DNA of 64,000 bases, from the NCBI GenBank assembly GCA_964619725.1, contig CAZUFC010000005.1:74418-138417 (forward strand), written 5' to 3'. Below are positions 1 to 64,000 of the stretch, piece after piece. This DNA is from an uncultured bacterium (lineage in GTDB: Bacteria > CSSED10-310 > CAZUFC01). The position numbers and the translations under genes are program-made. The number at the start of each line of letters is the position of its first letter. Within the stretch, counting starts at the first letter, position 1. Under the pieces are notes generated by a model. It was given only the letters and a program-made list of their open reading frames with translations, searched no databases and had not been told where the DNA came from.

Positions 1-372
1 CGACAGCTCTTCCTGCAGCATTAGGAAATTTCTGTCAGCCTTTAATTCCGGATAGTTTTCCGTAACCGCGAATAAAGATTTTAAAGCGCCTTCCAGCATA
101 TTATTCGCTTTAGCCTTATCCTGCGGTCCTCCGCCCTGTGCCATCATGGCACGGGCCTCCGTGAGCTGTGTTAAAGTCTCTTTTTCATGCGAGGCGTAAC
201 CTTTTACGGTTTCGACCAGGTTGGGTATCAGGTCGAAGCGGCGCTGTAACTGAACGTCAATCTGCGACCAGGCTGCGTCGACCCGGTTCTTTAATTTGAC
301 CAGCCTGTTGTAGACAACCGCAAACATTATCGCCAGGAAAACGATGATCCCTAATACGATTAACAAAGCCAT
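1..372 (-). CDS. lemA: LemA family protein (runs off the left edge of the window)
   Basis: Hand translation from ATG at 372: [67 protein letters not shown]...ENYPELKA. This is the LemA signature with an N-terminal TM helix. Confidence 0.93.
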
Positions 373-376
373 GAGT

Positions 377-619
377 TTATCCTCCTTGCGAATATTCTCT
401 TACCAGCCATGAGATGAGCAAGGCAACTCCTATGCATGTCGCGGCTGTAAGTATTATAAAAAGAATCGCTTTAAAAATGAAAGCGAATAGCCCGGATATT
501 CCCCACAATAAAGCTAGAACCAGACCGATGAGCGGGAATACTACTTTAAAAAGAAGGAACAGGGCGACGAAAATGAGTAAAATATATCCGATAACTTTCA
601 ACCATGAATTATCTTTCAT
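377..619 (-). CDS. small integral membrane protein, hypothetical
   Basis: 80-aa hydrophobic ORF with GGAGG RBS, ending 4 bp before lemA. Confidence 0.7.
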
Positions 620-672
620 TCAGGCCTCCTTTGCTCGACCTGCGGTAAAACTTGTTGTTATTTGACGACGTT

Positions 673-1143
673 TTAATTTTTCTCGTCGGGATTGCAGGTT
701 TCACATGGTTTATAACCGGTTTCCAGAGCTTTCTGTAAATCGTCGAAGACTTCCACATCGCTGAAAGGAATTTTCAAGCGGCCCTTGCCGTTTTCTTCAC
801 GAAGGTCCGGACAATCGTCTCTATGCACCTTCCTGGTCGTTTTATCACCGACAAATCGAAATTCATTAGATTCATGTCTCTCGGGACTTATCACGCCGCC
901 TGTCACTTCCTCTATGCCGCCGGCCGCTTCCTCCTCAGTCTCTCCCTCAGTCGGTTCCCAATCGCTGGGAGGTTGTATCTCGCGATAGTCGAAAACGTCA
1001 TTCATTTCATCCGTCCACCAATCCGGTTTGATGTTGGTGAGCATAACGGTGCCGTCTGCGGCTACCCATTTGTATACCTGCGCGGAACTCATGGGTATGA
1101 ACGCAAAGGTCAAACAAACAACGACGAGCGTTATGAGCTTCAT
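673..1143 (-). CDS. exported protein with DUF4124-like N-domain and C-terminal Ada-type metal-binding domain
   Basis: Signal peptide; VYKWVAADGTVMLTN (DUF4124-like); C-terminal KVHRDDC...ALETGYKPCETCNP (Ada_Zn_binding-like). Confidence 0.7.
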   Translation of the reverse strand: MKLITLVVVCLTFAFIPMSSAQVYKWVAADGTVMLTNIKPDWWTDEMNDVFDYREIQPPSDWEPTEGETEEEAAGGIEEVTGGVISPERHESNEFRFVGDKTTRKVHRDDCPDLREENGKGRLKIPFSDVEVFDDLQKALETGYKPCETCNPDEKN

Positions 1144-1296
1144 GTTTCCCTCATTCCTTTCCTGAAAAATTTATTGGCTCCATCCATCTCTTGCGGCCTT
1201 TAGAATATGGAAAGCGCATTTTAACGATCGTTCGACGCGTTTAAATTTTTAATCAACTTCAGATAACGACGGGGCGTCGCCGGCGCTGCGACCGTT

Positions 1297-2289
1297 CTAT
1301 TTCGATCCGCGCTGCATCGTTGACGGCAGTTCCCGGTCGCTTCCGCTATCCTCCTCGGCCTTGTTTCTGACGCGAAGAGTTATATCCAGATTCAATTTTA
1401 CCTTGATTCGACTGGGAAGAGCATTCGGCCTCAATTCCAGAGGAACCACTATCTCTTTGGGAATAGTTTTTTCTATGATGATGTCGTGTTTGGGAAATGC
1501 TTTATCTGCTGCAGCAGCTCCCGAACGACCCGAAAACACTGAATAAGGCCTGCCGGAAGTTTGTCTGGCCTTCTTTTGACGATTAACTCCTGTTGATGCG
1601 GGAACCGGTTCTTTGCGTCGATCCATTCCGCCCTTCTCTATCTCATCCTTCGCGCCTATCACCAGCTCCTCTTCCATATCTTCCTCTTTCTCGGTCACAC
1701 CTTCCTGAATACGCTTCAAATGATACAAAGTCAGCTTCGATATCCCTTTCAACGTTTCGATCACTCCAGCCCCACTTACCGCTACCGATTCATAAAAGGG
1801 TACGCCGGAAGGATTCAACGCCTCATTCAATTCTTCAACCGATGCTATATTATCCAAATCACGCTTGTTATATTGTATGACATAAGGAATTTTATGCAGC
1901 TTTCGATTCTGCTCCGCTAAATTCTCCTTCAAATTGTCCAAACTTTCAATGTTGGCATCCATGAGGTCTTTCTGGCTGTCGGCCACAAAAACGATTGCAT
2001 CTACTCCCTTTAAAACGACTTTCCTCGTCGAATTATAAAAAACCTGTCCGGGTACCGTGTAAAGCTGCAGTTTTGTCGTAAATCCTGATACTTTCCCGAT
2101 TTTCAAAGGCAGCAGATCGAAAAAGAGAGTCCTGTCGGTTTGCGTCGGCAATGCCAACATCTTTCCTCGGCGTCGTTCCGGCAAATGATCGTAAATATAT
2201 TGAAGATTCGTCGTCTTACCGCCCAGTCCGGGTCCGTAATAAACGATTTTCGCCGACATTTCCTTTGTTGTGCGGTTGAAAAAAACCAC
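1297..2289 (-). CDS. mglA: MglA-family small GTPase with long C-terminal extension
   Basis: KIVYYGPGLGGKTTNL, TDRTLFFDLLP, LYTVPGQVFY, QYNKRDL are the diagnostic MglA motifs; about 135 extra C-terminal residues. Confidence 0.88.
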   Translation of the reverse strand: MVFFNRTTKEMSAKIVYYGPGLGGKTTNLQYIYDHLPERRRGKMLALPTQTDRTLFFDLLPLKIGKVSGFTTKLQLYTVPGQVFYNSTRKVVLKGVDAIVFVADSQKDLMDANIESLDNLKENLAEQNRKLHKIPYVIQYNKRDLDNIASVEELNEALNPSGVPFYESVAVSGAGVIETLKGISKLTLYHLKRIQEGVTEKEEDMEEELVIGAKDEIEKGGMDRRKEPVPASTGVNRQKKARQTSGRPYSVFSGRSGAAAADKAFPKHDIIIEKTIPKEIVVPLELRPNALPSRIKVKLNLDITLRVRNKAEEDSGSDRELPSTMQRGSK

Positions 2290-2703
2290 TGGCTGAAGTC
2301 TCCTTTCCTCATCGTTATGTGACCGGAATCGCTGTTAAATCGCTCGTCTCACCATTACATACTTAACCCAGACTCCTTATAAAGTCAAGAGTTTCCAAAA
2401 CAGCGAATATCCCCACTCATTATCAACGGAGAAAGGTGATTCGTACAAACGCAACGCTGGAGTAACAAACCTTGGGTGAACAGAAAGAGCAGGCTCATTT
2501 AATTAAAGCTTTTTATATCCGGCGCCCGTCAATGAACTCGAATCACGATTCAAATTTAATGGCCGGTCTGACCATTTTTTCTTTTATGCATCATAATTAT
2601 GGTTATTTCGATCGCCGCCAGTTTTTTCTATCTTGAAAAATTAACAGATGTGAGTTAACTTCTCTTGAAGCGAGGGAGTTTGAATTTCGCAAATGGGAGG
2701 AGC

Positions 2704-3000
2704 ATGGCTTTTTATACTCAAAAAGCGGACGGCAGCATCATAATTCGTGTTTACATTCAACCGAATGCAGGATCAGATGAAATAGCGGGAATTCACGGCG
2801 ACAGTTTAAAAGTAAAGATTAAAGCGCCGCCGGTTAAGGGAAAAGCCAATCAGGAATGCGAAAAATTTCTGGCGGAAACGCTGGGATTGCCTAAATCAAT
2901 GGTCAGTCTGCTGAAAGGCCGAAAATCTAAACATAAGCAATTTCGTATACAATCCGGCGATGATGACCTGTTGAAGAGGGTGACGAGTCTTCCGCATTAA
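2704..3000 (+). CDS. DUF167/YggU family protein
   Basis: IRVYIQPNA...LKVKIKAPPVKGKAN...KGRKSKHK. Start moved to the ATG at 2704 after GGGAGGAG. Confidence 0.9.
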   Translation: MAFYTQKADGSIIIRVYIQPNAGSDEIAGIHGDSLKVKIKAPPVKGKANQECEKFLAETLGLPKSMVSLLKGRKSKHKQFRIQSGDDDLLKRVTSLPH

Positions 3001-3107
3001 CTGCTGTGAACAGGTTCTCGTTTTAGGAAAAACCGGGAACAGGAGTCAGCGAAAAAATACAATCAACCCGAACGATAACTCATGCAAGCTTCGGAAAAGG
3101 TGACTAT

Positions 3108-3830
3108 ATGAAGCAAAGAAGATTTTTTAAACATTTCACGTCTATTTTAACGAGCTTTATTCTTCTGTTTTGCGTTTTTTCATATGCGCAGGCCTGGACT
3201 AATCAAACGCTCATTTATATTGCGGTGGAAGCCCGGCGGATTATGCCTGAAAACGTCCAAAAAGTTTTAAAAAGATTCCAGGATGATTTGTTTAAAGGAT
3301 TATTGGACAAGAAAAACGGAAACGTTCAGTTTACCGGTGAGGAAGAGTATGCTGCGGCTATGACTGAGAGAGCTGAAGCTATCATAACGCTTTCGCGAGA
3401 ACGGACAAATTTTTCCAGAATCATACATGAAATGGGCGGAATAACCCGTATGGCTGCAGAACTGAATCATCCGATAAAATTTTCATCCAGGCATGCGGCC
3501 TGTCCTTATAAGAATGATTTCGACAAGTATATTGAGAAAAACCTGTCCCGTTTTCATGCTCCGTATCGCCGCCGGGATGTGAGCTTCGACAGCCCGGGAG
3601 CCCTGAGAAGTCATTTCAAAGAAACTTGGAAACGATCTGAGAAGCATTTCATGAAATTGGACAGAGCATTTCGGCGGGAAGACGAAATATTACCCGCCTC
3701 CAGTTTCGATTATCGTTCCGTACCTTTCGGCATAGCTTCCATAGCATACAGAAACGCCATCCATAACGTCGCGGATGCCTGGTGTTATGTTCTGACGGGT
3801 ATGGGATGGGAAATACCTGCGGAAGGATAA
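3108..3830 (+). CDS. secreted hypothetical protein, possibly a degenerate phospholipase C/S1-P1 nuclease fold
   Basis: Signal peptide ending AQA|W; helical; C-terminal YRNAIHNVADAW resembles the family's last helix. Confidence 0.6.
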   Translation: MKQRRFFKHFTSILTSFILLFCVFSYAQAWTNQTLIYIAVEARRIMPENVQKVLKRFQDDLFKGLLDKKNGNVQFTGEEEYAAAMTERAEAIITLSRERTNFSRIIHEMGGITRMAAELNHPIKFSSRHAACPYKNDFDKYIEKNLSRFHAPYRRRDVSFDSPGALRSHFKETWKRSEKHFMKLDRAFRREDEILPASSFDYRSVPFGIASIAYRNAIHNVADAWCYVLTGMGWEIPAEG

Positions 3831-4009
3831 TCCTTATCTCAAATAATCCTGAGCCCCCTGTGATCAGCCTGGGTTAAAAGCGTATCGAAGCGACGGCGGA
3901 CGTGACGACCGGGCGTTTTAATACTCATTTCTCATCGAATGGGAAAAGGAAGAGTATTTACGGTACAGTGTTTTAAATGAAAAATGTGGTATTGATTGAT
4001 TTTACCTCC

Positions 4010-4039
4010 TGCCCGGCGAGCAATAGACTACGCCGGGCA
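4010..4039. terminator. stem-loop between convergent genes
   Basis: TGCCCGGCG (4010-4018) and CGCCGGGCA (4031-4039) form a perfect 9-bp stem. Confidence 0.55.
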
Positions 4040-4077
4040 AGATTGAATTTTTAAAGTGTTGGTCGGAAGTGATTGAA

Positions 4078-6957
4078 TTATTCGTTTTTCATGAAACCGA
4101 GACGCACAGCGCCGGATTCAGAGCACTCTCCCCATCTGATGATGCCGGAAGGACTCCTCACTCCCAGACACACATGATATCCTTCCAAATCATCATCGAT
4201 TTCACAATGTAGAGATTGAAAGTTACCGTCAATGGGAGGTTTGTATAGATGAACAAGCGAATTGCATTGCTCCCAGGTTTCAAAGAAATCCGTGGCGTTC
4301 ATCCAGGGCGATACGCCGCACCAGCCTTCTGAATCCCTGTAAAGAACTTTGAGGTCGCAATCAGCAGCCCCATGTTTGCCGTCATGCACTATAAATGTAG
4401 GAAGAAAAGTCGTCAAATCCAGGATATTAAGCTGCTGAGCGTCGGCGCATATCGACTTCGGCCCGTCATGGCCTCGTTTGACCAGATTGCCGGAAGTCAT
4501 GCTTTTTATTAATCCGTCGGGATCGCGTGCTCTGATCTGGAATTTGTAATTCAGTATTTCACCGAGATAGAAGTAGTCTTCGATTATGAAATAAAAATAG
4601 AGATAACCGTTTTCCGGAACAACAGCCGCTTTTTCAAGATACCCTCCTGAGCAGCCGGGCGTATCGTCGAAATTCCATACGACTGCTGTCTCGTCTGCCG
4701 GGGTCCAGTCCAGGTCAAGATGCCATTTTGAGCCGTCGTAATGCCAAAATTGTATGTCCAAATCCGAGAGATCGAAATTAGAGCCGTCCATGTTGAGAAT
4801 GATTTCCGGTTCCATTTCCAATGTGCGCCGGTCTCCGATTACTGCACCCGGTCCGGGGGAATCGATGTAAATTCCCGGCCTGTGGTGACCGCATTTAAGC
4901 AGAGGCTGAGTAGTCGCGCCGCCGATAAGAGACGAGGGGTCCCTGGCGAGGATTCTGAACTTGAAATTCTCTATTCGTTCGTTTTCCCGGTATTCTTCGA
5001 GAATGAAGTAGAAATAGAGATAGTCGCCGTCCACGGGAGCTTTGTACGCGTAACAATAGTCAGTATGAGGATCGAATTGATCATTATCCGCTTCTTCAGT
5101 CGCCTTAGTCCAATCGATAGCGGTTATCCATTCATTTCCGTTATGATACACTAGCTTGATCATCAAATTTTCTGTTAAAAATTTGTTGCTGTAGATGATT
5201 AATTCCGGTTCGGTCTCTATAGTCATGACATCGCCGATCGCCAGTTCAGGATCAAGGCTGATGAAATTCACCGATGGCGGATGATAATCGTATTTGATTA
5301 ACTCGTTTACGCAGGTCCATCCGTGAGCGCCCTGAGAGTCGCGAACTTCCACGCAGAAATAGTAGTTATCGATTTCACCGGCATAATAATCTTCAATGAG
5401 CACGTAAAAATACTGATATCCCGTCTCGCTGTCCATAACGTCTTTGTAACAAAGGCCTTCGGTACTGCCCGGCGTGTCGTCGAAACCTGTCGTCGTCCTT
5501 TCCTCCAGCACGGGCGTCCAATCCATCGCTATTTCTGCCTCTGATCCATACCCGTATTTTATTCTGACATCCAGATTCTCCATATCCTCATCCCACAATA
5601 CGCATTCTATTTCAACTTCCAGAGTCGATGCGGAACCTATCACCGTGGAAGGGGCGGGATTCTCGATAACCACTGATGGAGACCCATTGTGAAAATCCAC
5701 ATTATAGACATCCGAAAAAGACACTCCATTCGTTATCTCGTAGGTTTCTCCGTCAGTGTAAACTATTATCGGATTCTCATAATCGCCGTCCGGATTGGCT
5801 ATCTTGTGACACATGGAATCTCCGCTTCCCGCCGGGCATTCCCAGTCCCTCGAAGTACCCTCTCCAGTCAGATATACGCACTGCAAAGGCGCTTCATAAA
5901 CCTCGCACAATCGATCGATAACCTCCTGATCAGGATGACCGTAACTGTTGGCGCCGCAAGAAATTATCACGTTTTCAGCCTTCATCGCTTCCAGAAAATA
6001 CTCACTGGACGAACTGTCGGAACCGTGATGATTCAACCGTAACAGGTCCAGCGGATCGAACGCCGGCGTGTTGCATATCATCGTCAGTAAATCGGCCAGC
6101 GCCTGCTCTACCTGCGGGCCCTCATTGCCTGTCAGATCGCCTGCAACAAGATAGTCGAATCCCTTGTATTCTACATACAAACCCACCGATCTTGAATTTA
6201 TGGCCAGTGAACTTGATCCTCCCGATCCCGACACACGTTCAGGATTCCCGGCTACCCAGCCTGAACTGCAAACAATCGTCGCCGTTGCTCCATCTCCCAA
6301 ATCTATCGGCATGCCGTACCAATCCATCAATCTGTCATACTCATACAAAGATTCCCGGACGCCTCCGCCTTCCACAGTCCTCACATATTTACGATACGCC
6401 TGCGATAATTCACAGAACTCTACCGGCGTTTCCCTCGCCCATTCTTCTCCGTTGTCTAACGCCGCTATTTTCGGAAAATATTTGTCCGATTCCGGCCAGT
6501 AGTTGATCTCTTCAGGATCAGGTTCTTCAATATCTCCACACTCGTCAGGAATACAGAAGTCGACACAATCATCCTCATCGTCGTCGCCGCACCATCCAGG
6601 ACATGTTTGCCGTTCCCCCGCCTCCCGGTCAACCAGGATGACGCTCGTATTATGATAAGGAGGATAAGCGAACCCTCCGACATGGTCCACATCAATGTGA
6701 GTTAAAATGATATAATCCAGTTTCTCGATTCCTTCTGCTTCCAGATACTCGCAAACTAGCCTTCCGCCGTCCGGTCCGCTGTGCCTTCCCGCATCGATAA
6801 GTATCGTCGTTCCGCCCGGCCCCACTATCAGCGTAGCATCTCCCTGGCCTACATCAATGTGATGTATCTCCAAATCCCCGTATGCCGCGCCCCTTTCAAC
6901 TCCAATAAATAACGCTGAAAGCGCACATATCATAACCATCAATGTCCTTACTTTCAT
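4078..6957 (-). CDS. secreted ComEC/Rec2-type metallo-beta-lactamase-fold hydrolase with four C-terminal ~135-aa repeats
   Basis: Signal peptide; IDVGQGDATL, THIDVDHVGG, AGDL, HHGS, GANSYGHP motifs; repeated DWT...YxYFYxxIEDY...RD blocks. Confidence 0.82.
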   Translation of the reverse strand: MKVRTLMVMICALSALFIGVERGAAYGDLEIHHIDVGQGDATLIVGPGGTTILIDAGRHSGPDGGRLVCEYLEAEGIEKLDYIILTHIDVDHVGGFAYPPYHNTSVILVDREAGERQTCPGWCGDDDEDDCVDFCIPDECGDIEEPDPEEINYWPESDKYFPKIAALDNGEEWARETPVEFCELSQAYRKYVRTVEGGGVRESLYEYDRLMDWYGMPIDLGDGATATIVCSSGWVAGNPERVSGSGGSSSLAINSRSVGLYVEYKGFDYLVAGDLTGNEGPQVEQALADLLTMICNTPAFDPLDLLRLNHHGSDSSSSEYFLEAMKAENVIISCGANSYGHPDQEVIDRLCEVYEAPLQCVYLTGEGTSRDWECPAGSGDSMCHKIANPDGDYENPIIVYTDGETYEITNGVSFSDVYNVDFHNGSPSVVIENPAPSTVIGSASTLEVEIECVLWDEDMENLDVRIKYGYGSEAEIAMDWTPVLEERTTTGFDDTPGSTEGLCYKDVMDSETGYQYFYVLIEDYYAGEIDNYYFCVEVRDSQGAHGWTCVNELIKYDYHPPSVNFISLDPELAIGDVMTIETEPELIIYSNKFLTENLMIKLVYHNGNEWITAIDWTKATEEADNDQFDPHTDYCYAYKAPVDGDYLYFYFILEEYRENERIENFKFRILARDPSSLIGGATTQPLLKCGHHRPGIYIDSPGPGAVIGDRRTLEMEPEIILNMDGSNFDLSDLDIQFWHYDGSKWHLDLDWTPADETAVVWNFDDTPGCSGGYLEKAAVVPENGYLYFYFIIEDYFYLGEILNYKFQIRARDPDGLIKSMTSGNLVKRGHDGPKSICADAQQLNILDLTTFLPTFIVHDGKHGAADCDLKVLYRDSEGWCGVSPWMNATDFFETWEQCNSLVHLYKPPIDGNFQSLHCEIDDDLEGYHVCLGVRSPSGIIRWGECSESGAVRLGFMKNE

Positions 6958-7041
6958 TTTCCCTTACTCCCTGTTATTGGTTTCTTTGATTTGATCCTTT
7001 GACGCAGAAATTTTTTCCCCTCTTTACCCTCCCTTCTGCGA

Positions 7042-7071
7042 TTGACAGACTTAGCCGTAATGTCGTATCCT
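7042..7071 (+). promoter_or_regulatory. putative sigma70 promoter
   Basis: TTGACA-N18-TATCCT. Confidence 0.4.
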
Positions 7072-7077
7072 GTTAAT

Positions 7078-7176
7078 TGGAATGGACGAGACTCGCTTAC
7101 AGTCCGTCTATTGCCGTATCGCCCGCGCTGCTTGGATTACCTGATTCGACACAGCGCGGGCTTTGGTTTATTTTTT
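7078..7176 (+). ncRNA. candidate ~100-nt sRNA, antisense to the leader of the ComEC-like gene
   Basis: Follows a promoter-like motif; small 5' stem (ATGGAC/GTCCGT); ends in a 10-bp GC stem GCCCGCGCTG/CAGCGCGGGC (7121-7161) plus T-rich tail; no ORF. Confidence 0.3.
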
Positions 7177-7396
7177 CCTTTCTTTATCCTGGCTCCTTCT
7201 CTGACTCCTTCGCATTAATTCATTAATTCCGAACTTTTTCAGTTCAATCAATTCATTCCCCTGCAGTCGCTATCCACACTCATCAAAAAACGATTGTACG
7301 ATGCGACTCTCTATTCTCATTAAACCCTCGTAACGCTAAAGAAAACTCAGAATGATTTCCAGATTTAAGAAGCTTCCCCCCATTCGTAACAATAAA

Positions 7397-7426
7397 ATCG
7401 TATCACTCATAATTTACAAATGTCAA
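7397..7426 (-). promoter_or_regulatory. putative sigma70 promoter for the ComEC-like gene
   Basis: Minus strand TTGACA-N18-TACGAT with TG extended -10. Confidence 0.4.
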
Positions 7427-7775
7427 GCCCCATAAATCCAACGATTACTTGGATGATTAAATTATAAGCTGATGGATGACTATCAGATAATATTCAGCAA
7501 AAAAACAAAGAATTTTTAATATTTTTTTGCTTTGTTCGTTTTTCAGGAATAGTAAAGTCTCGATTTCTTATGATTACGAGTTTGTGTCGGTCCACAAACT
7601 CGAATCTCGATTCAAAATTTAATGCTGGAGAGCCACTTAGGTTCCTGATCCAGAAACGAGTTATAATTTCAGCAGAGAGAAGATAATATCTTCAGGCCGT
7701 CGCTTGTGTAAGACGGAAATTTAATAAGGCGTTTTTTGAGAAAATTATTTTAATCCCTGGAACATCCGTGCGGGT

Positions 7776-9182
7776 TCACCTTTTTCTTTTATAGAGAGCG
7801 AAGGAGAGGGTGATGCTGAGGAGCAGTATGCCGAGAGAAGTAAAAGCGGGAACAGCGGCGCAATTGTTTTCGAAGCCGAGGGAGAGTGCGAACCAGCGTT
7901 CTTCAGAGAAGTCGTTTCCGGAGTAATTGGTGTCTATGCCGTTAGGGCAGCGAGCGAGTGAGCTTCCTTCGAGTACGTTGAAGGCGGGATATTCAGCGAT
8001 TTCGCCGAGGTCATTGGTGTGTTCATAAGTATTAGGGCTTCCGTAGAGAAGGGTATCGACGAGTTGCCCTCGTGTAGTCATGAGTCTGATGCCGCATGTA
8101 TAGTCGTCTGCGCTGACGAAGTTGTCTATGGGAGTGGAATTCATGATGATGGTGCTGGGGGGTACGGAGGATACGTCGACATCGGGTTCAGCGATAAGGA
8201 TGTATCCGTTCGGCGGGATACTGACAGGTGCAGTGGGGCTGCATTGCCAGGCCAGGTCGAAGGCGGCGCCGGCGGTTTCGAGGTACCAGCCGGAGATATT
8301 GATGTCACTGGCGGTGGTGTTATAGAGTTCAACCCATTGGTATCCTTCATCGGGACCTTCAGGATTATACATGACATCGTTGATTAAAACTTCGCCCATA
8401 TTTAATTCGTTAAAAAAGACGGTAAAAAACATATTGACGTTACCGTCGCCCAAATCTCGGGATGCAGCATCCATGTGGACTCCGATGAATCCGCCGGCAA
8501 CGTCCACGCCGTCGCATGTATCAAAGGGCACTGTGGTGTCAGAGTCATTGTTCCAGTCGCCCTGGTTTTCAGCAGTGGCGGTGGAGAATCTAACGACATC
8601 GCCTCCGGTGAATCCCAGGTCGTCGAGCGGAATGGAAAATTCAACTACGTCATTATCAACGCTCACAGCGATTTCTTCCTGGCCGGAGGGCGGCTCGATC
8701 CATTCCGATCCTTCGTCGCTGTATAATTCGATGCTCCATTCCGATCCGGTCCAATGGAGGTCTAAATTCATTTCGGAATATTGAAGCGGCGACCACAATT
8801 CAATATTGGAATCATCTCCTAACCAATCGAGCGCCAGGTCGTCGTTCGAACCGTCGCGATCCAGCGACATCATTATGTGCATTGCGTGCGTTTCGTCTAT
8901 GTCGGCCATTTTGTAAAGGAAGTAGAGGTTCGTCGTATCGCGCGTCATGCGGACTTCCACGATATCGTTGTTATCGGTCATTCCGGTTTCCGTGCGCCGG
9001 TCGCCGGCTTCTCCCATGTATATCCATTCATTGTTGGAGTAATTGTCGTCATGCAATTGCAGCGGCAATTCTCCTGTCCAGTCGGACGGGTCGCCGTCTA
9101 TGGTAACGGCGGCGCCGGCCAGTCCCTGATTCATTACAAAAATGGTTAAGACGACGGCCGTTGCGAATAAATTTTTGATCAT
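7776..9182 (-). CDS. secreted protein: DOMON/glucodextranase-like domain + lamin-tail domain + IPTL-CTERM-like anchor
   Basis: Start MIKNLF after an AAGGGGG RBS; IDGDPSDW start; VLINDVMYNPEGPDEGYQWVELYNT (lamin tail); ends AVPAFTSLGILLLSITLSFALYKRKR. Confidence 0.8.
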   Translation of the reverse strand: MIKNLFATAVVLTIFVMNQGLAGAAVTIDGDPSDWTGELPLQLHDDNYSNNEWIYMGEAGDRRTETGMTDNNDIVEVRMTRDTTNLYFLYKMADIDETHAMHIMMSLDRDGSNDDLALDWLGDDSNIELWSPLQYSEMNLDLHWTGSEWSIELYSDEGSEWIEPPSGQEEIAVSVDNDVVEFSIPLDDLGFTGGDVVRFSTATAENQGDWNNDSDTTVPFDTCDGVDVAGGFIGVHMDAASRDLGDGNVNMFFTVFFNELNMGEVLINDVMYNPEGPDEGYQWVELYNTTASDINISGWYLETAGAAFDLAWQCSPTAPVSIPPNGYILIAEPDVDVSSVPPSTIIMNSTPIDNFVSADDYTCGIRLMTTRGQLVDTLLYGSPNTYEHTNDLGEIAEYPAFNVLEGSSLARCPNGIDTNYSGNDFSEERWFALSLGFENNCAAVPAFTSLGILLLSITLSFALYKRKR

Positions 9183-9527
9183 TAAATCATCCCCCTTTTT
9201 GTAGGCTGAAGTCGAATTTTTCGTCTGATTTATTCGGTGTTTTCCTTTCCTGTTTTTTCCGATAAACATAATTTTCTCGTCAACCGTACTTCCCATATTC
9301 AAATCGGAAAAAAACTTCTCCTATAATCCAATAACTTAATATGACTTAAAAATCAAATCAAATCCAAAGCATTCGGCTTTGAATTCTTTTCAATCATCAT
9401 TTTTTTCTGCTAATATTCCCTTGGATTATTAATTCTTGCAGGGCGGGAATTAATGCAGTCGCTTTACTGCAGGAGTCGTCCCGAATCAGATTGAACATTA
9501 AAGCAAAAAGAGACAGGAGAGGAAGAA

Positions 9528-10940
9528 ATGAAAGGGGAGACCCTTCCTGAAGAGCTTCAGGAAATTCGTTCTTTTTTGCCTGAGATGATAGGCAGACTGG
9601 AGCAGCGTCTGCCTTACGTCTCAGCATTGGTTACCGAGGAGCGGGGATCGATATTGAATATTGATACGCGTCAGGAGAGGATAATGGAAAAAGCGCCGCA
9701 ACGGGGTATTGTCTTTACTTTGTTCAACGGCAGGTTTTTTCAGGAATGGGCGACTGACAGGCTCGAAGAGGACTTTTTAAAAGACAAGACGGATGAAATG
9801 TGTGGTTTGTTCGAAAAAATGGAGGATATGGAGCCGCGTTTTGAAGTAAAGACGGGGGAGGAAAAGGACGAGCATTACGATTCGGAATTCGAGACAGACC
9901 CTGATGACGTAAAGTTGGAGGAGATGGTGACGGCGTGCCGCGATTTAATCGGCACGGTCGAATCCATGGAGCCCCGTATCGCCAATACGACGGTAAGTTA
10001 TCACGACGGCAAGGAATACAAGATATTTGCGAACAGGAAAAAGCTCCTGTCAAGTTCTTTGACCACATGCGGAATTCGATTGGTAGTGATAGGGACGCAC
10101 AAGAAGCGGACCCGGATGAATTTTATCGGATCGGGCGGCGTCGCAGGATTCGAAGCGATAAAGTTTAAAAAAGAATCTTTGCAGGAAATGATTGATGATT
10201 TGAACCTGTTGTTTGAAAGCGAACCGCCCGCGCCGGGAATTTATGACGTCATATCTTCCCCTGAAGTAAGCGGAATTCTGGCGCATGAAGCTTTCGGACA
10301 TGGCGTCGAAACCGACATGATGGTCAAGAAACGTTCTCGCGCTGCTTCTTATATGAACAAACGGGTTGCATCTTCTCTGGTCGATATGATTGACGACCCG
10401 TCGCTGAAAGGTTTAAACGGCAGTTACTTTTTTGATGATGAAGGCCAGATAGCCCGTCCCACGGTGATTATCAAAAACGGCGTATTGAAAAGGGGATTGA
10501 CGGATTTGAGGTCAGCCATGGAAATGGGATTGGAAAGATCAGCCAACGGCAGACGGGAAAGCTTCGAAAGAAAAATATATGCCCGGATGTCCAATACTTT
10601 TTTCGATTCCGGCGAATCGAGTTTCGAGGAGATGCTTGGTGACACAGACTACGGATTATATCTGAAAAAATCCAGCAGCGGCATGGAGGACCCTCAGGGT
10701 TGGGGCATACAGGTCGGCATCAATCTCGCCCGTGAAATTAAAAACGGCAAGCTGACTTCCCGGGTTTACTCGCCGCTTACGATGACTGGATATGTTCCTG
10801 ATTTATTGCAGTCCGTTACGCATGTAGGGAACAGGGTTGAATTTGCCGGCATGGGAGGAACCTGCGGCAAGGGGCACAAGGAGCTGGTAAGGGTCAGCGC
10901 CGGCGGACCCCACTTGCGTTTCAAAGTGAGGTTGGGATAA
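9528..10940 (+). CDS. tldD: TldD family metalloprotease subunit
   Basis: HEAFGHGVE, YFFDDEG, SANGRRES, RMSNT, TCGKG. Confidence 0.92.
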   Translation: MKGETLPEELQEIRSFLPEMIGRLEQRLPYVSALVTEERGSILNIDTRQERIMEKAPQRGIVFTLFNGRFFQEWATDRLEEDFLKDKTDEMCGLFEKMEDMEPRFEVKTGEEKDEHYDSEFETDPDDVKLEEMVTACRDLIGTVESMEPRIANTTVSYHDGKEYKIFANRKKLLSSSLTTCGIRLVVIGTHKKRTRMNFIGSGGVAGFEAIKFKKESLQEMIDDLNLLFESEPPAPGIYDVISSPEVSGILAHEAFGHGVETDMMVKKRSRAASYMNKRVASSLVDMIDDPSLKGLNGSYFFDDEGQIARPTVIIKNGVLKRGLTDLRSAMEMGLERSANGRRESFERKIYARMSNTFFDSGESSFEEMLGDTDYGLYLKKSSSGMEDPQGWGIQVGINLAREIKNGKLTSRVYSPLTMTGYVPDLLQSVTHVGNRVEFAGMGGTCGKGHKELVRVSAGGPHLRFKVRLG

Positions 10941-12262
10941 TGGACAGGATTTTAAATGCTCTTGAGAGGCGTTCTGAGATATCCGCCTGGCGGATCGTTC
11001 ATAAAAAAACGACGAAATATCAGCTTTACGTTATCGGTAATCTTCTGGACAATATCCGCAAAGTGGTTACGAATAAGTATCACGTAACCGTATATTGCGA
11101 TCATGATAAATTCAGGGGCGACACAACTATTACTCTGTTTGAAAACGACCTGGACAGAATAGAAGATAGATTATTGCAGGCGATATTTATAGCTTCCAGA
11201 ATAAATAATCCTGGGTATGAGTTGCCTGGTCCGGCTGATTATCCTTTTGTGGAGTGTTTTGATCCGACATTGCTGGGAGATGTTGAGGAAATACTGTTTA
11301 TGAAACTGGCAGACCGTCTGATCGAAGCTGTTGAGCAGGAGAAAGACGTGCGGCTTTCCAGTTCCGAATATTTTCTGGACCTGAATCAATTCAGGCTGAG
11401 GAACAGCAAAGGCATTGATTTAGAATTCAATCAAACCGAAATATTTTTCGACGGCGTTTTGCTTTCAGGTCGGGGAGAGAGGGAAGTGGAAATACATTTT
11501 GAGCCCAGGGCCAGAAGGCTGCAGGACCTGCCCATAGAATCCATCATTAGAACCCATGCGCAATTCGCCCGGGACAGCGTTCATGCGGAACTTCCTGCAA
11601 GCGGTCAGTATCCTGTGGCGCTGTCGGGAGAAGCATTGTCGAATATCTTCTGGGCATTGATACATCATACGTCCGCTGCTGCCCAATATCGCCGGACATC
11701 AAGCTTTGAATTAAACGATTCTGTCTATTCAACAGGAAAACCGAAGGGTGAGCCGATAACACTGATAAGCAACGGTTACTTTCCATTCGGCCTACAGACC
11801 ACGCCGGCTGACCCTGACGGCGTTCCGGCGGGCAGGCATGAACTGATCCGTGAAGGATGTTTTAAAAAAGCCTGGAGTCCCAAACAGTATGCGGATTATC
11901 TTGATATAGAGGCGACAGGTCACCTGGCCAACCTGGAAATACCTATCGGACCGACCTCCAGAAATGACCTGCTGACTCAAAACGGCCCTGTCCTTCAAAT
12001 CGTCCTCTTTTCAGGACTGCTTCCCGATCCGGTGTCAGGAGGTTTCGCCGGCGAAATAAAACTGGGTTACGAATACAATAAAGGGAAAATTACTCCCGTC
12101 AAAGGCGGTTCAGTCAGCGGAAATTTTATTTCCGGCTTTGAAAACGCTTACTTCTCTACAGAATCTCGCTCAGGTTACTACGCTCAGTCCATGGACCGGT
12201 TCGGCACTTATCACGGTCCTGATGCGATAAGGTTTGAAACGTTTCAGGTCAGCGGCAAGTGA
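10940..12262 (+). CDS. pmbA: PmbA/TldE family protein (divergent)
   Basis: Translationally coupled to tldD; DPDGVP, DPVSGGFAGEI, VKGGSVSGN; lacks HExxxH. Confidence 0.8.
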   Translation: MDRILNALERRSEISAWRIVHKKTTKYQLYVIGNLLDNIRKVVTNKYHVTVYCDHDKFRGDTTITLFENDLDRIEDRLLQAIFIASRINNPGYELPGPADYPFVECFDPTLLGDVEEILFMKLADRLIEAVEQEKDVRLSSSEYFLDLNQFRLRNSKGIDLEFNQTEIFFDGVLLSGRGEREVEIHFEPRARRLQDLPIESIIRTHAQFARDSVHAELPASGQYPVALSGEALSNIFWALIHHTSAAAQYRRTSSFELNDSVYSTGKPKGEPITLISNGYFPFGLQTTPADPDGVPAGRHELIREGCFKKAWSPKQYADYLDIEATGHLANLEIPIGPTSRNDLLTQNGPVLQIVLFSGLLPDPVSGGFAGEIKLGYEYNKGKITPVKGGSVSGNFISGFENAYFSTESRSGYYAQSMDRFGTYHGPDAIRFETFQVSGK

Positions 12263-12566
12263 ATCCGGGCAGCGCCTGTCCATAACATCAAATGCTGATT
12301 AAAATTTTGTTGCTGCCCTGCCTGTATTTTATTCGGTGAAAGGGTTTGCATGCAAGCTCTGCTTGAGTGCATGTTTTTGACTTTATAGCTTCAATGAGTT
12401 ATAAAGCACATATAAAAACTGCTGTCAGCGGTTTTCATTTTGAGGAAGGCTATCGGGTTATACTTTTTCCGTTTCATGGCGGCAAATGTGGTTCCGTTGG
12501 CATATCAACGCAGGGCGATATTTTTTCTTTTATTGCCGGACCAAATGAGGAAATTGAGGGAGAAGG

Positions 12567-13550
12567 ATGCGTATACGTTTTTTAAAAACAATTATATTTT
12601 CGCTGATTTTGACGACATGTTCTGTGGAAGCATGGTGGAATTCAAGCTGGCTGTATCGAAAACCGATAGAGCTGACGAATTCCGGATCGGCGACGAGTGA
12701 TCATCAGATAAAGATAATCGTCGATACGGCTTCATTGGTTGCGGCGGGAAAGATGCAATCTGACGGCGATGACATTCGCGTTCTGGCTGCGGATGATTCG
12801 ACTCAGCTATCGCTATGGATCGAACCTGGGACAATGAATACGTCCCAAACGGTACTCTGGACGAAAGCGCCCAGTATTCCCATGGGCGATTCGACGATTT
12901 TTATGTATTACGGGAATGATCAGGCCAGCGGTGTGAGTAATGTTCAAAATGTAGTGATGAGGATCATCGGATCGCTTGATGCACTGTATCATTTTGACGG
13001 TAATTTCAATGATTTTTCCGGGAACGGACGGCATTTGACCAATCACGGCATCAGTTTTTCAAGCAGCGGAAAGCATGGTCAGTCATTAAGTCTGGACGGG
13101 AACAATGATTATGCCTGGAGCGATGATTGGGTAGATGGGCGCTACAACAACAATAATCCGTGCGGAGGCGATCCATGGAAAGCCTGGCCGATTACTCTGG
13201 CAGCCTGGATAAATCCCGATCAGCAGGCAGGAATGAAGATTATCGCAGACCGTCATTCTGACAGTAATAACTGGCAATACTCGCTTCAATTGAATTCTAA
13301 CGGTCAGGCGCAAAGTTGGGTGCATACTTACGGCGGGCCGACTCAACATCATGAGCTGGGTAGTTATTCAACGGGTTCATGGAATTTTGCGGCGATGTAT
13401 TACCGGGACCAATGCCAGAGATATCCTCCGTTAAGGGTATTCCTAAACGGAAGCTACACCGACGAGAGAGGCGGAACCAACGGATTGCATTACAATCAGG
13501 GAACCAGGTTTCAGATCGGCGATGTAATCCAGAGTGAATTATACATGTAG
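12567..13550 (+). CDS. secreted DUF2341 + LamG-like protein, probably C-terminally truncated
   Basis: WWNSSWLYRKPI, MQSDGDDIRV, IFMYYGN (DUF2341); LYHFDGNFNDFSGNG...TLAAWINP...VFLNG (LamG), stopping just after IGD. Confidence 0.75.
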   Translation: MRIRFLKTIIFSLILTTCSVEAWWNSSWLYRKPIELTNSGSATSDHQIKIIVDTASLVAAGKMQSDGDDIRVLAADDSTQLSLWIEPGTMNTSQTVLWTKAPSIPMGDSTIFMYYGNDQASGVSNVQNVVMRIIGSLDALYHFDGNFNDFSGNGRHLTNHGISFSSSGKHGQSLSLDGNNDYAWSDDWVDGRYNNNNPCGGDPWKAWPITLAAWINPDQQAGMKIIADRHSDSNNWQYSLQLNSNGQAQSWVHTYGGPTQHHELGSYSTGSWNFAAMYYRDQCQRYPPLRVFLNGSYTDERGGTNGLHYNQGTRFQIGDVIQSELYM

Positions 13551-13805
13551 TCGTGATCGTGAAATCGTTATCGAAGGATCTTATGCTCATAGGTCATGCA
13601 GCCGAATCGTGAAAAGCGCAGAAATTTTTTCTTCGACCCGGTTGGCGTTCCGTTGAACGTGAGGGGCCAGAAAAAAACGGGTACCGTTTAACAGCTTCTT
13701 TTGATCGATGCCTTGGGAACAACGACAGTTGTCCAGTCCGCTTCCGGGAAATAAACGTTTGCAGATTGTTGATATGGATTTTTTCAGCTCATGTTAATAT
13801 CGGAG

Positions 13806-15224
13806 TTATGTTTTGGTCCATTCCAGCAAGCCGCGTTCTTTCGGGGTTCCCGGTATCGTATTGTCCAGGATAAAAGCTAATATACCGCCGACGGCCATGC
13901 CCGTATTTCCGATTGTGTTGACAATGTCGGCGAGCCATTGGGCTGAGTCCCAGGTCAGCGGATTATTTGCAAAGTATTGGGGAAGACTCAATCCCATGAA
14001 GAAAGAGAATCCGACAATGAAGAGATTACGAGGTGAATTCAAGTCGACGAACTGCAGATTCGAAATGCCGACGGCTACGATCATTCCAAACAGGGCACAA
14101 TACTTTCCGCCGACGATGGGCTTGGGTATCGTTGTAAAAATAGCGCCGAATTTGGCGACGGCGCCGAAGAAAATCATCAGAACAGCGCCGGACTTCACTA
14201 CCCTCCTGGATGCGATCCGGGTTAATCCGATAGCACCGATATTTTCAGAATAGGACGTGGTGCCGTTCCCGGTTCCCATAATGCCGGCAAAAAGGCTGCC
14301 TAAACCTTCCATGCCTATTCCTTTGCTGATGACTTTTTCCGATGGATTAGGCGCCTGGGACATTCTGGCGCAGGCGTAGTAATCGCCTACGGATTCAATC
14401 ATGGAGGCGATATAACCTGAAATGATTCCGACGAATCCCGCAAAAGTGAAAACCGGCCATCCCCATTGAAAGGGATAAGGGATTCGGAACCACGAAGACT
14501 GAACGACGCATTCCAGGTCGACGAATGACGGATCGCCCGGCTGAAAGAAACCGGTAACGCTCCCGATCATGGCTATCAGCCAGCTCAATGCAATGGCGAT
14601 CAAAACCGGGAACATCTCAAAGTAACGATGTACCCTTCTCATATACTGAGCGAAAAGGATAATCAAAACAATGGTTAAACCGCCGATACGCCAGTCTTTT
14701 CCGGCATCGGGAGCGCCGAATTGAAACAGCGTCAATCCTATCAGGGCTATCGTCGGCGCGATGGTAATAGGGCCGATCCGTTTTTTCAGTTTGCCTATTA
14801 GTCCGGAATACCCGAAAAGTATCTCAAAAAAAGCGCCGGAAATGACGGCTCCCTGCACATGCTGCATTCGCACTTCCCATCCGGCGGTCTTCAAGGCCGC
14901 AGAAGAACAAATGGCAATAGCCGGCGCCAGAAGGGCAAATGTTCCGCCCTGGATGATAGGAAGCCTGTTTCCCCAGGTAATCTGCATTATGGTGGTTATT
15001 CCTGACACGAAAAACATAGTGGCGATCAATTTGGCCAAATCGTGAGGATCGTTTATTCCCAGAGGTCCGGAAAGAATCAGAGGTATGGAAACAGTCGCTC
15101 CAAACATCGTCAGATAATGCTGCAAACCCAGGAAAAGACTCTGAGCAAACGGCGGTTTATCGTCGATCGTGTAAATCATGCCGGATGATTTTACTTCTGC
15201 TCCTGAAGTATCTTTCTTCATCAT
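13806..15224 (-). CDS. NCS2/SLC23 nucleobase (purine/pyrimidine) permease
   Basis: LGLQHYLTMFG, ESVGDY, SYSENIGAIGLTRIASRRV (NAT motif), DLNSPRNLFIVG. Confidence 0.93.
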   Translation of the reverse strand: MMKKDTSGAEVKSSGMIYTIDDKPPFAQSLFLGLQHYLTMFGATVSIPLILSGPLGINDPHDLAKLIATMFFVSGITTIMQITWGNRLPIIQGGTFALLAPAIAICSSAALKTAGWEVRMQHVQGAVISGAFFEILFGYSGLIGKLKKRIGPITIAPTIALIGLTLFQFGAPDAGKDWRIGGLTIVLIILFAQYMRRVHRYFEMFPVLIAIALSWLIAMIGSVTGFFQPGDPSFVDLECVVQSSWFRIPYPFQWGWPVFTFAGFVGIISGYIASMIESVGDYYACARMSQAPNPSEKVISKGIGMEGLGSLFAGIMGTGNGTTSYSENIGAIGLTRIASRRVVKSGAVLMIFFGAVAKFGAIFTTIPKPIVGGKYCALFGMIVAVGISNLQFVDLNSPRNLFIVGFSFFMGLSLPQYFANNPLTWDSAQWLADIVNTIGNTGMAVGGILAFILDNTIPGTPKERGLLEWTKT

Positions 15225-15380
15225 TCTTGTCTCCTGTGGAGGTTCAAGGTTATTATGCGAGAGTTGTCATTAACAGTCAACGGTTTTTTCTTTTTTTACA
15301 TTTTGTTATAATAGAAAAAGTAAAGACAGGATTGAGGCATGCATGCTTGCTTGCAGTGATTGATGCAAAGGAGGCGAACA

Positions 15381-17519
15381 ATGAGAACAGTTAGCTTTTT
15401 TAATGCAGGCGTATTTTTCAGCGCCGTCGTCGTTTTTTTGATCATCATGCAGAATGCAGGTTATGCCGATAAAGGTGGGTTGGAAGACAACATGTATGGA
15501 TTCGTAAGTTATGGAGGCGACGAGAGTCCTCCGCTGGATGATGCGCCGGCGGTCATACGTTCGCTGGGAGCGGGGTGGCTTCAGTCTGAAGGCCCTGTTA
15601 CTTTCAGCAGGGGAGCATGCTGGGGATTGATTCAGCCGGAGAATTTGTACGACTTTGATTGGGATACTGTGGAATGGGTAAATGCAGCGGCAGCAGAAGG
15701 GCTTGGTGTTTTGATGGTCGTTGCTCCGGGCCATGATTCAGCGACAGTCGATAATTACAGTCCCTGGACCGACTGCGGCGGCGCCGGTCCAGTATGGCCG
15801 ACGAGCAATTGTCCGCCGGGGGATTACCAGCAATGGTATGAATTCTGTTATGCCGTCGGCGAACATTTTGACGGGGAGCATGGCGCTCCCCGCATCGATT
15901 ATTACATGACAACCGGCGAAACGGACGATGTAAATTACTGGCTGGGAAGCGCTGAACAGTACTACGGAGGTTCTGAAGCGACTGTTGTAACGAGGCGAAA
16001 CAATATGGGTCAGGTTGAATTGCCCGCTGCGCTGGTCCCTGTGCTGGAACTTGGAATAAAAGATGCGAATCCTGATGCGAAAATTGTGGTAGGAGCTTGC
16101 ACAGCCTGGCGATCATACGCATGGAATCATTTGAAGGATATGATCGACAGCGGCGCTTCTGAGGATGAAGTGACGACGCAGGCTAAACGATATGGCCTTA
16201 CCGACTCCTTTGCCCAACTTGTGAACAGGTTGGAAAACGATCCGCTCGTCAGGAGATCGGTGGAATTTCTATGGGCGAGCTTATCCATGCCTCAACATTA
16301 TGATATCTATGGAGCGCATTACTATGCCATGCATGGATATCATGATGCCATTTCCTATCTTCTTGATCAAATGGAGGAATCTGCCGTCAACAAACCAGTC
16401 TGGATGACGGGCGAAGGAAGGCCTTTCTCCGGCGATGCAGCGGGTCATCTGAAAAGCGCGGACCTCCATTTAAGGCGCATAATCTATTCGCATGCCCTCG
16501 GTCTTGACTGGCACGACGTTTCATTCCTGGTCGACGTCGTTCTTTTTAATTGCTGCGGAATGTACAAGCTGCCTCAGGCCGGCAGGGATTATCCCGCCAG
16601 ACGTCCGCTTGCGGATACTTTTCGTCTGATGGCTCACCTGTTCCCCTCAGCCGGTTGCGCTACGCCTCAAGATGTCGAATCTCCTTATGCTGATACGGAA
16701 CTTTTTTCCTTTTCCGTTCAGCATCCCGGTACGGGATATGCCGGAGGCGCAGCGGCAGGATGGTGCGAAAACACCTGTCCGGAATTTTCGAGTATAGGAA
16801 TGTGGTGTACTGAAGGTTGTCCGAAGCCGGAAATCGATATCAGCGCTGTTCTGGATATCTCTGACGGAACGGCAGTAACAGTCCTGGATGCTGCTGGAGA
16901 AATCATCGAACATAACGACGACGGATATTGCCCGGTCGTTTTCGATGAGTCTCCATTCGTTGCCGTTTGGGGACCGGACCGTGACGGCGATGAGATTCCC
17001 GATATACTGGATAATTGTCCTGAAACTTCCAATCAGGATCAAACCAATAATCCGGCAGAACATCTGGAGGGAAACGGGAATCCGCAAATTCCCGCTCCCG
17101 ACTGGATCGGCGATGCCTGCGATCCCTGTCCTGACGACGGTCATCCCGATTGCGGTCAAACGTGCGATACGACGGGAGTGGTACTATCTATGCCCACTCA
17201 ATGGTTTACTCCCGGAGACAACTGCTTTTTGACCGCTTCCGTCTGCAACGCATCAACCGCAGACCTGAACGGCAATCCGCTCTTCGTTATACTGGACGTA
17301 TACGGCCAATACTGGTTCGCCCCCGGATGGACAGAAACCCCCGACGCCTATTCCCGAAACTATGAACCGGGACTCACCGTCATATCGGTCATCAATCCGT
17401 TCCAGTGGCCGCAAAATACGGGAACCGCCGAAAATATTTTCTTTCATGCAGCACTTACCGATCCCGGAATCACTACCATACTGGGAGAAATGAGCTCCTG
17501 GCGCTTCGGATGGGAATGA
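15381..17519 (+). CDS. secreted glycoside-hydrolase-like protein with thrombospondin type 3-like repeat and shared C-terminal domain
   Basis: Signal peptide after AAGGAGG; CWGLIQP, GETD, KPVWMTGEG (GH-A clan-like); DRDGDEIPDILDNCP...IGDACDPC (TSP3); shared CTD at 17163-17519. Confidence 0.75.
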   Translation: MRTVSFFNAGVFFSAVVVFLIIMQNAGYADKGGLEDNMYGFVSYGGDESPPLDDAPAVIRSLGAGWLQSEGPVTFSRGACWGLIQPENLYDFDWDTVEWVNAAAAEGLGVLMVVAPGHDSATVDNYSPWTDCGGAGPVWPTSNCPPGDYQQWYEFCYAVGEHFDGEHGAPRIDYYMTTGETDDVNYWLGSAEQYYGGSEATVVTRRNNMGQVELPAALVPVLELGIKDANPDAKIVVGACTAWRSYAWNHLKDMIDSGASEDEVTTQAKRYGLTDSFAQLVNRLENDPLVRRSVEFLWASLSMPQHYDIYGAHYYAMHGYHDAISYLLDQMEESAVNKPVWMTGEGRPFSGDAAGHLKSADLHLRRIIYSHALGLDWHDVSFLVDVVLFNCCGMYKLPQAGRDYPARRPLADTFRLMAHLFPSAGCATPQDVESPYADTELFSFSVQHPGTGYAGGAAAGWCENTCPEFSSIGMWCTEGCPKPEIDISAVLDISDGTAVTVLDAAGEIIEHNDDGYCPVVFDESPFVAVWGPDRDGDEIPDILDNCPETSNQDQTNNPAEHLEGNGNPQIPAPDWIGDACDPCPDDGHPDCGQTCDTTGVVLSMPTQWFTPGDNCFLTASVCNASTADLNGNPLFVILDVYGQYWFAPGWTETPDAYSRNYEPGLTVISVINPFQWPQNTGTAENIFFHAALTDPGITTILGEMSSWRFGWE

Positions 17520-17555
17520 CCGAAAAAATCGTAGTGTTCTATCGGCAGCCAAGGG

Positions 17556-17576
17556 TTTGCGAAGGGCTCTGACCCC
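17556..17576 (-). repeat. REP-like repeat GGGGTCAGAGCCCTTCGCAAA
   Basis: Exact reverse-complement copy; further copies at 21868, 22800, 31471, 45673, 45818, 45906, 47332. Confidence 0.75.
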
Positions 17577-17809
17577 GGCGGCGACCCGCTACTGCGGTCC
17601 TTTCCGTCCTTTTAAAAAAATTGGATTTCGACAAGACAGGCTTGGATACGGGGATATCGGAAATACCATTCCAAACGAATTCTCCTGGCCCGTTATGGGC
17701 TGAAACTAAATACAGGGACTGAAATTTCGGTGCGCTCTGCAAAACGAAGAAATAAATTGTATCAGGGGCGATTAGTATATGATTGAATTCGGGTAGGGGT
17801 TTTAATGAT

Positions 17810-17894
17810 AAGGGACAAAGGGACAAAAGGACCAAAGGACCAAAGGACCTAAGGGACCTAAGGGACCTAAGGGACCTAAGGGACTGAAGGGACT
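17810..17894. repeat. tandem 8-9-bp repeat (AAGGGACCT/AAGGACCA), about 10 units
   Basis: Directly visible array in the intergenic region. Confidence 0.85.
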
Positions 17895-17950
17895 TCTGGA
17901 ATACAAAATCATTTGCACATGCAAAAAACCGTCATCTGAAAATTAACCGT

Positions 17951-18395
17951 CTTAAGAAAGAAACTAAATTTTGGGACTGATCAAAACGTGGTTATACTTT
18001 TTTCAAAACGTTTGACGGTTTGTTTAAGTAATCGGGGTTGGGGTCGGTATCGGGGTCGGGGTTAGGGTCGGGGTCGGGATCGTCATCGAAACAAAATGAT
18101 GGGATATTTGAAAGAATTGTAACCTCAAAAGACGCATTTTTGATCAATGCCGGAATTTTTGGACTGATCCTACCGGCGCTGCTCTTTTCCATAAAACCTT
18201 TGACTGATTGTAATCCCCATAAAAAAACTGATTCTCGCCCACAATTATCTGTTTGACCAATTCACTGCTGTTTTTCATCAATGACCGTTTTTTTCGATAC
18301 CGACATCAACCCGCTATTTCCGAAACAAATCGTCAAACGTTTTGAAAAAGGCGAACCCCCGGTTTGGTCAGTCCCAAAATTTTTGTTCCCTTAAG
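17951..18395. mobile_element. MITE-like element with ~100-bp imperfect terminal inverted repeats
   Basis: Left CTTAAG..AAATTTTGGGACTGATCAAAAC..CTTTTTTCAAAACGTTTGACGGTTTGTTT..GTCGGTATCG matches the reverse complement of 18296-18395; no transposase. Confidence 0.65.
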
Positions 18396-18565
18396 CCAGG
18401 TCGCTCCTTCTTCGCGCAGATTCACGGACGATAAACTCTTCACACAGTGCATCCGGCAGGTCTTTGACGCCGACGAAAACATTTGTTTATCCAGGAAAGC
18501 AGAACGCCTTTCTTCCATCCTGCTGGACGGAAGAAAGGCGTTCTAAGGTTTATGAACCGCTTTTA

Positions 18566-19948
18566 TCAAGGATGCCAGTCGAAGCTGACGGTGTCCAGCT
18601 CGCCGATGATATCGGTAATTTCAGGATTAGTCGCCCCGGCATACCATGTCGCTGTCCCGCTGCCGGCTCCTGAAGGCCACACGAAGGGGTCCAGCACATT
18701 TATCAGCGTTTCTCCGGGGTTCAGGTCGTACGTGTAATGATCGAAGCTGGAAAATGAGGGAGCGAAGAAGTATTCGCCGTACACGTCGAGAATGGCGAAA
18801 ACGGGCGTTTCTTCCATCGTCGTTGCATTGGTATTGCAAAACGTTACGTTGCAGTAGTACTCGTCGCCTGCGCCGAAATCTGTTTCGGGCAGTTCAATTG
18901 AGCAGCCCAGGGTTGAACAGCTCGAAGGTTCTTCGCTGATCACGATCCCTACCGGTGATGCGTTATAACCAGGTTCGGTATTCAGGTCCACTGAGTCCGC
19001 ATAGGTTAAACTTTCGCCGCTGACGTCGTATGCATAACATTCATCTTCATTATGCTCCGTGACGTAAATCCGGCTGCCTGCCGCGTTGACGGCTATTCTT
19101 CTCGGATTGCTGGGAATATCGGCTGAAGATACTATCGTCTCGTCGCTCAACCTCATCATGTTCACCACCGCATCAACACCCAGGTAGTGACCTATGAACA
19201 AATATTCGCCGTCAGGCGATATTCCTATGCCTCGAGGCTTCATTTCATCTGTCGTTATGGGCGCCAGCGCCTCGTCGTCCGATGTTCTTATCACTTCAAT
19301 CTGATCCTCCGCCATATTGCTGACGTAAACGCGGCTGTCGTCAGGGGTGATTACCGCATCCTGAAGAGCATATCCGTCGAAGTCAAGAACGGTCGTTACA
19401 GTATTATCAGAGGTCCTCAAAACATAAACGTCCGCATTCTGATAATCCACGATGTAGGCTTTTTCTCCGTCTGAAGTAAAAACGATGAAATTAGGACGGC
19501 CGCCTATGGATACGGTGTCGACGTAAGCCGCTGTCGAGGCGTTATATATACCTATTTCCCCCGTTTCCTCAAACGTTACGTATGCTTGATTCCCGTCCGG
19601 CGTGATAGCCGCGCCCATCGGACGGTTTAAAATTATATCCCCAAGGTCGATCGTTGTGATGCTGGTGAATGTCTCCGTGTCGATCAGCATTATATATTCC
19701 CGTGGTGGGCAAGTCACCCATAAACGCGATCTGTCCGGCGTTATCGCCACCGTGTGCGCATTATCATACAATTGCAGCGTATCCACTATTTCGAGATCGT
19801 CCGCATTCAGCTTCGCCAGAGTCGCCCAATAGGGACTGTCGCCGTGAACATACGAATTCACCACGTAAACATAGTCCTGTGCCGATACCGACACTACGGT
19901 CAACAAGACCGCCGCCGTCATTATCATTATTGCTCTCATTCTCATCAT
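18566..19948 (-). CDS. secreted YncE/YVTN-type beta-propeller protein with shared C-terminal domain
   Basis: Signal peptide; repeats AITPDRSRLWV, AITPDGNQAYV, ITPDDSRVYV, ISPDGEYLF; shared CTD at 18566-18919. Confidence 0.87.
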   Translation of the reverse strand: MMRMRAIMIMTAAVLLTVVSVSAQDYVYVVNSYVHGDSPYWATLAKLNADDLEIVDTLQLYDNAHTVAITPDRSRLWVTCPPREYIMLIDTETFTSITTIDLGDIILNRPMGAAITPDGNQAYVTFEETGEIGIYNASTAAYVDTVSIGGRPNFIVFTSDGEKAYIVDYQNADVYVLRTSDNTVTTVLDFDGYALQDAVITPDDSRVYVSNMAEDQIEVIRTSDDEALAPITTDEMKPRGIGISPDGEYLFIGHYLGVDAVVNMMRLSDETIVSSADIPSNPRRIAVNAAGSRIYVTEHNEDECYAYDVSGESLTYADSVDLNTEPGYNASPVGIVISEEPSSCSTLGCSIELPETDFGAGDEYYCNVTFCNTNATTMEETPVFAILDVYGEYFFAPSFSSFDHYTYDLNPGETLINVLDPFVWPSGAGSGTATWYAGATNPEITDIIGELDTVSFDWHP

Positions 19949-20331
19949 TTTTCCTCCTTGGTATCTTCCTGTTTCTTTTTCTGAAGCCGTATTTAAACCG
20001 ACTCCAGACTGTTGATAAAGACAGAAGCAAATCTCATGCCGACTTCCTGTCCGATTGGGACCACTGTCAAATGCCGTTCATTAATTCCTGTTATGAAAGC
20101 TGCTGATGAGAAACCGGATGTCGTTGATATTGTTAATCAGACTTGGCTTCATACTCTTGTTGTTTCTTTTTGGCCCAACAGAAAATACCGTACGTTTCCT
20201 GAAGATACACGCCAACGGCTTTTTTTGAATTTTTTCAGAGACTTAGCGCGGATTCCTCATACCGAAACTGTTTATGATCAATTCAGCATGAGAAATCCGG
20301 ACTCTTACTTATATCTTCTATAAGAGTAGCA

Positions 20332-21708
20332 TCACTTCGGTTTGACGTAAAAAACGGGTACGAGTCCTCCGCCCTGGTGAATATTGATGATCGTTCCCGC
20401 TGCGGCTCTCACGAACGAGCCGGCAAAATTTCCGTCGTGCGACCAGAAATTGATGTTCACATTTTTGTCTTCAAATCCCTGCAATTTATCGCCTTCCATT
20501 ACGGGAAACTTTTCCTTGGGAATGTTGACCAATTCCTGCGCCGTATAGGTCGTCCCTTCCCGGAAACTCTTTTCCATCAAATCTTCCCATTCTCGCTGAT
20601 TGGAGCTTATGCCTACCAGTATGCCGAATCCCCCGTAACCGTCATTCGGTTTCAGGACGAATTCGTTCTTATGGTTCCTGACAAAAGAAACCAGGTCTAT
20701 TTCTTTGCCCTTATAGTCCGTTTTTCCCTCCAGTAATGTCCGGGTCCAGGGAATGTGTTTTCGATGCGCTTCACGTTCCTCCGGCGAGAATATACTGTCG
20801 TATTGCGGATCGCTCAATATCTCCAGTATGGACTTCCAGTCGCCCGTTGCAGCGCTGACGGGATTCACGAAACAGACATTGCCTTCACGGTATGCATTGA
20901 GCACGGGTTGCGATTTTTCCCAGAATTCATCCAGAATGAAATCATCCAGCGCATCCCGGTATATAAGATGTATCGGTTGGCCCTTCAACGTCAGGGTCTT
21001 TCCGTCATAATCGAAGTCGCGGGGATCGGCGAAGTGCGCGTTGTGACCCATCTGCTTATAATACTCGACGAAGGAGAGAAAATCGCTGAGTATGGTGGAT
21101 TCGTTCCAGCAAACGAAGGCTATGTTGGGTTTTTCCAGGGGTTCTATGCCTTTATTTTCGCACCATTGTCTGTATTTTCTGAGGAAAATGGTGAAATGGG
21201 ATTTAACCAGCCAGTCCACAATCACCTCATATTTCTTCTGTAATTCCTTGATCACCGGCAATTCTAAAAACATTTCCAACAGATTGTCATGCCAGCCCAT
21301 CCCGCTTGGATCGCCGCAATTAAACTCCAGATACTTCAGTTCGCCGGTCTCCGGAATATAGAAAACATCCAGACGATTAACGATCTGATGACCCGGATAC
21401 CCGGCATCAATATTGGCCAGTTCCGCAGTCCGCCCGCTGATCTGAATTTGTTTTTTGAACGCGCCTTCCTGGAAGTAGGCATCGCCTATTTTGTTCAATG
21501 AAGAGATCATAAGTTGAGTCGTTTTACCGAAAAAATTTCTGTCTCCGGCATCGACGAAATAGGGTTTGAGGTATGTAGGAAAAGCTTCTCCGTGCATCTG
21601 CATCCCCTTTTCCGCCATTTTTTCTGCCAATGTCTGCATCTGTTCCGCCGGATCGGTTTTGGCCATCATTTCCTCAAAATCATCATTGACTTGTTTCAGT
21701 AAATCCAT
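20332..21708 (-). CDS. circularly permuted ATP-grasp (glutathionylspermidine-synthase-like) ligase
   Basis: NRLDVF, YLEFNCGDPSG, IHLIYR, FVLKPNDGYGGFGILVG, AQE, INIHQGGG. Confidence 0.8.
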   Translation of the reverse strand: MDLLKQVNDDFEEMMAKTDPAEQMQTLAEKMAEKGMQMHGEAFPTYLKPYFVDAGDRNFFGKTTQLMISSLNKIGDAYFQEGAFKKQIQISGRTAELANIDAGYPGHQIVNRLDVFYIPETGELKYLEFNCGDPSGMGWHDNLLEMFLELPVIKELQKKYEVIVDWLVKSHFTIFLRKYRQWCENKGIEPLEKPNIAFVCWNESTILSDFLSFVEYYKQMGHNAHFADPRDFDYDGKTLTLKGQPIHLIYRDALDDFILDEFWEKSQPVLNAYREGNVCFVNPVSAATGDWKSILEILSDPQYDSIFSPEEREAHRKHIPWTRTLLEGKTDYKGKEIDLVSFVRNHKNEFVLKPNDGYGGFGILVGISSNQREWEDLMEKSFREGTTYTAQELVNIPKEKFPVMEGDKLQGFEDKNVNINFWSHDGNFAGSFVRAAAGTIINIHQGGGLVPVFYVKPK

Positions 21709-21867
21709 GTGATTCTCCTTGCTTGCTGATCATTGTTCTTTTAGCTTATCAATAAATGCAAAATTCCGCGTTCGCTCAAAGAAATCATGTTTATCTAGCA
21801 GATTATCAACGATTTGACAATAAAAAAACAAAAGTAATGCCGTTCTCTGCAGAAAAGCTTTCGGGCC

Positions 21868-21888
21868 TTTGCGAAGGGCTCTGACCCC
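21868..21888 (-). repeat. REP-like repeat (GGGGTCAGAGCCCTTCGCAAA)
   Basis: Identical to the copy at 17556. Confidence 0.75.
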
Positions 21889-21988
21889 AGCGGAACGATC
21901 CGGAAACAAAGAATTACCGGATGGCTCTCAACCTCTCCTGAACGTTAAAACCCAAAAGACCCCGGTCCGGTCGGCGCTTGCATTCTCT

Positions 21989-22591
21989 TTATTGTTCCTC
22001 CGATTCCTCAGTTTCGTCTGCAGACGCCTCCGTCGCATCTAAAACTGATTTAACGTCCAGTTTTTTCAGATTTGAATTATCTCTTAAAAATTTTTCAATT
22101 TCCTGGCGGATGGGGTCCTGACTCACGATTTCAGACAGGAATATGCGTTTGTAACTGATGTTCCGCAATTCCTGTTGCAGGTAATCATCACGTTCTTCTT
22201 TCAACTTAAGGTTCTGCATGAAGAGCTTCTCTTCCAATGCCTCATTTTCCATCAGCAAAGACAGCAACATATCCGTCCGTTTGCCTTTGCCCAATCCCAT
22301 GACTCCAACGCCAGCCGCTTTTTTTCTGTATTGTTCCAGTTTTTCTTCCAGAAAATCGATTTTTTTCTGCAATTCTTGTTTTTCGTTCTGGAGTTTAATT
22401 TTTTCATTGTCCCAGAATTCTTTCAACGATCTTTCAATCGTTTTCATTGTGTCCATATTCTTTTTTGCGGTGCGTTCATATTTTTTCCTGACCGCCAGGC
22501 GTCCGATAAGGAATCCGATAATAATCAAAACGACGGTCAAAAAGGATCCGATGATAATTTGATAAGTAGTTTCTGAAAGAAGACCCGGCAT
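21989..22591 (-). CDS. membrane-anchored coiled-coil protein, hypothetical
   Basis: Start MPGLL after AGGGGAGG; single N-terminal TM helix followed by K/E-rich heptads. Confidence 0.75.
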   Translation of the reverse strand: MPGLLSETTYQIIIGSFLTVVLIIIGFLIGRLAVRKKYERTAKKNMDTMKTIERSLKEFWDNEKIKLQNEKQELQKKIDFLEEKLEQYRKKAAGVGVMGLGKGKRTDMLLSLLMENEALEEKLFMQNLKLKEERDDYLQQELRNISYKRIFLSEIVSQDPIRQEIEKFLRDNSNLKKLDVKSVLDATEASADETEESEEQ

Positions 22592-22799
22592 AAACAAACC
22601 TCCCCTGCTCATCTTCAGGTTAATGGTAAACGGGTTCAAAACGCATGTCAACCGTGGATAAAACGGGCGAGGGGTGGAAGAGTGGGGGATTGTCAAAGTG
22701 GCGAGTGAGAAAGGCGTTAAGGGTGGGTTAATAGAGTCTTCCAATCAGTTCAGCGCCTTTCTGTCCGGCATCCGCCATCCGGCATCAAGCGTTTGGAAA

Positions 22800-22814
22800 G
22801 GGGTCAGAGCCCTT
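22800..22814 (+). repeat. REP-like repeat
   Basis: GGGGTCAGAGCCCTT, preceded by a CCGGCATC...GCATCAAGC stretch like that before the 45906 copy. Confidence 0.7.
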
Positions 22815-22966
22815 TGGAGAGCATTGATTTTACAAAATAAGTTCAAGAAAATTAACGTTTTGTATTGACAGGCGCTGGAATATCTGGCATATACTTTCAA
22901 TTCTTAAACGGGCCTGATGGTCCTGTTCTTTTTCAGTCAACCAGCAATCGAGCAGGAGGCAATGGT

Positions 22967-25219
22967 ATGGATATACGGATATTATTCGTTTTGGCGCCTG
23001 TGGGATCGGCATTGGCGCTCGTATTCGCTTTTTTGTTTTTTCAAACGATGAAGAAGAAGCCTGAAGGAACGGAAAGGATGATAGAGATAGCGCAGTATGT
23101 CCGTGAAGGGGCGATGGCTTACATACGTCAGCAGTATAAGGTCGTGGCGCTGTTTTTTGTTTTTGCATTCATATTTTTCTTTATATTGGCCTACGTACTG
23201 GGCGTTCAGTCGAAATGGGTGCCTTATGCGTTTTTAACGGGCGGATTTTTTTCCGGGTTGGCGGGTTTTCTAGGCATGAAGACGGCGACGTATGCATCGG
23301 CCCGGACGACGGAAGGATGTCGTCACAGTTTAAATGAAGGATTAACGATATCGTTCCGCAGCGGAGCGGTCATGGGATTGGTAGTCGTAGGGCTGGGATT
23401 GCTGGATATTTCGATGTGGTATCTTATTCTGAATCATTTCATTCCCGATTCACCTCACAAATTAGCGGAGATCACGGTGACCATGCTCTGTTTCGGAATG
23501 GGAGCCAGTTCACAGGCGCTTTTTGCCCGTGTGGGCGGAGGCATATACACGAAGGCGGCCGATGTAGGGGCAGATTTAGTGGGTAAAGTTGAAGCGGGGA
23601 TTCCTGAAGACGATCCTCGGAATCCTGCGACGATCGCCGACAACGTAGGCGATAATGTAGGAGATGTAGCTGGTATGGGCGCGGACCTTTACGAATCGTA
23701 TTGCGGTTCCATTCTGGCGACGGCGGCGTTGGGCGTATCGGCTTTTGCGGGACTGACGGACAAACTGGGCGTATCGGAAGCCGTTCAGATGGCGATGCAG
23801 CGCAAGGCGTTGCTTCTGCCCATGATCATCGCGGGCATAGGGGTCATTTTGTCCATCATAGGCATTTACGCTGTAAGAACCAAAGAGGATGCCAAGATAG
23901 GCGACCTGCTCAAATCGCTCAGTTTAGGCGTTAATCTGAGTTCAGTCCTGATTGCTGTGTGTTCTCTGGGAGCGGTGCTGCTGGTATTGCCTGACGAAGC
24001 CACGGGGATGACGACGATGAAAGCCTTCGGCGTATGGGGTTCCATCATGACGGGACTTGTCGCCGGCATCATCATCGGCAAGGCGACGGAATATTATACG
24101 GCTTCAGCGTTCAAACCCACACAAAAAATCGCTGAATCGGCCCAGACAGGACCGGCGACTTTGATTATCGAAGGCATCTCGACGGGAATGGTGTCCACCT
24201 GGGTGCCCGGCGTCACCGTATCCGTAGGCATTCTTTTGGCTTTTCTGTTTTCCGGAGGTTTTTCAAACGTCAGCATGGGCTTATACGGCATTGGAATCGC
24301 TGCGGTAGGCATGCTTTCAACGCTCGGCATCACCCTGGCGACCGATGCGTACGGACCCATCGCTGATAACGCCGGCGGAAACGCTGAAATGAGCGAACTG
24401 GAACCCTACGTCAGAGAACGAACAGATGCCCTGGACGCACTGGGAAACACCACTGCAGCCACCGGCAAGGGATTCGCCATCGGATCGGCAGCTTTGACCG
24501 CTCTGGCGCTTCTCGCCGCTTATATCGAGGAAGTGCGCGCCGGTTTGATCAGAGTGGCGGACGATGCCGGCAATATAGCGCTGAATGGAATAACAACCAC
24601 AGTCGATGCCGTCAGAAGCGCAGACATCAGCTATTTCATGGACACGTACAATGTTACTTTGATGAATCCTCAGGTCGTCATAGGCATATTCGTCGGCGCT
24701 ATGCTCGCTTTCGTTTTTTCATCTTTGACGATGAAGGCCGTCGGCAGAGCCGCCATCGATATGGTTAACGAGGTCCGGCGACAGTTCAAAGAGATTGCCG
24801 GAATCATGGAAGGCAAAACCACCCCTGAGTATGCCAAATGCGTTGATATCGCCACTAGAGGCGCTCAGAGACAGATGATCCTCCCCACTATGCTGGGCAT
24901 CATCACTCCCATCCTCATCGGCCTGCTTCTCGGCGTTGCCGGCGTTATGGGGCTTCTGGCGGGAGGTCTCTCCACAGGCTTCATGCTGGCCATCATGATG
25001 GCCAATTCAGGAGGGGCCTGGGATAACGCAAAAAAATACATCGAAGAAGGTCACTTCGGCGGAAAAGGTTCCGAAGAACATAAAGCCGGCGTCATAGGCG
25101 ATACCGTCGGCGACCCCTTCAAGGACACTTCCGGACCTTCGCTCAACATCCTGATCAAGCTCATCAGCATGGTCAGCGTCGTCGTAGCCGGAATGACTGT
25201 GGCTTACAGCATTCTTTAA
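22967..25219 (+). CDS. hppA: K+-dependent membrane pyrophosphatase (probably Na+,H+-translocating)
   Basis: GGGIYTKAADVGADLVGKVEAGIPEDDPRNP, DAYGPIADNAGG, GNTTAA, GGAWDNAKK, GDTVGDPFKDT. Confidence 0.97.
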   Translation: MDIRILFVLAPVGSALALVFAFLFFQTMKKKPEGTERMIEIAQYVREGAMAYIRQQYKVVALFFVFAFIFFFILAYVLGVQSKWVPYAFLTGGFFSGLAGFLGMKTATYASARTTEGCRHSLNEGLTISFRSGAVMGLVVVGLGLLDISMWYLILNHFIPDSPHKLAEITVTMLCFGMGASSQALFARVGGGIYTKAADVGADLVGKVEAGIPEDDPRNPATIADNVGDNVGDVAGMGADLYESYCGSILATAALGVSAFAGLTDKLGVSEAVQMAMQRKALLLPMIIAGIGVILSIIGIYAVRTKEDAKIGDLLKSLSLGVNLSSVLIAVCSLGAVLLVLPDEATGMTTMKAFGVWGSIMTGLVAGIIIGKATEYYTASAFKPTQKIAESAQTGPATLIIEGISTGMVSTWVPGVTVSVGILLAFLFSGGFSNVSMGLYGIGIAAVGMLSTLGITLATDAYGPIADNAGGNAEMSELEPYVRERTDALDALGNTTAATGKGFAIGSAALTALALLAAYIEEVRAGLIRVADDAGNIALNGITTTVDAVRSADISYFMDTYNVTLMNPQVVIGIFVGAMLAFVFSSLTMKAVGRAAIDMVNEVRRQFKEIAGIMEGKTTPEYAKCVDIATRGAQRQMILPTMLGIITPILIGLLLGVAGVMGLLAGGLSTGFMLAIMMANSGGAWDNAKKYIEEGHFGGKGSEEHKAGVIGDTVGDPFKDTSGPSLNILIKLISMVSVVVAGMTVAYSIL

Positions 25220-25454
25220 ATTTTTAATGCAAAAAGACAATCGGGATAATCGAAATTTCGATCCCCATGAAATATAATCCCAATCGACGGATGCACCGGA
25301 CGCTCGAAGTCCCTCACCGGTTGTTCTAAACCTTATCGATCTGAATTTTTTTATCCGATGATCAAAACATCCAGATTTGGGAAGCCTGCAGGGATAACCG
25401 TTAGAATCTTGGCGGCATAAGACTTTGTTTAAGGTGTCTTAGGAGAACTTCGGG

Positions 25455-26261
25455 TTAAGCCTTTCGGCTGTTTCTCCTGTTCAACCGGCAAAAAACCGTC
25501 GCCGGTCTTCTGAAAAAAAGCAGAAGCATGAAAGCTGATACGGCTATGATCATTCCCCAAATATTCATGGCTGGGACGAGCGGCGATTCGGGCGTGGGTG
25601 ATGGAGAGGGCGTGTTGGTCGGAACAGGAGTCGGCGTTTGCGTGGGCGTATTAGTGGGTTCGGGCGTCGGAGTCGCAGGAGTGTCGATTTGCACGCGAAG
25701 AACCCAGTCGCCTTGCAAACCAAATTGCTCAGAAAAAAACCAACCCACTCCAGGCACATAGATGAAATTAACTCCCGGATTAATATTGCCGTCAGCATCA
25801 CGATAAAAACTAGGTGGAGGGTCCTGGAAAAATTCAAAACCGACTCGGATCATTCCGCTTTCGATTGTAATCGGAGGAATTATATCAAAATCGTTCCAAT
25901 ATGGTCCAGCCGTCAATTGAACGCCTTCCGGCGCTTTTAAAGTTGGACCGGGTTGCATAGCGCCGGTGTCCTCCCACAAATGAAGGATGAACGGTCCTAT
26001 TGTTCCCCCGCTTCCGCCGTCGCCCACCAGGACTCGAACCTTCGTCAGCTCATAAGGATAATCCTCCGGTTCGGCCACAAAACGTGCCGCCATTATTTCA
26101 TTTGCGACGAACCCTGCCTGATAGAAAGCCAATCCGCCTTCAACAAAACCGTCATTTTTCAACCATTTCAAAGCGCATTCAGCATCCGGCGAAAATGATA
26201 AAAGAAAGAAAACAGTCAGTGCAAAACTGATCCTTGCAACGAATCTTCCTTTTGATTCCAT
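25455..26261 (-). CDS. secreted protein with Pro/Thr linker and IPTL-CTERM-like anchor
   Basis: Signal peptide after GGAGG; TPATPTPEPTNTPT linker; LVPAMNIWGMIIAVSAFMLLLFFRR. Confidence 0.8.
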   Translation of the reverse strand: MESKGRFVARISFALTVFFLLSFSPDAECALKWLKNDGFVEGGLAFYQAGFVANEIMAARFVAEPEDYPYELTKVRVLVGDGGSGGTIGPFILHLWEDTGAMQPGPTLKAPEGVQLTAGPYWNDFDIIPPITIESGMIRVGFEFFQDPPPSFYRDADGNINPGVNFIYVPGVGWFFSEQFGLQGDWVLRVQIDTPATPTPEPTNTPTQTPTPVPTNTPSPSPTPESPLVPAMNIWGMIIAVSAFMLLLFFRRPATVFCRLNRRNSRKA

Positions 26262-26608
26262 ATTATTCCTCCATTTCATGCTCAGGCAAATTATATGTGT
26301 TAGAATGATTCAAGCCTCCTGAACTTTTTTATAATAGGAAATTTGCAGAAATGCAAATATACGGCTTTTACGTTCGTTTATGCCGAATAAAGAACCCTTA
26401 TAATGCCCTTTCAACAGGACGCTTTTGATGAAGAACATCCTCTGCCTTGAAAAATGAAACTTTTTCAATGAAAAAGTGTCTATAAGAGATGAGGATGATG
26501 AATTGCGGATATTTGTTGGAATGGAGGAGCAGAAAGTCGGTGATAATGTTTCAGGAAGGTTCCTGATCTGAATGAAGGAAAGGGCCGGCTAGGGAAGGAA
26601 GTTGAATC

Positions 26609-26637
26609 TTGACTGAGGACGTTAAGTCCAGTATTTT
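26609..26637 (+). promoter_or_regulatory. putative sigma70 promoter of the nifU-nifS-tldD-pmbA operon
   Basis: TTGACT-N17-TATTTT, with a GGAC-N5-GTCC dyad in the spacer. Confidence 0.35.
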
Positions 26638-26678
26638 TGAAAAGTTATCTCGAGTCATCGAGTTTAAGGAGAATCGAT

Positions 26679-27239
26679 ATGTATTCTGAAAAAGTCATGG
26701 ATCATTTCAATAATCCGCGCAACGTAGGCGAACTGGAGAATGCAGACGGTGTAGGCGAAGTCGGCAATGCGGCATGCGGAGACATAATGAAGATATGGTT
26801 GAAGGTGGACGAAAAGGGTAAAATAGAGGAGGTAAAATTCAAGACGTTCGGATGTGCATCGGCCATAGCATCGAGTTCGATGGCGACGGAGCTGATAAAG
26901 GGCAAGCATATAGATGAAGCGCGGAAGCTGACGAATCAGGCGATAGCGGATGCGCTGGACGGTTTGCCGCCGGCCAAGATGCATTGTTCGGTACTGGCGG
27001 CGGATGCCATCAACAGGGCGATTGATGATTATCTGGGTATAGAAAGGGAGGGTGATCTGGAGGTCGTATGCATCTGCAATAACATAACGAAGGGAGAGAT
27101 TGAGGAAGCGATAGCGCATGGGGCTTTTACGATGGAAGCGATAAAAAAGAAGACCGGGGCGATGTCGGGAGCATGCGACGGCGTCCGTTGCAAAGAAAAG
27201 GTGGAAGAACTTTTACATAAGATGCAAGCGGTGGAATAA
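26679..27239 (+). CDS. nifU: NifU/IscU-type Fe-S scaffold with C-terminal BFD-like [2Fe-2S] domain
   Basis: YSEKVMDHFNNPRNVG, ACGD, FGCASA, KMHCS; C-terminal VCICN...GACDGVRC. Confidence 0.92.
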   Translation: MYSEKVMDHFNNPRNVGELENADGVGEVGNAACGDIMKIWLKVDEKGKIEEVKFKTFGCASAIASSSMATELIKGKHIDEARKLTNQAIADALDGLPPAKMHCSVLAADAINRAIDDYLGIEREGDLEVVCICNNITKGEIEEAIAHGAFTMEAIKKKTGAMSGACDGVRCKEKVEELLHKMQAVE

Positions 27240-27272
27240 AAAGGTAAAATTTTCTCAGGGAGAATGCAGTAA

Positions 27273-28454
27273 ATGAGAGAAATATATTTCGACAATAACG
27301 CAACGACTCCTCTCCGACCGGAGGTGAAAGCGAAGATTAAGGATGCGCTTGACCTTTACGGCAATGCATCGAGTGCGCACGGCATGGGTCGACGCGTGCG
27401 AGGTGAGATAGAAGGAGTCAGGGATAATTTACGGAAATTTATCGGAGGCGAAAGAGGCAGCGTCGTATTTACATCAGGCGGTTCTGAGAGCAATAATCTT
27501 GTATTGAAGGGAGTGACGTGCGAAGGGATATTATTCAGCGTTCAGGATGCATTTCCGGGGCGTCACATCATTACGTCGCAGGTAGAGCATCCTTCGATAC
27601 TGGAAACCTGCCGTTGCCTGGAAAAGCAGGGTATACAGGTTACCTACATACCTGTGGACAATTACGGCATGGTTGATCCCGGAACGGTCGAGAAGGCGGT
27701 TACGCGGAGCACTTCGTTGATCAGCATCATGTATGCGAACAATGAGGTTGGGACCATTCAACCCATCAAGGATATAGCAGCAATAGCGAAGAAGCACGGC
27801 ATATTTTTTCACACGGATGCGGTGCAGGCCGTGGGTAAACTGGATGTAGACGCGGAAGAGCTTGGCGTTGATTTTCTGTCTCTTTCTGGGCACAAATTAA
27901 ACGGTCCCAAGGGCATAGGAGCATTATGGTTCAGGAAGGGACTGGGGATTTGTCCTTTGATTCACGGCGGCCACCAGGAGCGCAGCAGGCGGGCCGGAAC
28001 TGAAAATACTTTAGGCATAATAGGATTGGGCGCGGCGTTGGAAGCGGCTCAGAAAGATATGGAGCAGGAGAGGATTAAAATAACGGAGTTGCGCGACCGT
28101 TTATACGAAGGATTAAAGGAAAAGGTTCCCGACGTTCAGTTAAACGGGCATCCTGAAAAACGGTTGCCGGGAACGGTAAACATGACTTTCAGGTATATCG
28201 AGGGTGAGTCCATGGTTTACCGTTTTGATTCTTTGGGTATCGCCGTTTCAACGGGTTCTGCGTGCAGCACGGGTTCCCTGGAGCCTTCCCATGTTTTGAA
28301 GGCTATGGGGTTATCGCACGAGGATGCGCATGGCTCTATCCGGTTCAGTCTGGGATGGGGCAATACGGTTGAGGAAGTGGATTATGCGATTAAGGTGATC
28401 CCGGATGCCGTGGCGAATTTAAGAGAGATGTCGCCGTTATATCAATCCTCTTAA
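27273..28454 (+). CDS. nifS: cysteine desulfurase NifS/IscS
   Basis: YFDNNATT, TSGGSESNN, HTDAVQ, SGHKLNGPKG, STGSACS. Confidence 0.96.
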   Translation: MREIYFDNNATTPLRPEVKAKIKDALDLYGNASSAHGMGRRVRGEIEGVRDNLRKFIGGERGSVVFTSGGSESNNLVLKGVTCEGILFSVQDAFPGRHIITSQVEHPSILETCRCLEKQGIQVTYIPVDNYGMVDPGTVEKAVTRSTSLISIMYANNEVGTIQPIKDIAAIAKKHGIFFHTDAVQAVGKLDVDAEELGVDFLSLSGHKLNGPKGIGALWFRKGLGICPLIHGGHQERSRRAGTENTLGIIGLGAALEAAQKDMEQERIKITELRDRLYEGLKEKVPDVQLNGHPEKRLPGTVNMTFRYIEGESMVYRFDSLGIAVSTGSACSTGSLEPSHVLKAMGLSHEDAHGSIRFSLGWGNTVEEVDYAIKVIPDAVANLREMSPLYQSS

Positions 28455-28470
28455 TCAAAAGGATAGTAAA

Positions 28471-30012
28471 ATGCACAGTTATATGGATTTTACAAGGCCG
28501 GTCAGTCGCCGTTCTTTTTTGAAGACGGGTTTAAAAATCGGCGCTGCGGCTGCCTTGACTCCGTCATTGTTCCGCCTGATGAAACCTCCTGTATTAAGCG
28601 CGGAAGATTTGAAAGCCGGATTAGCCGAATACAAGCTGCCGAAAGAAGTTCTGGAACGTCTGATTAAATCGTCGCTGGAACGCGGCGGCGATTATGCGGA
28701 CGTATACTTGTTGTATGAGGCTTCGATGAATCTTTTTCTGGAAGAGGAGCGGATAAAAAGCGGGGAGTACGGAATAAACGCCGGGGCCGGTATCCGGGTG
28801 ATTGAAGAGGACCGGATTGGGTTCGGGCATTCATCCGTTTTTGAAGAGAAGGAATTGGTTAAAGCCGCAGGAACCGCTGCGTTGATCGCTTCATCAGGTC
28901 CGGCCATGCCTCCGAGAAGCCTGGTCAAAAATTCTACTCCTTCTTATATAAACGTTATGGTTCCTCTTGAAGAGGTCACTCTGTCAAAGAAGGCGGAAAT
29001 GCTGAAGAAAATCGATAAAGCGGCCCGGAAATATGATTCCAGGATCAAACAGGTTTCCATAACTTACCATGAGGGTTTCACGCATCGTACGATGGCGAAT
29101 TCCCAGGGTATATTGATTGAAGACAGCATGCCTATGTCGATGTTGAGAGTCAACACGATAGCGCGAGATGGAAAAGCGACCGCTCCTGGTTTTTTAAGGA
29201 TGAGCAGTAGAAAAGGCTGGGAACAATACACAGAAGCAGATGCCGGCGAATTGGGTCGAAAAGCCGCCGAACAGGCTGTGACTATGCTGAAAGCCCGGGA
29301 AGCCCCGATGGGGACTATGACCGTCGTTATCGGAAACAGCGGAGGCGTCCTTTTTCATGAAGCAGTAGGGCATGGATTGGAAGCTGATGCCATCCGAAAA
29401 AAAGCTTCATTCTATGTCGATAAAAAAGGCGAAAAAGTCGCTGCAGATATTGTCAATCTGGTTGATGACGCCACTCTTCCCAATTTGCGGGGAACTTTTA
29501 ACGTCGATGATGAAGCTGTCCCAGGACAAAGAAAAACCCTGATAGAGAAGGGAATATTGAAATCTTACATGTTTGACCAGTTCGAAGCTTTCCAGGCTCA
29601 TACCCTCTCCACGGGCAACGGCCGGCGCGATAACTACTCCGATCAACCCATGCCCCGTATGTCGAATACTTTTATCCTCCCCGGAGAAGATGATCCTGAA
29701 GAGATCATCAAGGATACGAAAAAAGGCATTTATGCGAAAAATTTCGGGGGCGGCATGGTGGATACTTCCAGCGGCAATTTCACTTTCAACACTACTGAAG
29801 CTTATCTGATTGAGGATGGGAAGATTACCGCTCCCGTCAAGGGCGCCTCCCTGGTTGGAAATGGTCCGGATATTTTAAAGAAAATAGACCGGCTTGGAAA
29901 TGATCTGGACTTCTGGCCCGGCACATGCGGAAAAGGCGGGCAATGGGTTCCGGTTACTTCTGGAGCTCCGACGCTGAGGATCAGAGAGATCAACGTCGGA
30001 GGAAGCGGCTGA
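28471..30012 (+). CDS. tldD: TldD family metalloprotease with twin-arginine signal peptide
   Basis: SRRSFLK Tat motif; HEAVGHGLEAD, GNGRR, PRMSNT, GTCGKGGQ. Confidence 0.93.
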   Translation: MHSYMDFTRPVSRRSFLKTGLKIGAAAALTPSLFRLMKPPVLSAEDLKAGLAEYKLPKEVLERLIKSSLERGGDYADVYLLYEASMNLFLEEERIKSGEYGINAGAGIRVIEEDRIGFGHSSVFEEKELVKAAGTAALIASSGPAMPPRSLVKNSTPSYINVMVPLEEVTLSKKAEMLKKIDKAARKYDSRIKQVSITYHEGFTHRTMANSQGILIEDSMPMSMLRVNTIARDGKATAPGFLRMSSRKGWEQYTEADAGELGRKAAEQAVTMLKAREAPMGTMTVVIGNSGGVLFHEAVGHGLEADAIRKKASFYVDKKGEKVAADIVNLVDDATLPNLRGTFNVDDEAVPGQRKTLIEKGILKSYMFDQFEAFQAHTLSTGNGRRDNYSDQPMPRMSNTFILPGEDDPEEIIKDTKKGIYAKNFGGGMVDTSSGNFTFNTTEAYLIEDGKITAPVKGASLVGNGPDILKKIDRLGNDLDFWPGTCGKGGQWVPVTSGAPTLRIREINVGGSG

Positions 30013-30051
30013 TTGATAGTTAAACAATAAATGAATAATGAGGGCAGTTAC

Positions 30052-31398
30052 ATGGAAACTTCAGAACTTGCACTGGCTGCGGTCAAGGAAGCTCGCAATA
30101 AAGGCGTTAAAAATATGGACGCTTTTATCAAGCGCGATAATAAATTCAATCTTTCAATGAAAGAAGGAAAAGTAATCAACGTCACTCAATCCGTATTCCA
30201 GGGCATCGGAATCAGAGTAGTCATAGATAAAAAACTGGGCTTCGTTCACTCCACAGACCTCAGAAAATCACGCATTAATGAACTGATCGATAAAGCCGTC
30301 GAACTCACTTCATTCTCTGAACCCGACCCATACTTGCATTTTCCCCCCATAAAACAAAAATACGATGATTACTCCATACTGGACCCTGACTTCTCAAAAA
30401 TCACCCTTGATCAGAAAAAAGAACTGCTGGTTAAACTGGAAAAATCAGGGCTTAAATTTTCCGATAAGATAAAAAGCGCTGCAGAAATTCACTACTGGGA
30501 CGTTTTGACGGAGACTACCATAGCCAATACTTCCAATCGTTCGACCACTTATGTCGGCAGCGTTTACGGTTTCGGAGGCGAATTCGTCGCTGAAGAAGAC
30601 GGCAACCGTAAAACGGGTGAATTCTACTTGCAAAAAAGATTTTTCAAAGACCTGCCGAAACCCGAATGGATCGGCCGAAAAGCCTCGCTTTACGGATTAT
30701 GGCTGCTGTCGGGAGAACCGGTGGAGTCGCAAACGGTTCCCGTGGTGTTCGATCCCAACGGCGCAGGACCGGCCCTCATTAGATGGGGCATCGGAAACGC
30801 TCTTAAAGGAGAAAACGTAAGATTGAATCGATCCTTCCTGGAGAATAAGCTCAATGAAAAAGTCGCCTCTCCGTTGTTTACCCTGTTGGATGACGGAACG
30901 ATGGACAAAGGCGTAGGAACGGCTCCTTTCGATGATGAAGGAACTCCAACCCGGAAAACCGTCATGATCGACAAAGGCATTTTAAAATCATACCTGTTCG
31001 ACGCTGTTTCTGCCGCCAAAGCAGGAGCCGAATCCACAGGCAACGCTCATAGGGACGAACATAATGCCTTTCCCGAAATCGGGTACAATAACCTGTACAT
31101 GGCAAACGGCGATACTACTGTTGCTGATATCATCGGTTCCATCGAAAAAGGATTCTACGTCATCAGCACCATGGGGTTCGGCATGGACTCCGTTACCGGC
31201 AACTTCTCCGTAGCTGCACAGGGCCGGTGGATAAAAAACGGTCAATTCGATCATGCTGTCTCAGGCATATCACTTACGGGAAAACTCTACGACATGCTCA
31301 ATGACGTCGATGCCGTCGGTGACGATCTCGATTTTACCGATGACGTCTGCAACTGCCCCACTTTTCGTATTAAAAAAATGCAGATAAGCGGCATCTGA
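30052..31398 (+). CDS. pmbA: PmbA/TldE family protein
   Basis: PFDDEGTP, STGNAHR, TGNFSVAAQG; no HExxxH; follows tldD. Confidence 0.9.
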   Translation: METSELALAAVKEARNKGVKNMDAFIKRDNKFNLSMKEGKVINVTQSVFQGIGIRVVIDKKLGFVHSTDLRKSRINELIDKAVELTSFSEPDPYLHFPPIKQKYDDYSILDPDFSKITLDQKKELLVKLEKSGLKFSDKIKSAAEIHYWDVLTETTIANTSNRSTTYVGSVYGFGGEFVAEEDGNRKTGEFYLQKRFFKDLPKPEWIGRKASLYGLWLLSGEPVESQTVPVVFDPNGAGPALIRWGIGNALKGENVRLNRSFLENKLNEKVASPLFTLLDDGTMDKGVGTAPFDDEGTPTRKTVMIDKGILKSYLFDAVSAAKAGAESTGNAHRDEHNAFPEIGYNNLYMANGDTTVADIIGSIEKGFYVISTMGFGMDSVTGNFSVAAQGRWIKNGQFDHAVSGISLTGKLYDMLNDVDAVGDDLDFTDDVCNCPTFRIKKMQISGI

Positions 31399-31470
31399 TT
31401 CTATCACATCCCTTAAGTTTCTGAATTATATGCGGCGCTGTTAAAATCCCTCAAACCGGCATCCGTAGAT

Positions 31471-31491
31471 GGGGTCAGAGCTCTTCCGCAA
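31471..31491 (+). repeat. REP-like repeat (variant)
   Basis: GGGGTCAGAGCTCTTCCGCAA. Confidence 0.65.
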
Positions 31492-31737
31492 TATTTGTTT
31501 TTCAATAAGCCGCATAAATCGGCCATCGGATTTGTCTGAAGTTCGGGAGTGCAGCAACGGTTGACTGTTTGAAAATTTAAGATATTATCTCTTGATGGAG
31601 ATGCCAGAAGTCCGGACTAATGAGAATTCGTTGAGACATGCTATGACAGGACCTTAAATCCGGCTGATGACTGATTGTCTTTGGAGGGGCTCTCTGGTTC
31701 ATTAAAAACGACTATGGATTGCGAAAGGAAGCCAAGT

Positions 31738-32673
31738 ATGATTAAGTCCTTAAAAAGAAAAGATTTAGTTACGATTCTTGAATTGTCGCTTGAAGAATTG
31801 AATCATATTCTGGAAACGGCAGCCATGCTGAAAATGCAGAGCAAAATCAACCAGCCGCACCCGTTGCTCACAGGCAAGACTCTTGCCATGATATTTCAAA
31901 AACCTTCTCTCAGGACCCGGGTTTCCTTTGAAGTGGGCATGAATCAAATGGGCGGCAATGCGATTTTTCTCGCCTCGGCGGACATCGATATGGGGAAACG
32001 GGAAACGATCGAGGACACGGCGAAGGTTCTTTCCCGGTACGTGGACGGTATAATGGCCCGGGTATACGGACACGAGATCATTGAGGAGCTGGCTCGTCAC
32101 GCTGATGTTCCGGTAATAAACGGTCTTTCCGATTTCTCTCATCCCTGCCAGATACTCGGCGATTTGCTGACCATGATGGAAAAGAAGGAATTCTTAAAGG
32201 GACTGAAGGTTGCGTTTGTCGGCGCCGGCAATAATGTGGCTCATTCACTGATGTTTGCGGCGGCAAAAGTGGGATTCAATCTGAATATAGTATGCCCGGA
32301 AGGTTACGATCCGAAAGATCATGCGATTGAGGCAGCGGCGAAAGAGAGCCGGGCAAGCGGAGCGGAGATTCATGTAGTGCATGTCCCTCAGCAGGGTGTT
32401 GAGAATTGCGACGTGATATATACGGATGTCTGGGCTTCAATGGGGGAGGAAAGCGAGCGTGAGGAAAGGGCAAGGATATTCAAAGAGTTTCAAGTTAACA
32501 GGGAGCTGATGGAATATGCGAAGAGCGATGCCGTAGTCATGCATTGTCTGCCGGCGCACTACGGCGAAGAGATTACTCAGGATATAGGTCATGATCCCAG
32601 GGCGGTTTTTGTGGATCAGGCTGAAAACAGACTACATGCTCAAAAAGCGGTTATGGCGCTGCTAATGAGTTGA
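31738..32673 (+). CDS. argF: ornithine carbamoyltransferase
   Basis: FQKPSLRTR, HPCQ, DVWASMG, HCLPA, QAENRLH. Confidence 0.95.
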   Translation: MIKSLKRKDLVTILELSLEELNHILETAAMLKMQSKINQPHPLLTGKTLAMIFQKPSLRTRVSFEVGMNQMGGNAIFLASADIDMGKRETIEDTAKVLSRYVDGIMARVYGHEIIEELARHADVPVINGLSDFSHPCQILGDLLTMMEKKEFLKGLKVAFVGAGNNVAHSLMFAAAKVGFNLNIVCPEGYDPKDHAIEAAAKESRASGAEIHVVHVPQQGVENCDVIYTDVWASMGEESEREERARIFKEFQVNRELMEYAKSDAVVMHCLPAHYGEEITQDIGHDPRAVFVDQAENRLHAQKAVMALLMS

Positions 32674-32763
32674 AGTTATTCGTTGCATGAGCGATTAGGC
32701 GAAAATGCAGTGGAGAAGGCCGCACCGGGAACTCTAAACATTTATCAGATAAAGGAGAATAAA

Positions 32764-34290
32764 ATGAAGTATACTCGAATACTTTTGTTTTTTGTTTTAG
32801 TTGTCCTCGGCGCGACGGCGCAGGCTTCTGATTGGGAAATTGAAACGGTCGACTTGACGGGATTGATCCCCTGGAATTACAGCGACATGGTTTTTACTTC
32901 CGACGGGTATCCGCATATCGTTTTTCAGGCCCTGACGCAGTTGATATCCTTTCCTTATTATATGGAAAAAACATGTGACGGGTGGGAAGTTCCGCCGCAA
33001 AGACTGGATGATGGTCCTGAAACAGGGGCCTGGACGACCATGACCGTCGAAGATGATGGCGATATTCATGTCGCCTGGCAGAATATTCAATTAAGGGAAT
33101 TACGTTATGCTTCCGAGGATTCGGGGTGGGACATTCATCCGTTTGAGGATTTCAATGACGAAGGAAATTTCAATCATATTTTTATGCGACAGAACGATCA
33201 GCCCGAAATTATTTATGCGGACACCTCCAATTATCAGATTGAAATAGTAAGACAGAATATTACCGGCGTATGGGGAGAAGAAGAAGTCATCAGGAACACG
33301 CCGGTCCTTGCCATTGTAAAAGACTTTTCCGTCCTTAAATACGGCGAGCAAAATTATGGATTCGCTTATGCGACTTACCAGAGTCCGGACCTGAACGTTT
33401 ATTACGCCCTGAACGATGATGAAGAAGAGCTCGTTTACAGTCGCTCCGAAAACGGTTCGCTTTTTATAAAACTCCTGGGCGATGCGCAAAATCCCATAAT
33501 ACTTTACCTTCTGGATGGAGCTCTTTTCTTCGCTTACAGAACTGCAAGTTGGACGGTTGAACCGATAATGGACGACTTACAGAATAAAGCCTTCGATGCC
33601 GCTCTCGATCCCAACGGAAATATCTGGTTTGCGGCGATCGACTTATCTGGCGCTCTCATAGTCGGCCGCGGCGATCAGAACGGATGGAGCTCAGAAACAG
33701 TGGACGCTGGAAGCCAGTATAAACTTCCTGCCATGCAGATACTCGGCGACCTAACCATAGCCGTTTCCTACTTCAATCCTTCAGGTCCCTCAATGAAATA
33801 CGCCACATCTCAGGTAAGCGTTCCGACACCTACCGTCACAGCTTCTCCCGTCATCACTCCAACTCCCTCCACACCGACCGTCTCCCCGGAAATTTCCCCC
33901 TCGCCCACGCCCGATCAGAACCTTCCTCAAGTCACGTTGGAATTAAACCAGTCCGTTTTCTATCCAGGCGATATGTTTAATCTGCAGGCCAGAATCGTTA
34001 ATTCCACCAGCATAGTCTATTATGTCGACCTCTTTGCCATGCTGGAAGTCTACGGCCTCTACTTCTTCTGGCCCGAATGGAACCAGGCGAATATTGGATG
34101 TCAGTCTCACATTCACCTTTCCCCACAGCAGTTTAAAAAGTTTCAGATACTCAAATTTACCTGGCCCGATGATTCCGGCTCAGGCGCAGCGACTTTCTAC
34201 GCCGCCGTTATGGGCAGCGAATCGCCGGAAGATTGTGAAACCGAAGCATTTTACGATATGGATTCTGTAACCTTCTCCTGGGATGACTAA
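32764..34290 (+). CDS. secreted beta-propeller-like protein with Pro/Thr linker and shared C-terminal domain
   Basis: Signal peptide MKYTRILL..; repeats WEIETVD, DGYPHIVF, WTVEPI, WSSETVD; PT linker; shared CTD at 33922-34290. Confidence 0.8.
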   Translation: MKYTRILLFFVLVVLGATAQASDWEIETVDLTGLIPWNYSDMVFTSDGYPHIVFQALTQLISFPYYMEKTCDGWEVPPQRLDDGPETGAWTTMTVEDDGDIHVAWQNIQLRELRYASEDSGWDIHPFEDFNDEGNFNHIFMRQNDQPEIIYADTSNYQIEIVRQNITGVWGEEEVIRNTPVLAIVKDFSVLKYGEQNYGFAYATYQSPDLNVYYALNDDEEELVYSRSENGSLFIKLLGDAQNPIILYLLDGALFFAYRTASWTVEPIMDDLQNKAFDAALDPNGNIWFAAIDLSGALIVGRGDQNGWSSETVDAGSQYKLPAMQILGDLTIAVSYFNPSGPSMKYATSQVSVPTPTVTASPVITPTPSTPTVSPEISPSPTPDQNLPQVTLELNQSVFYPGDMFNLQARIVNSTSIVYYVDLFAMLEVYGLYFFWPEWNQANIGCQSHIHLSPQQFKKFQILKFTWPDDSGSGAATFYAAVMGSESPEDCETEAFYDMDSVTFSWDD

Positions 34291-34759
34291 TCCCGAAACA
34301 TTATTTCCCGGATTCAGCGTTCTTCAAAAATTCAACAAAATGAACAGAAGAACAGGTGTCCGGCATCCTGCCGTTTCCTCCGAACCGTTAGCCCGGATTT
34401 CTCATACAAAATCGCAGTGAGAGCGTTCAGATTCCCGCAGGTAAACGGATAATTCGCCGTTTATGGACAGGCGCTCGCTAGTTTATGGATCAGAGAATAG
34501 CAACGCCCGTCCGTTCTTGAATATTGAGTCAAAAATGACTTTTCGGAAGGACGCTCTTCATTTTTTCTCGGATCGTATAGATACAGGAATGACTGCAGTG
34601 CTGTCCCGCTTTGATTTTTCGAATTTTTTGTATTATAATTTAATAGATTAGAATACTGCGAATTAAAGCGTTGCAGCGACTCGACAGCTAATGTTGGAAT
34701 TTTGAGCAGAACGCCGCAGTTTAAATTTGTCCGAATTTTATTTATAGGAGGCTCTGGAC

Positions 34760-36616
34760 ATGAAGAGACGCGTTTCGGCAATGATTTTTCTGAGCGTATT
34801 ATGGGGAATGACTGAGGCAAGGGCTTCGGTGCCCCATCAAATTAACTATCAGGGGCATGTGACCGACGATCAAGGGACGCCCTTGACGGGGAGTTATCAG
34901 TTTATTTTCAGGATTTTCGATTTGGAGACAGGAGGATTGCCTTTGTGGATGGAGTCTCATGAAAATGTAGCGGTCAGATCAGGATTATTCAATGTGATTT
35001 TAGGGGCCATTTTTCCCTTGAATCTGGATTTTGACGAGACTTATTGGCTGGAGATCAAATTTGAGGGCGAGGTGATGTCGCCGAGGCTCAAGATGACGAG
35101 TACTGGACAGGCATACCATTCAGAGATATCAGAAGACGTATATGATTATGACGTGCATCCCCGGAGCGTTGCTGTAACGGGGTATGGAGAGGTGATAAAT
35201 GAAAGCGGTGAATGGGTCGGGAGTCCGACAGGTTTGACCGGACCGACAGGACCGTCGGGTCCGACAGGACCAATGGGGCCGGATGGACAGATCGGAGCTA
35301 CAGGACCGAGAGGTCCGAGCGGTCCCGGGGGGCCATCAGGTCCTATGGGTCCGCATGGCCAAACCGGGGCTACCGGACCGGCAGGCGCTTCGGGACCGTC
35401 AGGACCGTCGGGTCCGATGGGGCCGTTCGGGCAAACCGGCGCAACCGGTCCTACCGGCCCCGTGGGGCCTAGCGGTCCGAGCGGACCGATGGGACCATTC
35501 GGTCAGCCTGGCGCTGCCGGACCTTCAGGTCCTTCGGGACCGACAGGACCCGGAGGACCCTCCGGACCACAGGGTTCGTTTTCATGCGGAGTTGAAGAAA
35601 ACTGCGCATCATCTTATCCGGGAGCCTGGGTGACAAATTCGTCCGGGCATGGCGCCTGGTTTGAATATACGGCCGGCGGCGACGGCGTTGGGATGATCGG
35701 CAAGAGTTCCTACAGGGGCATTGAAGGACAAAACAACAATGGTAATTTCGGATATATCGGCAGCGGAAGTAATGGAGTGTTCGGTTATGCCGCCGGAATG
35801 GGAAACCAGGCTGTCTACGGCGAAAATTCTGTCGGGACCTACGGGCTGCTGGGCGGCGGTATGCGCGGAGTCGAAGGCGGCAGGTCTTCAGGTTATCCCT
35901 GGGGTTATATCGGCAGCAGCGCCAGAGGCGCTGAATTCGTCGACGGTCCTCAAAAAGGCGTTATTATGGCCTACAGCGCCAGGGCCCTGCAGGCCTCGCA
36001 GGGTTCCGACAACTGGGCTGCTCTAGCCGATGCCGGCGGAAATGCTCTTTATGCTGAAACTGCCGATCCCGAAGGTTATGCCGCTAATATTAGAAATGAG
36101 GGTGGGGCAGGCTCTCCCGCATTATACCTCAACGGCTACGGTTACGGTCATTCTTGGCTCTCCTACGGCAAACATTTCGCCGTTGTTGTAAATACTGATC
36201 AAGGCCGCAATTTGCTCTTTTCCATTACAAGTCCCCACAACGAAATACAAACTTCCGGGCAGGGCAGAATGCAAAACGGCAAAGCGATTATCAAATTCGA
36301 CCCTGAATTTTCAGAATTATTGTCCGATAATCACAACATGAGAGTCATCGTCACTCCCCAGGAACAATGCAACGGACTCTTTGTCGCTCATAAGTCCAGC
36401 AAGGGCTTTATCGTTGAAGAATTATTGAATGGAAAATCCGATGCAGCCTTCGACTGGATCGCCATCGCCAGAAGAAAAGGTTATGAAGACCATAAAATAG
36501 AACAATACTTCCCTCTGCAAAACAAACCCGGAGCTCTCTCTCCATCGCAAAACACCGATCCGGGATATTGCCGCACCGATTCCGTGAGTTCAAAGGTCGC
36601 CTTCACCCGGAAATAA
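34760..36616 (+). CDS. secreted collagen-like fibre protein
   Basis: Signal peptide; [10 protein letters not shown]-domain; ~38 uninterrupted G-X-Y triplets; Gly-rich GVxG repeats; C-terminal [13 protein letters not shown] domain. Confidence 0.85.
35231..35573 (+). repeat. collagen G-X-Y coding repeat with 8-triplet (72-bp) higher-order period
   Basis: GPM-GPx-GQx-GAx recurs every 8 triplets, four times. Confidence 0.85.
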
Positions 36617-36628
36617 CATCTAAAAAAA

Positions 36629-36670
36629 GAACCCGGACAGACAATGGGAAGTTTTCGTCTGACCGGGTTC
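36629..36670 (+). terminator. stem-loop downstream of the collagen-like gene
   Basis: GAACCCGG-A-CAGAC ... GTCTG-A-CCGGGTTC. Confidence 0.45.
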
Positions 36671-37278
36671 GAGAAGGGGAGTTTTTTGAATCACTCCTGC
36701 CGGCAGGTTGGGTAACTGAAGATCGATCGGAGTTCCTGCTCACTCTCGATACCATTCTTGACATTACCGCCATTATGAAAGCAAATTCCAGGCCAAAATT
36801 TTAGAAAAACAGTTCATCGTATTTTATTGTATATATTGTTTTTTTTGATTATGTCCCAGATGACATGCTGTAACGGATTGAGTTACTTGCTGCCGCTGTT
36901 CGCTGGGCTTTATGAACCGGATGACAGGGAAAGGGCCGGCATTTTATCCTTTCAGGTTTTGAAAATAAAAACGTCTGGTCTAAAATGACGCCCTAAAAAA
37001 ATGTAATATGTTTCATTACACTCAGAAAGCCTATTCTTGATGGAAAAATCCTCCTCTGCAAAGTCGCTGTCGGTTGGTCGCCTTGAAAACGACTGTTTTC
37101 TTCATTAGAATTATTCGTGTGTTAGAAAGGCGGCAGAAAGTCTGGGAATTCCAGGCTTTTACCGGCTTCCAGTTTATATCAAAAGTGAAATAATACTGTT
37201 TAAGGTGATTGGATAAGTCGGATTCATTCCGCAGGGCCGGGTTAATGAGCGTAATGAGACTGAAATCCAGGGGGGGCA

Positions 37279-40233
37279 GTGATGAAAAACAAAAAGAAGA
37301 GTCGATTTATCATTTTTAGCGCCATTTTTTTATTTTTTTCGTTTGTCGTCCAGGCGGCGCCTGAGGGAGTCGGTCATTCAACGGAAAAGTGTTTGCAGGG
37401 AAGCGCTTCGATATCTCTGCTGCCGTTAAGGATAAGGCTCCAGAATAATTTATCGACCTGCAGAACAGACGAACCAGTCACTTTCGGGGTGCCTCTGGGT
37501 TATTTTGAGGATATCAGGGACCTTGATTCTTTGGATTTGAAATGCAACGGAGTAAGCGTCCCTGTTCAAAAAAGAGCGACGGCTCGGTGGGCGGGAAGTC
37601 CGAACGACGGCGCTCGGCCCTTGCAATGGCTGTTGCTTGATTTTCAGGCTTCGATTCCAGCGGGTGAATATAAGGATTATATCCTCTGTTCAGCTCCTTC
37701 GTCGTCATATGACAGCCCGCTTCAGATAATAGCGGATACGGCGGAGTCGTTCGCTGTGGATACGGGAGCGGCCGTATTCAGGCTTTCCAAACAGAATTTT
37801 AAGCTGTTCGATCAAGTGATTTTGGCAGAGGGGAAGACATACGGCCCCTGTGAAGGCATTAGATTCGGGGATTTCCAAACCGGCGCGGTTGAATTGAGGG
37901 TTGAGGAGCAGGGGAAGGAGCGGATTGGAATAAGCATAAAGGGAACACTGAGCAATGGTCTGGAGTATACGTTGAAGTTGGATTTCTACAAGGGGAAATC
38001 ATATGTTCGGGGTCGTTTTCGTCTGGAAAATTTAAATACAATTCAGACGGACGGCGGCGGACAACCTCAATGTAATGATTACGGATCATCGGGAAGCGCA
38101 AGTTTCGATGATTTGAGCCTGGTGATAGCCGGGAACGGGGCATCCCTGTGTCTGGTTCCGGCGGGTGAAAACGGTGCAGCGGGGACGACATCTTTGAATT
38201 TCGTATCGGAAGTGAGCGTGGTGCAGGAGTCGAGCGGCAGATCAGGATGGGACCATCTTTTAACGGAGCATCCCCGGATGCAGTCAGGGACTTCGAAGCG
38301 ATCGTCGACGATAAGGATAGATGGGATTGAAGGCGATGGTCCAGGGCGTTTCGGCGGATGGCTGGATGCTTACGGAGTCACTATAGCTGTTAAGGATTGT
38401 TCGGAAAACTTTCCGAAGGCGTTTCGAGCTTCAGACGACAATCTGGAACTGGGGCTGTTTCCCGGGGAATACAGCATGGATCATGAGTTTCGCGCCGGTG
38501 AATTCAAGACTCATTCATTCTTGATTTATTATCATGAGGATGATCAAGCAGACCAGTGTGAAACCGCGAATGCATTTCTCAAACCGTTGAAGCCGGAAAT
38601 TGCGGCGGATTATTTAATGGAAACGCGGTCGCTGGGATTAATGGCTCCGAGACGCCAGGAAGATTCCATGACGCAGGACTATGAGGATTATATTGATTAT
38701 ATGCTGGAGCCTTCGCCTGATTGGAGCGGCGAGGAATATCCCTGGCCGACGCTTCTTGCGAGCATAAACAATTTTAATCATTATGGCTATGTGGATTACG
38801 GCGATGTCCCTACAGATTTCGAATGTTGGTCTGAAACAGCAGCGGCTCCCTACAACCTGAAGTATGATGCTTTAAAAGGAATGTACTTCGCCTGGTTAAG
38901 AACAAATGATCCTGCTTGGGGTCGTCTGGCCGAGGCGGGGGTAGTTCACTATGCTGATTTTGATATACTGCATTCGGAGGTCAGAGGCAAACATGCGGAC
39001 CGATTGTGGTTTCAGGGCGGCGCTTACGGGCATGGGTATCATGATGAGCGAGGCAATGCGAATCCTCATAGAAATTATATGAATCCGCATCCCTCCATGT
39101 CATTCGCCGTGCCGGGCATGATACTCCATTATTTTCTGACCGGCGATTCGCTTGTCGGGGACGCTGCGCTCGAGTTAGCCGAGAATATGTACTGGCGGAT
39201 TACCCATTCGGGATACTGGGAATCCGGGCCCTGCGGATCAATATTAAGAGACTGCGATCCTGAAGCGGACGAATGTCACGGCTGGTCCGAATTCTTCTGG
39301 GGGAGACTGGGAGGCAATGCCTTTAAATCTTTTCTTTCCGCATATATGACGACCGGCGATGACGACTACATCGAAATACTGGAAAGATGCTGCGAATACA
39401 TGGTCTGCTGCGATACTCAAGTCGATTCCATCAACGATTGCGACAGGTATCATTTTAAATGCACATTCCTCAGTTACCTTTGCGAATACATACTTTACAG
39501 GAGACTCACAGGATATCCCGACGACGATAACGCCCTCTATGTCCTGGGCTCCAGTATCGATTACATGATCAACGTTCTATGGGACCACGATGCCGAACAG
39601 TTCCGGATGTGTTACGAAACAGCGGAATTATACGATTTTCACGATAACTGGCTGGTTGCCGTCGCGGACGTCTTGGCCGGAGCAGCCCTTATTTTCAATG
39701 ACGAAACCATTTTTACGGATTATGCCGTTCCCGTTTTCCTGGATGGAACCGCCAATCCCTTCTGCCCCGGATGCGATTTCTCCTATAATTCCGCCAAGGA
39801 GTTCGTCAATGGAGTCGGATTCGGACATGTTTTCCTATACGCGTATGATTATTACTCTCCGCCGGCCTTCACGGGCGTGCGTCTGGAAATGCCGTCAACC
39901 CAATTTTCACCGGGAGACCAGTGCTGGTTGAATGCCGTGCTGTCCAACGAAGGACCGGAATTGAACGACGTTCCGCTCTTCGTTATTCTCGATGTCTTCG
40001 GAGAATACTGGTTCTGGAACGACTGGAAGCAGGAACCCGATTACGGACGAGTCGATCTGCCCGCAGGCGCCTCCGTCACTATAACCATAATCGACCCGTT
40101 TCAATGGCCTGACACGGGTTCGGACGAACTTGACGGCATTGTTTTCTGGAGCGGTATGACCGATCAGGACCTGTCGGAAATACTGGGCGGCATCGAAGGT
40201 ATCGGTTCCTGGGAATTCGGATACGGACCTTGA
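37279..40233 (+). CDS. large secreted YetA/PcRGLX-like (RIFT barrel + alpha/alpha) protein with shared C-terminal domain
   Basis: Signal peptide; EPVTFGVPL, PVQ..W....WLLLDF, VDTGAAVF, ENFPKA, YGYVDYGD, H.ADFDI.H; shared CTD at 39868-40233. Confidence 0.75.
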   Translation: MMKNKKKSRFIIFSAIFLFFSFVVQAAPEGVGHSTEKCLQGSASISLLPLRIRLQNNLSTCRTDEPVTFGVPLGYFEDIRDLDSLDLKCNGVSVPVQKRATARWAGSPNDGARPLQWLLLDFQASIPAGEYKDYILCSAPSSSYDSPLQIIADTAESFAVDTGAAVFRLSKQNFKLFDQVILAEGKTYGPCEGIRFGDFQTGAVELRVEEQGKERIGISIKGTLSNGLEYTLKLDFYKGKSYVRGRFRLENLNTIQTDGGGQPQCNDYGSSGSASFDDLSLVIAGNGASLCLVPAGENGAAGTTSLNFVSEVSVVQESSGRSGWDHLLTEHPRMQSGTSKRSSTIRIDGIEGDGPGRFGGWLDAYGVTIAVKDCSENFPKAFRASDDNLELGLFPGEYSMDHEFRAGEFKTHSFLIYYHEDDQADQCETANAFLKPLKPEIAADYLMETRSLGLMAPRRQEDSMTQDYEDYIDYMLEPSPDWSGEEYPWPTLLASINNFNHYGYVDYGDVPTDFECWSETAAAPYNLKYDALKGMYFAWLRTNDPAWGRLAEAGVVHYADFDILHSEVRGKHADRLWFQGGAYGHGYHDERGNANPHRNYMNPHPSMSFAVPGMILHYFLTGDSLVGDAALELAENMYWRITHSGYWESGPCGSILRDCDPEADECHGWSEFFWGRLGGNAFKSFLSAYMTTGDDDYIEILERCCEYMVCCDTQVDSINDCDRYHFKCTFLSYLCEYILYRRLTGYPDDDNALYVLGSSIDYMINVLWDHDAEQFRMCYETAELYDFHDNWLVAVADVLAGAALIFNDETIFTDYAVPVFLDGTANPFCPGCDFSYNSAKEFVNGVGFGHVFLYAYDYYSPPAFTGVRLEMPSTQFSPGDQCWLNAVLSNEGPELNDVPLFVILDVFGEYWFWNDWKQEPDYGRVDLPAGASVTITIIDPFQWPDTGSDELDGIVFWSGMTDQDLSEILGGIEGIGSWEFGYGP

Positions 40234-40284
40234 ATTTAATTCAATTACATCATCACTTGAATAAATAATCAGGAGGATAACCTT

Positions 40285-40701
40285 ATGAGGAACGAATTGA
40301 TAGCAGCCGTCCTCGGATTGCAGGTCATCATCTTCATCGTGCTTGTGATTTTCTGGAATCAGATGAAAAATTTCCTGTCCTTAATGCCGGCCATTAAAAA
40401 CCAGAAAGACATGAATCGCTTCAAAAGCATAGTCAAAAGACAGATGTACGCAGCGCTCATCTTCCCCGCATTTTCCGTCATCATGATACTTATCTTCCTT
40501 TACGGGGTGAAATCCGGGGCGCTCGCCGCTGGAGACCTCGTCTACATAATAATTCCTTCCGTCCTACTTCTTCTTTTCTCAAAATTTATTAAACAAACTG
40601 AAATGAAACTCAGAAACATTAAAACCGATGATCCGAACCTGAAAAAAGAACGGGACCGCGTGGTCAGCGTCTGGATCGGTAAAGCCTTTCCGGATTGGTA
40701 G
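40285..40701 (+). CDS. hypothetical membrane protein (3 TM)
   Basis: AGGAGG RBS; three hydrophobic segments; ends KAFPDW. Confidence 0.75.
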   Translation: MRNELIAAVLGLQVIIFIVLVIFWNQMKNFLSLMPAIKNQKDMNRFKSIVKRQMYAALIFPAFSVIMILIFLYGVKSGALAAGDLVYIIIPSVLLLLFSKFIKQTEMKLRNIKTDDPNLKKERDRVVSVWIGKAFPDW

Positions 40702-40814
40702 TAATTATTCCGAAATCAGAAGCCTTTGCTGCTGATTCTCATCGGAAGCTTGAAAAAATTATTCCTGGTCCAAAACCAATAACAAAAACGAAGAAGAGTA
40801 AAAGAGGCATGCCA

Positions 40815-41180
40815 TTATAGTTCAGCCTTTTTAATACTCAAAAGATCGCCCCGTCGTTCTTTAGTCAGATCATGACGTTTCAGTATCAACTCAAGAACCT
40901 GGTCCCAGGGAACTTTTTTCACTTTTAAACTGGTCCTCCCGGTGACGTCGTCATCAATGATAACGTCTAAATCGCCTATCTCCGCGAGAATTTTAATTAA
41001 TTCAGGGATTTCAATGTCCTTTACGTCTATTGAGACGGGTTTGCCTTTGTATTTGGACGATGAACGAACGGCATCTTTCAAATTCTGTTCTGTGAAAACA
41101 TCCACAGTCCATGCCGATACGAAAATGAGAAGCGCCGGCATCATAACAACGAATTTAACCGGTCTGGTTCTGGAATTCAT
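40815..41180 (-). CDS. small exported protein made of a single secretin N-terminal (STN/PilQ N0-like) domain
   Basis: YKGKPVSIDVKDIEIPELIKILAEIGDLDVIIDDDVTGRTSLKVKKVPWDQVLELIL matches the PilQ STN pattern; start after AAAGGAG. Confidence 0.82.
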   Translation of the reverse strand: MNSRTRPVKFVVMMPALLIFVSAWTVDVFTEQNLKDAVRSSSKYKGKPVSIDVKDIEIPELIKILAEIGDLDVIIDDDVTGRTSLKVKKVPWDQVLELILKRHDLTKERRGDLLSIKKAEL

Positions 41181-41204
41181 GGAATAAACTCCTTTCAATT
41201 TTTT

Positions 41205-42167
41205 TCATCCTCCAATATTTTTGATTTTATTTTGCACGAAAGGATGCAGCTTATCGACATTTAATTTTTTAACTGATTTGGTGGCCTTTCCGGGATTGAT
41301 ATTTCCGACGGCTTCTATCGCCAGGCCCTGCAAAAGCCAGTCATCGCTGTTCAATTTTTTCCGGAGAAGTTTGAGGGCTTTTTTACTTTTCATACGCCCC
41401 AGGATTTCCACTAAATGCAATTCCAAATAGCCCTCTGCTGTTTTCAGGGCTTTGACCATCTGTTTTTCTCCGGGTTTGCCGGTTTCGATGAGAGCTTCCG
41501 CTGCAGCATTTCTCACGGTGAAAACAGGATCGGAAAGGGTCTGGATCAACTCCGTAACAGCATTTTGCGATTTGATATGTCCCAATGCAACGGCCGCATA
41601 GATTCGATCAGCCTCTTTTTCGGCATTTAATCCTTGGACAAGAACGGGGACAGCCTCTTCAGCTTTCAGATCGCCTAATGACTGGAAAATGTATGATTGC
41701 AATTCGGCGTCCTGGCGGAGCAGCTCAAGCAGCGGCGGAACGGCTCGTCTGTCTTTTGAGTCGCCCAGGAAGCGCACGAGCAGTCTTCTTGTTCTGTCAT
41801 TTTCGTTTTGCAATCCTTCAATGAGGCCGGGAACCGCATCCGTACCTATGCTTTTCAGTATTTTTTCCAGGGTAACTCTAATAATTACATTTTTGATATG
41901 TAATTTCGAAATAAAGAACCTTATTCCTTCATCACCCTGATCAATGAAGAATTGAATAGCCGCCTCTTTTTCCTCCGTTTCTTTTCCCGGTTTAGCTCCG
42001 TAATTCACGGCTTTCTCGAATTGTTCTTCGTATTTGGTTTCATGGTCGTTGGCGAGGCCGGCCAGGCAAGGATCAAGAAACGGAAGGAATAAGGCGGCGG
42101 ATACTCCGATTAATAAAGCTGAGCGAAAGGAGGAGAAAAATTGGTTAAGATGAAGTTGGATTTTCAT
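41205..42167 (-). CDS. exported HEAT/PBS-lyase repeat protein
   Basis: Repeats AVPGLIEGL, AVPPLLELL, AVPVLVQGL, VRNAAAEAL; N-terminal hydrophobic segment. Confidence 0.88.
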   Translation of the reverse strand: MKIQLHLNQFFSSFRSALLIGVSAALFLPFLDPCLAGLANDHETKYEEQFEKAVNYGAKPGKETEEKEAAIQFFIDQGDEGIRFFISKLHIKNVIIRVTLEKILKSIGTDAVPGLIEGLQNENDRTRRLLVRFLGDSKDRRAVPPLLELLRQDAELQSYIFQSLGDLKAEEAVPVLVQGLNAEKEADRIYAAVALGHIKSQNAVTELIQTLSDPVFTVRNAAAEALIETGKPGEKQMVKALKTAEGYLELHLVEILGRMKSKKALKLLRKKLNSDDWLLQGLAIEAVGNINPGKATKSVKKLNVDKLHPFVQNKIKNIGG

Positions 42168-42182
42168 GATGCTGGTCTCCTT

Positions 42183-44264
42183 TCAGTTGCCGTTTGATTC
42201 GTATTGATTGAGGTTGGCTTCGACGTCAACGCCGGCGGCGTAGTAGGGTCTTGTGCGCCACATGCCTTCTTGGCCTCCGGCAGTATAGGCGTCTTTGCCG
42301 GCCAGATCGATAAAAACGGCTATGCTGCCGTATTCGCGGGAACTTTTTTGAGCGGAGCCCTGTGCATCCGCTTTTTTGCTGAAGTATCCGTCGTTTCCGG
42401 CCGAATCGATAAAAACGGCTACTGAATTATTGACGGCTGTTCCTTGTCCTCCGCCATCGCAGGTATAGTAATCATGACCCCATTTATCCAGCAGCCAGCC
42501 GACCGCGTAATCGTGAGCGAACCCCTGTGTGCATCCCTTGCATGCATATTTATCGTGGCCGCCTTTTTCTATGAGTATTCCGGTTGAAAGGTGAATACCC
42601 GATCCCTGTGCGTAATGCCGGGCATTGTAGGTATCGTTTCCCTGGCTATCGATGAGTATTCCGACTGAATACCAGTAGCTGGTTCCTTGAGCATAAACAT
42701 CACCGTTATAGAAGTCGTTGCCTTCATCATCGATCAGCATGCCTATGCCTCCGGACGCATAGGGACGAATTCCTATAGCGAAGCCCTGCGAGAGGCTCAG
42801 GTAATCCTCCGGCAATCTTCCATAGTCATGATAAAGACCGCCGGCGTAGTATAGATCGTCTCCTGTTTCGTCATGTAATGCGCCGATGCCCCCTGTGTAG
42901 CCGAATCCCTGGGCATACAACCGGGCATAGTAAACATCCTTGCCGGAGGAATCGCAGAGCAGTCCGGCGCCGAAGGCTCCCGCTCCCTGCACTGTTTTAT
43001 CGGCCCGGTATACGTCGTCACCCTGTTCATCCGATAATACTCCGATACCGAAATATCCTGCCCCCTGACTCAGGCTTTTCCCTTCATAAATATCATTTCC
43101 CGAAAGATCGAAAACCGCTCCTATGCCGAAAATGCCCGCTCCCTGCACTCCATTTTCGAAACTCATATAACGATCATCACCCGCCAGATCGATAACAGTC
43201 GACAGCCTGCGGCCCATATATCCGGCTGCGCCTCCTCCGCTGTTCCGGTAAACGTCCTTGCCGTCCGGATCAATGATCAGGAAATGTTCAATATCCTCAT
43301 ACTCGTCGTTGTCCCAGGAACCGATTATGATCTTTCCCAGAGGAGTTAAAATTTCTGTTCTCTTTTCCGGAAAATACCGCGTATCTTTTTGAGCAGCGAC
43401 TGAACTGACGCCCGCGCTTACTCTTCCGGTCCGCCTCGTTTCGCCCGACCCGCTTTTTTCCCTTAATTCCAAAATGTCGGTCTTTAACTCCTCGACAGCT
43501 TCAAAATATTCCACTCCGGCTGTGAACAATAAATTTCTGTCCATCCGGTCATAGGGACCCAGAATATTCGCTTTCACCCATGTTTCATCGTCCATCTCTT
43601 CCCGCTTTTCGGACGCGGCCCTTATCTCTGCATTCGTTATGCCCAGGCTGTTCAAATAGCTGATGTCGCCCGCATAACTCTCCTTCGCTTCCGCCGTCTC
43701 CTCTTCATCCGGCATCACCCCGTTTTCCGCAAACCGCTCAATTAGCAATATCTCCATTTCTTCCGAAAGAATTTCACTGAATGCTGTTTTCACTTTGTCG
43801 TCTATCAGCAAACACTTCAGCAAAAACGATTTAAGACTCCTCTCCAATTCCGGCGATACAGGCATCGGCTTGTTTAAATCCGGTAAATAATTCTCTTTGA
43901 TCTCTTCCGCAGCCTCAGATGTATCAATATCTGCATCAGATGCATCAGCCATCGATTCCACTATATCGGATATGCTCCTCTCCGGCATAAACGTCTTTTG
44001 AACAGATTCCGCAAATTCCGGACATAACAGAGGATTATTCAATAATTCCGCGGCTGCTGAAAAACGATAGTCGTCCTCCACATAATCCCTTTTAAACCGT
44101 AAATCATCTTTTGTGGCCTTTATGCTCCGCAGAGCATCCCTGAAATAACGCCTCTCCAGCTCTCCGAATGTTTTTTCCTCACTCAACACGGGACGATACT
44201 GATTAAGAATACATGCTTGAACGCAAAAAAACAGCCCGATGCAAAAAAACAATTTTTTCCTCAT
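42183..44264 (-). CDS. exported protein with tandem DxxGxDxY-(x)n-QG repeats
   Basis: More than ten repeats such as IDLAGDDRY, DEQGDDVY, DDEGNDFY, DSQGNDTY, each followed by QG.G; signal-like N-terminus. Confidence 0.82.
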   Translation of the reverse strand: MRKKLFFCIGLFFCVQACILNQYRPVLSEEKTFGELERRYFRDALRSIKATKDDLRFKRDYVEDDYRFSAAAELLNNPLLCPEFAESVQKTFMPERSISDIVESMADASDADIDTSEAAEEIKENYLPDLNKPMPVSPELERSLKSFLLKCLLIDDKVKTAFSEILSEEMEILLIERFAENGVMPDEEETAEAKESYAGDISYLNSLGITNAEIRAASEKREEMDDETWVKANILGPYDRMDRNLLFTAGVEYFEAVEELKTDILELREKSGSGETRRTGRVSAGVSSVAAQKDTRYFPEKRTEILTPLGKIIIGSWDNDEYEDIEHFLIIDPDGKDVYRNSGGGAAGYMGRRLSTVIDLAGDDRYMSFENGVQGAGIFGIGAVFDLSGNDIYEGKSLSQGAGYFGIGVLSDEQGDDVYRADKTVQGAGAFGAGLLCDSSGKDVYYARLYAQGFGYTGGIGALHDETGDDLYYAGGLYHDYGRLPEDYLSLSQGFAIGIRPYASGGIGMLIDDEGNDFYNGDVYAQGTSYWYSVGILIDSQGNDTYNARHYAQGSGIHLSTGILIEKGGHDKYACKGCTQGFAHDYAVGWLLDKWGHDYYTCDGGGQGTAVNNSVAVFIDSAGNDGYFSKKADAQGSAQKSSREYGSIAVFIDLAGKDAYTAGGQEGMWRTRPYYAAGVDVEANLNQYESNGN

Positions 44265-44468
44265 AACCAAGCCTTTCTGAAAGACGAAGATGTTGAGAAA
44301 CCGACTCTTCTCAGTTCCAGTTTACAAGAAATAACGAGCAAGGAAAGAAGGAATGAATAAACAGGGGGAAAATGATTGCCCATAAAGAACAACAAATTTG
44401 AATAGAGGATTTCGAAAACCTTTGACGCTTTTTTCCAATATTTTTATCGCCTGGATCGTTCTGATCAA

Positions 44469-45539
44469 TCACCGTCTTCGTTTCAATTTGAGGTAAGACC
44501 GGCGGAAAAGCAGCATGCCCAGCGCCGCGGTCAGGATTATCAATCCGGCGGAGGATGCTGAAGGGACCAGTACCGGCGTGGGTTCAGACGTGAATGTGGG
44601 TGTAGGGGTGAACTCCGGCGAAGGAGTCCATGTGGGCAAATTGCATTCATGCATGAATGTTATCTGAAAACTAGTATTCAGAATATGATTAAAATAATTC
44701 CATTGAGCCGCATCGTTTTTCAGCAGAGCATCGAGCCACGGCACAAGAAACTGGTTCGTTAACTCATGCTGCTGTTCTCGCGTGATGCCGGGATCGGGAT
44801 ACTGCTCCTCGATATTATCGCACGCATAAGTATATTCCGCATACTGGCAATGATTGGCGCCCGTGATGATGATCAGGGTTTTGCAATCGGAGCTCAAAGC
44901 ATTGTAATACGGTATCTGATAATCACCAGGCGGCGTAAGATAGTCGTCCGATCCCCCGAAAATGAGCGACGGGACTGTTATGCCGGAAAGATCATACATG
45001 GATGCCTGTCCGCAGGCGAAATTGGCGATGGCCGTCACCGCCGGATCGGCCAGGGCAGCCGCAAAAGTAACGACGCCGCCCATGGAATGTCCCAGCACGG
45101 CAAATTCGTCCCCAACCTTCTGATAAAAAATAGACGACGGCATGGTATTGACTTCCTGCAGTTTATGCGCCACAAACAGCAGGTCCAGCGCAAACTCATC
45201 CTTGTCCGGATTCATGCCCATTTCCGTCTTGGGAAAAGCCGTTATGTATCCCGCCGGCGCCAGAGCCGTCCAATAATTCTCATAAGCCGTCCACGCCATC
45301 ATTCGGCCGTGCCCGTAAGAAACTACCGGGAATCCGTCAGGTCCCGGATCAGCCACTGGAACATCCGCTCCTTCAGTATCCGCAGGATAATATATCTCCG
45401 TCGGTATCTGACGGCTGCGGCCCGGATCAATAAAATTGCGGGTCGTCTGGCCAATCTGCCAGTCAGCGCTCACCCCCGCAGCCATTATTAAAGAATTCCA
45501 TAACGCCCAAAAACTTAAAAACATTTTTAATGATTTCAT
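44469..45539 (-). CDS. secreted alpha/beta hydrolase (chlorophyllase/cutinase-like) with PT linker and IPTL-CTERM-like anchor
   Basis: IYYPA, HG, GHSMGG nucleophile elbow, GSDD, GANHC; ends LVPSASSAGLIILTAALGMLLFRR. Confidence 0.85.
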   Translation of the reverse strand: MKSLKMFLSFWALWNSLIMAAGVSADWQIGQTTRNFIDPGRSRQIPTEIYYPADTEGADVPVADPGPDGFPVVSYGHGRMMAWTAYENYWTALAPAGYITAFPKTEMGMNPDKDEFALDLLFVAHKLQEVNTMPSSIFYQKVGDEFAVLGHSMGGVVTFAAALADPAVTAIANFACGQASMYDLSGITVPSLIFGGSDDYLTPPGDYQIPYYNALSSDCKTLIIITGANHCQYAEYTYACDNIEEQYPDPGITREQQHELTNQFLVPWLDALLKNDAAQWNYFNHILNTSFQITFMHECNLPTWTPSPEFTPTPTFTSEPTPVLVPSASSAGLIILTAALGMLLFRRSYLKLKRRR

Positions 45540-45672
45540 GGAAAACTCTCCCTTTATAAATTCCCAGGAAACATTTCGTCGACCTTAAGATAAAATCATT
45601 ATAAACTGTTTTTTCTCAAATTTAAAATTTTATCTGAAATCCGGGTTAAGGAAGTTATTGTCATTCAGGAAT

Positions 45673-45937
45673 GGATCAGAGCCCTTCGCAAGACAGGATG
45701 TTCAGATATCGGGGTCGGTATCGGTATCGCAATCGCAATAAATAATAACGAGGAAAGGTGATTTGTCCTAATGCCGGCGACAATTCGGGAGAGGAAAAGT
45801 TCCGTTTCGTCCATGCGGGATCAGAGCTCTTCGCAGGCTATTGCGGCAAGCACATAGAATCCAACCTGATCCGGCAGCCGATACCCAGCATCAAGCATCC
45901 AGAAAGGGGTCAGAGCCCTTCGCAAACCCTTCGCAAA
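45673..45937 (+). repeat. cluster of three REP-like repeats plus a GGGGTC/GGTATC hexamer stretch
   Basis: GGATCAGAGCCCTTCGCAA (45673), GGATCAGAGCTCTTCGCA (45818), GGGGTCAGAGCCCTTCGCAAACCCTTCGCAAA (45906); ATCGGGGTCGGTATCGGTATCGCAATCG near 45708. Confidence 0.72.
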
Positions 45938-45971
45938 CCAGGACTGTATGTGGCCAACCTCTGCTGGTCAT

Positions 45972-47249
45972 TTACTCATCAATGGGCGAAAGCGCCCACG
46001 CGCTCGGAACCGCCAGGATGGAATCCTCGAATTCGTGGATTTCGCGGTCCTGGGAGAACACGAACGCTCCCAGTAAAGGTTTGTCAAGGATTTCCTGGAG
46101 TCCGCGGAGGGAGCGGGCGTGGACGCCGGCGACACGGGACGCGCTTTTAATTTCGATGGCTACGAATGCTTCACTCGTTTCGATCAGGATATCTACTTCA
46201 CGTCCATCGTAAGTTCTAATGAAATGTAGGTCCACGGGAAGCCGGGCGTTTTTTAGCTGTTTCAGTATCTCGGCCGCCACCGCGGATTCATACTCCTCGC
46301 CCGTGACGTCGCCGGTCCTCCCGACAATGGCCCGGCGAATCCCAGGGTCCAGAAAATGGACCTTCGGCGCCTTGGACAACCGCTTCTCCATGTTTCTGAA
46401 GTAAGGCCGCAGGATGACGACTTGATAGCTCAATTCGAGATACCGTAAATATCGACGCGCAGTATTCGCACTAACAGCGGCTGCCCTGGCTAAGTCGCTG
46501 AAGTTGACCAGCTTGCCGCTCCGGGAGGCGATGGCCGATTGCGCCAAAACAAACGGTTCCAGGTCGCTCATTACCGCCAAATCCGCTACATCCCGCTCAA
46601 GATACGTCCGCTGATAGTCGCGGAGCCATAACCGCCGTTCCTCGTTCGTTATATCCTGGTGATGAACAACCGGCATTCCCCCGTACTTCAGGTAAAAATC
46701 GAAGAGTCCCGCGAAACGGGCGAAGCTCCGGCTGGCGACTGGAATGCCCCGGAATAGGCTGAGGTCAGTCGTGCCCTTCCTGAGCCATGAGACAAGACGC
46801 GATTCCGAGACCGGGTCTTCCCAGGACGTAGTCGCCATCTCTGGCAATGTCAGGGGCCAGAGTTCCTCGATTGCAGCCCTGCCGGCCATACTTTCTTTGA
46901 CTTTGGACAGCAGTAGGATTTGCGCGCTGCCCAACAGCACGTAACGGACCTCTTCACTCCGGTCGTAAGCGGCTTTGATCGATTCGATAAGCGTCGGCGC
47001 TTTCTGCACCTCGTCGAGGACCGCCCGGGGATAACGCTCGATCCATTCCGCCGCCGACATTCGTGTGTAAGCGGGACGAAGCGTCGGGTCCTCCAGAGAT
47101 ATGAAAGGTAAATCTCCGAATGTACGACGGGCCAATGTGGTTTTGCCGGTCTGTCGAGCGCCCGTGATAACGAGCAATCGTCCAAGTCGCCCCTGCGCTC
47201 GTTTTATGACATGCTGTTTAATAGCTCTGTTGATCATTTGTATTTCCAT
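45972..47249 (-). CDS. AAA_14 ATPase with DUF4143 domain
   Basis: TGARQTGKTT, LDEVQK, ESMAGR, YGGMP, YLERDV, KRLSKAPK, GREVD, EIK. Confidence 0.93.
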   Translation of the reverse strand: MEIQMINRAIKQHVIKRAQGRLGRLLVITGARQTGKTTLARRTFGDLPFISLEDPTLRPAYTRMSAAEWIERYPRAVLDEVQKAPTLIESIKAAYDRSEEVRYVLLGSAQILLLSKVKESMAGRAAIEELWPLTLPEMATTSWEDPVSESRLVSWLRKGTTDLSLFRGIPVASRSFARFAGLFDFYLKYGGMPVVHHQDITNEERRLWLRDYQRTYLERDVADLAVMSDLEPFVLAQSAIASRSGKLVNFSDLARAAAVSANTARRYLRYLELSYQVVILRPYFRNMEKRLSKAPKVHFLDPGIRRAIVGRTGDVTGEEYESAVAAEILKQLKNARLPVDLHFIRTYDGREVDILIETSEAFVAIEIKSASRVAGVHARSLRGLQEILDKPLLGAFVFSQDREIHEFEDSILAVPSAWALSPIDE

Positions 47250-47275
47250 AAAGGCGTAAAATATTCAAGCAATTG

Positions 47276-47304
47276 ATAATAATACGCCATTAATAAAATG
47301 TCAA
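47276..47304 (-). promoter_or_regulatory. sigma70 promoter of the AAA/DUF4143 gene
   Basis: Minus strand TTGACA-N17-TATTAT. Confidence 0.6.
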
Positions 47305-47331
47305 TAATTGTTTTTTAACAAAATCCGGAAT

Positions 47332-47351
47332 GGGGTCGGAGCCCTCCGCAA
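47332..47351 (+). repeat. REP-like repeat (variant)
   Basis: GGGGTCGGAGCCCTCCGCAA. Confidence 0.65.
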
Positions 47352-47438
47352 TCCCTTGCGTCTGCGATAGAGCGTCCGGGATTATCGGTCATGCGGTATT
47401 CGGAACCCAGCATCCGTGCAATGAGTTGGACCCGGTTG

Positions 47439-48755
47439 TTATTCCGTTGACGGTTTTTCCAGACTGTAGTCGCTTATTTTTTTGTACAGGGTGCCGCGGC
47501 TTATTCCCAGTATCGCAGCGGATTCCTTGATGTTCCAGCTTTTGGCGTGCAATACCCTCTCTATGTAATCCGCTTCCACTTCCGATAACGGACACAACTG
47601 AAAAGTCTTCTGGACCGGCTCCTCCTTCTGACGGGGCTTCAGAAAATGCAGGTGCTCCGCTTTTATCACGTTTCCCCTGGCTATCACCACGCTCCTGGAT
47701 ATTACGTTTTCCAGCTCTCTTATGTTGCCCGGCCAGTCATAATCCAGCAACGCTGATATGGCATCGCTGCTCAGTCGCTTGGAATCCTCCGCCATGTTGT
47801 TCTTTCGCAGAACCTTTCTTAAAAATTCCGCGGATAATATCGGTATGTCCTTCTTGCGTTCCCGCAATGACGGTATCCTGATCGGAAATACATTGATCCT
47901 GTAATATAAATCCTCCCTGAACTTCTCCTGCTCGATCAATGACTCCAAATCCTGGTTCGTCGCGCTGATCAAACGGAAATCAGACTCTATCGGTTCCGTA
48001 CCTCCTACACGCTCAAATTTCTTCGTCTCCAATACCCGCAAAAGCTTGATCTGCGAATATATCGGCATGTCGCCTATCTCATCCAGAAATAACGTCCCTT
48101 TGTCCGCTAACTCCAAACGGCCTACCTTGCGCGTGCCCGCTCCCGTAAACGAACCCTTCTCATATCCGAATAACTCCGCCTCTAACAATGTCTCCGGCAG
48201 CGCTGCACAGTTTATCGCATGAAATTCGCCCTTGTTCCGGCGACTTAATTCATGGATCGCACGACTCACCAGCTCCTTCCCGGAACCCGTCGGCCCCCTG
48301 ATCAATACCGATATGTCCGTCTTCGCCACCGTCGTGATTAACTCAAACACGACCTTCATCTTCTCATCTACGCCGATCATCCCCTCAAAATACTTGTTCC
48401 TTACATCATCGAATATCGATTCGCGACTCGCCTTGTCCGTTAACATATTCCGGATGATCGAACGCACCCTCGTGTTGCGCGGCGAATGAAATCCATATAA
48501 CGTCATATCCTGAGACGGCTCGCATACCTTGCGGACTATGTCGAATTCCACCATCGGCTCTAAACAGGACTCCACGTCGCTTACCATGCGTCCCGTCATA
48601 TGAGCCAACTGCTGGATGCTGTAAAGATTCTCCCTGTTCTCAGCCATGTGCTTGAACAACTGCTTGCGCAAGGGTGAAATAAATAAGCATTTAATCTCAG
48701 TATATAAAGGATCTTGAAGTTCTGCTCCGCAGCTTCGTTCCTGGTAACTTTCCAT
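47439..48755 (-). CDS. sigma-54-interacting AAA+ transcriptional regulator with N-terminal winged-helix-like domain and Fis HTH
   Basis: GPTGSGKE, INCAALPE, ELFGYEKGSFTGA, LFLDEIG, WPGNIREL, AAILGISRGTLYKK; no receiver domain. Confidence 0.92.
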   Translation of the reverse strand: MESYQERSCGAELQDPLYTEIKCLFISPLRKQLFKHMAENRENLYSIQQLAHMTGRMVSDVESCLEPMVEFDIVRKVCEPSQDMTLYGFHSPRNTRVRSIIRNMLTDKASRESIFDDVRNKYFEGMIGVDEKMKVVFELITTVAKTDISVLIRGPTGSGKELVSRAIHELSRRNKGEFHAINCAALPETLLEAELFGYEKGSFTGAGTRKVGRLELADKGTLFLDEIGDMPIYSQIKLLRVLETKKFERVGGTEPIESDFRLISATNQDLESLIEQEKFREDLYYRINVFPIRIPSLRERKKDIPILSAEFLRKVLRKNNMAEDSKRLSSDAISALLDYDWPGNIRELENVISRSVVIARGNVIKAEHLHFLKPRQKEEPVQKTFQLCPLSEVEADYIERVLHAKSWNIKESAAILGISRGTLYKKISDYSLEKPSTE

Positions 48756-48960
48756 GCTGTCTCCAGCGCCTGTTTCCCACATCTTGTCGCGTCAATTCCC
48801 CGAAGGTCCTTCTGGCGATTACCCACAACCTCCGCCGTTTATTATAAGAACAATCCTCAAAAAATCAAGAAATATTGCAAAAACACAAATTGTGGCAATT
48901 ATTGCAAAAATTATATCCGGGCAAGAAACGGCAGGAAAGAGAAGCGGATATCAGCGCGGG

Positions 48961-49839
48961 TCAGGAAGCATCATTTTTATCATCTGACCGTTTGGGAGGG
49001 TGATTGGGGAGATGTGCGGGACGGCTTTTAGGGACATAGCCTGCCGGTTTGGGTTTTTTTCGGTTTTTTTTGGATTTGGGTTGAGGCACGAATGTTTTCT
49101 TAAGGAAATGTTTCAGGGAAATAGCGATGGATTTTTTTTCTTTTTTAAGGGCCTGGCTAATTTCATTCACGCCTTTTCTGGCGATTCTGTTGTTGGGGTC
49201 CCATGCGAGGGCTTTTTTATAGCTTGATCTGGCATCGACCAGGTTGCCCATTTTCTGGCAGATTCTTCCGCGCAGAGTATGATAATTAACGTTTTCGTTA
49301 TTGATTTTAATGGCTTGATCGATATTTGTAAGAGCGTCTTTTCTCCATTTAGGGTGACTCATTTGGGCGAGTGCGAGTTTAGCGAAGTATTCGGGATTTT
49401 CGGGATTGAGTGCGACGGCGGATTCGAAGAAATTGATGGCTGTGGTGATATTTTTATTTTTAAGGCAATCCAGCCCTTTATTGTATTGAGCGTGAGCGAC
49501 TTTGATGGGTTTACCTGATTTAACGTGAAGCCCTTTGGCTTCAGCGGAGAAGAGTTCCTGGTCATATTTCAGTTTTTGTTCTTGATTTGTCAGCGTATTG
49601 TAGGCTTCGTTAAGGGCGTTGAAGATTTTTTCGAGTTTATCTTTGAGCTCGTCATCGATATCTCGACCGAAATTATCGGGATGCAGTTCTCTGACCTGTT
49701 TACGGTAACCCGCTTTAATTTGATGAGGTTCAGCTTTACGTCTGATGGAGAGCAGTTCGTAATAATTCATCCGATCGAGTCGGGCGTAGATATCCTCGAT
49801 TTTTTTTAATTTTTCTTCATTTACGCTTTCGTTATTCAT
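48961..49839 (-). CDS. DnaJ-domain TPR protein
   Basis: NYYELL...LHPD...NEAYNTL, followed by TPR repeats. Confidence 0.9.
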   Translation of the reverse strand: MNNESVNEEKLKKIEDIYARLDRMNYYELLSIRRKAEPHQIKAGYRKQVRELHPDNFGRDIDDELKDKLEKIFNALNEAYNTLTNQEQKLKYDQELFSAEAKGLHVKSGKPIKVAHAQYNKGLDCLKNKNITTAINFFESAVALNPENPEYFAKLALAQMSHPKWRKDALTNIDQAIKINNENVNYHTLRGRICQKMGNLVDARSSYKKALAWDPNNRIARKGVNEISQALKKEKKSIAISLKHFLKKTFVPQPKSKKNRKKPKPAGYVPKSRPAHLPNHPPKRSDDKNDAS

Positions 49840-49890
49840 AATGATTCAAAATCCTTTAAGGTTCCCGTGAAGGCAAAGCGGAATCGGAAG

Positions 49891-51159
49891 TCAATCGGAG
49901 ATTTCGTATGTATTGCCAGGATTATAGGGATGCGGTTCATCCACAGTGATGTCGTCATCGTCTTCATCTTCCGTATTTCCTGAGATATCCTGAATAATTT
50001 TATTTTGATTATCGGTATAGGAATAGGAACTTTCGATCGAATCTTCCATCGCGGAAATGGAGATATCAGAAGCGGATTCAATGCCTTTGAATTTCATAGC
50101 GAACTCATCAGGGTTAGAGGATCGTTCCAGTGCTTCCTGATAAGTGATGGCGCGTTTTTTAACCAGGAAATAAAGCGACTGATCGAAGGTTTGCATTCCG
50201 TATTGACTGACGCCTTCTTTCATGGCGTTAAGGATATACTTGGTTTTTTCCTCATAAATGATGCATTCGCGAATAAGCGGAGTAGAGACCATGACTTCAG
50301 CGGCAGGAACGCGGCCGGCTTCATCTGCTCGGGGAATAAGGCGTTGTGAGATAACGGCTTTAATGACGCTGGCGAGTTGAAGTCTGATATGGCGGTGCTG
50401 ATGAGGGGGGAAATAGGAGATGATGCGGAAGACGGTTTCAACGGCGTCGGTGGTATGGAGGGTGGACATGACGAGGTGCCCTGTTTCGGCAGCGGTAAGG
50501 GCAGTTTCGACGGTCGACATATCGCGCATTTCGCCGACGAGAATAACGTCAGGGTCCTGCCTCAGCGCAGCCCTCATGGCCCTGGAGAAGGTCGTCGTAT
50601 CTGTGCCCAGCTCTCTTTGATTTATGATGCTCAGGCGGTCATGATGAATATATTCGATGGGGTCTTCGATGGTTATGACGTGAGCTTTCTTATTGGCGTT
50701 GATGTGATCCACCATTGAGGCGAGAGTGGTCGTTTTTCCGCTTCCGGTCGTTCCTGTGCACAGAATGAGTCCCCTGGGCAGCAAGGCGAGGTTTTCCAGG
50801 ACGCTGGGGAGGAACAGATCGCGAATATTCTTTACTTTAGTGGGAATAACGCGTATGACCATGCCGAAATTGCCTCTCTGCTGGAATACATTAACCCTGA
50901 ACCGGCCCAATCCCGGCACGGCGTGCGCCAGGTCCACCTCCCGGTACTCCTGGAAGATATTCCGGTGATAGTCGTTCATTATTGTATTTGCGAGTTCTTC
51001 CATCTCCGGCGCGGTGATTTTTTTTCTATCCATGATAGGCTGCAGAAGGCCGTCGACTCTTAGAATAGGATAAGTGCCGACTTTCAAATGCAGGTCTGAT
51101 GCGTTCAATTTGATTGAAACATTTAACAGTTCATAAAGGTCTTGGACTAAATTTCCCAT
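49891..51159 (-). CDS. pilT: type IV pilus retraction ATPase, PilT/PilU family
   Basis: ASDLHL, GTTGSGKTTT, TIEDPIE, LRQDPDVILVGEMRD, AETGHLVMSTLHT, GMQTFDQSL. Confidence 0.93.
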   Translation of the reverse strand: MGNLVQDLYELLNVSIKLNASDLHLKVGTYPILRVDGLLQPIMDRKKITAPEMEELANTIMNDYHRNIFQEYREVDLAHAVPGLGRFRVNVFQQRGNFGMVIRVIPTKVKNIRDLFLPSVLENLALLPRGLILCTGTTGSGKTTTLASMVDHINANKKAHVITIEDPIEYIHHDRLSIINQRELGTDTTTFSRAMRAALRQDPDVILVGEMRDMSTVETALTAAETGHLVMSTLHTTDAVETVFRIISYFPPHQHRHIRLQLASVIKAVISQRLIPRADEAGRVPAAEVMVSTPLIRECIIYEEKTKYILNAMKEGVSQYGMQTFDQSLYFLVKKRAITYQEALERSSNPDEFAMKFKGIESASDISISAMEDSIESSYSYTDNQNKIIQDISGNTEDEDDDDITVDEPHPYNPGNTYEISD

Positions 51160-51354
51160 TTTGACGAAGTCCTTTCGTAGGAGGCGGCGTTGCAAGCCTT
51201 CTCAGAACCAATATTATTCAAAATAAACGGCGTGTCAAACAAGCTGCCTGCTTGAACATGAACCCTGCTGACGTTTAAATAACTTGCTCCATAAGGGCCG
51301 GTCCCGAATTTTGCCGGCAGATAAAACGCCTTGCTGCGCGTAAAAAAATGACTC

Positions 51355-52386
51355 CTACCCCTTTTTGTCGGCAGCCGGCTCTTCCTTTTCGTCTTCGAGT
51401 CCGGTTTTCTTTTTGATCGCCTGTAAAATTTCATCGGCGACGTCTTTGTTTTCTTTCAGGAACAATTTTGAGTTTTCTCTACCCTGACCCAATCGGGTAT
51501 CGCCATAGGAATACCATGCTCCGCTTTTCGACACAATATTAAATTTAAGCCCTTCATCCAGAAGGCTTCCCTCCTGGGAGATGCCCATTCCGTACATAAT
51601 GTCGAATTCGACTTTTTCAAAAGGGGGCGCCATTTTATTTTTAACAACTTTAACGACTGTGCGATTGCCGGTCATTCTGTCGCCTTCTTTTATGGCCCCG
51701 ATCCGGCGAATTTCCATACGCACGGAAGAATAGAATTTTAAAGCGCGGCCGCCCGTTGTGGTTTCAGGATTCCCGAACATGACGCCTATTTTTTCTCTGA
51801 CTTGATTAATAAAAATGAAACAGGTCCTGGACTTATTGATGGCCGCAGCGAGTTTTCTCAGCGCCTGGGACATGAGTCTGGCCTGGAGGCCTACATGGGA
51901 GTCGCCCATTTCGCCTTCGATTTCAGCGCGAGGGACCAGGGCTGCAACGGAATCAACGACGATGACATCTACTGCGCCGCTTCTGACCAGCAGTTCGCTT
52001 ATTTCCAGGGCCTGTTCGCCGGTATCGGGCTGGGAAATGAGGAGTTCGTCAGTGTCGACTCCCAGTTTTTTCGCATAAATCGGGTCCAGCGCGTGTTCGG
52101 CATCCACAAAGGCGCAAATGCCGTTCATTTTTTGAGCTTCCGATATGACGTGAAGAGCCAGCGTCGTTTTTCCGGAGGATTCCGGGCCGTATATTTCTAT
52201 AATTCTTCCACGGGGAACTCCGCCTATGCCCAACGCCAGGTCCAACCCCAGACAACCCGTCGGTATCACGGGAATGCTTATGGCCGCATTCTGACCCAGC
52301 TTCATTATCGAACCCTTCCCGAATTGTCTTTCAATCATACCAACGGTCGCTTCCAGCGCCTTTTTCTTTTCATTTTTCTCTTTCAT
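51355..52386 (-). CDS. recA: recombinase A
   Basis: [38 protein letters not shown]. Confidence 0.99.
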
Positions 52387-52387
52387 T

Positions 52388-52981
52388 TTATTCTCCTTGT
52401 ACTGATAAATTTGAGCTGTGGACAACGTGGTATTCAGCTCCGGCAGGCTTTAAAACACTTCGATATAAAACCACTTTATCGATGCTGAAATGCGGCGTTT
52501 CGATTTCTTTCAACTCAAGAAATTCAGAAACGTAATTCATCGCCTGGGAGGGATTCTTTACGCGTCCCAGGGTCAAATGAGGATGAAATTTACGATTTTC
52601 TTTTTTAAAACCGAGTTTTGAAGTGGCTCTGATAATACGCTCCTGCAATTTGTCCATTTCGGGCTGTTCGAAACGAAGGCCCACCCACAGGACGCGTGCG
52701 CGTCTGGCATTCGGAAAACATCCTACCGGTCCAAAATGCACTTCAAAGGATTGGCATTCGGAACACGCTTCCGTCAACGCTTTAGATAATTTTTCGATTT
52801 TCGTCACCGGTGTATCGCCGAGAAACTGAAATGTCAGGTGAATGCCCTGCGGCTTAACCCATCTTATACCCCGACTGCGGTCTCGAATGGAGGCTGTTTT
52901 TTCCTGCAGGGAATCTTTCAGTTCATCAGGTATCTCCGCAGCTATAAAAAGCCTCTGTTTTTCGCGTCTTTCCCGGCTCAT
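52388..52981 (-). CDS. thpR: RNA 2',3'-cyclic phosphodiesterase (2H family)
   Basis: [21 protein letters not shown]; typical cinA-thpR-recA context. Confidence 0.95.
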
Positions 52982-53490
52982 GTCCTTTTCTCCCGCTGAG
53001 ATTCCAAGGATAGAAGATAATCATGAAGCATGTCGAAGGCTTCATCTGCCGTTTTGTTTTTAACGGTCCGTCGATCGCCCGAAAAGGTGAAATGCTGCAC
53101 AAGCGTTTTTTCCGGAGCATGCAACCCGATGTAAACCGTGCCGACAGGTTTACCCGGACTGCCTCCTCCCGGTCCCGCTATGCCGGTCGTGGATAGCCCG
53201 ACTTCCGTTCCCGAATTTCTGCTTACCCCTTCGCACATCGCCTTCGCAGTCTGTCGGCTTACCGCTCCATGCTCATCCAATACCTCTTGCGGCACCCCCA
53301 GCAATTCTACCTTGGCCCTGTTGCTGTATGATACTATGCCACGCTCGAAATAGGCCGAAGCTCCGGGAATCGCCGTCGTTCGATGAGCTATCAGGCCTCC
53401 TGTACAGGATTCCGCAACAGCCAGGGTCCATTTTCTATTTTTCAGCAGATCGCCGATTTTTTCTTCAATGCATTTTCCTTTTGTTTCCAT
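52978..53490 (-). CDS. cinA: CinA C-terminal domain protein (nicotinamide-nucleotide amidase)
   Basis: AVAESCTGG, GASAYF, HGAVS, TGIAGPGGG, KPVGTV. Confidence 0.93.
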   Translation of the reverse strand: METKGKCIEEKIGDLLKNRKWTLAVAESCTGGLIAHRTTAIPGASAYFERGIVSYSNRAKVELLGVPQEVLDEHGAVSRQTAKAMCEGVSRNSGTEVGLSTTGIAGPGGGSPGKPVGTVYIGLHAPEKTLVQHFTFSGDRRTVKNKTADEAFDMLHDYLLSLESQREKRT

Positions 53491-53491
53491 T

Positions 53492-53977
53492 TTAAATTAC
53501 CAATCTGATTAATTGCAGAACAATATTACTATAAATCCCGGCTATTACGTCGTCAAGGACAATGCCGGTTCCGCCGGGAAGTTTTTCCGCTGCTGAGGCC
53601 GGCCACACCTTCATAATATCAAAAAACCGGAAAACGAAAAATGCAATAATGAGCCAGGTCCATTCCTGCGGCAGAAACGCAGCAGCGATCAGCATGCCGA
53701 TAATTTCGTCTATGACGATGTAACCGCAGTCTTTTTTCCTGTAATATTTTTCAGCATAACCGGCGGCCCAGATAGCGGGACCGATTAATGCCAGTGCAAT
53801 AATGACATAGGGCCAGTCGCCCAGAAAAGCTAAAGCAAAAGCCAGCGGGACCGTAACCGCGCTTCCGACGGTACCCGATGCGACCGGGGCGAACCCGCTG
53901 CCTAACCCCGTCGCTATCAGTCGTGCAATAAAACCAGTCACTTTTTCTCCTTTCATATCAATCGAGTTCTCATCCAT
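53492..53977 (-). CDS. pgpA: phosphatidylglycerophosphatase A
   Basis: GSGFAPVASGTVGS, IVIDEIIG, FRFFDI.K, GIVLDDVIAG. Confidence 0.95.
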   Translation of the reverse strand: MDENSIDMKGEKVTGFIARLIATGLGSGFAPVASGTVGSAVTVPLAFALAFLGDWPYVIIALALIGPAIWAAGYAEKYYRKKDCGYIVIDEIIGMLIAAAFLPQEWTWLIIAFFVFRFFDIMKVWPASAAEKLPGGTGIVLDDVIAGIYSNIVLQLIRLVI

Positions 53978-54051
53978 CGTAATGCGTCCCAAGCTTACCA
54001 TATGCGTAAGGACTTGTCCCGCAAAAGAGCCTTCTTTACAGACTTCGCCTC

Positions 54052-55401
54052 TTATTGCTGCGGTCCGGGCTGCTTCACTTCACCATATAAATCGAAATCG
54101 GAAGTATCCGTAATCTCAACCGTCACGATGTCGCCTGCTCCGAAACGCGAATTAGGCGCCGGCTCACCCGGAACGATCACGCAACCGTCAATCTCCGGCG
54201 CCTGAAACGATGTGCGCCCCAAGTATCCCACTCCTTCCTCATGCTCATCAATTAAAATCTCCAACCGGCGATTCTTCAAATTTTCGTTTCTCTCGGCAGA
54301 ATAGAATCGCTGCAATTCGGTCAATCTTTTATGTCTGTTCGCTGCGGTTTTTTTCGCGGTACGGGGTCTCAATTCGTAGGCCGGCGTTCCTTCTTCCGCG
54401 GAATAAATAAACACGCCCAGGTAATCAGGCCTCAATTCCTCGACGAATTGAATCAGGCTCTTGAAATGAACGTGTTTTTCTCCGGGGAATCCTGCAATCA
54501 GGGAAGTCCGGATGCGAATGTCCGGCCTTAAATCGCGCAACCTGCCGAATATACGACGAATACGGTCCTGAGAAACAGGCCTGTTCATTGCTTTTAAAAT
54601 GTCCGGATGGAAATGCTGAACCGGAATATCAATGTAAGGGCATAACGCGGAATATCTGCCGTAAAGCTTCATCAAATCTTCGTCGATGCCGTGAGGATTG
54701 ACGTACATTAAACGAACACGGGGAAACAGGTCTTTTTTCAGGAGACTTTCAACCAGGCCCGCAAGCCGGGGTGTTGAATCGATATCCAGGCCGTAGCGCG
54801 ACAGGTCCTGAGCGATCAGAATAATCTCTTTTATGCCCTTTTCTGCAATCCTCTCCGCTTCTGCAGTTATCTCTACAGGGCGCCTGCTTTTTTGCGGGCC
54901 CCGGATGGAGGGAATAGCGCAATAAGAACAACGATTGTCGCATCCTTCCGAGATTTTTACATAGGCGTAGGAAGCGGCATCCGCTAATTTGCGTAATTCA
55001 GGCGTTCCGCATACGTAATTGCCGTCGCTTGTATAATCGATGACTTTTCCCGGGCGCGTGCACTTCAGCAAATCACCTATTTGATGGATGCGGGAAGGCG
55101 AAATGTAAGCATCGATTTCAGGAAGGGACTCCTTCAATTCAGCAGCGTATCGTTTGGCCAGGCAGCCTGCAGCTATTAATAAGGGTCGTCCGTCAGCCTT
55201 TTTGTTCTTTGCCGCCTTCAGAAGAACCTGGATCGATTCCTCTTTGGCCGGCTCTATGAAACCGCACGTGTTGACGATTATGCAGTCAGCCTCTTTCAGA
55301 CGATTCACTCTCTGATGACCCGAAGCTTCCAGATATCCCTCCAGATATTCCAGATCAACTTCGTTTTTAGGACAACCCAGGGATATCAGTCCGACTTTCA
55401 T
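54052..55401 (-). CDS. rimO: ribosomal protein S12 methylthiotransferase
   Basis: SLGCPKN, NTCGFI, EGCDNRCSYCAIP, APEIDG. Confidence 0.95.
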   Translation of the reverse strand: MKVGLISLGCPKNEVDLEYLEGYLEASGHQRVNRLKEADCIIVNTCGFIEPAKEESIQVLLKAAKNKKADGRPLLIAAGCLAKRYAAELKESLPEIDAYISPSRIHQIGDLLKCTRPGKVIDYTSDGNYVCGTPELRKLADAASYAYVKISEGCDNRCSYCAIPSIRGPQKSRRPVEITAEAERIAEKGIKEIILIAQDLSRYGLDIDSTPRLAGLVESLLKKDLFPRVRLMYVNPHGIDEDLMKLYGRYSALCPYIDIPVQHFHPDILKAMNRPVSQDRIRRIFGRLRDLRPDIRIRTSLIAGFPGEKHVHFKSLIQFVEELRPDYLGVFIYSAEEGTPAYELRPRTAKKTAANRHKRLTELQRFYSAERNENLKNRRLEILIDEHEEGVGYLGRTSFQAPEIDGCVIVPGEPAPNSRFGAGDIVTVEITDTSDFDLYGEVKQPGPQQ

Positions 55402-55461
55402 GTTTAAAATGTTGCCTGCCGCCGGGATTCAGACAGGGCTGAAGGTCTTTGCGGGCAGACG

Positions 55462-56058
55462 CTACTTGGATATTTTTGAGATAATATGAGCGTTGCCGAA
55501 CCAGTAATCAAAAGCTGAAATAACCGTTACGCAAGTCACGATCAGCATCGCCGTCCAGCTTATGGTCGTTAAGGGCATCGGCGACCAGAACGTCTTTACG
55601 ATCTCAGATATCACGATAACATGGATCGCTATTGCCTGAAACATGGCTTTGAGCTTGCCGCTGCGCCGGGCGCTCACGATCACCTGCTGCTTGCCGGCCA
55701 GTATGCGGATGAATGATACCGTGGCGTCACGATAAAAAATCAACAGTATCATCCACGAATCCATCAGATCGGCCTGCCAGAACGCCAGAAAAAAAGTGAA
55801 ACGGGAAAGGCTGTCCGCATAAGGATCAAAAAGTTTGCCGAAATCGGTCGTCTCATTGCGGCGTCTCGCCAGAAAACCGTCTATTGCATCTGATATCTCT
55901 GAATAAACGATCAGCGCCAGTCCCACGCCAAACAGCGCTCCAGCCGTGGCATGCGATGCCGGACCTTTGTTCAGATAATGAAAAGCGAGATAATGTATAA
56001 TGAAAAAAACAGGTCCTATAAAAACGCGGCTTAACGTCAGTTTATTTGATAATGTCAT
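55462..56058 (-). CDS. pgsA: CDP-diacylglycerol--glycerol-3-phosphate 3-phosphatidyltransferase
   Basis: NKLTLSR, DAIDGFLARR..TDFGKLFDPYAD, GKLKA. Confidence 0.92.
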   Translation of the reverse strand: MTLSNKLTLSRVFIGPVFFIIHYLAFHYLNKGPASHATAGALFGVGLALIVYSEISDAIDGFLARRRNETTDFGKLFDPYADSLSRFTFFLAFWQADLMDSWMILLIFYRDATVSFIRILAGKQQVIVSARRSGKLKAMFQAIAIHVIVISEIVKTFWSPMPLTTISWTAMLIVTCVTVISAFDYWFGNAHIISKISK

Positions 56059-57437
56059 GTTGCTGCTGCTCCCTCTTCTTTTAAATTTCCGGTTTCAGGC
56101 CCGGTCGGTGAATTGGACGTGAGTCGGCGTTTTAACTTCCACGTCCATTTATATATGTTGAATAGCCAATCGAGATAAAAAGCGCTGCGGTTGCGGTAAA
56201 AAAGTTTCTTCAATCCCCGGTAGTCTTCAGGAAGCAAATCGAGCGTCGGGTCTATGCCGCCGTCCTTTAATGCCATGGCGAACAATTTCGTGCGCGGTTC
56301 AACGCGTATGGTCGTTAGCAGGAATCCGTGCACCTGGGATTTGAGAAACAACTTACAGCGAAGAAAAAAGCGGATCAGTTCGATGAAGGTTCCAATGCTT
56401 TGCCCCGGCGGATTAAAAAAGAAATTGAAAGATACCTGCATCTCGGGGATATTCTCCATCAATGAAATAGTCTTTTTAATGTCAGTTTCCCTGATGTTCT
56501 TGCCCAGACGGTTCAGTGTCCTGTCGTCGAAACCGTCAGGAGAAAAAGAAAATTCACGGCAACCCGTCCGGATAGCCAGTTTCACCGTAGACTCGTCCAG
56601 GTTCTTCTCATTGAACCATCCCGTCCAGGTGATGGGAAGACTCTTTTTTTCAAGTTCTTCCATTATCTTTACTGCATGGTCCGTCGGATGATTGAATACC
56701 GCATCGACAAAACTGAAATTCGATATGCCGTGCTTATCATGCAGCTCGCTGATTTCCTCCACAACGCTGAGCGGGTTCCGCAAACGGATGCGCCGTCCGT
56801 TCAATAGAGGATAGACGCAATAAACGCACTGATGAGGACAACCTCTTTTCGTCTGCACGCCTACCGCGCCCTTGAAATCTTTGTATGCCTTGAAATCGAA
56901 TATGTCATAACGGGGTTCAGGAAAACTTTCGTTATGCTCAAAAGGCTTGAAACCGGAATAATAAATGGAATGAGAATCGCGCCAGTATACCCTCGGCGTT
57001 TTCTGCGGATCGTCCAGGGAGTTCAAAAGCGACGGGAATACGTCTTCACCTTCCAGATATACGCCGTAATCAATCTGCGGACAACGCTCCATTATACGTT
57101 CGGGAAACATGGAAAAACCGGCGCCCCCAACGATGATCCTGGCCGATGGAACCTTCTGCCTCAGAAAACTTAACAGCTCCCCGAAAGGAATAAAATAATA
57201 AAACAGGTCCCTTTCCATCTGGGAATCGATATTCCGCAGGGAAACGCCGACTGCCTCAGGCTTGAATTCGCGGATCAAACGTTCCAGCGGTTCGTGATAA
57301 TCTGCGCCGTATATGTTGGGATCGAATCCCTTTACATTGTAGCGTTCGTCAAGACTGCCCGCCAGATAGGCCGGTCCCAGCGGAAATATCAGCGGTTCGT
57401 TCCGACCCAGTGGAGCTTGAATAAGAAGTATGTTCAT
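56055..57437 (-). CDS. B12-binding radical SAM protein
   Basis: PLGPAYL, SLRNID, GGAGFS (cobalamin-binding); QTKRGCPHQCVYC. Confidence 0.92.
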   Translation of the reverse strand: MNILLIQAPLGRNEPLIFPLGPAYLAGSLDERYNVKGFDPNIYGADYHEPLERLIREFKPEAVGVSLRNIDSQMERDLFYYFIPFGELLSFLRQKVPSARIIVGGAGFSMFPERIMERCPQIDYGVYLEGEDVFPSLLNSLDDPQKTPRVYWRDSHSIYYSGFKPFEHNESFPEPRYDIFDFKAYKDFKGAVGVQTKRGCPHQCVYCVYPLLNGRRIRLRNPLSVVEEISELHDKHGISNFSFVDAVFNHPTDHAVKIMEELEKKSLPITWTGWFNEKNLDESTVKLAIRTGCREFSFSPDGFDDRTLNRLGKNIRETDIKKTISLMENIPEMQVSFNFFFNPPGQSIGTFIELIRFFLRCKLFLKSQVHGFLLTTIRVEPRTKLFAMALKDGGIDPTLDLLPEDYRGLKKLFYRNRSAFYLDWLFNIYKWTWKLKRRLTSNSPTGPETGNLKEEGAAAT

Positions 57438-57513
57438 AAAATTTCAACGCCGTATCTGCAAATGGGCGAATCTTTCAATCTTTAACGGGTGAAAACGTCG
57501 CCGCAGATTATCT

Positions 57514-57951
57514 TTACTTTTTGCCTCTGAAAACAGCTTCGGCTCGCTTCTGAATCGAAGTCAACATAGACGGCAGACTGGCGGAAACTACCTGTTTGCT
57601 GATGATCTTCGGTACGAAGAAACCCATGTCCATATCCACCGAATAAGTCACGCGGCAACTCACTTCATCAATCGGTTCAAAATCCCATCCGCCTTCGCTG
57701 TTCTTAAAATCGCCTCTTACATATGTCCAACGCGTTTTGTGCGGCGGATCATGTTCAAGACGCAATACATACTCAAAATTTTTAACCACAAATATGGAAA
57801 ATTTGCATACAACCACATTATCCTGTCGTTCAAGTATTTCCGTTTCCTTAATCATGGGAAGGAATTCCGGATAGGATTCATAATCCGTAACGACTTCGTA
57901 AACGACTTCTGCGGGGGCCTTCATAACGACGGTTTTTTCAGCGCCGGCCAA
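57514..57951 (-). CDS. SRPBCC/START (RatA/Coq10-like) protein
   Basis: VYEVVTDYESYPEFLP, GDFKNSEGGW; TTG start after AAGGAG. Confidence 0.88.
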   Translation of the reverse strand: MAGAEKTVVMKAPAEVVYEVVTDYESYPEFLPMIKETEILERQDNVVVCKFSIFVVKNFEYVLRLEHDPPHKTRWTYVRGDFKNSEGGWDFEPIDEVSCRVTYSVDMDMGFFVPKIISKQVVSASLPSMLTSIQKRAEAVFRGKK

Positions 57952-57987
57952 GGGGTTCTCCTTTCTTTTGACAGACAAACCTCAGAA

Positions 57988-58575
57988 TCAGCTCTTACCT
58001 TTTTTCTTCTTCTTTTTTTTCTTTTTTTTGCTTAATTTGTCCTGTGGGAGAAGACATTTAATGATATTAACGATGTTTTCCACGATAAGGTTTCGATTTT
58101 CAACGGTAATTTCAATAAGAACAACGTCGTTCCGGTTCATGATCATATTGATGACAGGGTTGGCGAAGTTTTGAATAGTCCCCAGGACAGGAACATCAGA
58201 ATCAAGACATTTCAAGGCGTTATCACGAAATGATTTGCTGAAGCATTCCATTTTACCGATTTCATCAATGACTATCAGCGATGCTTTTTTCTGAAGCGCT
58301 TCTTCAAGAAGAGGGGCCGCCACATCGTCCAGCAATTTTACTTCGACGCCGTATTTTCCCACTTTATATGTGCTGCGTTTGTTGACGTGAGCCAGAATGT
58401 AGTTTTCACCGGACAGGGTATTCAACTGGAATCCTTTTCTTGTTTTACCGGATCGGATTTCGGAAGTATAAAACCCCATCGCCGTAACCGGCAGCTCGCT
58501 CAAGACCGCCTGAATCACCGTTGATTTACCGATTCCCGGTTCTCCCGTCAACAATATGTTTTTTAGAACAGCCAT
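57988..58575 (-). CDS. NTPase (THEP1/NTPase_1 family)
   Basis: TGEPGIGKST, GFYTSEIR, VGKYGV, IDEIGKME; poly-Lys tail. Confidence 0.92.
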   Translation of the reverse strand: MAVLKNILLTGEPGIGKSTVIQAVLSELPVTAMGFYTSEIRSGKTRKGFQLNTLSGENYILAHVNKRSTYKVGKYGVEVKLLDDVAAPLLEEALQKKASLIVIDEIGKMECFSKSFRDNALKCLDSDVPVLGTIQNFANPVINMIMNRNDVVLIEITVENRNLIVENIVNIIKCLLPQDKLSKKKKKKKKKKGKS

Positions 58576-58734
58576 GATCGTTACACCCAACCTCCTGAAA
58601 TCCGCAAACCATTATACTCGACGTCCCTCTTTTGTCAAACTGGATTTTTACTCAGGATTTTTTTACAATGCGCATCGGCGGACGCGCGAATTCCTCGAAT
58701 GATGAATTGATGACAACTGAACAAGGAGGACAAA

Positions 58735-59649
58735 ATGAGTTTGATTGTCGTTGGAAGCGTGGCTTTTGATTCTGTTGAAGCGCCCCACGGGTCGATAGAA
58801 GATGCGCTGGGAGGTTCGGCGACATATTTTTCCATCGCCGCTTCTTATTTCACTCCGGTATATCTTGTGGCAGTCGTAGGCGAGGATTTTACGGATGAAA
58901 ACCGAAGCATTTTCAACGGAAGGAACATTGATGTAGTCGGATTGAAGACGGTAGCAGGCAGGACTTTCCGCTGGAAAGGAAAATATTCCGATGACATGAA
59001 CGAAAGAATAACGCTGGATACCCAGTTGAACGTTTTTGAGCATTTTGAGCCGCAGATTCCCGAATCCTACAAAAAATGCCGCTACGTTTTCCTGGCCAAT
59101 ATCGATCCTGAGCTGCAGATGAAGGTGCTCCAGCAAATTCCCGAACCGCATCTCACGGCCTGCGACACCATGAATTTCTGGATCGAAAGCAAACCCGAAG
59201 CCCTCAAAAAAACGCTGTCCATGGTCGATCTGCTCATCATCAACGATGAAGAAGTCAAAATGCTTTCGGGTAAAACCAACATATATGCCGCCGGCAGGGA
59301 ATTGCTGGAATGGGGACCCAAAACGCTCATCGTCAAAAAGGGCGAACACGGCGCTATCATGATGCGTAAAGACGGCGTTTTCGTCTCACCCGCCTTCCCG
59401 CAGGAAAAAGTCATGGATACAACCGGCGCAGGAGACTCCTTCGCCGGAGGTTTCATGGGATGGATCGCCGGAAAAGCTTGCTGCGACGATGACGTGCTCA
59501 GACAGGCCATGGTTTGCGGCGCAGTCATGGCCTCTTTCAATGTCGAATCCTTCAGTCTGGACAGACTCGCTTCCCTTTCAGAAGATGAAATAGTCGAACG
59601 ATGCGCCTATATGCAGAAAATGATTCATTTCCAACCTCTGGACTTCTGA
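58735..59649 (+). CDS. PfkB family carbohydrate kinase
   Basis: VGSVAFD, LGGSATY, KKGEHG, DTTGAGDSFAGG. Confidence 0.95.
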   Translation: MSLIVVGSVAFDSVEAPHGSIEDALGGSATYFSIAASYFTPVYLVAVVGEDFTDENRSIFNGRNIDVVGLKTVAGRTFRWKGKYSDDMNERITLDTQLNVFEHFEPQIPESYKKCRYVFLANIDPELQMKVLQQIPEPHLTACDTMNFWIESKPEALKKTLSMVDLLIINDEEVKMLSGKTNIYAAGRELLEWGPKTLIVKKGEHGAIMMRKDGVFVSPAFPQEKVMDTTGAGDSFAGGFMGWIAGKACCDDDVLRQAMVCGAVMASFNVESFSLDRLASLSEDEIVERCAYMQKMIHFQPLDF

Positions 59650-59663
59650 ATCAGACGTCATCT

Positions 59664-60341
59664 ATGAAAAAATTCAAATGGATAAAGAAAATCGGCGAAG
59701 CCGTCGACAGCCGCCTAGATCAATGGCTGGACGACCTTAAAACACCGGACAGACGTATCGCACGCATCATTCAGGAATTGAAAACCTGCCGCCGTAAACT
59801 CAAAATACAGATATCAAAGGAGCATGTCGAAAAAGAAAAATTGATCAGAAAATTCAAGGATTCGAATTTCGACAGCACTCCACCATTCCTGGAAGTCAGA
59901 CGACTCGTCGAACAGGAAAAAGTGGAAGAAGCCGCAAGACTCTTCGCCGAAATACTCAAAAAAAAGTCACGCAGCCCCTACGAGAAACTCCTGAAAGACA
60001 TCCAGTCATCCATTATGAGAATCCAGGCCCTGCAAAAAACGCTCGATGACCTCAACAAACGCATTGCCGCTCTGGAAACTCAATATGAAAAACTGGTCAG
60101 AGATATCCGGGAACTGAACACGGAAAAACAGCGACTGGATAAGATGGAGGCGCTGGGGGCTTCGGCAGTGGATCAGGCTATGGCGGAATTGCACGAAGAG
60201 GTGCGGTTCCGTTCCGATGAATTGGAAGCCCTGAAAGAGTTGAACGAGATTCTGAAGGCTTACGATTTGACCGGAAACGGAACCAGAAATTCTGCCGATA
60301 AAGAAATTGAAAAATTGGACGATGAAATTCATGGCCTTTGA
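59664..60341 (+). CDS. coiled-coil protein, PspA/IM30-like
   Basis: N-terminal amphipathic MKKFKWIKKI, LDDLKTPDRRIARIIQEL, long heptad coil. Confidence 0.6.
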   Translation: MKKFKWIKKIGEAVDSRLDQWLDDLKTPDRRIARIIQELKTCRRKLKIQISKEHVEKEKLIRKFKDSNFDSTPPFLEVRRLVEQEKVEEAARLFAEILKKKSRSPYEKLLKDIQSSIMRIQALQKTLDDLNKRIAALETQYEKLVRDIRELNTEKQRLDKMEALGASAVDQAMAELHEEVRFRSDELEALKELNEILKAYDLTGNGTRNSADKEIEKLDDEIHGL

Positions 60342-60350
60342 TAAGCATAT

Positions 60351-60720
60351 CTTAACCTGTTGAATTTTTCGGGATTGATCAAACGGTGATAACGCTTTTT
60401 CATAAAACGCTTGAATGATCAAAAACCCCTGTTTTTTCATCGTGGGACGTTCGTTTCGGAGTCGGGGCATGTATCGGTATCGGGGTCGGGGTCGATATCG
60501 TAATCGGTTCCGGGTCGGGATTGGTGTCAGGGTCGGGGTCGGTATCGCAATCGAAACAAAATGATAGACGATTCTGTCGAATTGTAACCTCAAAAGACGC
60601 TTTTTTGATCAATGCCGAAAACTGTAACCTCGAAATAGGGATATCTGAGCAGCGCCGAAATTCGGATGAATTGCAACCGCAAAAGAGGCCTTTTTGATCA
60701 ATGCCGGTTTTTCTTTGAAG
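60351..60720 (+). repeat. second, diverged copy of the 17951-18395 element
   Basis: Hexamer array GGGGTC/GGTATC followed by ATCGAAACAAAATGAT...GAATTGTAACCTCAAAAGACGC.TTTTTGATCAATGCCG, as at 18085-18152. Confidence 0.72.
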
Positions 60721-60769
60721 ACCGGAAGCCTGGTACATTCCGGTCGTAATCCTGGATTCGCCTCAACGA

Positions 60770-60798
60770 TTGACAGCGCGACTGCCCCTTAATATAAT
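60770..60798 (+). promoter_or_regulatory. consensus sigma70 promoter
   Basis: TTGACA-N17-TATAAT, perfect consensus, upstream of the polyprenyl synthase. Confidence 0.75.
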
Positions 60799-60852
60799 TC
60801 GCCGGCGTTTGTTTTGTCGATATTTTTAAGCGAATCGGAAAGGACCATCCGC

Positions 60853-61953
60853 ATGAGTTACGAGGAACTGTTTGCGTATACGAAGGAAGTGGAACGATGG
60901 ATACTGGCTTACATAGAGGAAAGCGACGTCAAGGATTATTTTAAGCCGGAGGACATATACGAAAGCGTTATGGATTATCCTTTCCGGCCTGCCAAGCGGA
61001 TGCGGCCATCCATGCTTCTGATTGCGTGCGGCAGCGTGGGCGGCGAGGAGCGCATCCGGGCGGCAGTCCCTGCGGCTGCAGGCGTAGAACTGTTTCATAC
61101 CTGGACGCTTGTGCATGATGACTTGATCGACAACGATCCTTTGCGGCGGGGCAAGCCTACCGTGCATGAAGCTATGTTTGAAAAAGCCCGGAAAAAATCA
61201 GGCTTTGATGAAAAAAAAGCCAAGGATTACGGGCGGGACATAGCGGTTTTGACGGGAGACCTTCAACACGGATGGTGCTCTTCCGCTTTTATCGACTGCG
61301 CATTATCCCCGGACGTCGATACTGAAACGGTCCTGAGAATCATGCGGTACCTCCAATCCACCGTCCTGGGACAGCTCGTCCGAGGCGAAGTCCTGGATAT
61401 CCAATACGGAATGATGGAAAACCAGGACATAGATAAAATCAATCAAAACCAGATCGTCACGATGCTGTGGTTGAAAACCGGCGTGCTCTTCGAATTCTCC
61501 GGCATGGCCGGCGCGCTCATCGGTAAAAATGCCCCCGATTTCGACGATGAACAGGTCCAAGCCGTTAAAAAATTCGCCGGCGCCTGCGGTACAGCCTTCC
61601 AACTGCAGGACGACGTCATCGGAATTGTCGGCGATGAAAAAACCCTCGGAAAACCCGTCGGCTCTGATATCAGAGAAGGCAAAAAAACCGTGGTCGTTTA
61701 CGAAAGCCTCAAAAACGCAGACGAATCTCAAAGGCAAACCATTCTAGCGGCTCTGGGAAATAAAAAAGCCACAAAAGAACAGGTGGAAAAGTGCAAGCGG
61801 CTGTTCGTGGAACTGGACGGCATAAATGAAACTAAAAAAATGGCCGAATCTTACATCAATAAAGCCATGCCCTACTTAAATGCACTGCAGAATTCAAAAT
61901 ATAAAAAATTGCTGACGCTGTGGGCAGAATTTATGATCAACAGGGAATATTGA
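60853..61953 (+). CDS. polyprenyl (probably geranylgeranyl) diphosphate synthase
   Basis: KRMRP, HTWTLVHDDLIDNDPLRRGKPTVH, KT, FQLQDD, GKPVGSDIREGKKT. Confidence 0.93.
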   Translation: MSYEELFAYTKEVERWILAYIEESDVKDYFKPEDIYESVMDYPFRPAKRMRPSMLLIACGSVGGEERIRAAVPAAAGVELFHTWTLVHDDLIDNDPLRRGKPTVHEAMFEKARKKSGFDEKKAKDYGRDIAVLTGDLQHGWCSSAFIDCALSPDVDTETVLRIMRYLQSTVLGQLVRGEVLDIQYGMMENQDIDKINQNQIVTMLWLKTGVLFEFSGMAGALIGKNAPDFDDEQVQAVKKFAGACGTAFQLQDDVIGIVGDEKTLGKPVGSDIREGKKTVVVYESLKNADESQRQTILAALGNKKATKEQVEKCKRLFVELDGINETKKMAESYINKAMPYLNALQNSKYKKLLTLWAEFMINREY

Positions 61954-62020
61954 GCCTGTTGAGCATACGGCCAAAAACGCTTTTTTGATCAACGCCGCAT
62001 CTTCAAAAACATCTACGGCT

Positions 62021-63406
62021 CTATTGCACATAGCCCAGCGCTTCAAGCGCTTTTCGCTGTTCTTCATCAATATCAACACACGATGACTTCAGTTTGAGTT
62101 GCTTTTTTAACTCAGCGCTGTCCCTCAAATGATCGGCTATCATGCCGTTGGATTCCCGCACCAGGTCCACATCTTCGTCGACGATATTATTACGCTCTTC
62201 AGGGTCTTTTTTGATATTATACATCTCATCGATTTCGTGCCGGTTGACCCTGTAGATCGCCTTATGATTCCCTTTAATCAACGCCAGTTTCGGCGGTCCT
62301 TTGAAACGGGGAGAAAGCTCCTCGGAAAAAACTTTATGATTTTTTATAGCCGCTTTTCCTATGTCAAGCAGGTTGCGGCCGTTGGTCTTGTATGGGAATT
62401 CGGTTCCGAGAAGAGCCAGCAGAGTAGTCGGGATGTCCATAAGGTCGACTTTGGCTTTCAACAGCTTTTTTTCTTTTTTTAATGAAAAACCTTCTGGGAA
62501 TTTAACGATCAGAGGAATCCGTATTTCTTCATTATAGACCGTGTGTCCGTGGCCGCAGTAGTTATGTTCAAAGAAGGCTTCGCCGTGGTCCGAGGTTATT
62601 ACGATAACGGAGTTTTCCATTAATCCCAGCGATTCGATCCTGTCCAGCGCTTCGCCGATGTGATGATCCGTATAAAGTATTTCCCCGTCATATTTATCGA
62701 TGTAATGATACAGGTTGTTGCCGTCGTTTTTGTCTTTGAATCTCTTCTGTTTCAGTTTGTTCGTTTCGATCTTTTTCAAGGGCCGCATCTTTTCGGATTC
62801 AAACGCCGTATCGTAGGGCGCCGGAGGTCGGTAGGGTCCATGAACATCCATATAATGCACATACAGATAAAAGGGCGACTGGTAATTGTCCTCAAGCCAG
62901 GACAACGCTTTTTCATTGGTATCCTCGGCTTCAGGCTTCCATCTTTTGTTAATCCTGTCATATCTGTCGAATCCCTGGTTGAATCCGTACCTGCCCTTGA
63001 TGGCATGATTGGCCACGAAAGCCCCGGTCCTGTACCCCAGCGCCTTCACCGCTTCGGCAAAAGTGACGATATTAGAAGGCAAAAGGTCAGCGCTGCTCCC
63101 GGCATGGCACAGCGTCTCGTGAACGGCTGGATAAAGCCCCGTAAATAATGAAGCGACCGATGGCGACGTCCAGGAACACTGAGCGTAAGCATCCTGAAAT
63201 ACAAGGTTTTCCCGCGCGAATTCAGCTATGTTGGGCGACGTTTCCCTTTCATAGTCGTAAATCGAGAGATGATCTCTGCGCAAAGCATCGATTACGATAA
63301 TGATGACGTTGTATTTCGGTGAGTTTACCTTGCTTGCCGTCCGGAAAAGAGGTCCAATGAACACAGCAAGCGAAAGGACAAAAATCAGCAAAGCTTTTTT
63401 ATTCAT
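62021..63406 (-). CDS. sulfatase-like hydrolase/transferase
   Basis: IDALRRDH, WTSPSVASLFTG (non-canonical, no CxPxR), HYMDVHGPY, SDHGE, LEALGY. Confidence 0.9.
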   Translation of the reverse strand: MNKKALLIFVLSLAVFIGPLFRTASKVNSPKYNVIIIVIDALRRDHLSIYDYERETSPNIAEFARENLVFQDAYAQCSWTSPSVASLFTGLYPAVHETLCHAGSSADLLPSNIVTFAEAVKALGYRTGAFVANHAIKGRYGFNQGFDRYDRINKRWKPEAEDTNEKALSWLEDNYQSPFYLYVHYMDVHGPYRPPAPYDTAFESEKMRPLKKIETNKLKQKRFKDKNDGNNLYHYIDKYDGEILYTDHHIGEALDRIESLGLMENSVIVITSDHGEAFFEHNYCGHGHTVYNEEIRIPLIVKFPEGFSLKKEKKLLKAKVDLMDIPTTLLALLGTEFPYKTNGRNLLDIGKAAIKNHKVFSEELSPRFKGPPKLALIKGNHKAIYRVNRHEIDEMYNIKKDPEERNNIVDEDVDLVRESNGMIADHLRDSAELKKQLKLKSSCVDIDEEQRKALEALGYVQ

Positions 63407-63516
63407 ATGCGATCAATCCCTCTCAGTCAGAAAAAATCCATGACTCGGGCAAGGCCGATTAGTCATACCCAAGATGTCATTTTACAAAATGAATGTCAAA
63501 TCGGCTTGGGTTCCGT

Positions 63517-63626
63517 GCGGACAGAGCGGACGGAGCGGACGGAGCGGACAGAGCGGACGAGGTTCATCCGGAATGTCCGCACTATCCGCTTAGTCTGCCA
63601 GGTCCGCTTCGTCCGCTCGTCCGCTT
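63517..63626. repeat. inverted pair of 9-bp tandem arrays (GCGGAC[A/G]GA x5 and complementary GTCCGC units)
   Basis: 63517-63560 forward units; 63575-63626 reverse-complement units. Confidence 0.8.
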
Positions 63627-63884
63627 CACCCCAAAAACGCCGAAGTTTTCTCGCAACTGGTGACGATGACTTCCTTCCGGGCTGCTTCTTTTTATTCTGT
63701 ATACGTCGTATCCTTTTTCCGCCAGTTGTTTTTCGTATTTCTCCAGGAGTTTTTTCGTTTTGGCGGTCAGACAGACGCCGCATGCGGGTTCGCCGACGTT
63801 TTCCCACTGGTCCAGTTTATCGCATATGAAATCCATTGCCTGGTTGAAATCGTCGAAATGTGTTGTTTCAGGATCCATGCCCAT
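63582..63884 (-). CDS. hypothetical protein or gene remnant
   Basis: 100-aa ORF with protein-like composition and CxxC; no clear RBS; 3' end runs into the repeat. Confidence 0.3.
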   Translation of the reverse strand: MGMDPETTHFDDFNQAMDFICDKLDQWENVGEPACGVCLTAKTKKLLEKYEKQLAEKGYDVYRIKRSSPEGSHRHQLRENFGVFGVKRTSGRSGPGRLSG

Positions 63885-63946
63885 TACCGGCGCTGATCAA
63901 ATGGGGGTACAAATTGTCGAGACACGAGAACAAATTTATGTGAAAG

Positions 63947-63982
63947 CCTGGGGTTAAGCGAGCTTGCGAGCGCAACCCCAGG
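63947..63982. repeat. REP-like palindrome CCTGGGGTT...AACCCCAGG
   Basis: Perfect 9-bp outer stem around GCGAGCTTGCGAGCGC. Confidence 0.55.
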
Positions 63983-64000
63983 TAAGAACACAAAATAAAA

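Follow-up and report, generated by a model that had tools for sequence, protein, structure and literature searches.

The construction of bacterial surfaces is governed by C-terminal address modules such as the T9SS CTD, dockerin, LPXTG and exosortase tails, each of which led to the discovery of a sorting machine. T9SS CTDs have an Ig-like sandwich fold and are shorter than about 115 residues. Type I dockerin, a Ca-binding EF-hand pair, is present on up to hundreds of secreted enzymes per genome and serves non-covalent surface assembly. PPC (PF04151), which is largely confined to peptidases, helps secretion and is then removed, and SLH, which is helical and usually triple, anchors proteins to a cell-wall polymer. 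CARDB (PF07705) is commonly repeated and not bound to one position, and the junction between a CBM and its enzyme is typically a Pro/Thr linker. For the exosortase-type tails, the S-layer protein of a diderm described in PMC8671808 is an IPTL-CTERM protein, which makes such a tail a surface address.

The window, i.e., the whole stretch of 64,000 nucleotides that was analysed, contains four ORFs with unrelated cargo that end in one common C-terminal domain of about 115 residues, henceforth called the tail domain. The features are as follows (window positions):

15381..17519, + strand: gene 1, exported protein of 712 aa from the ATG (alternative TTG start at 15360)
17163..17516, + strand: tail domain copy 1, 118 aa, stop codon immediately after
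18566..19948, - strand: gene 2, exported 7-bladed lactonase/YncE-type beta-propeller with tail domain
18569..18919, - strand: tail domain copy 2, 117 aa, the sequence used for the AlphaFold2 model
32764..34290, + strand: gene 3, exported protein followed by a Pro/Thr linker and tail domain (alternative start at 32683)
33814..33921, + strand: Pro/Thr/Ser-rich linker of gene 3, 36 aa, directly before copy 3
33922..34287, + strand: tail domain copy 3, 122 aa, more diverged than the other three
37279..40233, + strand: gene 4, exported protein of 984 aa, distantly PcRGLX-like, with tail domain
39868..40230, + strand: tail domain copy 4, 121 aa

In the alignment of the four window copies, identity to copy 1 was 29-47% and 15 columns were invariant. 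Pairwise BLASTP between copies reached E 4e-30 (45% over 120 aa) and E 9e-15 (31% over 118 aa), and the cargo parts were mutually dissimilar (best cross-pair BLASTP E = 0.84). Signal-peptide-like N-termini were seen in 4/4 proteins, judged by eye and with a heuristic rather than with SignalP. A preliminary description of this DNA had claimed a common terminal domain on four ORFs, unrelated cargo and signal peptides, all of which was borne out, and its reading of the individual cargoes fared unevenly. Gene 1, which it had called GH-like, carries an Asp-rich TSP3-like segment and a Cys-rich segment before the tail domain; this cargo fell into no family, with a sub-threshold TSP_3 match only in Pfam and none among PDB sequences, and the GH label is not supported. 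The YncE propeller named for gene 2 was recovered (Pfam Lactonase 6e-9, above the cut-off; NCBIfam YncE 3.6e-13, below the cut-off). For gene 3, announced as a propeller with a PT linker, the linker stands, and the cargo matched neither a propeller nor any other catalogued family. The RIFT-like cargo of gene 4 holds only by way of distant homologues, which carry the PcRGLX-like domains PF19501/PF21345. The genes lying between the four ORFs are housekeeping genes (permease, H+-PPase, NifU/NifS, TldD/PmbA, OTCase).

With a profile built from the four copies, on which copy 1 scored 183.5 bits, exactly these four copies were recovered in the window; another four lie within the 35 kb upstream on that contig, and the genome-wide total is 215 ORFs. 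Within the tail domain, the four window proteins had no Pfam or NCBIfam match, and neither PDB sequences nor the ESM Atlas gave anything usable (ESM Atlas scores did not exceed 0.89 and went to unnamed clusters, a single CARDB cluster appearing at rank 14). The best PDB sequence match, LRP4 (E 0.0029), had no passing stretch and was taken as chance. A search of 44 copies against Pfam at E<=10 returned six single chance-level matches only (best E 0.066), with none to the dockerin, PPC and SLH profiles. Literature searches on CSSED10-310, IPTL-CTERM and sorting domains found no description of the domain, and the main text of PMC8248873 does not mention it. The relatives found with the four-row alignment were records named CSSED10-310. 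The family thus proved to be uncatalogued, akin to CSSED10-310 proteins and represented by many more copies in the genome, as the preliminary description had supposed on each count.

The AlphaFold2 model of copy 2 (pLDDT 97.8) has eight strands in a generic sandwich that is Ig/CARDB-like by Foldseek, and the domain was found to have neither a hydrophobic or membrane helix, again as anticipated, nor a basic tail. Where column 29 of the profile is Cys, it is always accompanied by a Cys just before the domain (21/21), which suggests that the two form a disulfide and that the domain lives outside the cytoplasm. A homodimer prediction scored 0.00, below the mark, which speaks neither for nor against a dimer. 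The best structural neighbours were accessory domains with an Ig-like fold from glycoside hydrolases (dextranase 5axg, Z 9.9, rmsd 3.4, 103 aligned; GH2 protein 8u01, Z 9.5), followed by CARDB 3idu (VIA Z 9.0, rmsd 3.0, 97 aligned; Foldseek TMq 0.64/TMt 0.67, rmsd 3.8) and a porphyran-binding CBM (8wae, Z 7.7), all with Z values in the range that is, according to the alignment tool, common for unrelated Ig-like folds, some of which reach values similar to that of 3idu. Such neighbours, together with motifs rich in conserved aromatics, the Pro/Thr linkers, and the PKD, CARDB or BACON domains carried at the same end by gene 4 cargo homologues in other phyla, would suit a CBM-like substrate- or particle-binding module that tethers enzymes to an environmental polymer or mineral and not to the cell. 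We consider this unlikely: the cargo (proteases, phosphatases, propellers, VWA, adhesin-like repeats) is far too diverse for one substrate, the domain, unlike CBMs, comes as a single copy and is almost always placed C-terminally, the Z values are in the range common for unrelated Ig-like folds, and the domain is mutually exclusive and swaps with a cell-anchoring tail on the same cargo (see below). The generic fold and the lack of a known partner would also agree with an Ig-like end-cap that acts passively, by giving structure or stability, and has no address role. This is highly improbable in view of the strong conservation of motifs (P84 in 164/165 copies, N30 in 155/165) across paralogous copies that are mutually only 23-47% identical, of the hundreds of copies per genome, and of the exclusivity with a sorting tail.

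Genome-wide, the tail domain is carried by 216 genes with one copy each, apart from one gene with two, a count that holds some duplicates (two identical matches) because the assembly is fragmented (344 contigs) and contaminated (6.5%). It ends at most 5 aa from the stop in 192/216 genes (89%), and in 162/165 aligned copies the last conserved aromatic is followed by just 1-5 residues. In the other 24, the distance to the stop exceeds 5 aa, and five of these are clearly N-terminal, internal or doubled; in two independent relatives, the domain is located between two linkers. Since these N-terminal, internal and doubled copies are real, the module does not need its C-terminus to be free in order to work. 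In a worldwide library, 143 of the best 150 of 2,478 cluster representatives were C-terminal (95%), leaving 7/150 that were not. Signal-peptide-like N-termini, judged by the heuristic only, were about 3-fold enriched among carriers (149/216 vs 859/4053 other proteins). Of the findings that the preliminary description had named as speaking against its claim (a characterised family, frequent non-terminal placement, cytoplasmic carriers), none was made. At least 50% P/T/S was counted in the 25 aa upstream of the domain in 113/198 copies genome-wide. In 39 of 79 relatives with a Pfam match, the cargo is typical of exoproteins and includes beta-helix, subtilase S8, peptidases C25 and C11, FG-GAP, Kelch and VWA. 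Families within +/-3 genes of the 216 carriers showed no strong enrichment, with two large single-linkage neighbour clusters at 20-23% vs a baseline of 14%, and this neighbour-family analysis of the genome found no receptor, ligand or co-distributed gene.

The strict C-terminal bias exceeds what most binding modules show and would agree as well with a true secretion signal of a dedicated, unrecognised outer-membrane pathway, an analogue of the T9SS CTD or PPC that is possibly cleaved. The short end behind the last aromatic, the one copy per protein, the numbers per genome, the cargo (C25 and S8 peptidases, beta-helix), which resembles that of T9SS, and an Ig-like sandwich as in T9SS CTDs point the same way. 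The N-terminal and internal copies, however, argue against a strictly C-terminal translocation signal, and a binding or anchoring module would fit them better; the long Pro/Thr stalks also occur, in just the same way, before a membrane anchor tail, and no co-distributed machinery appeared in the gene neighbourhoods of this genome. The T9SS models speak against it as well. TIGR04183/PF18962 gave no match at E<=1 for the four proteins or at E<=10 for the 44 copies, and 0 matches genome-wide; the TIGR04183 model works, as it matched 11 times in two further bins from the phylum. SprA (TIGR04189) was found in 0/14 genomes of the phylum, with no match in any control genome either, and PorV (NF033710) had 0 matches in this genome, with one control matching below the cut-off. 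In agreement with the preliminary description, the domain is not a T9SS CTD by profile. No T9SS CTD chain was among the Foldseek and VIA-align rows listed, but other Ig-like domains dominate these lists and the domain may well be structurally similar to it all the same. On balance, we judge a dedicated secretion signal to be unlikely.

A second type of ending in the phylum, an exosortase-type tail like IPTL-CTERM, combines an [IV]-P-[AST] motif with a membrane helix and a basic terminus, and was detected in 185 (strict) to 229 (loose) proteins of this genome. The two sets never overlap, as 0/216 tail-domain proteins also carry an exosortase-type tail. A Pro/Thr linker of at least 10 aa precedes the tail domain in 139/200 cases and the exosortase-type tail in 143/185. 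For 85 domain-bearing cargos, an exosortase-tailed paralogue exists at E<=1e-20, with identity reaching 68% over 836 aa, and in paralogue pairs with different endings the homology stops at the Pro/Thr linker. The same exchange is seen between genomes. In G004, which is devoid of the tail domain, the orthologues of gene 1 (48% identical over the cargo) and gene 4 (34% identity) have a membrane helix and an Arg-rich tail exactly at the domain's start point; these tails go unrecognised by the curated sorting-signal models (MYXO-CTERM came closest, at 13.4 bits and below the cut-off). In G001, also without the domain, VPTLS-type tails were present on 9/12 readable C25 peptidases, one of them over the IPTL-CTERM cut-off, and of the 24 C25 peptidases of the genome studied here, 14 have the tail domain, 5 a membrane tail and 5 other endings. 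In the three domain-free genomes, searches for orthologues of gene 2 gave weak propeller matches only (best E 2.3e-6) and none was found for gene 3, so that the swap between genomes rests on genes 1 and 4 and the C25 family. Tag swapping of this kind speaks, in general terms, for the domain acting as an address or anchor.

The tail domain was found in 11/14 genomes of the phylum and in 0/27 sampled outside it, with 61 to >150 copies per genome; the phylum carries it on 2-4% of its genes. A small XrtH/ArtB-like exosortase is present in 14/14 genomes, including the three without the tail domain, and a full-length EpsH-type exosortase only in G001 and G002 among the 14. Two candidates were rejected: PEP-CTERM as the complementary tag of domain-free genomes (1 weak match in 14 genomes), and a C25 peptidase serving as a PorU-like sortase in domain-bearing genomes alone (C25 in 14/14, with 15 copies in domain-free G001).

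The tail domain is probably a new surface address or anchor. More specifically, and at a probability of roughly 0.45, comparative sequence evidence points to a folded address or anchor module that is an alternative to the exosortase tail in CSSED10-310. Sec-exported enzymes and adhesins would then bear one of two interchangeable C-terminal address modules, either the exosortase-type tail or the tail domain, the latter being a lineage-specific, autonomously folding Ig-like (CARDB-like) sandwich. Usually placed at the tip of a flexible Pro/Thr stalk, it would hold the cargo at the cell surface. We infer anchoring rather than export, non-covalent binding to an envelope component (glycan or surface protein) via the conserved aromatic hairpin and loops, and passage of the outer membrane by a general route, e.g., secretin-based systems, since each of the 14 phylum genomes has secretins. 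Of the secretion or surface-sorting system proposed in the preliminary description, the address or anchor role is thus backed by tag swapping, and dedicated machinery was not found. It is possible, though rather doubtful, that the domain is the tag of an undiscovered envelope pathway, confined to CSSED10-310, which runs alongside the exosortase system and trades cargo with it, by means of a cohesin-like receptor on giant exosortase-anchored surface proteins or of a dedicated outer-membrane export or attachment machine; this would give a diderm phylum with two switchable surface-display routes.

On the same enzymes, a rare, uncultured, sediment-dwelling diderm phylum exchanges an uncatalogued folded module and an exosortase-type tail freely. 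The 11 genomes with the module, the 3 without it and the paralogue pairs that differ only in their ending form a clean comparative system, which opens the search for the receptor or machine and for the factors that direct a protein to folded-domain sorting or to covalent or membrane sorting. About 2,500 clusters of tails that are now "hypothetical" would gain a name from a curated profile.

Compared with known systems, the tail domain resembles the T9SS CTD in that a folded beta-sandwich occupies the extreme C-terminus of unrelated, signal-peptide-bearing cargo of similar classes, with tens to hundreds of copies per genome. It differs in having no profile match, in usually standing behind long Pro/Thr linkers, in being sometimes N-terminal or internal, and in its length of about 115 aa with eight strands, the T9SS CTD being shorter. 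PPC and SLH, too, are beta-rich or binding modules found at the C-terminus of secreted proteins. CARDB is the closest single-domain structural match and terminates one gene 4 cargo homologue, but its profile had no Pfam match to the domain, and hhalign of the 44-copy profile against that CARDB-ending homologue gave a probability of 0.1. Type I dockerin, which occurs once per protein, mostly C-terminally and after a linker, on many secreted enzymes, offers the best functional analogy for an anchor; its fold is different, it had no Pfam match, and no cohesin-like receptor was identified in this analysis. The exosortase-type tails (IPTL-, PEP- and MYXO-CTERM) have a tripartite signal of motif, helix and basic end that is absent from the tail domain, which cannot be an exosortase substrate of known design because it is folded, soluble and without helix or basic tail. 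With IPTL-CTERM/exosortase H (TIGR04174, TIGR04177), the tail domain nevertheless has in common the position, the type of Pro/Thr linker, paralogous and orthologous cargo, and carriers with signal-peptide-like N-termini.

Four open reading frames of the window had been described as encoding exported proteins that end in a common C-terminal domain of about 120 residues (hereafter tail domain), and all four were present as claimed:

15381-17519, + strand, gene 1, exported protein with tail domain copy 1
18566-19948, - strand, gene 2, exported protein with copy 2
32764-34290, + strand, gene 3, exported protein with copy 3
37279-40233, + strand, gene 4, exported protein with copy 4

Their last 117–122 residues aligned end to end, with copies 2–4 sharing 29–47% identity with copy 1, 15 invariant columns in the four-copy alignment, and pairwise BLASTP E-values among the copies of 4e-30 and 9e-15. 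The cargoes, i.e., the parts upstream of the tail domain, were mutually unrelated, as had been proposed (best cross-pair E-value 0.84), and the reported signal peptides were recognizable as basic-then-hydrophobic, Sec-like starts, judged by eye and by a heuristic only. Because the intervening genes were of housekeeping type (permease, H+-pyrophosphatase, NifU/NifS, TldD/PmbA, and ornithine carbamoyltransferase), genes 1–4 are regarded as scattered carriers and not as an operon. The TldD and PmbA metallopeptidase genes lie side by side (28471-31398, +) after the NifU/NifS pair. Between genes 3 and 4 sits a collagen-like exported protein of 618 aa (34760-36616, +; about 45 Gly-X-Y triplets, Pfam Collagen, 2.9e-10), whose C-terminal half is Gly/Tyr-rich and which has neither the tail domain nor an exosortase-type ending ([IV]-P-[AST] motif, membrane helix, basic end; hereafter membrane-type tail).

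The preliminary description had taken the domain for beta-rich and for the mark of an undescribed sorting system; the domain itself proved to be uncatalogued and, by model, beta-rich. Neither Pfam nor NCBIfam matched it in the four window proteins at E ≤ 1, a Pfam scan of 44 copies at E ≤ 10 returned six families with one copy each (best E-value 0.066), and a profile search of PDB sequences gave a chance-level match only. AlphaFold2, run on the 44-row alignment, predicted eight strands and no helix (mean pLDDT 97.8, pTM 0.88). Comparison of this model by Foldseek and VIA-align retrieved a wide spread of Ig-like domains, including dextranase and GH2 accessory domains (Z 9.9–9.3), RbmA (9.1), CARDB 3idu (Z 9.0; Foldseek TM 0.64/0.67), and macroglobulin domains. 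Given that values of 9–10 are frequent among unrelated sandwiches according to the structure tool’s own note, the model assigns the domain to a known fold class without implying a family.

In a six-frame translation of the 9.17-Mb assembly, where the window is C5:74418-138417, a four-copy profile matched 215 ORFs, and a second profile, built from 44 copies and run on 6,468 crude gene calls, matched 216 genes; the underlying bin has 344 contigs, at 90.9% completeness and 6.5% contamination, and some of these hits are duplicated. The domain ended within 5 residues of the stop in 192 of the 216 genes, only one of which contained two copies, and the last conserved aromatic was followed by 1–5 residues in 162/165 aligned copies. 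At least five exceptions in this genome were genuine and not gene-calling artefacts: the domain lay directly behind the signal peptide (two proteins), was flanked by two FGE-sulfatase-type domains (one), was followed by another C-terminal domain (one), or occurred at both ends of a repeat protein (one). A world library of 1.84 billion cluster representatives yielded 2,478 matches at E ≤ 0.001 (456 at E ≤ 1e-30); in the best 150 of the 2,478, the domain ended within 5 residues of the terminus in 143, at 6–20 residues in three, and further away in four, two of which shared the architecture Pro/Thr linker, domain, Pro/Thr linker. In one relative of 440 aa (P0005), a signal peptide is followed by the two domain halves in reverse order with a linker between them, then by an unrelated segment and one full copy; this protein is either scrambled (permuted) or an assembly chimera.

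This near-absolute C-terminal bias keeps alive the reading of the tail domain as a secretion or transport signal. The preliminary description had set it apart from the T9SS CTD, and the corresponding model, TIGR04183, indeed found no match in this genome; the model is functional, since it gave 11 matches elsewhere in the phylum. These, over the cut-off, were confined to two low-quality bins that are fragmented, incomplete, and without SprA (G013, 10 places; G012, one place), and the T9SS-type tails there are probably on contaminating contigs. PorV was not found in this genome, nor was SprA in the 14 phylum genomes; as the SprA search had no control that responded, the T9SS is graded as not found rather than absent. 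An anchor (binding) role is favoured over a transport signal, because the domain also occurs at N-terminal and internal positions and because secretins, a general outer-membrane route, were present in 14/14 phylum genomes. A receptor or dedicated machine was not found among the window genes, in gene neighbourhoods, or through the distribution of C25 peptidases.

The anchor role is further favoured because the domain ends long stalks, as the membrane-type tail does. The 25 residues upstream averaged 48% Pro/Thr/Ser vs 17% genome-wide, reaching at least 50% in 113/198 copies, and in 62 of 200 copies the preceding linker was 50 residues or longer. The conserved aromatic cluster argues in the same direction: conservation peaked in a hairpin and loops rich in aromatics (L-D-V-x-G-x-Y-W-F-x-P-x-W, F-x-W-P, and F-G-aromatic at the terminus), and these side chains are predicted to form an exposed patch, since a strand with several conserved aromatics in succession cannot have all of them in the core. 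A Cys at profile column 29 was always accompanied by one just before the domain (21/21), a likely disulfide of a subfamily to which window copies 1 and 2 belong.

Of 79 top-ranking matches in the world library, which possibly include proteins of this genome, 39 had a Pfam family in the cargo, namely right-handed beta-helix (10), subtilase S8 (5), FG-GAP (5), Kelch (2), and peptidases C25 and C11, VWA, PD40, BNR/sortilin, PETase-like hydrolase, metallophosphatase, and others. Such diversity weakens the interpretation as a CBM-like module. Homologues of the gene 4 cargo in other phyla carried PKD, CARDB, or BACON domains at the C-terminal end, and the final repeats of one appeared dockerin-like by eye; this variety marks the position as a common attachment point for surface modules.

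The tail domain was found in 11 of 14 phylum genomes at 61 to more than 150 copies each (the upper figure being a lower bound), including genomes of just 2.6–3.3 Mb. It was not found in G001, G002, and G004 (96%, 87%, and 93% complete), nor in any of 27 sampled genomes from outside the phylum. Public domain-bearing records carry the name “candidate division CSSED10-310,” in agreement with the resemblance proposed earlier. A single copy each was seen in an assembly labelled as Verrucomicrobiota (7.2 Mb) and in one labelled as Gracilibacteria (1.5 Mb), which looks like mis-binning or rare transfer. The main text of a genome paper on the phylum (PMC8248873) predicts Gram-negative cells and does not mention the domain.

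The main new result is that the two endings replace each other on related cargo. The three domain-free genomes were searched for orthologues of the window genes. That of gene 1 in G004 was 48% identical over the cargo and had, exactly where the tail domain starts in gene 1, a hydrophobic helix introduced by a short motif and closed by an Arg-rich tail; the gene 4 orthologue in G004 (34% identity) had the same kind of ending. No curated model fits either G004 tail, and genes 2 and 3 had no usable orthologue in the three genomes. Immediately ahead of the ending, gene 1 (16950-17160) and its G004 orthologue have conserved TSP3-like repeats, rich in Asp, and a Cys-rich segment, which together weakly match the model of the Myxococcus MYXO-CTERM protein MtsC (E-value 0.064).

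Within this genome, 85 domain-bearing cargos had a membrane-tail paralogue at E ≤ 1e-20 (best pair, 68% identity over 836 residues), with homology ending at the linker, beyond which the partners differ, one continuing into the domain and the other into the membrane-type tail. No protein carried both, and this mutual exclusion with a cell-anchoring tail also speaks against a CBM-like module. Signal-peptide-like starts occurred in about 70% of both sets vs 21% of other proteins (heuristic), and Pro/Thr linkers preceded both endings at similar rates. The pattern recurred among the C25 peptidases: of 26 genes in this genome, 24 were examined, ending in the tail domain (14), a membrane-type tail (5), or otherwise (5). 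Among 12 G001 C25 genes readable to the end (13 fetched), nine had a VPTLS-type tail and none the tail domain; one of the tails scores above the IPTL-CTERM cut-off, and the XrtH “midcut” model weakly matches several. Three C25 paralogues of this genome, outside the window, share a third ending, a conserved final stretch closing W-P-x-L-N-V that may be another recurrent C-terminal module:

C70:1692-4955, C25 paralogue with W-P-x-L-N-V ending
C69:23988-27275, C25 paralogue with W-P-x-L-N-V ending
C72:2274-5870, C25 paralogue with W-P-x-L-N-V ending

Membrane-type tails (consensus [IV]-P-A-x-[GS]) were found on 229 proteins of this genome with a loose pattern and on 185 with a strict one ([IV]-P-[ASTVL] immediately before a C-terminal uncharged helix, then a basic tail); two passed the IPTL-CTERM cut-off at genome scale. 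An exosortase/archaeosortase family protein of 190 aa (C134:12955-13527, minus strand of its locus; 65.7 bits, TIGR04178 family signature) is closest to archaeosortase B and XrtH, under both cut-offs, and has a counterpart in 14/14 phylum genomes. Its gene overlaps an ORF (214 aa) without a family, and a nearby sigma-54 two-component pair resembles PEP-CTERM-box regulators. In Methylomirabilis lanthanidiphila, a diderm, the S-layer protein is reported to bear an IPTL-CTERM tail (PMC8671808), and the ending that trades places with the tail domain is on this basis taken as a cell-surface address. In position as well as context, the tail domain is the equivalent of the exosortase tail, and it behaves like an address module placed at the terminus.
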